Of a stretch of 20,000 nt of DNA, positions 1-20,000 are shown one piece after another (the stretch's first letter is position 1; each line of letters begins with the position of its first letter). This DNA is from an uncultured virus (IMG/VR IMGVR_UViG_3300050019_000387) (taxonomy: Duplodnaviria; Heunggongvirae; Uroviricota; Caudoviricetes), in IMG/VR virus record IMGVR_UViG_3300050019_000387; one strand, written 5' to 3'. A program made the translations under genes and the position numbers. The notes under the pieces are model-generated. The model was not told the DNA's origin, searched no databases, and saw only the letters and a list, made by a program, of their open reading frames with translations.

Positions 1-208
1 CGAGCTCGCCGGGGACCAGCCAGCCGACGCCGCGCGGGCTGTCGGTCAGCTCGACGGACTGGCTTATGGCGAGGATGTCCACCTCGCCGTCGACGCGGTC
101 CTGGGTGATGGTCGTCGCCAATGCGACGACGCTGCCCGGCGAGGATGCGTCGCGCTGGGCGGCCGGGGTCGGGGCGTGTGTCGGGTTGGGGATGGTCAGG
201 GTGTTCAT
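1..208 (-). CDS. Hypothetical protein, N-terminal part (runs off window)
   Basis: ATG at 208 preceded by GGAGG. Reads MNTLTIPNPTHAPTP...ITQDRVDGEVDILAISQSVELTDSPRGVGWLVPGEL and is open to position 1. Confidence 0.7.
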   Translation of the reverse strand, partial: MNTLTIPNPTHAPTPAAQRDASSPGSVVALATTITQDRVDGEVDILAISQSVELTDSPRGVGWLVPGEL

Positions 209-272
209 TTGGAACCTCCGTGTTGTTGGTGGCGCCTTGTTGGCGCGGAATTGGATGTGCTGCGTGGCGCGA

Positions 273-773
273 TCAGGCGCCGGTGCGCAGCGCGCGGGCG
301 AGCAGCCGCTCGCCGCTCTGGATCGCTTCGCGGACCTCGCGGTTTCCTTCCTGGTGCTCCTCGGCGACGTCGAGGAGCAGGCGCAGCGCGCCCCGCTCGC
401 CGGGCCCCAGCGCGACGGGCTGCAAAGTGCCCTCGTCGGGGAGGTCCGGCGCGAAGGTGATCACGACCGTGTTGGTGGCCTCGTGGCGGGTGTTGGTGTC
501 GAGGTCGATGATCGCTTCGGGGCGTTCGCGGATCTCGCTGGAGGCGAGCTCGCTGAGCGTCGCGAGCAGCTCGCGGGGGCTGTCGTCGCAGAACAGCGTG
601 CGTTCGTCGGCGTGCTCGGTGATCGCGACGTATCGCGGGCACTCGATCGCTTCGGGGTCGTTGGTCGGCTGCTCGAGGAGTTCCTCGATGTCACCGCGGC
701 CGTAGCTCTGTGTCGTGTGGGTCTCGGCGAGCTGGCGCAGGCGCGCGAGCCGCTGCTGGTAGTTGGTGGGCAT
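273..773 (-). CDS. Hypothetical protein (166 aa), paralogue of 13028-13633
   Basis: AAGGAGG RBS before ATG 773 (MPTNYQQRLARL). Shares CPxY, ASEI and DLDT motifs with 13028-13633. Confidence 0.85.
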   Translation of the reverse strand: MPTNYQQRLARLRQLAETHTTQSYGRGDIEELLEQPTNDPEAIECPRYVAITEHADERTLFCDDSPRELLATLSELASSEIRERPEAIIDLDTNTRHEATNTVVITFAPDLPDEGTLQPVALGPGERGALRLLLDVAEEHQEGNREVREAIQSGERLLARALRTGA

Positions 774-851
774 GTCGTCCTCCTTGGAGTTGGGTGCACC
801 TGGGGTGCAAGTCAGGGCTGCTTGTTGAGCAGGCGCTACGACTGCGACAGC

Positions 852-877
852 GGCGGGCTGCCACCCGGCGGCTCGCC
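852..877. other. Intergenic hairpin, 11 bp
   Basis: ggcgggctgcc-accc-ggcggctcgcc, with two G.T pairs on the + strand. Confidence 0.55.
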
Positions 878-913
878 CGCGGCGTGTGTTCTCAGCCGGA
901 CGGCGCTGTGGGC

Positions 914-1315
914 TCAGAAGACAGCGAGGCCGCCGTCCTCGGCGGCGCGCAGCGCGAGGACCGCGATAGTCGCGGCGAAATCGAGGCCAGGCGCGGGGTC
1001 GATCCCGTCGATCGGGAGGTAGCAGGCGACTATGTCCTCTGCGGTGGCCGACCGTAGTGCGCGGGCGACCGTGGCGCATTGGTCGGGCGCGAGGTCTCCG
1101 GGCCCGGGTGGCGGCGCGACGCCCTGACTGAAGATGTGCTTGGGCAGATGCGGTGCGAGCCGCTCGAGCAGCGCGTCAAGGAACCACGCGTCTACATTCC
1201 CGCCGCGCCAGGCTCGGCCGTCGGCCGTCGCTGTGCGGTAGCGCTCGAGGCGGTCGGGGTCTTTCTTGTCGTGTAGCGCGTCGCGGATGGTGACGGTGGT
1301 GACACTGATGCCCAT
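914..1315 (-). CDS. Hypothetical protein (133 aa; alternative in-frame TTG start at 1399)
   Basis: GAGGAG RBS before ATG 1315 (MGISVTTVTIRDAL). A second RBS, GAAAGGAGG, precedes the in-frame TTG at 1399. Confidence 0.8.
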   Translation of the reverse strand: MGISVTTVTIRDALHDKKDPDRLERYRTATADGRAWRGGNVDAWFLDALLERLAPHLPKHIFSQGVAPPPGPGDLAPDQCATVARALRSATAEDIVACYLPIDGIDPAPGLDFAATIAVLALRAAEDGGLAVF

Positions 1316-1434
1316 GATGGGTCTCCTCTCAGGTTGTGTCGGCGCAGCCGCGGCATTGCGCTGATGGCTGGTTGAAGCGGTCGTCGCGGTGAAGGACAAC
1401 TTGAACCTCCTTTCTGTGATCGTCGGCTGGGGGC

Positions 1435-1665
1435 TTACTCCTTGTTTGTTTGCTTGTCGTGGGTGGCGGCCTCTTGCTGGCTGCGCTCGCAGCGCCCGCA
1501 TGCCTCGTCGGGGTAGTTCGTCCACGGGTGGTCGTGCTCGGGCTTGGGCTGGCAGGTCCAGCGCAACCCTGCTCGCTCAGCGAGGGTGTTGAGGATCGCC
1601 AGCTCGTCGTCTTTGGCGACTTCGTACATCTGCGCGACTTGGTCGCGGTCGAGTACCAGGGTCAT
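1435..1665 (-). CDS. Small hypothetical protein (76 aa), possible Cys/His metal site
   Basis: AAGGAG RBS. ATG overlaps the upstream TGA (ATGA). Contains WTC...HDHPW...CGRC. Confidence 0.75.
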   Translation of the reverse strand: MTLVLDRDQVAQMYEVAKDDELAILNTLAERAGLRWTCQPKPEHDHPWTNYPDEACGRCERSQQEAATHDKQTNKE

Positions 1666-2054
1666 ATTCTGCTGCTCCTTTTCGCACGCGTGCGTGGCGT
1701 GTCGCGTTGCTGGTTGGTGGTGTTCAGTGGACTGGCGTGAGGTACGGTGCTCGCGGCGTAGCGTTGCTCGGCCCACGCGAGCAGTTCGGTTGCGTCCTTT
1801 GCATCAGCGGCGGTCGGGTACACGAGCGAGTTCGCGGCGACGGTGAAGCACGCGAGCGGGAGCTGTTGCTCGCCTACTGCCGCACGCCACGTCTCGGCGA
1901 GGGTGATTGCGGCGCGGGCTGCGTCGCGCGGATCGTCGTGGCTTTCGATGGGATCGCTGAGCGCTCCGGGACTCATGAAGTCAAGCTCGGTGGCGATCTC
2001 GACGGCGAACGCGCCGTCGTCGTAGATGTAGCTTTGGCGGGAGACGTAGAACAC
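1662..2054 (-). CDS. Hypothetical protein (130 aa)
   Basis: GAAAGGAG RBS before GTG 2054 (MFYVSRQSYIYDDGAFAVEI). Translationally coupled to the next gene. Confidence 0.8.
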   Translation of the reverse strand: MFYVSRQSYIYDDGAFAVEIATELDFMSPGALSDPIESHDDPRDAARAAITLAETWRAAVGEQQLPLACFTVAANSLVYPTAADAKDATELLAWAEQRYAASTVPHASPLNTTNQQRDTPRTRAKRSSRI

Positions 2055-2247
2055 GCCCGCTCCTTTCGCTGTCAGGGATCTTCGGGCCCGGCGCGCCGTG
2101 GTTAGGGGCGCCTGTCGGTCTGTCCGGTTCTGGGTTGTTGCGCTGGCTGGCCGCAGGACGCTTGCAGCTAGCGCGCGTCGTGCCGGGGCTGGCGCCGCAG
2201 CAACTGAGCCGGTCTCGCGCACAGCGCGAGGTTGGTGGTCTCGCTGC

Positions 2248-2652
2248 TCAGCTGGCGAGAGCGCGCAGCTCGGCGAGCAGCCCGCCGAGCGTGTCCTGGT
2301 TGCTCTGCTCGTCGGCGGTGAGGGTCTGCTCGAGCAGTTCGATCGCGCGCCGGATTCTGGCGCGGTCAACGATCAGCGGAGTGTCGATCGGGTCGGCCGC
2401 CCACTCCTTGGGCAGTCGGTTGAGCTCGGCGAAATGCCAGTGCTCGCGGTGCAGCTCACGGCAGTCCAGAGCGACTTCCTCGATGTCGAGCAGCGGGCCG
2501 TAGGCGTGTGTGCCCTCGGCGCCCTCACCGACGAGCAGCATGAGGGCGCCGCGTTCTGTGCCGCTCGGGTTGCCGGGTGTGCTCGGCGCTCTCGGCTGTG
2601 CGGCGAGCGCCGGGTTTCTTGTGGTCCTGCAGTCCATGTGTGTATCCGCCAT
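2248..2652 (-). CDS. Hypothetical protein (134 aa), probably also translated independently from an internal RBS
   Basis: GAAAGGAG RBS before ATG 2652 (MADTHMDC...GALMLLVGEG...DTLGGLLAELRALAS). Confidence 0.6.
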   Translation of the reverse strand: MADTHMDCRTTRNPALAAQPRAPSTPGNPSGTERGALMLLVGEGAEGTHAYGPLLDIEEVALDCRELHREHWHFAELNRLPKEWAADPIDTPLIVDRARIRRAIELLEQTLTADEQSNQDTLGGLLAELRALAS

Positions 2653-3177
2653 GGGGTGGCTCCTTTCTTTGTTGCAGAGGTATTTGCGGCTCGCCGCGGC
2701 GGGTGCCCCGATCGAGATTTCACTCAACGGCGGGATCGGGTTCTGTTTCAACTCGTCCGGCAGTTTTTGCACCCACGCCACGCCCTCATCGGTCTGCAAC
2801 CCGTGGCTGATCGTCATCTCCGGCTCGTAGTCGTGGGCGTACCGGAGCAGCTTTGTCGCGACACCTCGCCCTCGAGCGTCCGGGTTGACTTCGACGTGCG
2901 CGATCACAGCGTCCTTGCCCGTAGTGTTGAGCGATAGGAGTCCTAGCCGTTCACCAGTCTGGGGATCCTCTGCGCTGAAGGTGTAGTTGTAGCCGCCGGG
3001 TACAGTGTCGCCGCCAGTGCTGAAGTGCAGCCCGTATCGGGCATCTTCCTCGGCCGGGGTCCACTGCCACGCGGGGTTGATCTTTGGCGTCGTCGCCGCT
3101 ACGGGGGCTGTGTCGTGCTCGGCGAGCGCGTTGAGCGGCTCGCGCGTGCGCTTGGCCGCGAGGTCATCGGGAAGCAT
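2248..3177 (-). CDS. GNAT-family N-acetyltransferase fused in frame to an unknown C-terminal module (309 aa)
   Basis: GGAAAGGA RBS before ATG 3177. Acetyl-CoA motif A (VIAHVEVNPDARGRGVATKLLRYA) and downstream T-D-E-G-x-x-W. No stop before the internal start at 2652. Confidence 0.75.
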   Translation of the reverse strand: MLPDDLAAKRTREPLNALAEHDTAPVAATTPKINPAWQWTPAEEDARYGLHFSTGGDTVPGGYNYTFSAEDPQTGERLGLLSLNTTGKDAVIAHVEVNPDARGRGVATKLLRYAHDYEPEMTISHGLQTDEGVAWVQKLPDELKQNPIPPLSEISIGAPAAASRKYLCNKERSHPMADTHMDCRTTRNPALAAQPRAPSTPGNPSGTERGALMLLVGEGAEGTHAYGPLLDIEEVALDCRELHREHWHFAELNRLPKEWAADPIDTPLIVDRARIRRAIELLEQTLTADEQSNQDTLGGLLAELRALAS

Positions 3178-3214
3178 CGGTGTCCTTTCCGTGTAGGAGG
3201 TGTGTCGGGGGCGG

Positions 3215-4120
3215 TTAGATGCCGAGGGCGAGCTGGACGTCGCGGGCCGGGGGGTGGCGTGCCTGCTCAGCGGCAAGCAGGTCGCGCTCGCGCCGATGGG
3301 CGGCGAGGAGTCCCTCAAGGTCAGCGACTTGCCAGTCGCGCTCGCGGACTCGGGTTCGGATCTCCTCGGCGAGCCGGTCGGCGCTGCCGGCGGCCTTGAC
3401 TGCCCACATGAACTCGCGCTCGTGATCGGCGACCCTCAGCAGCCCGGCGTCGTGTAGGGCGGTGAGGGCCTGGTAGTCGGGGTTGGTGTGCGCGAGCAAC
3501 CAGGGCGTTCCGACCCCACTTTCGCTGGCGGATGTCGGCTTCGGCCACGCGCGGCGCAGCGCGTCGGGGAGGTCTTTGAGCGTTCGCTGCCTGCTGCCGG
3601 CGGGCCTCCAGGCGGGGCCAGCGACGGGGATCTGCAACAGCTCGCCGGTGTGTACGTCGAGAACTTCCCGCTCCTCGCAGCTGCCGCCGAGGTAGCAGAC
3701 GAGGCGCTCACCGTGGTCTCTGTGCTCAAGGCGCCAGATGCTGTAGAGCGAGCCAGGCCCGCTGTCGGGCCACGGCAGGTAGCGATCTCCCCAACGGCGA
3801 GTCCACATCGGCGCTGCCCCGCACGCGGGCCGTGGGATTTCGCACTCCTGACGCTTGCCTTCCCCGTCCCCGTATTCCCACGGGGTGAAGCTCATGCCGC
3901 GAAGCCCGTCTCCGGGGCGGTGGCGCTGCTTGCAGGTACCGCATGCGTACAGGCCCTGCTCGTCGGTCAAGGGCACCGGGCAGCGGCCGGGGTCCTCGAC
4001 ATCGATGAACGTGCCGCCCAGACCCCACGCCGGTGTGACCTGGCCGTTGGTGTGCTCGCGCCAGTAGTGGCCGTGGGGGCAGCGGTGCTCGAGCGTGTCG
4101 TTGCTAAAAACGTCGCTCAT
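3215..4120 (-). CDS. Cys/His-rich putative zinc-binding protein (301 aa)
   Basis: ATG overlaps the upstream stop (TGATG). Contains CPHGH, RCP, CGTCKQRH and ECE..AC. C-terminus is QLALGI. Confidence 0.8.
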   Translation of the reverse strand: MSDVFSNDTLEHRCPHGHYWREHTNGQVTPAWGLGGTFIDVEDPGRCPVPLTDEQGLYACGTCKQRHRPGDGLRGMSFTPWEYGDGEGKRQECEIPRPACGAAPMWTRRWGDRYLPWPDSGPGSLYSIWRLEHRDHGERLVCYLGGSCEEREVLDVHTGELLQIPVAGPAWRPAGSRQRTLKDLPDALRRAWPKPTSASESGVGTPWLLAHTNPDYQALTALHDAGLLRVADHEREFMWAVKAAGSADRLAEEIRTRVRERDWQVADLEGLLAAHRRERDLLAAEQARHPPARDVQLALGI

Positions 4121-4842
4121 CAGGTGTGCTCGATCAGCCGGCGGACGAGCGTGTCAAGGTCGCTTGCTGCGAGCGCGCCGATGAATGCTTGGCGTGTGAT
4201 GGGGTCTAGCCCGTGGCGCTCGGCGGCTTCGAGCAGCAGCTCGCCGACGCGCGTAGCGGCGATGGTGAGGGAGTCGCTGACGGCGGTTGCGGTGCGTGTG
4301 CCGTCGACGGCGAGCGACAGCCACCCATCGAGGGTCTCGGCGAGCTCGTAGAGGGCGTCGTGCTCGGCGTCGTTGCTCTCGCCGTCCAGTGCGCGTTGGG
4401 CGCTCGCGAGCGCGGCAGCGATCTCAGCGGCGCCGATCAGTAGCGAGGGGGTGCCGTCGAGTGGCGTCACGGCCAGTGCGACGGCGGAGGCGATCATGTC
4501 GAGCATCCCCTGGATGTGCGCGTCTTCGTCGTAGCGCAGCACGCCAAAGAGGAGCTGCGGGGTCGGCAACTCGTGATCGATCGCGACTGTCTCGACGCGG
4601 TATGAGGGGCCGCGCTCACCGGGGATGGGTGGTGCGGCACGCTCGAAGACCTCGCCACAGAGCCTGATCGAGCAGTGGCGCGGCTGGAAGTTGCAGGCGA
4701 TCGCGAAGAGCGTCGTGTGGTCGGAGCCACGACGGACGTAGACCGTGTGGTGTGTGATGAGGCACTCGACGTTCTCGGCTCCGGGGCCGGCGGTCGCGGC
4801 ACGCTCGATTCGGTCGAGCAGCTGCGATTCAAAACTCTCCAT
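4120..4842 (-). CDS. Hypothetical protein (240 aa)
   Basis: GAAAGGA RBS before ATG 4842. Coding-like composition. Helical C-terminal segment ALDGESNDAEHDALYELAETL. Confidence 0.8.
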   Translation of the reverse strand: MESFESQLLDRIERAATAGPGAENVECLITHHTVYVRRGSDHTTLFAIACNFQPRHCSIRLCGEVFERAAPPIPGERGPSYRVETVAIDHELPTPQLLFGVLRYDEDAHIQGMLDMIASAVALAVTPLDGTPSLLIGAAEIAAALASAQRALDGESNDAEHDALYELAETLDGWLSLAVDGTRTATAVSDSLTIAATRVGELLLEAAERHGLDPITRQAFIGALAASDLDTLVRRLIEHT

Positions 4843-4891
4843 GTGATTCCTTTCGCTAGGGCGTCGGCGGGTGCGCCGACATGGAGCGGTT

Positions 4892-4923
4892 CGGCGTGCC
4901 GAGGCACGGTGCCCGGCACGCCG
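4892..4923. terminator. GC-rich hairpin just downstream of the 4929-5357 stop; possible intrinsic terminator without U tract
   Basis: cggcgtgccg...cggcacgccg is a perfect 10 bp inverted repeat with an inner ggcac/gtgcc pairing. Confidence 0.45.
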
Positions 4924-4928
4924 TGGTG

Positions 4929-5357
4929 TCAGCGTCTGGCGGCGGCAAAGCGCTCGGCGACTACCTCGGACGCTGGTCGCTCTTCGGACGCGAGGACGGC
5001 TTCGAGCGCGACTTCGACGCCGCCGAGCGTGTCGTGGTCGTCGGGGCAGATCTTGCTGACCGCAGCCCTAAGCAACAGGTCGATGAGCCTGTGGCTGTCG
5101 GCCACTGTTGGGCGTGGGTACTCGCCGGGCGTGAGGGCGCCCGGGGGTGCGCTCACGGCGTCAAGCGCGATTTGGAAGCCCCTGCGCCTCGCGCGGTCGC
5201 TCGGCTCGAGTTCTGAGTCGGGGAGCTCGCGAGGCTCACTGGTCTCTGGGTCGACGATCTCGCGGGGCTCGACCGATCCGTCGGCTCCTATCAGCATCAG
5301 CACGATCAGCTCTTGCGGGTCCTCGCTGGCGAGCCGCAGGCGGGGGAACTCAGGCAT
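4929..5357 (-). CDS. Hypothetical protein (142 aa)
   Basis: GAAGGA RBS before ATG 5357. Has a DTLGG motif like 2248-2652. Confidence 0.8.
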   Translation of the reverse strand: MPEFPRLRLASEDPQELIVLMLIGADGSVEPREIVDPETSEPRELPDSELEPSDRARRRGFQIALDAVSAPPGALTPGEYPRPTVADSHRLIDLLLRAAVSKICPDDHDTLGGVEVALEAVLASEERPASEVVAERFAAARR

Positions 5358-5502
5358 GTGTTTTCCTTCCCTTGGGGACGAGGTGTTTGGCGGCCGTCAT
5401 CGGCGCGCTGGGTTGAAGTGCGGCTGGTAGTCGGGGCCGCGGCGTTCGCGGCTCAGTCGGCCGCGCGGGTTCTCTCATCAGCACCGCCGGGTCCGCGCAG
5501 GC

Positions 5503-5571
5503 GCGGGTTTGACCTATACGGCGGCGGCTACGGCTCGAAGATCGGCGGCGTGTCGGAGATTTCAAACCCGC
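5503..5571. repeat. 10 bp perfect inverted repeat with 49 nt spacer
   Basis: gcgggtttga (5503-5512) and tcaaacccgc (5562-5571). Confidence 0.7.
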
Positions 5572-5645
5572 CCACACGGGCGATCTGCGCCAGCTGCTGG
5601 CGTGGGTGTGGTGCGCGCGCTACTTCGGCGCATCGTTTCGCGGGC

Positions 5646-6209
5646 TCAGTTCGCGTGGGGGTCCTCCGCGGTGGCGCGCAGCCCGGCGCCTGCGACATGG
5701 CCCTCGTCGCCCGCGAACTGGGGGTGGTTGTTGGTGACCCACAGTGCGAGCGTCTGCAGTGCGATCCGTTCGAGCGGGTGGGTCTGACCGGGGGCCATGT
5801 CGCCGGGGATTCCCGGCAGCAGCGTGGCGACGCGCTCCCAGAAAGCGTCGAGCGCGCTCTCGGTGATCTGGCTCACCACCTTGATCGACATCTCCGAACT
5901 GAGGAGGAACTCGCCGACCTCGCCGAAGTAGATCGGCTGGTTGACGTCCCCGTGGCCGATCGAGCCGTCCTCGCGGAGCGCGAACACCTCTCCGTGCGGG
6001 TAATGGTGAGCGCCGTCCTCGACGACCGCGAAATACTCGCCGTACCCGTCGAGGGCCACGTGCAGCGTACTGGTGGGCGGCAGGTGCTCAGTGAGCGTGG
6101 TGAGCGTGGCCATGAGCCGACTCGGCGGTGTCCCGGCGAGCCGGGCCCCGTCTCCGAGGTACTTCTCGGCCTCGGCAACGTCGGCGATGACTGAGATGCG
6201 TGCAGGCAT
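5646..6209 (-). CDS. Hypothetical protein (187 aa)
   Basis: GAAAGGA RBS before ATG 6209. C-terminal part reads ALDAFWERVATLLPGIPGDMAPG...LWVTNNHP. Confidence 0.8.
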   Translation of the reverse strand: MPARISVIADVAEAEKYLGDGARLAGTPPSRLMATLTTLTEHLPPTSTLHVALDGYGEYFAVVEDGAHHYPHGEVFALREDGSIGHGDVNQPIYFGEVGEFLLSSEMSIKVVSQITESALDAFWERVATLLPGIPGDMAPGQTHPLERIALQTLALWVTNNHPQFAGDEGHVAGAGLRATAEDPHAN

Positions 6210-6302
6210 CGGTTGGTCCTTTCATCAGGGTTGGACTACAAACGGCGCCGCGGGACACGCCGCGCGTCAGGGCGCATTCGGGTTGCTCGCGGCGGACGTG
6301 GG

Positions 6303-6608
6303 TTAGTCGAGGTCCTCGAGAAGCACCCTGGCCGTCCACGGCAGGACGTCATCGAGGGCGCGCTGCCAGCGCGACCAGTCATCCGGCCAGGCGCCGTTGA
6401 ATGGTGGGGCCGCCCAGGCGCGCACGGCGTCGCGGCAGGCGAGGATCACCCGCTCGGGGTCCTTGCTTTTGACGGCGCGGGTCAGTGCCGCCTTCTGCCG
6501 GGCAAACAGCGGTCGGCAGGCTTGGTAGTCGGGTTTGGGCGCGGCGGTGGCGCGCTGATCGCCGCGCTCTCGCGCTCGGTCGAGGATCGTTTGTACCTCG
6601 CTGGACAT
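6303..6608 (-). CDS. Hypothetical protein (101 aa)
   Basis: GAAGGAG RBS. Contains RQKAALTRAVK...GAWPDDWSRWQRALDD. Confidence 0.85.
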   Translation of the reverse strand: MSSEVQTILDRARERGDQRATAAPKPDYQACRPLFARQKAALTRAVKSKDPERVILACRDAVRAWAAPPFNGAWPDDWSRWQRALDDVLPWTARVLLEDLD

Positions 6609-6626
6609 GCTGTGTCTCCTTCTGTC

Positions 6627-7376
6627 TCAGACGTTGTGGAGCCACTGGCGCAGGCTTCTCAGCAGCGCCCGTGTTGTGCGCGTCGTCGTGGTTGTGGGAC
6701 TGGCGGTTGGCGGAGGTGTTGGCGTCTCTGCCGGCTCGCGAATGACCCATCCGCCGCCGATCGTCGGCTCGTCAGCGACGAACCCCGCTGTCCACACGAT
6801 CGTGTGACCGGCGGCGCGCAGACGGGTGAGCGCGGCCTGCCAGCGCTTCTCGTCCCAGTTGTAGATGCACGCGGCGAAGCGGCCGCTGCGGGTGCGCCCA
6901 CGGATGTGTCCCAAGGCGCGCGCGTCGTCAGCCTGCTCGCGCTCGCGGCGACTGGCCGCGTCATTGCCTTCGGCGTGTTGCAGCAGGCGCAGCATCGGAA
7001 CGAGCTGGTCGGCGCGAGCGAGCACCGCCTCGATCGCTTCAAAACACGCCGTGTCGGTCGTTGCGCCATCGGAGAGGCGATCGGCCTCGATCGGGTAGGT
7101 CGCGATCTGGCGCTTGTACGCCGGTCCCAACGGGTCGACGTGGTCCTCGCGCACAGCGATCAGCAGTGATTCGTCGCGGTCGTAGGTCACCAGTTCGACG
7201 TTGTCGGGACCGCTGATCGCGCCGCTGTCGTGCGCGTCCCGCACGCGGTCGTGAATCGCACGGGCGAGCCGGCGCGATTCGCTGAGGTGGAGCCGCGGGT
7301 CGGTTTCGTACTCGTTGGTGATGTAGCTGCGAAGCTGCTCGCGGTCGAGCCGGAACGCTTCGTCGCGTCTGCTCAT
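6627..7376 (-). CDS. Hypothetical protein (249 aa); N-terminal domain paralogous to 7446-7856
   Basis: GAAAGGA RBS. Contains EAFRL, RVRDA..GAISGP.N, RQIAT and EAIEAVL. Confidence 0.85.
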   Translation of the reverse strand: MSRRDEAFRLDREQLRSYITNEYETDPRLHLSESRRLARAIHDRVRDAHDSGAISGPDNVELVTYDRDESLLIAVREDHVDPLGPAYKRQIATYPIEADRLSDGATTDTACFEAIEAVLARADQLVPMLRLLQHAEGNDAASRREREQADDARALGHIRGRTRSGRFAACIYNWDEKRWQAALTRLRAAGHTIVWTAGFVADEPTIGGGWVIREPAETPTPPPTASPTTTTTRTTRALLRSLRQWLHNV

Positions 7377-7445
7377 GTGACGTGTCCTTTCGTCGTTGAT
7401 GGGTCGGACGCCGGTGCGACAGCACGCGCGCCGCGGGGAAGTCGC

Positions 7446-7856
7446 CTACAGGCCGGTGGCCTGCAGAGCGCGCAGCAGCGGCAGCAGTTTGGTCGCGTGT
7501 TCGAGGACCGCCTCGACGGCCTCCCGGGATGCCCGGTAGCTCCCGTCGTCGAGGATCAGTTCGCGGGTCTCGAGTGAGAACGTGGCGACCTGGCGCTGCT
7601 GGGTGCAGAGCGGTTTGGTTTCCTCGCGCACGCAGACGATGAGCGAGTCGCCGACCGCGTAGGTCTGGACCGCGGTGTTCTCGGGGCCGCTGACCGCTCC
7701 GCATTCGACAGCGTCGCGGACGCGCCGATCAAGCGCGCTGGCGAGCCCTTCTTCCTCGTAATGGTTGATGCCTTCGGCGCTGCCGTAGTCGGCGCGTACC
7801 TCGGACAGCAGTGTGCTTCGGTTGAGGCGGAACGCCTCGCGTGCTGCTCGAGCCAT
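7446..7856 (-). CDS. Hypothetical protein (136 aa), tandem paralogue of 6627-7376
   Basis: GAAAGGAG RBS. Contains EAFRL, RVRDA..GAVSGP.N, RQVAT and EAVEAVL. Confidence 0.85.
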   Translation of the reverse strand: MARAAREAFRLNRSTLLSEVRADYGSAEGINHYEEEGLASALDRRVRDAVECGAVSGPENTAVQTYAVGDSLIVCVREETKPLCTQQRQVATFSLETRELILDDGSYRASREAVEAVLEHATKLLPLLRALQATGL

Positions 7857-7868
7857 CTGGCTCTCCTT

Positions 7869-8453
7869 TCATTGTGAGATGTCGATGCCGCCGGCCGCGT
7901 GCGCCGGGACTGCGCTGTCGGAGAGGTTCAGCGCGCGGTTGAGTTGGTCGGCGCAGAAGCCGAGCGCCGCCTCGACGCTCGCCCCGGAAAGGTTCTCGAC
8001 TTCATGCCAGCCGTAGGTCGCGCCGTGCCGCTCACCGCCTGGGCTGATGACGAGCATGAACAACCCGCCGATATTGTCGTCATCGGCGAAGCAGTCGATC
8101 TCCAGGCCCGCGGGCGTGGTGAGTGCGCCCGCCGCCACGGCTTCGTCGACGAGCGACGTGGCAGCCTGACCGCACTCGATGTCACCCGCGTCGGGCACGA
8201 GCATGTCCTCGGTGATCTTCTCCGGGTCCACGCGAACCGGGTCGCCGTCGTAGCTGATGCGAAGCGTGGGCGCTTGGCGCTCTGCTGCGGCGAGCGCACG
8301 GATCTGTGCTGCCGCTTGCGTGTGGGTCTGTTGTGCGCCGTCTGAGTCCGGCTCGTCGGCGGCGTGCGCGAGTGTATTGGCAGCGCGCTCGAGCTCGCTG
8401 TGGGTGAGCGAGCGGGCGAGCGCGCGCAGCGCGAGGTTGGTGCTGTCAATCAT
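7869..8453 (-). CDS. Hypothetical protein (194 aa)
   Basis: GAGAGGA RBS before ATG 8453 (MIDSTNLALRAL). Its stop abuts the RBS of the next gene. Confidence 0.8.
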   Translation of the reverse strand: MIDSTNLALRALARSLTHSELERAANTLAHAADEPDSDGAQQTHTQAAAQIRALAAAERQAPTLRISYDGDPVRVDPEKITEDMLVPDAGDIECGQAATSLVDEAVAAGALTTPAGLEIDCFADDDNIGGLFMLVISPGGERHGATYGWHEVENLSGASVEAALGFCADQLNRALNLSDSAVPAHAAGGIDISQ

Positions 8454-8533
8454 CTGGTTCCTCTCACTTCGAAGGGTGGTCAAAGGGCGCGGGTTCGGGC
8501 GAGAGGTCCGGTCGGGCGCCGGCCGGTGTGGCG

Positions 8534-8800
8534 CTAGACGAGCGCGAGTTGCTCGTTTTCGATTGCCGCCCACCAGCCGTCGAAGCCGGGCAGCGCCTTC
8601 TCCTGGGCGCTGGCGGGCCTGCGACGACGAAACGTCTCGCGCGTGGGCAACTCGCTCCTGCGGCGTAGCCTGTAGACGCGCTCGATCCCGTCGTGGGTGT
8701 CGATGAGGCCGAGCGAGCCGACGCGCTGCTCGCATTGGGCTCGGGTGCCGTGCGCGAGGACGCGCAGGTCGCGGTTTGCGATGTGGCGAGGCGGGGCCAA
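8534..8800 (-). CDS. Small hypothetical protein, start uncertain (possible 5' frameshift)
   Basis: Coding-like frame (DLRVLAHGTRAQCEQRVGSLGLID...GWWAAIENEQLALV). TTG 8800 has no RBS, and the GTG 8826 coupled to the ardC stop is out of frame. Confidence 0.5.
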   Translation of the reverse strand: MAPPRHIANRDLRVLAHGTRAQCEQRVGSLGLIDTHDGIERVYRLRRRSELPTRETFRRRRPASAQEKALPGFDGWWAAIENEQLALV

Positions 8801-8822
8801 GCGGCGTTCGGCGGAGCGGCGC

Positions 8823-9806
8823 TCACGCGGCGACCGCGAGCGGTGTTCTCTGGCTGGGGTCGGAGTCGACGGGGCGGGCTGCAGGTCGCTGGGCGCCGAG
8901 GATGAAGTCGCTCGCGCGTTGCGCTTGGCCGGCGGCGCTGATCAGCAGCTTGGGGTCATCGCGCAGTTTGCTCATCCATGAGGCGATGTACGCGGCAGTG
9001 TTGGTCTGCAGTGCCGGCACGTCGATGTCGGCGATCGCGCACATAAACGCGGCACCCATCTCCGCGACGAGCTCCTCCCGCGAGTACCCCAAGCCAGCGA
9101 ACTCACCGATCTCCATGACCTCCTTGCGCGCGAGGCGCCGACGGTGGCCGGTGGAGTGGACGTGCTCGTGAAAGGAGACCGCGTAGTAGGCCTCGCGGGT
9201 CTCGAAGGACTCTGGCTGGGGCAGCCCGACGGTGTCCAACGCGGGCCGGTAATAGGCGTGCGAGCCGCCGTGGATAACGCGCGGCGGATCAGGCATCTTC
9301 GCGAGTAGCGAGCGCGCGGCCTCGATCGGCTCAAACGACGCGCGCTCTGGCAGCGGCGGGATCCGCTCGGTGAGCTCGTCGCACTGCTCGATGTTGAAGA
9401 CGTTGTAGTGGCGAAGCAGCGGGATCCGCCTCGGCTTCTCCGCGCCATCCTCCTCGGCTTGGATCACAAGCTGCTTCCAAAACACGATCATCGTGCTCTG
9501 CTCACCGCGGCGCACAGCACCACCCAAGGTGATCGCCTGACGGAATGTCACCCAATAGGGCGAGGTGTAACCGGCGGTGGCGGCGGTGAGGTCGAGGAGC
9601 AGCGTGTTCACGCCCCGGTAGGGCTTGCGGGAGGCGAGGTTGACGTGGGTGTAGCGGTCGCTGTCGGCATGGCGATCAACCCGCCACGGCCGTCGCCAGG
9701 GGACGACGCCGTCCTCAAGCGAGGTCAGGACGCGCCCGGTCACCTCGGCATAGATGTCGCGAGGCGGCCCGCTGGGACGGCGGTTCTTCGCGCGAGTGGG
9801 GCTCAT
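8823..9806 (-). CDS. ardC: ArdC-family antirestriction protein (N-terminal ssDNA-binding domain plus zincin-like metallopeptidase), 327 aa
   Basis: AAGGAG RBS before ATG 9806. Family motifs: DIYAEVT..LEDGVVPWRRPW, PYRGVN, WVTFRQA..GGAVRRGE, YNVFNIEQ, AYYRP..D, HEHVHSTGH..RL (HExxH), YSREELVAE, AAYIASW and AQRASDFI. Confidence 0.93.
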   Translation of the reverse strand: MSPTRAKNRRPSGPPRDIYAEVTGRVLTSLEDGVVPWRRPWRVDRHADSDRYTHVNLASRKPYRGVNTLLLDLTAATAGYTSPYWVTFRQAITLGGAVRRGEQSTMIVFWKQLVIQAEEDGAEKPRRIPLLRHYNVFNIEQCDELTERIPPLPERASFEPIEAARSLLAKMPDPPRVIHGGSHAYYRPALDTVGLPQPESFETREAYYAVSFHEHVHSTGHRRRLARKEVMEIGEFAGLGYSREELVAEMGAAFMCAIADIDVPALQTNTAAYIASWMSKLRDDPKLLISAAGQAQRASDFILGAQRPAARPVDSDPSQRTPLAVAA

Positions 9807-9829
9807 GTGGTTCTCCTTGCTAGGTCTGT

Positions 9830-9879
9830 GCTCGCCGAACCGCACGGCTAGCGAGCGGACGGTGCGCTTCGGGGCGAGC
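9830..9879. other. Imperfect long hairpin directly upstream of the ardC RBS
   Basis: gctcgcc-gaa-c-cgcac ... gtgcg-c-ttc-gg-ggcgagc. Confidence 0.5.
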
Positions 9880-9973
9880 GAGGGTTCGGGCGCGTGGCGG
9901 CGTCACGTGGCGCTTCGGCTTCTCAGCGCTGGGCGCTGCTTCGAGCGCACGTGCTCGGCGCCGCGGTGTCGTT

Positions 9974-9997
9974 GCCGGCGACCTCTCGGTCGTCGGC
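9974..9997. other. 10 bp hairpin downstream of the 10011 stop
   Basis: gccggcgacc-tctc-ggtcgtcggc. One G.T pair on +, GAGA tetraloop on -. Confidence 0.5.
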
Positions 9998-10010
9998 CTT
10001 TACTGGCCAG

Positions 10011-10808
10011 TTACAGGGCTCCGGTTGCCGTGTCGGCGGGCGCGTAGATCTCAACGCGCGGCGGGTCGGTCTGGGTCCAACGCCAGGCGCGCCCTGTTCC
10101 ACTGAGGCGGCGCGTCAACTCGACCTCCTCGTCGTCGTAGCCGAAGTCCGCCGCGCGGTTCATCCGCGCGACAAGGAGCCCTGTCGAGAGGTGCGCGAAG
10201 CGCGGCAACTGTTCGCTGGCCTCGTGGTTGTGTTGGGGCATTGCGGGTCGTTTCGTCGATTCTTGGTCTTGCACGTCGTCGTCGCTAATCGCGTACTGCC
10301 GGCAGACCTCCATCAGAAAGTCGCTTGCTGAGAGGTCGCCGGGGCTGCGGCTGGCGCGGCGCATGAGCGCGATCAACTCGCCGCGCAGTTCGCTGTTGTC
10401 AGACAGTGGGCAGGGGCGTGGCGGCCATTGCGATGCCCCGTCAGCACGGTCGCTGCGCGTGTCGCGGTCCGCGTCGGCGTTGAGTGTCTTGCGCTGGCGC
10501 ACGGCTCGCCGGCGGCGCCGCCAGGCCGACACGGCGCTGATTGGCTGGCGCCGCCGCGGTGTTCCGGGGTGTCCTGCGAGCCAGCGATCGTCCTCGTCGT
10601 AGACTTCGCAATGTTCGGGCTTATCGAGGCTGATTGCCTCGCGGAGGATCGCCTTGATATCGCCGGGGTCGACGAAGTCGGGCAGGAATGCGATTCGGTA
10701 GTCGGTGATGAAGCCGTCGGCGTTGACAGTGACCTGGTCGAGGTACAGCGGCACGGTCGCTTGGAGGCCGCTTCGCGCGACTGTGTAGGGCGGCGGTTGG
10801 TTCCGCAT
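10011..10808 (-). CDS. Hypothetical protein (265 aa), probable fusion of 2-3 modules; last module may start at ATG 10241
   Basis: GAAAGGA RBS before ATG 10808. Arg-rich low-complexity linker. C-terminal module contains RMNRAADFGYDDEEVELTRRL..AWRW. Confidence 0.7.
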   Translation of the reverse strand: MRNQPPPYTVARSGLQATVPLYLDQVTVNADGFITDYRIAFLPDFVDPGDIKAILREAISLDKPEHCEVYDEDDRWLAGHPGTPRRRQPISAVSAWRRRRRAVRQRKTLNADADRDTRSDRADGASQWPPRPCPLSDNSELRGELIALMRRASRSPGDLSASDFLMEVCRQYAISDDDVQDQESTKRPAMPQHNHEASEQLPRFAHLSTGLLVARMNRAADFGYDDEEVELTRRLSGTGRAWRWTQTDPPRVEIYAPADTATGAL

Positions 10809-10862
10809 GGATGGGTCCTTTCGGTTGCAGATTGGGTGCGATCGGCTCGCCCGGTTGGGCGT

Positions 10863-11819
10863 TCAGGCGGTGGCCGTCTCGCTCTGTGGTGGGGCGTCGG
10901 CGGGCTCGTAGGGGATCTCGATGAGCAACGTGTGCGGGCCGGTGTAGACCTCCACGCCCGCCGGGTAGTCACGGCCGGCTGGGTAGCGCCGCGCGACGTA
11001 CACGTTGCCTTCGCTTTCGTTTTGTACGCGTGTCTGGCGGGCGTGCGCGACTTGCATCATTTGCTGTGTCGTCTTGTACGCGCCGGCGGGGTAGATTCGG
11101 CTGGCGACGTCGGGCCCGCTGTGTGGGCGCAGGATGATCAGGCGCGCTCCATCCTCGCTGAACGTGCTGGCGGCGAAGCGTGCGAGGCTGAGTCGCCAGT
11201 CGTTGCGCGCGAGGTACGCTCGGTTGCCGCAGCTCGCGCGCAATGCGGCGCCTGTGGCGAGCTCGATTCCGGCTTCGACGCCGGCGTCGTAGGCTTCGAC
11301 ACTGCCGAGTGCTTCGATGTTGGGCTGCATGCCGGCGTCGTTTTCCCACTCGAGCGCGCGACGGCCGAGGTGCTCGTGTTCTTCCTCGGCCAGCTGCTGG
11401 CGCTCGCGGTCAATGCGGGCGCGCAGCACGTCCGGGTCGGGTGTCGCGAGCGGGTCGCTGCCGAGCTGTCGTATGACGTTCAGGCAAGCGAAGCAGCGGA
11501 TCTCCATTTCCAAGTAGTCGTCGCCGGTGCGCAACGTCCCGTCCGGTTCGAACTCGGTGCCGTCGCTGCTGACGGTCATCTCGCCGCGCACGAAGTACGC
11601 GCTGTAGCCGGTCTCCTCGAATTTCTGGTCGCCGCAGTACGGGCAGCTGAAGGGTTGTGGTGTCGAGGGGTCGGCGCGGCGGCTGAGCGGCGTCCATTTC
11701 TTTACGCGCGCGCCGTGTTGCTCTTCGAGGTAGTCGGTGACCGCATCGTTGTCGATCTCGTCAGGAACGTCGATGTTGCTTGTGAGCGCACCGTCGTGCC
11801 AGGTGATTCCTACGAGCAT
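10863..11819 (-). CDS. Zinc-ribbon-containing hypothetical protein (318 aa)
   Basis: GAAAGGAG RBS before ATG 11819 (MLVGITWHDG). Has a CPYC ... CFAC pair. Confidence 0.8.
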   Translation of the reverse strand: MLVGITWHDGALTSNIDVPDEIDNDAVTDYLEEQHGARVKKWTPLSRRADPSTPQPFSCPYCGDQKFEETGYSAYFVRGEMTVSSDGTEFEPDGTLRTGDDYLEMEIRCFACLNVIRQLGSDPLATPDPDVLRARIDRERQQLAEEEHEHLGRRALEWENDAGMQPNIEALGSVEAYDAGVEAGIELATGAALRASCGNRAYLARNDWRLSLARFAASTFSEDGARLIILRPHSGPDVASRIYPAGAYKTTQQMMQVAHARQTRVQNESEGNVYVARRYPAGRDYPAGVEVYTGPHTLLIEIPYEPADAPPQSETATA

Positions 11820-11934
11820 GTTGGGCTCCTTTCGCGGGTTTGCCGGGGTTGTGCGCGTGCGTGCGGACACCCGCAGTTTGTTTGGGGTGCCGCACACGTT
11901 GCGGGGATGGGTGCTGTAGGCGCGGTTGCGGTCG

Positions 11935-12549
11935 CTACGCGGCCGCGACAAGCAGCCGCTCGGTGGGAGCGACGGGGGCGGCCGGTAGGTCGATCGTCGC
12001 GGAGGGCGGGTCGAGGAAGCGCGTCGGGATGCGCCCGTCGGGCAGCGTGCGGCGCCAGAGGTCGGCAAGGTCTTGCGCCCACTCCCAGGCGAGCTCTTCG
12101 CGGAAGTAGGGGTCCTTGACGCCGCTGAGCAGCTCCTCAAGCTCGCTGGTGTCCTCAAGCTCACCGGGGCACGGCGGCAGGATCAGCGCTTCGACGTGGA
12201 CGGCGAGGCCACCGTCGCCGAGGAGGAGACGCTCGAGTTGCAGCGGCTCGCCGCGCTTAAGCGGGCCGAGCTTGTCGATGTCGCTGAGCAGCTCCTCCTG
12301 GATCCCACCGCAGAGGCCGTAGGCGAGTAGGCCGCGCAGGGTGATCTCCGGGTCGCCAGTCGCCACGCGCGGCAGATCGAGGCGGATCGTGACCTCGCCG
12401 TCGGGCTGGTCGAGGGTCTCGATGACGCGAACGGCGACGCAGTGCGCGCGCGGGCGCTGCGCTGAAGCGGTCGGCTCGTGCGTTGAGCCGGTTTCGATGC
12501 TGGGGGTCATGTCCGCGCCGCTGGTGCGCGTGGTGTGCGTGTCAGACAT
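11935..12549 (-). CDS. Hypothetical protein (204 aa)
   Basis: AAGGAG RBS before ATG 12549 (MSDTHTTRT). Acidic coding-like body ending in LLVAAA. Confidence 0.8.
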   Translation of the reverse strand: MSDTHTTRTSGADMTPSIETGSTHEPTASAQRPRAHCVAVRVIETLDQPDGEVTIRLDLPRVATGDPEITLRGLLAYGLCGGIQEELLSDIDKLGPLKRGEPLQLERLLLGDGGLAVHVEALILPPCPGELEDTSELEELLSGVKDPYFREELAWEWAQDLADLWRRTLPDGRIPTRFLDPPSATIDLPAAPVAPTERLLVAAA

Positions 12550-12705
12550 GGTGTCTCCTTGGTTAGTCCTGATTGGTGGTGGCGCGGTCGCGCGCGGTGC
12601 GCAAGCGTGCGGAGGCATCGCCGTGGCCTTGCAGGGCCGCGGCGGGGACGACGGGTGTGTGAGCCGGGTCGGCTTGAGCGTGTGGCGCTCGTGCGCCAGG
12701 CGCGC

Positions 12706-12975
12706 TTAGCGCGCGGTGCGGGCGAGCTCGAGCGCGACGCGCCGCAACGGGATGCCGAGTTGGCGGCGAGCGTGATCGAAGCGGTTGCGCCGGCGCCCGT
12801 AGATGAGGGGCAAGAGCGGTAGCACGGCGCGCAGCAGCGGTGAGATTTGCTGTTCGAGTTCGTCTTGGAGCGCGCGTGAGATGGCGCAGCGGAAGCGGTA
12901 GTGCGCGAGCAACTTGCGCGTGGCGGCGCGGCGCTGGCGCTTGCCCGGTTGGGTGTGAGTCGGGGTGTGGTTCAT
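12706..12975 (-). CDS. Small basic hypothetical protein (89 aa)
   Basis: AAGGAAGG RBS before ATG 12975. Arg/Leu-rich and probably helical. Confidence 0.6.
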   Translation of the reverse strand: MNHTPTHTQPGKRQRRAATRKLLAHYRFRCAISRALQDELEQQISPLLRAVLPLLPLIYGRRRNRFDHARRQLGIPLRRVALELARTAR

Positions 12976-13027
12976 TAGTGCCCTTCCTTGGTTTGCGATT
13001 GATGTGGGCTGGGTGTTGTGGCTGCGG

Positions 13028-13633
13028 TTAGGGCGCGCTGATCGCGCGGGTCTGGTAGGTGGCGTGCGGGCCAGCGCGGTCGAAGTACACGCCGACGCGG
13101 GCGGCCGGGTCGGTGGGCATCGCGGGGCCGCGCTTGGGCAGCTGCGCCCAGTGCGCGCGCGCCCATTCGGCGAGCACGAGGACCGCGTCGGTGTCGTTGC
13201 TGGCGAGCCGGTATTCGGTGGTGTCGGCTTCGGTGACGATCACGAGCACCAACTCGCGATCCCCGCCGGTGTTGTAGCCGTCGAAGCTGACACCGGTCTC
13301 AAGCTCGGCGGGGTAGCGCTGGCCGGTGTCGAGGTCGACCATTGCGATCGGGGTGATCGGGATCTCGCTGGCCGCACCGTTGGCGAGCTCGTCGGCGACC
13401 GCCTTGACACTGTCGCCAAGGGTGATCGCGTGGTCGCTGGACTCGCTGATGATGCCGGCGTAGCTCGGGCAGCTCGCGTTTGCGCCGGCGGGGTCTTGTT
13501 TGAGGGTGTCGCCGATGAGCGACTCGAGCCAGTGCTCGGCAATCCGTGGGGTGGCGGCGATCAGCTCGTTGAGTCGGCGCAGCCGCTCGCGGGCGTTCTC
13601 GCTGCGCTTGGGATCAGGGGGTGCGTGGGTCAC
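13028..13633 (-). CDS. Hypothetical protein (201 aa), paralogue of 273-773
   Basis: GGAAAGGA RBS before GTG 13633. Contains CPSY, ASEI and VDLDT motifs. Confidence 0.8.
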   Translation of the reverse strand: MTHAPPDPKRSENARERLRRLNELIAATPRIAEHWLESLIGDTLKQDPAGANASCPSYAGIISESSDHAITLGDSVKAVADELANGAASEIPITPIAMVDLDTGQRYPAELETGVSFDGYNTGGDRELVLVIVTEADTTEYRLASNDTDAVLVLAEWARAHWAQLPKRGPAMPTDPAARVGVYFDRAGPHATYQTRAISAP

Positions 13634-13694
13634 TGTGTCCTTTCCGTTGCTGGGCGCATGAGTGCGGGTCGCGGCGTTGAGTTCAGTGCTGTGC

Positions 13695-14393
13695 TTAGGC
13701 GGCCTCGCGAGCCCACTCGAGGACGGTGTCGGGCGGCTCGGAGTAGTTGGCGCCGATCGTGTCGGCGAGGGTCGCGTCGGGGTTGGCGAGGAGGTAGAGC
13801 GCGTCGTTGAGGAGCAGCTGCAGGAGGTCGCGGGCCCCGGTGTCGCCAGCGTCGACCGCGTCGAGAATCCGCTCCAGCGAGCTATCGATTGCGGCCCGGA
13901 TTTGCGTCTTGCTGTAGCTGCGTGCATCGCCGGAGACTCCTTCGCTGTTGGTGATGTACGGGGTCTGGCGCTGGAGAGTGAGCTCGGCCGGCTCAACGGT
14001 TTCGTGGAGCTCGCTGTCACCCGCCCGGTTGACGGTCCACTCGGTGGGGGTGCCATCAGCGTTGAACGCTTCGCCCTCATCGCCTTGTTTTGCCAGTAGC
14101 GTCGCTCCGCGTAGGCGTAGCTCGACGGGCGCGGCGTCGGATCCGTCGTAGGCCCATTCGGCGAGCGCGCGGGCTTGCGCGGCGCTGCGTGGGATCCGCC
14201 CAGCGGTAGGCGCCATGCGCTCGCGGCTGTACTGCTGGTAGCCGGCGCGGTCAAGCTCGCCGTAGTCGAGCCCTTCGCGGTCGCAGAGGTGGCGCACCTC
14301 GGCGAGCAGCTTCACGCTCGCGGCCACCAGTCGCCCGCGCGTCCTGTTGTTGTCGCCGCTGGGTGCGGCAGGGGTGCTGTTGGTAGGGGTCAT
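13695..14393 (-). CDS. Hypothetical protein (232 aa)
   Basis: GGAAAGGA RBS before ATG 14393. N-terminal helical motif LLAEVRHLCDREGLDYGELDRAGYQQY. Ends WAREAA. Confidence 0.8.
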   Translation of the reverse strand: MTPTNSTPAAPSGDNNRTRGRLVAASVKLLAEVRHLCDREGLDYGELDRAGYQQYSRERMAPTAGRIPRSAAQARALAEWAYDGSDAAPVELRLRGATLLAKQGDEGEAFNADGTPTEWTVNRAGDSELHETVEPAELTLQRQTPYITNSEGVSGDARSYSKTQIRAAIDSSLERILDAVDAGDTGARDLLQLLLNDALYLLANPDATLADTIGANYSEPPDTVLEWAREAA

Positions 14394-14433
14394 CTGGGTT
14401 CCTTTCCTTGGTTGGTGGACGCTCAGGGGGCGG

Positions 14434-15828
14434 TCACGCGGCGATCGCCAGTGCCGGCGCGGCGGCCTGGCTGTCCGGGTCGTAGAGGTCGCGGAAGCGC
14501 GGGACGGTTAGCGTTGGGTCGTTGCGCAGCGCGCAGTTGAGGGCGTGCTCGATGAGCCGGCGGGTGAGCTGACCGGGGTGGCTGGTCCCGCCGCGGGCGA
14601 GGATCTGCCCGACGATCGTGCGGTTCAGCCCGACGATCTCCGCAGTCCGGGTGATGCCGCCGTATTGGCACGCGCGCGCGGCGAGCCACGCGACGAACGG
14701 CCGGGAGTCGACGAGCTCGCGCTGCGCGCCGGCGAGCGTGAGCGTCAGCGCCGCTTCGCGCTGCTGGGAGCGCTTTTTGGAGTGCGCATAGCAGTGGCGC
14801 TCACCGGGGAGCGCGTGGTTTCGACAGCGCTTGCCGGTCCGCTTCGTCGTAGCGCGGCAGCGAGGGCGCAGGCCGCCGCGGCGCTGACGCGCAACCTCAC
14901 GCGTGTAGGCCGCCTGGTGGCGGTGAATTGACATGCCGTGGCGGTAGTTGGCCGCGATCGTTGCCTGGCGCTGCTCGCGGGCGGACCAGCCGTTGCGCTG
15001 GAATTGCTGCTGCAGGGTGCTGGCTAGCGAGCGGTCGCTGCGGTAGCCGAGGCTTGGCCAGCGCGCGCGCAACAGACGGGCGATCCGCAGAAACCCGTAG
15101 TGGCAGCTGTAGTAGCGCCACGCCGCCTCCCACATCACGCGTGTGGGCAGTGGTCCTTGGTACTCCGGTGGGCTTGAGTGCAGGTTGCCCGCGGGAGCAC
15201 CGGTTGGCTCTGCCGGTTCGGCGGGTTTAGGGGCGGGCGCGGGTTTGAGCGCGCGAAGGGGTGTCGGCTGGCGCCGCGGCGGGCGTGGGCGCGGCTTGCT
15301 TTGGCGGCCGCGGGCAGCGGTTCGCGGCCGGTCGGGGATCTTTGTCGAGCACCACGCGCAGCGCTCCTCGAGGACCGCGACCTCTTCAGAGCAGGTTGGG
15401 CAGAAGTGCTCCTCAAGCTCGGCGGTGTCGGTGTCCTCGTAGAGTTCCCACATCGCGCTGCCGGCGTGCTCGAGTGCGGCTTCGATGAGATCGGCGGGTG
15501 CCAGCAGCCGGCCGTACTGGTCGTGGTGGGCGCCGTTGTAGGGGGTGTTGGCGCGCCAGTGCTGCAGGCGTCGGCGCGCGTTCTCGCTGCTCCAGCCGAT
15601 GTCGTTGAGCAGCGCCTCAACCCCGCCGGTGCTCTTCAGCGGCTCAAGGCCTCGGCGACGCTGCTCGCGTGCCTGGCGGGTGTCGTGGTCGCGGATGCGC
15701 TGCTCGGCCCAGGCGAGGAACGGTGCGGCGTCGACCGTTGCGCGATCACGCGCGCGCGAAGCGCGCGTCGGTGCGGGTGGCGTTGGTGTGGCGCGGCGGC
15801 GTTTTAGTGGTGTCGGTTGGGCTGCCAC
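14434..15828 (-). CDS. Multidomain putative DNA-binding protein (464 aa): duplicated HTH-like domain, C4 zinc ribbon, C3H finger
   Basis: GAAAGGAGG RBS before GTG 15828. Contains CPTC..CAWC, RCRATTKRTGKRCRNHALPGERHCYAH and HTH-like GGITRTAEIVGLNRTIVGQIL. Confidence 0.7.
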   Translation of the reverse strand: MAAQPTPLKRRRATPTPPAPTRASRARDRATVDAAPFLAWAEQRIRDHDTRQAREQRRRGLEPLKSTGGVEALLNDIGWSSENARRRLQHWRANTPYNGAHHDQYGRLLAPADLIEAALEHAGSAMWELYEDTDTAELEEHFCPTCSEEVAVLEERCAWCSTKIPDRPRTAARGRQSKPRPRPPRRQPTPLRALKPAPAPKPAEPAEPTGAPAGNLHSSPPEYQGPLPTRVMWEAAWRYYSCHYGFLRIARLLRARWPSLGYRSDRSLASTLQQQFQRNGWSAREQRQATIAANYRHGMSIHRHQAAYTREVARQRRGGLRPRCRATTKRTGKRCRNHALPGERHCYAHSKKRSQQREAALTLTLAGAQRELVDSRPFVAWLAARACQYGGITRTAEIVGLNRTIVGQILARGGTSHPGQLTRRLIEHALNCALRNDPTLTVPRFRDLYDPDSQAAAPALAIAA

Positions 15829-15900
15829 GCGCGGCCTCCTTTCGTCGGTGGTTGTGGCGGGTCGTGTCGTGTTGTTGTCGCGTCTGGGGGCCTCGCCCCC

Positions 15901-15954
15901 CCCCGGGTTGGCGTGCCGCGGTGTGTGCTGCGCCGCGTGCACGCTAACTCGGGG
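15901..15954 (+). other. Long intergenic hairpin (about 24 bp, one bulge)
   Basis: ccccgggttggcgtgc / gcacgctaactcgggg plus inner cgcggtgt / gcgccgcg. All four non-Watson-Crick pairs are G.T on +. Confidence 0.7.
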
Positions 15955-16005
15955 CGCTGTCCCCGCCCAGGTGTGGGCGGAGACATCGGCCGTGCTCGCT
16001 GCTTT

Positions 16006-16293
16006 TCAGTGAGCGGGGAGCGCGATCAGCTCGCGCGCAAGGTTGCGCTCGCCGGCGAATGCGCGGCAGCGCGCGATCGCCTGGCGGAACGCGGGCATCC
16101 CTGCCAGTTCGCGCCGCCCGAGTCCGGCTGCGGCCGCGCTCGCGACGAGGCCTTGCAGTTCGCGTCGCTCCCGCTCAAGTCGGGCGCTTGCGAGCTCGCG
16201 CCGCTCATGCGGGCAGGCCAGGCGGTGGGTCTCCGCCGCCTCGGGGTTGTGCGACCAGTGACCAGGGCGTGCGGATGCGGTGACGTTCTTCAT
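16006..16293 (-). CDS. Small hypothetical protein (95 aa)
   Basis: GGAG RBS before ATG 16293. Confidence 0.6.
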   Translation of the reverse strand: MKNVTASARPGHWSHNPEAAETHRLACPHERRELASARLERERRELQGLVASAAAAGLGRRELAGMPAFRQAIARCRAFAGERNLARELIALPAH

Positions 16294-16438
16294 TTGTGGC
16301 TCCGTTCATGAGTGATGGATCGGACCGCCGTTCGGCGGGGCCCGAAAGGGGTTGCGCTGAGCGGGTCCGTGCCCGGGGGCGCGGGGGGTGTTGGGCTCAG
16401 CGGGTGCTCGCCGCCGTATGGCGCGAGCGGCCGGCGTG

Positions 16439-16618
16439 CTAGACGCCGGGGAGGTACACCGCGCGGCGCATCTGGCATGAGAGCCAGTCGCTGGCGCGCG
16501 GGGTCACTCCGCGCAGCAAGGCGCGCGGGGTAAACAGCTCACTCAGGTCCGGTTCGACGTTGCGCGCAGCGTCGGCGGCGACGTCGGTGTTGCTGGGGGC
16601 CGTATCCTTGGATATCAT
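16439..16618 (-). CDS. Small hypothetical protein (59 aa)
   Basis: GGAG RBS in an A/C-rich leader before ATG 16618 (MISKDTAPSNTD). Confidence 0.5.
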   Translation of the reverse strand: MISKDTAPSNTDVAADAARNVEPDLSELFTPRALLRGVTPRASDWLSCQMRRAVYLPGV

Positions 16619-16642
16619 TGTTGTCTCCGTAGTTAGTTTGTG

Positions 16643-16676
16643 AGAGGGGTGCCGTTGCTGCGGTGCCCCTCTTTTT
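16643..16676 (+). terminator. Intrinsic-terminator-like hairpin plus U tract on the + (antisense) strand
   Basis: agaggggtgccg-ttgctg-cggtgcccctct followed by tttt. The 12 bp stem is fully paired only on + (two G.U pairs). Confidence 0.55.
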
Positions 16677-17078
16677 GTTGTCTTGGTCATGCCAAGCACC
16701 CGCGTTGTGCGATCGCGCAAAGGGGTGCTTCTGTCGGCGGCACGTGTGGGCCGCGTCAAGGTCTCGTTCACGCGCGGGCGCGAAGCGCTGGCGTGATTTG
16801 ATGAGTCGGGTGAACGGCGCGGTGCGGCGCTCACCGTGGGCGGCTGACTGTGGCCGCGGTTGCGCTACACGCTGTGGGTGGCGCGCTCGGTGCTCACGGT
16901 GCGGGCGCGTTGCTGGATGGTGTTGCGGCGAAGCATTGCGGGCTCACCGGGGTTGACTTCGCATACGTGCGCAGGGTTGGCAGCTAGCGCGGAGGTCGTT
17001 GAGCTCGGCTTCAGCGTCGAGTTCTTGCTGGTCATCCTCGGGCGCGTCGGGGTCCATCGCGACGGCGGCGTGCCCAGG

Positions 17079-18308
17079 CTATTCGCAGGGGTTTGCGGCG
17101 AGCGGGCGGATGAATTGGACGGCGCGGTCGCGGGCGGGGTCACCGTGGTCGCCGACGCAGGCGACGATGGTTGGTTGCTGGTCGCCGTCGGCGGGGCTGG
17201 GGTACAGATACACGTCGGTCCTTTGCCCGTCGGCGTGCAGGGTGTAGCCAGCGATGCCGCGGTCGATGAACGGGACGTAGCGTGCACGGGATTGGTCGGC
17301 CGCGGTGACGGCGAGCGTCTCGCAGATCATGCGCTGGGCGGCGGGCTGCGGGCGGAGTGTCTCCTCGGGCGCGCTCGAGGTTGCCGTCACGGTCGCAAGC
17401 TTCGCGATCGCAGGCGATGTCTCTCCGGTTGCAGTGCCTGGCGTCGTGCTCAGCGCAGCGGGCGGGGCGTCAGGAATGGCGTGCAGCGCCAGCCGCTCGG
17501 GCGAGCCGCCATGGCACGAGCGCCGCGTACGAGGGCGCGCTGCGGGAGGGACGGTCTCCTGCTCCGGACTCGTGATATCCGCTGCCGGCATGGTCTGGAT
17601 GACCGGGTTGCGTGCGGGCCGGGGACGCAGGAGCGCGGCGATGTCGCGGGCGGGAATCTCGACCGTGCGATCGGCGTGTTCGCGCAGCTTGCCTGAGATC
17701 CCAAAGCGCTCGGGAGTGAGGATCGTGATCAGCACGCCCGCGTCGCGGGCTACCTCGATTGCCGGGGCGAAGTCGCTGTCACCGATGAGCAGCAGAGCGT
17801 GGCCGATCGCGCCCCGGTCGGCGAGCCGTACGAGATCGATCGCGAGCGTGATATCGACGCCCTTCTGGCGCAGCCTCGGGCCCAGTGGGCAGTGCTCTTC
17901 GAAGCGCTCGATCTTGACCCCGCACGCGTCGAGGCCACTACGGACGTCGTTCTGCCAGTCGGGTGTGATCTCGCTCAGGAAGCCGAGGCGGGTCTGCACG
18001 AGGTCGAGCTCGCCGATCGCATGCAGGAAGCGCAGTTGGGCCTCGGCGCGCGGGTGTCTGGCGTCAAACGCGCCGTCGTACCAACCGACGCGCTCGCACT
18101 CCCCGCATTCGGCGCTGCCGAGGGGGCCGTCGCGCAGCCAGTCGCGCACGCGCTCGACGTCGAGGCGCTGTTGCATCGGTCGGAGTCCGAGGGCTCGACA
18201 GGCGGCGCGCTGCAGGTAGTTGGCGTCGACGAAGGCCATCGTCGGCGGGTGGTGGTGGAGTCGGGGCCACGGCACGGGTGCCGTGCGCGCAGCCGAGGGA
18301 CTGGACAT
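17079..18308 (-). CDS. NYN domain (LabA/DUF88, PIN fold) putative ribonuclease with Pro/Ala/Thr linker and C-terminal unknown domain (409 aa)
   Basis: GAAAGGAG RBS before ATG 18308. Acidic motifs AFVDANY, WYDG, QKGVDITLAID, GDSDFAP and LREHAD. Confidence 0.88.
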   Translation of the reverse strand: MSSPSAARTAPVPWPRLHHHPPTMAFVDANYLQRAACRALGLRPMQQRLDVERVRDWLRDGPLGSAECGECERVGWYDGAFDARHPRAEAQLRFLHAIGELDLVQTRLGFLSEITPDWQNDVRSGLDACGVKIERFEEHCPLGPRLRQKGVDITLAIDLVRLADRGAIGHALLLIGDSDFAPAIEVARDAGVLITILTPERFGISGKLREHADRTVEIPARDIAALLRPRPARNPVIQTMPAADITSPEQETVPPAARPRTRRSCHGGSPERLALHAIPDAPPAALSTTPGTATGETSPAIAKLATVTATSSAPEETLRPQPAAQRMICETLAVTAADQSRARYVPFIDRGIAGYTLHADGQRTDVYLYPSPADGDQQPTIVACVGDHGDPARDRAVQFIRPLAANPCE

Positions 18309-18320
18309 GTGATGCTCCTT

Positions 18321-18633
18321 TCAGATTGAGAGGGCCGTGTGCCGCCGCGCTGCGGCGACCGGCCGTGGGTGGCTGGTGCTTCTTGGGCTGTACGGCGGCA
18401 CAGCTGCTGACAAGCGTTGCGCGCGCGATGGGACAACGAGCGCCTCGCGTTCCTCCTCCCTGAGCTTGCTCACCTGCTTGTGGGCGGTGATAAAGATCGT
18501 GAAGGCGATGGCGAAGAGCCGGGTTTCCCGCTCGCGGATCAGCGTCGGCAGAATGTCTCCAAAGACCGCCGCCTTGAACTCGTTCGGTATGCTCGGCGTA
18601 GTGGTGCATCACGACGGTCTCGTTGTCGATCAT
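18321..18633 (-). pseudogene. Frameshifted hypothetical gene (or assembly indel)
   Basis: AAGGAG RBS plus ATG 18633 (MIDNETVVMHHY). Near 18590-18605 the protein-like reading moves to another frame with no start (IPNEFKAAVFGDILPTLIRERETRLFAIAFTIF...EREALVV), ending at TGA 18321. Confidence 0.55.
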
Positions 18634-18722
18634 CGTGGGGCTCCTTGGGTCCTCGGTGCGGGTTCGCCCGCTGTGGTGAAGTGCTGGATTGTTCAGTTGC
18701 GCGCAGCGAGAGCATCGGGGGG

Positions 18723-19077
18723 TTAGCGTCCGGTGTCGGCGAGCGCGTACTCGACGAGCCGGTGAGCGAGGGCTTCGGCCTTGTCGAGATCCGCGGCCTG
18801 GCGGACGGTCGCGATGAGCCGGGCGGTGGTCGTGAGGTTCGTTTGACCAGGCGGCGTCCTCGGCGTAGACGGGCACCCGTTCGAGGTAGCCGTTGCCGTC
18901 GCACAGGTCAACGCTGCCTTCGATCCGCGCGCCGTAGAACTTTGAGCCGTCGAGGGCGCTGCGGCTCGGCTTGGTCCACACCCGAAGCGCGACGCTCTCC
19001 AGGTAGCCCGGCCCGAAGCGAAAGAGGCGCGTACGCGAGCGTGGCCGCCGCTGCTCGCCACGACTGTCGCCGCTCAC
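18723..19077 (-). pseudogene. Frameshifted hypothetical gene (or assembly indel)
   Basis: GTG 19077 frame reads LFRFGPGYLESVALRVW...LERVPVYAEDAAW. Near 18845 the coding-like reading moves to NLTTTARLIATVRQAADLDKAEALAHRLVEYAL, ending at TAA 18723. Confidence 0.55.
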
Positions 19078-19246
19078 GCGCCGCCGCGCAGCGACAGCGC
19101 GAGCATCGCGTGCTCCTCGCGCACCGCAGGCTGAGCCGCCGCGCCGCTGCGCAGCGGCTGCGGGCCAGTCGGCGTTTCACTGCTCTCACTCGCTGATTCA
19201 CCGTTCACACTCCTTTTCGTTTGCTGTGCTTGGTCCTTCTGTGAGG

Positions 19247-19510
19247 TCACTCGCTCAAGAGGCCGATAGCCGCGCCGGGGATGAGGTAAAGGCGTTCGTA
19301 GTCCCCGGGCGTGTCGCTGTAGGGAATCCCTCGCTCAAGTGCGGTGATGATCTCCTGCGCCTCGACGCTCTCTAGGCCGAGCGTCTCCTCGAGTTCATCG
19401 CTGTGCAGGTAACTGGCTCGTATCGCGCGCTCGGGCGCGACGGCGGGGTCCTCGTCGACCACCACGCGCAGCACCAGTGCTGCCAGGTCGCCGGATGGTG
19501 TTGCTCCCAT
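19247..19510 (-). CDS. Small acidic hypothetical protein (87 aa)
   Basis: GAAGGAGG RBS before ATG 19510. Confidence 0.8.
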   Translation of the reverse strand: MGATPSGDLAALVLRVVVDEDPAVAPERAIRASYLHSDELEETLGLESVEAQEIITALERGIPYSDTPGDYERLYLIPGAAIGLLSE

Positions 19511-19619
19511 CTGTGTCCTCCTTCTTGGATCTGTCGAGCTGCTCGGCTGGTTTCACTGAGCACCGCGCGTTCGCGCGGCGGTGGAAGCCGAAGTTGCGTG
19601 CTAGCTCCGTTCCTTGCGC

Positions 19620-20000
19620 TTACCACTCGAACTGCGGCAGCGCGTCGACTACCTCGGCGTCGGCGTCGAAGTTGATCCACTGGCAGTCGAGGGCGCGTGC
19701 GTAGCGCAAGCACGCCACGACTGACGGACAGCGCTCCTGGAGCGCGTCGAGCGTGATCTCGTCGTCGTCGGTCCCGGGCACGTTGACCCAGGCACCCCAC
19801 TCGTGGCGGATCGTGCGCGGCCCGGCCGAGCTGGTCGTCAGGGCAATGACTGCGTCGAGCTCACCGGGACTGGTGTGCGCGGTTGACAGATCGAGGTAGC
19901 GATAGACGGCGGCGCGGGTGACCCACGGTCCGTGGCGACGCTGTAGCGCACTGGCGAGCTTCGCGCCAGCCGTCCTGAGTGGGCGTGTGATGTTGTGCAC
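19620..20000 (-). CDS. DUF5983-like hypothetical protein (5' end may lie outside window)
   Basis: Pattern LDLSTAH...HEWGAWV.V...LRYARALDCQWINFDADA..VDALPQFEW. Family assignment is from recollection, not a search. Confidence 0.6.
   Translation of the reverse strand: MHNITRPLRTAGAKLASALQRRHGPWVTRAAVYRYLDLSTAHTSPGELDAVIALTTSSAGPRTIRHEWGAWVNVPGTDDDEITLDALQERCPSVVACLRYARALDCQWINFDADAEVVDALPQFEW

What the first reader, a model, noticed from the sequence alone, without database searches (positions are those of the whole stretch)
1..20000. 20 kb single-strand array of about 30 small genes around ardC: candidate actinobacterial leading-region anti-defence island
Seen: every credible gene is on the minus strand, most have their own strong RBS, most products are unknown, and ardC, a NYN nuclease, a GNAT and zinc-finger proteins are interspersed. 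Established: ArdC is a conjugative-plasmid antirestriction/ssDNA-binding protein, and leading regions concentrate co-oriented anti-defence genes. Inference: the unknown genes are a pool of uncharacterised anti-restriction, anti-CRISPR or host-takeover candidates from a high-GC host.
Basis: partly seen in the sequence, partly recalled or inferred. Interest (0 to 1): 0.75.

Follow-up and report, generated by a model that had tools for sequence, protein, structure and literature searches.

The report
Giant one-way accessory array of ICE
This stretch is part of a 72-kb run of same-direction genes whose closest relatives sit inside conjugative elements in soil Solirubrobacterales chromosomes, so it is likely not a virus but a gene bank that likely helps the element settle in a new host, although only one of its 29 genes in this window is a known anti-restriction gene.

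Summary
Observation largely confirmed. All 29 genes called in the window are on the minus strand, 22 have a Shine-Dalgarno motif, and Pfam names only ArdC, NYN, GNAT and DUF5983. The array is not 20 kb: 85 of 87 genes on the 72-kb record are co-oriented. They include a DarB-like protein, four more methyltransferases, ParB-like proteins, UvrD, recombination nucleases, a ligase and CsrA. No virion or transfer gene was found. The record is an IMG/VR 'provirus' cut from a longer contig. Its closest relatives are tRNA-bounded, integrase-bearing elements in two Solirubrobacterales genomes. They have a Gram-positive-type T4SS and a coupling-ATPase/MOBC-type relaxase fusion, followed by a co-oriented array of about 47 or 95 kb with ssb at its far end. 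The window matches the variable, relaxase-proximal part. So 'conjugative element, high-GC host' is supported. 'Leading region around ardC' is not shown: oriT was not found, both relatives lack ardC, and the array runs away from the relaxase. No unknown protein could be tied to anti-defence by profile or fold. Verdict: establishment-type array of an apparently undescribed ICE family; anti-defence role of the unknowns is inferred.

The parts
1..20000 (-). Variable 5' part of a co-oriented array of at least 72 kb; it continues left for 52 kb on the record and probably right beyond the trimmed end
1..208 (-). 5' end of a 226-aa unknown gene; 80% identical homologue in G001; paralogue of 11935-12549
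273..773 (-). 166-aa unknown, present in both relatives (65-66%); weak paralogue of 13028-13633
914..1315 (-). 133-aa unknown; weak phrog_26638 hit
1435..1665 (-). 76-aa unknown, present in both relatives (65-71%)
1662..2054 (-). 130-aa unknown, no homologue in the relatives
2248..3177 (-). GNAT domain (aa 66-118) in frame with a second module that has its own SD and ATG at 2652; likely two genes fused
3215..4842 (-). Coupled pair, 240 aa and 301 aa, unknown; syntenic in G002 (70-75%)
4929..6608 (-). Three unknown genes: 4929-5357, 5646-6209, 6303-6608
6627..7856 (-). Tandem paralogues 7446-7856 (136 aa) and 6627-7376 (same module plus a second one); family also in G002 and G396
7869..8800 (-). 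Unknown genes 7869-8453 and 8534-8800, each with a homologue in one relative
8823..9806 (-). ArdC: ArdcN (E 7e-33) plus MPTase-PolyVal (E 8e-32), HEHVH at residue 213; not found in G001 or G002
10011..10808 (-). Mosaic gene: first 83 aa shared with another gene of the record; last 80 aa is a stand-alone gene in both relatives (phrog_31172)
10863..11819 (-). 318-aa four-module protein with a zinc-ribbon module; modules occur as stand-alone proteins elsewhere; paralogue on the record; marker that found the relatives
11935..14393 (-). Four unknown genes: 11935-12549, 12706-12975, 13028-13633, 13695-14393; three share a module with another gene of the record
14434..15828 (-). 464-aa basic protein with CxxC pairs; paralogue on the record and homologue in G001; structured leader 15829-16005 (z -5.5)
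16006..16618 (-). Small gene pair (59 aa, 95 aa), similar to pairs near the 5' end of both relatives' arrays; hairpin leader at 16642-16673
17079..18308 (-). NYN-domain protein (E 3e-11), present in both relatives, with an appended C-terminal part
19247..19510 (-). 87-aa acidic unknown with strong SD
19620..20000 (-). DUF5983 protein; the record ends on its GTG

Best explanation
The window is part of a co-oriented gene run of at least 72 kb that likely belongs to a large integrative conjugative element (ICE) of a Solirubrobacterales bacterium, and the run likely works as the element's establishment array, expressed on arrival in a new host. Shown in two relatives: tRNA-derived direct repeats, an integrase, a Gram-positive-type T4SS, a coupling-ATPase fused to a Replic_Relax (MOBC-type) domain, and then the array. 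Inferred: after transfer the array is transcribed transiently and translated efficiently from its strong SD sites and host-like codons. A conserved part (methyltransferases, DarB-like, Mom-like, ParB-like, primase-like, UvrD, Rad52-like, PD-(D/E)XK, ligase, ssb) would protect the DNA and complete it to double strand. The variable part in the window would supply interchangeable host-directed proteins, of which ArdC is one. The element's own annealase/exonuclease pairs would shuffle genes and modules between copies.
For: No structural phage family among 92 ORFs. The record is a 'provirus' cut-out, CheckV 33%, ending on gene boundaries, from a 115,166-bp contig. 19 of 29 window genes and 50 of 58 other genes have homologues in G001 or G002, up to 84-98% identical, while viral contigs give 47% or less, or nothing. 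G001: integrase (PF00589, E 1e-34) beside a perfect 47-bp tRNA-His repeat, TcpC, VirB4-like, CHAP. G002: tRNA-Lys 49-bp repeat, integrase (phrog_1, E 5e-9), TraG P-loop, Replic_Relax E 4e-10, on a contig with 16S rRNA and rplB. The ATPase profile hits TrwB (E 2e-4). Arrays are 126 of 130 and 51 of 54 co-oriented, with SD in 76 of 130 and 32 of 54 genes against 49 of 220 and 88 of 325 outside. CAI of array genes exceeds T4SS and cargo genes in both hosts (p 2e-4 or lower). Mosaicism: 14 paralogue pairs on the record, 8 involving window genes; DNA blocks of 71-96% against G001.
Against: The record itself has no relaxase, T4SS or integrase, so ICE membership rests on two relatives. No oriT was located. 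Only 1 of 29 window genes is a known anti-defence gene, and both relatives lack it. G001's Replic_Relax (24.9 bits) and TcpE scores are just under Pfam's cut-offs, and no Pfam VirD4 model scored. Array CAI equals or is slightly below host flank genes (0.596 vs 0.629 in G001; 0.563 vs 0.563 in G002), on only 15 and 12 reference genes, some mis-started. No sigma-70-type promoter was found. The repeat-bounded intervals (280 and 216 kb) may be tandem islands, not single elements. Nothing here shows expression or transfer.
Confidence: 0.72

Rival explanations
1. Canonical F-like leading region: oriT lies just beyond ssb, the template strand enters first, and the genes are read from single-stranded promoters. 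The window would be the far end of an unusually long leading region.
For: ssb, methyltransferases, DarB-like and ParB-like genes cluster towards the 3' end, the gene classes named in PMC11541004. Some leaders fold well (z -5.5, -3.8). The template strand is G/T-rich.
Against: No oriT or relaxase near ssb in G001 or G002. The skew at fourfold sites matches ribosomal-protein genes (-0.29, -0.36) and is near zero in co-oriented T4SS genes, so codon choice can explain it. The window is over 55 genes from that end; PMC11541004 found enrichment in about the first 30. That paper saw no leading-region enrichment for MOBC.
Confidence: 0.2
2. pLS20-like geometry: oriT lies just downstream of the relaxase, so the window's part enters early but as the non-template strand and is expressed after second-strand synthesis by zygotic induction. 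This is a sub-case of the best explanation.
For: Window homologues lie about 15-27 kb (G002) and 17-66 kb (G001) downstream of the relaxase. 10 of 11 fetched relaxase regions have ssb or the primase-UvrD block downstream and co-oriented. PMC8708921 states that pLS20 transfers the non-template strand of its establishment genes.
Against: In pMET1 and CloDF13 the order is oriT-mobB-mobC, with oriT upstream (PMC2262945 passages). No conserved non-coding block was found downstream of the relaxase, and 10 kb of cargo intervenes in G002.
Confidence: 0.35
3. Early region of a large temperate phage or phage-plasmid, as the IMG/VR label implies.
For: IMG/VR provirus label. Helicase, ligase, exonuclease, DarB-like and Mom-like genes have PHROG hits. 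ArdC occurs in phiCbK-like phages. One domain resembles a Gordonia phage protein (E 4e-3).
Against: No virion gene in 92 ORFs. The close relatives carry T4SS and relaxase genes; in the flanking genes scanned with Pfam no virion family appeared. Viral contigs hold only distant homologues.
Confidence: 0.07
4. Conjugative megaplasmid of the same family, or a decaying island in which most unknown ORFs are neutral passengers.
For: No integrase on the record. The C5 methyltransferase is split into two ORFs here and whole in G002. Fused and partial genes are common, and a relative in run X2 has 211- and 242-nt deletions.
Against: The provirus call implies host-like flanks, and both relatives are integrated. 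Coding density is about 86%, with kept SD sites and codon bias.
Confidence: 0.13

Closest known systems
Leading-region anti-defence islands (Samuel et al. 2024, PMC11541004)
   Same: One-strand cluster with anti-restriction genes, orphan methyltransferases, darB, ssb and many unknown genes.
   Different: Far longer (85 or more genes against about 30 enriched positions); lies downstream of and co-oriented with the relaxase; relaxase is MOBC-type, a class that paper dropped for lack of enrichment; no psiAB, Acr or umu family hit; oriT and ssDNA promoters not found.
Establishment genes of pLS20/p576 Bacillus plasmids (PMC8708921, PMC6294495)
   Same: Gram-positive conjugative element, ardC inside a highly variable cluster, conserved transfer genes kept apart.
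   Different: No long repeated upstream element in this record; integrated; much larger; extra recombination and repair block.
T4SS-type actinobacterial ICEs (PMC3429521)
   Same: tRNA 3'-end integration, tyrosine integrase, VirB4, coupling protein.
   Different: Those were found with TrwC (MOBF) relaxases; here a coupling-ATPase/Replic_Relax fusion in Solirubrobacterales. The passages seen do not mention such elements.
MOBC elements pMET1, ICEKp1, CloDF13 (PMC2262945; PF13814 = MobC in PMC5357655)
   Same: Coupling protein next to a MOBC relaxase, ardC downstream.
   Different: MobB and MobC are separate genes there, and ardC is single and oppositely oriented in pMET1.
ArdC of R388/pSa and polyvalent proteins (PMC7213743, PMC5512222)
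   Same: ArdcN plus MPTase with HExxH; GNAT, ParB, methylase-helicase and primase domains in the same element; module accretion.
   Different: At most 47% identical to any ArdC seen; modules are mostly separate small genes or short fusions.

Membership tests
ArdC | ArdcN plus zincin MPTase domain with HExxH | tested here: met
ArdC | ssDNA binding and relief of restriction in the recipient | not testable with these tools
   known for R388 ArdC (PMC7213743, start of abstract)
ICE (this record) | Integrase, att sites, T4SS and relaxase on the same element | tested here: inconclusive
   none on the 72-kb record, which is a trimmed part of a 115-kb contig
ICE (relatives G001, G002) | Integrase next to a tRNA-derived direct repeat | tested here: met
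ICE (relatives G001, G002) | VirB4-like ATPase, coupling protein and relaxase | tested here: met
   G001 relaxase score just under cut-off; coupling-protein call rests on Walker A and a TrwB hit at E 2e-4
ICE (relatives G001, G002) | Excision and transfer | not testable with these tools
   no experiment possible
Leading-region anti-defence island | Adjacent to oriT, on the side away from the relaxase | tested here: inconclusive
   oriT not found; array lies downstream of the relaxase gene
Leading-region anti-defence island | Genes on one strand | tested here: met
   85 of 87
Leading-region anti-defence island | Transferred strand is the template | not testable with these tools
   needs nic mapping; skew is explained by codon choice
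Leading-region anti-defence island | Anti-restriction, methyltransferase and ssb genes | tested here: met
   ArdC, DarB-like and four more methyltransferases on the record; ssb in relatives, not on the record
Leading-region anti-defence island | Frpo/ssi single-stranded promoters | tested here: inconclusive
   a few structured leaders; no promoter consensus; no comparison with known Frpo sequences was made
Tailed prophage | Capsid, portal, terminase, tail or lysis genes | tested here: not met
   0 of 92 ORFs; the record is partial

The most novel reading that the evidence does not exclude
Solirubrobacterales carry a widespread, undescribed ICE class whose coupling ATPase and MOBC-type relaxase are one polypeptide (58 of 401 genomes match). 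Some members have grown the longest establishment arrays known, 50-100 kb, placed downstream of the relaxase and diversified by their own recombinases. This would explain why oriT/relaxase-based surveys saw no leading-region signal for MOBC, and it would offer dozens of new counter-defence or host-takeover protein families.
Probability: 0.3. Interest if true: 0.75.

Novelty: new variant of a known kind. Interest (0 to 1): 0.5.

Why it matters
It extends establishment and anti-defence islands to an abundant, little-studied soil lineage and to MOBC-type elements, which the main survey excluded. The G001 interval also holds a large polyketide cluster, so such elements may move biosynthetic genes. 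The window gives about 25 uncharacterised, translation-ready genes for screens. It also shows a conjugative element filed as a provirus in a viral database. The concept itself is established, and no new function is shown here.

Tried and rejected
DNA repeats and tRNAs in the window: only weak chance-like repeats, no tRNA; Rfam found nothing in the record. PADLOC: domain-level hits in 3 of 62 proteins, no system. oriT search by conserved intergenic DNA across 14 fetched regions: no shared block near relaxases or ssb apart from the near-identical pair G136/G247. A hairpin-plus-T-tail leader seen seven times in G001 and G002: its model found 0 matches in this record and only the 7 training copies plus 2 weak hits in 1.96 Mb, so it is not part of the window. 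Strand skew as a sign of the transferred strand: rejected as uninformative. 318-aa protein: whole model pLDDT 67, no PDB match; C-terminal domain pLDDT 92, no Foldseek hit at E 0.001 or better, best VIA Z 5.2 (rmsd 2.5, 62 aligned), unremarkable; 34 stand-alone module homologues had no convincing Pfam family. ESM Atlas: only hits under 0.9. G175's 53-gene run was dropped as an analogue: no array homologues, and the few Pfam hits among 18 genes scanned are metabolic or transport. The 278-aa marker gave one full match and four partial ones in 401 genomes. Direct BLAST of the ATPase to a VirD4 failed, as did single-sequence PDB searches. My recollection that ardC is co-oriented with mobC in pMET1-like elements was wrong. 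No RNA holder listed. Earlier-findings look-ups returned nothing.
Full report
Observation. The window is the last 20 kb of a single 72,007-bp record, about 69% GC. A codon-model caller trained on the record found 87 genes, 85 on the minus strand; the two plus-strand calls are weak and outside the window. The window has 29 genes, one added by hand, of 56-464 aa (median 187). 22 of 29 have an SD-like motif, against 9 of 114 internal starts, and AAGGA occurs 39 times on the minus strand and 5 on the plus. The common form GAAAGGA pairs with the 16S 3' end found in 5 of 5 Solirubrobacterales genomes searched. Pfam names 4 of 33 window ORFs: ArdC, NYN, GNAT and DUF5983.

The rest of the record. Searches give a 1646-aa DarB-like methyltransferase-helicase, Dam-like, N6/N4, N6 and C5 methyltransferases (the C5 gene split in two ORFs), a weak Mom-like hit, two ParB-like proteins, weak HNH, two UvrD, two PD-(D/E)XK nucleases, a Rad52-like protein with a weak paralogue, an ATP-dependent ligase, a CHC2-finger primase-like protein and CsrA. 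None of 92 ORFs hit a virion, lysis, integrase, relaxase or T4SS family. The record is an IMG/VR provirus call with CheckV 33%. It starts on a stop codon and ends on a start codon, and the window's own protein is on record on a 115,166-bp contig. It is therefore a cut-out.

Relatives. The 318-aa protein has 15 database homologues, two being this record's own. Its alignment found two Solirubrobacterales MAG contigs of 1.10 and 2.22 Mb, one short metagenome contig and no viral contig. 19 of 29 window genes (14 over at least 70% of their length) and 50 of 58 other genes have homologues in these two elements. G001 has a run at about 103-198 kb with 126 of 130 genes co-oriented; G002 has one at 1,520-1,567 kb with 51 of 54. 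Both have ssb at the far end. Upstream lie TcpC, TcpE-like, VirB4-like and CHAP genes in G001, a TraG-type P-loop ATPase in G002, and in both a large protein with a Walker A motif and a C-terminal Replic_Relax domain. A profile of nine such ATPase domains hits TrwB (E 2e-4); PF13814 is equated with MobC in PMC5357655 (passages). G001 has an integrase beside a perfect 47-bp tRNA-His repeat, with the partner 280 kb away. G002 has a 49-bp tRNA-Lys repeat 216 kb apart and an adjacent integrase on a contig with 16S rRNA and rplB. The fusion protein matches 58 of 401 genomes sampled from the order, often with both domains in one frame. I fetched 11 relaxase-bearing regions (G001, G002 and 9 picked for score and contig length): 8 have ssb and 5 have a primase-UvrD block downstream and co-oriented, 10 of 11 have one or the other.

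Is it a leading region? PMC11541004 (first ninth of the text and passages) defines these by an oriT next to a lagging relaxase, finds enrichment in about the first 30 ORFs, finds the genes transcribable from the transferred strand, and dropped MOBC for lack of signal. Here oriT was not found. If it lies beyond ssb, polarity is F-like but the window is at least 52 kb away. If it lies after the relaxase, the window's part enters early as the non-template strand, as PMC8708921 (abstract and first part of the Discussion) reports for pLS20. If it lies before the relaxase, as in pMET1 (PMC2262945 passages), the array is far from either end. ardC is accessory: it is missing from both relatives and found in 7 of 401 genomes. 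One of these, G346, shows the textbook order parB, ssb, ardC, TrwC relaxase, but it is a different element.

Expression and evolution. Array genes prefer C at fourfold sites (skew -0.20 to -0.29 in G000, G001, G002), as ribosomal-protein genes do (-0.29, -0.36), and T4SS genes do not. Their CAI is above T4SS and cargo genes, but equal to or slightly below host flank genes; the reference sets were only 15 and 12 genes. This agrees in direction with PMC13478746 (abstract and one results section). The array is mosaic: 14 paralogue pairs, a 3,006-nt block 95.6% identical to G001 among blocks of 71-93%, and genes built of modules that stand alone elsewhere. That the encoded annealase/exonuclease pairs cause this is inference, by analogy with Bet/Exo of SXT ICEs (recalled). 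Module accretion in conjugative elements is described in PMC5512222 (passages).

Function of the unknown genes. Nothing was shown. Profile scans, two atlas searches and fold searches on one protein and its best-modelled domain gave no link to a known counter-defence protein. Only two of about 25 unknown proteins were examined beyond profiles. ArdC's role in bypassing recipient restriction (PMC7213743) and a plasmid CsrA homologue that reprogrammes its host (PMC9928087) were seen only as search listings with the start of the abstract. PMC6294495 was seen as abstract; PMC11104534, PMC12282955 and PMC3429521 as passages. No supplement was read; the family table of PMC11541004 may cover some of these genes.

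Novelty. Searches pairing Solirubrobacterales or Thermoleophilia with ICE terms, and one for fused relaxase-coupling proteins, listed no paper describing these elements. I saw only the top 15-20 rows of each, and the library is partial. The kind of system is known. The host lineage, the fused MOBC-type transfer protein, the length and the position of the array appear to be a new variant. Confidence: ICE origin about 0.8; establishment role 0.72; that many of the window's unknowns are counter-defence proteins about 0.35.

Noticed in passing
L016:9275-13516 (G001) and L039:7406-10321 (G002): TrwB-like coupling ATPase fused to a Replic_Relax (MOBC-type) domain; 58 of 401 genomes of the order match; in G001 a membrane-protein part is fused as well.
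   Followed up: partly
L003:16018-16218 (record 51018-51218), just left of the window: CsrA homologue (Pfam E 2e-21), also in G001's array; may act on host translation or on the array's own AAGGA-rich leaders (untested).
   Followed up: no
G001:C5 about 203-292 kb (L022-L026): Large type I polyketide cluster (recognised by eye; tailoring genes by Pfam) inside the tRNA-His-bounded interval.
   Followed up: no
L018:1723, 2263, 17277, 17609; L040:9338, 9667, 10106: Repeated leader (GC hairpin, T tail, second hairpin, SD) before small genes near the 5' end of the arrays; absent from this record.
   Followed up: partly
window 16642-16673: 14-pair hairpin with a T tail on the plus strand, upstream of the 59-aa gene; could end an antisense transcript.
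   Followed up: no
G001 173-182 kb; G148 825-834 kb; G253 696-703 kb; G396 757-762 kb: Conserved SNF2 helicase, AAA_5 ATPase and unknown-gene block in four arrays; not found on this record.
   Followed up: no
G346:C4 80.8-93.5 kb (L077, L078): Separate TrwC (MOBF) element with textbook parB-ssb-ardC-relaxase order.
   Followed up: partly
L039:16726-17148 (G002): Rifampin ADP-ribosyltransferase (Arr) gene in cargo between relaxase and array; a PIN/Phd toxin-antitoxin pair sits inside the same array.
   Followed up: no
record 41942-43820 (L003): C5 methyltransferase in two ORFs here, one 622-aa gene in G002.
   Followed up: no
record 1-7047 against G001 115-122 kb and 197 kb: The primase-UvrD-Rad52 block follows the ligase here but lies near the start of G001's array, where a nuclease fragment remains before ssb: a rearrangement.
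   Followed up: no
window 10866-11216; P0020-P0053: A 100-aa domain family with over 20 stand-alone members, confident model, no known fold match.
   Followed up: yes
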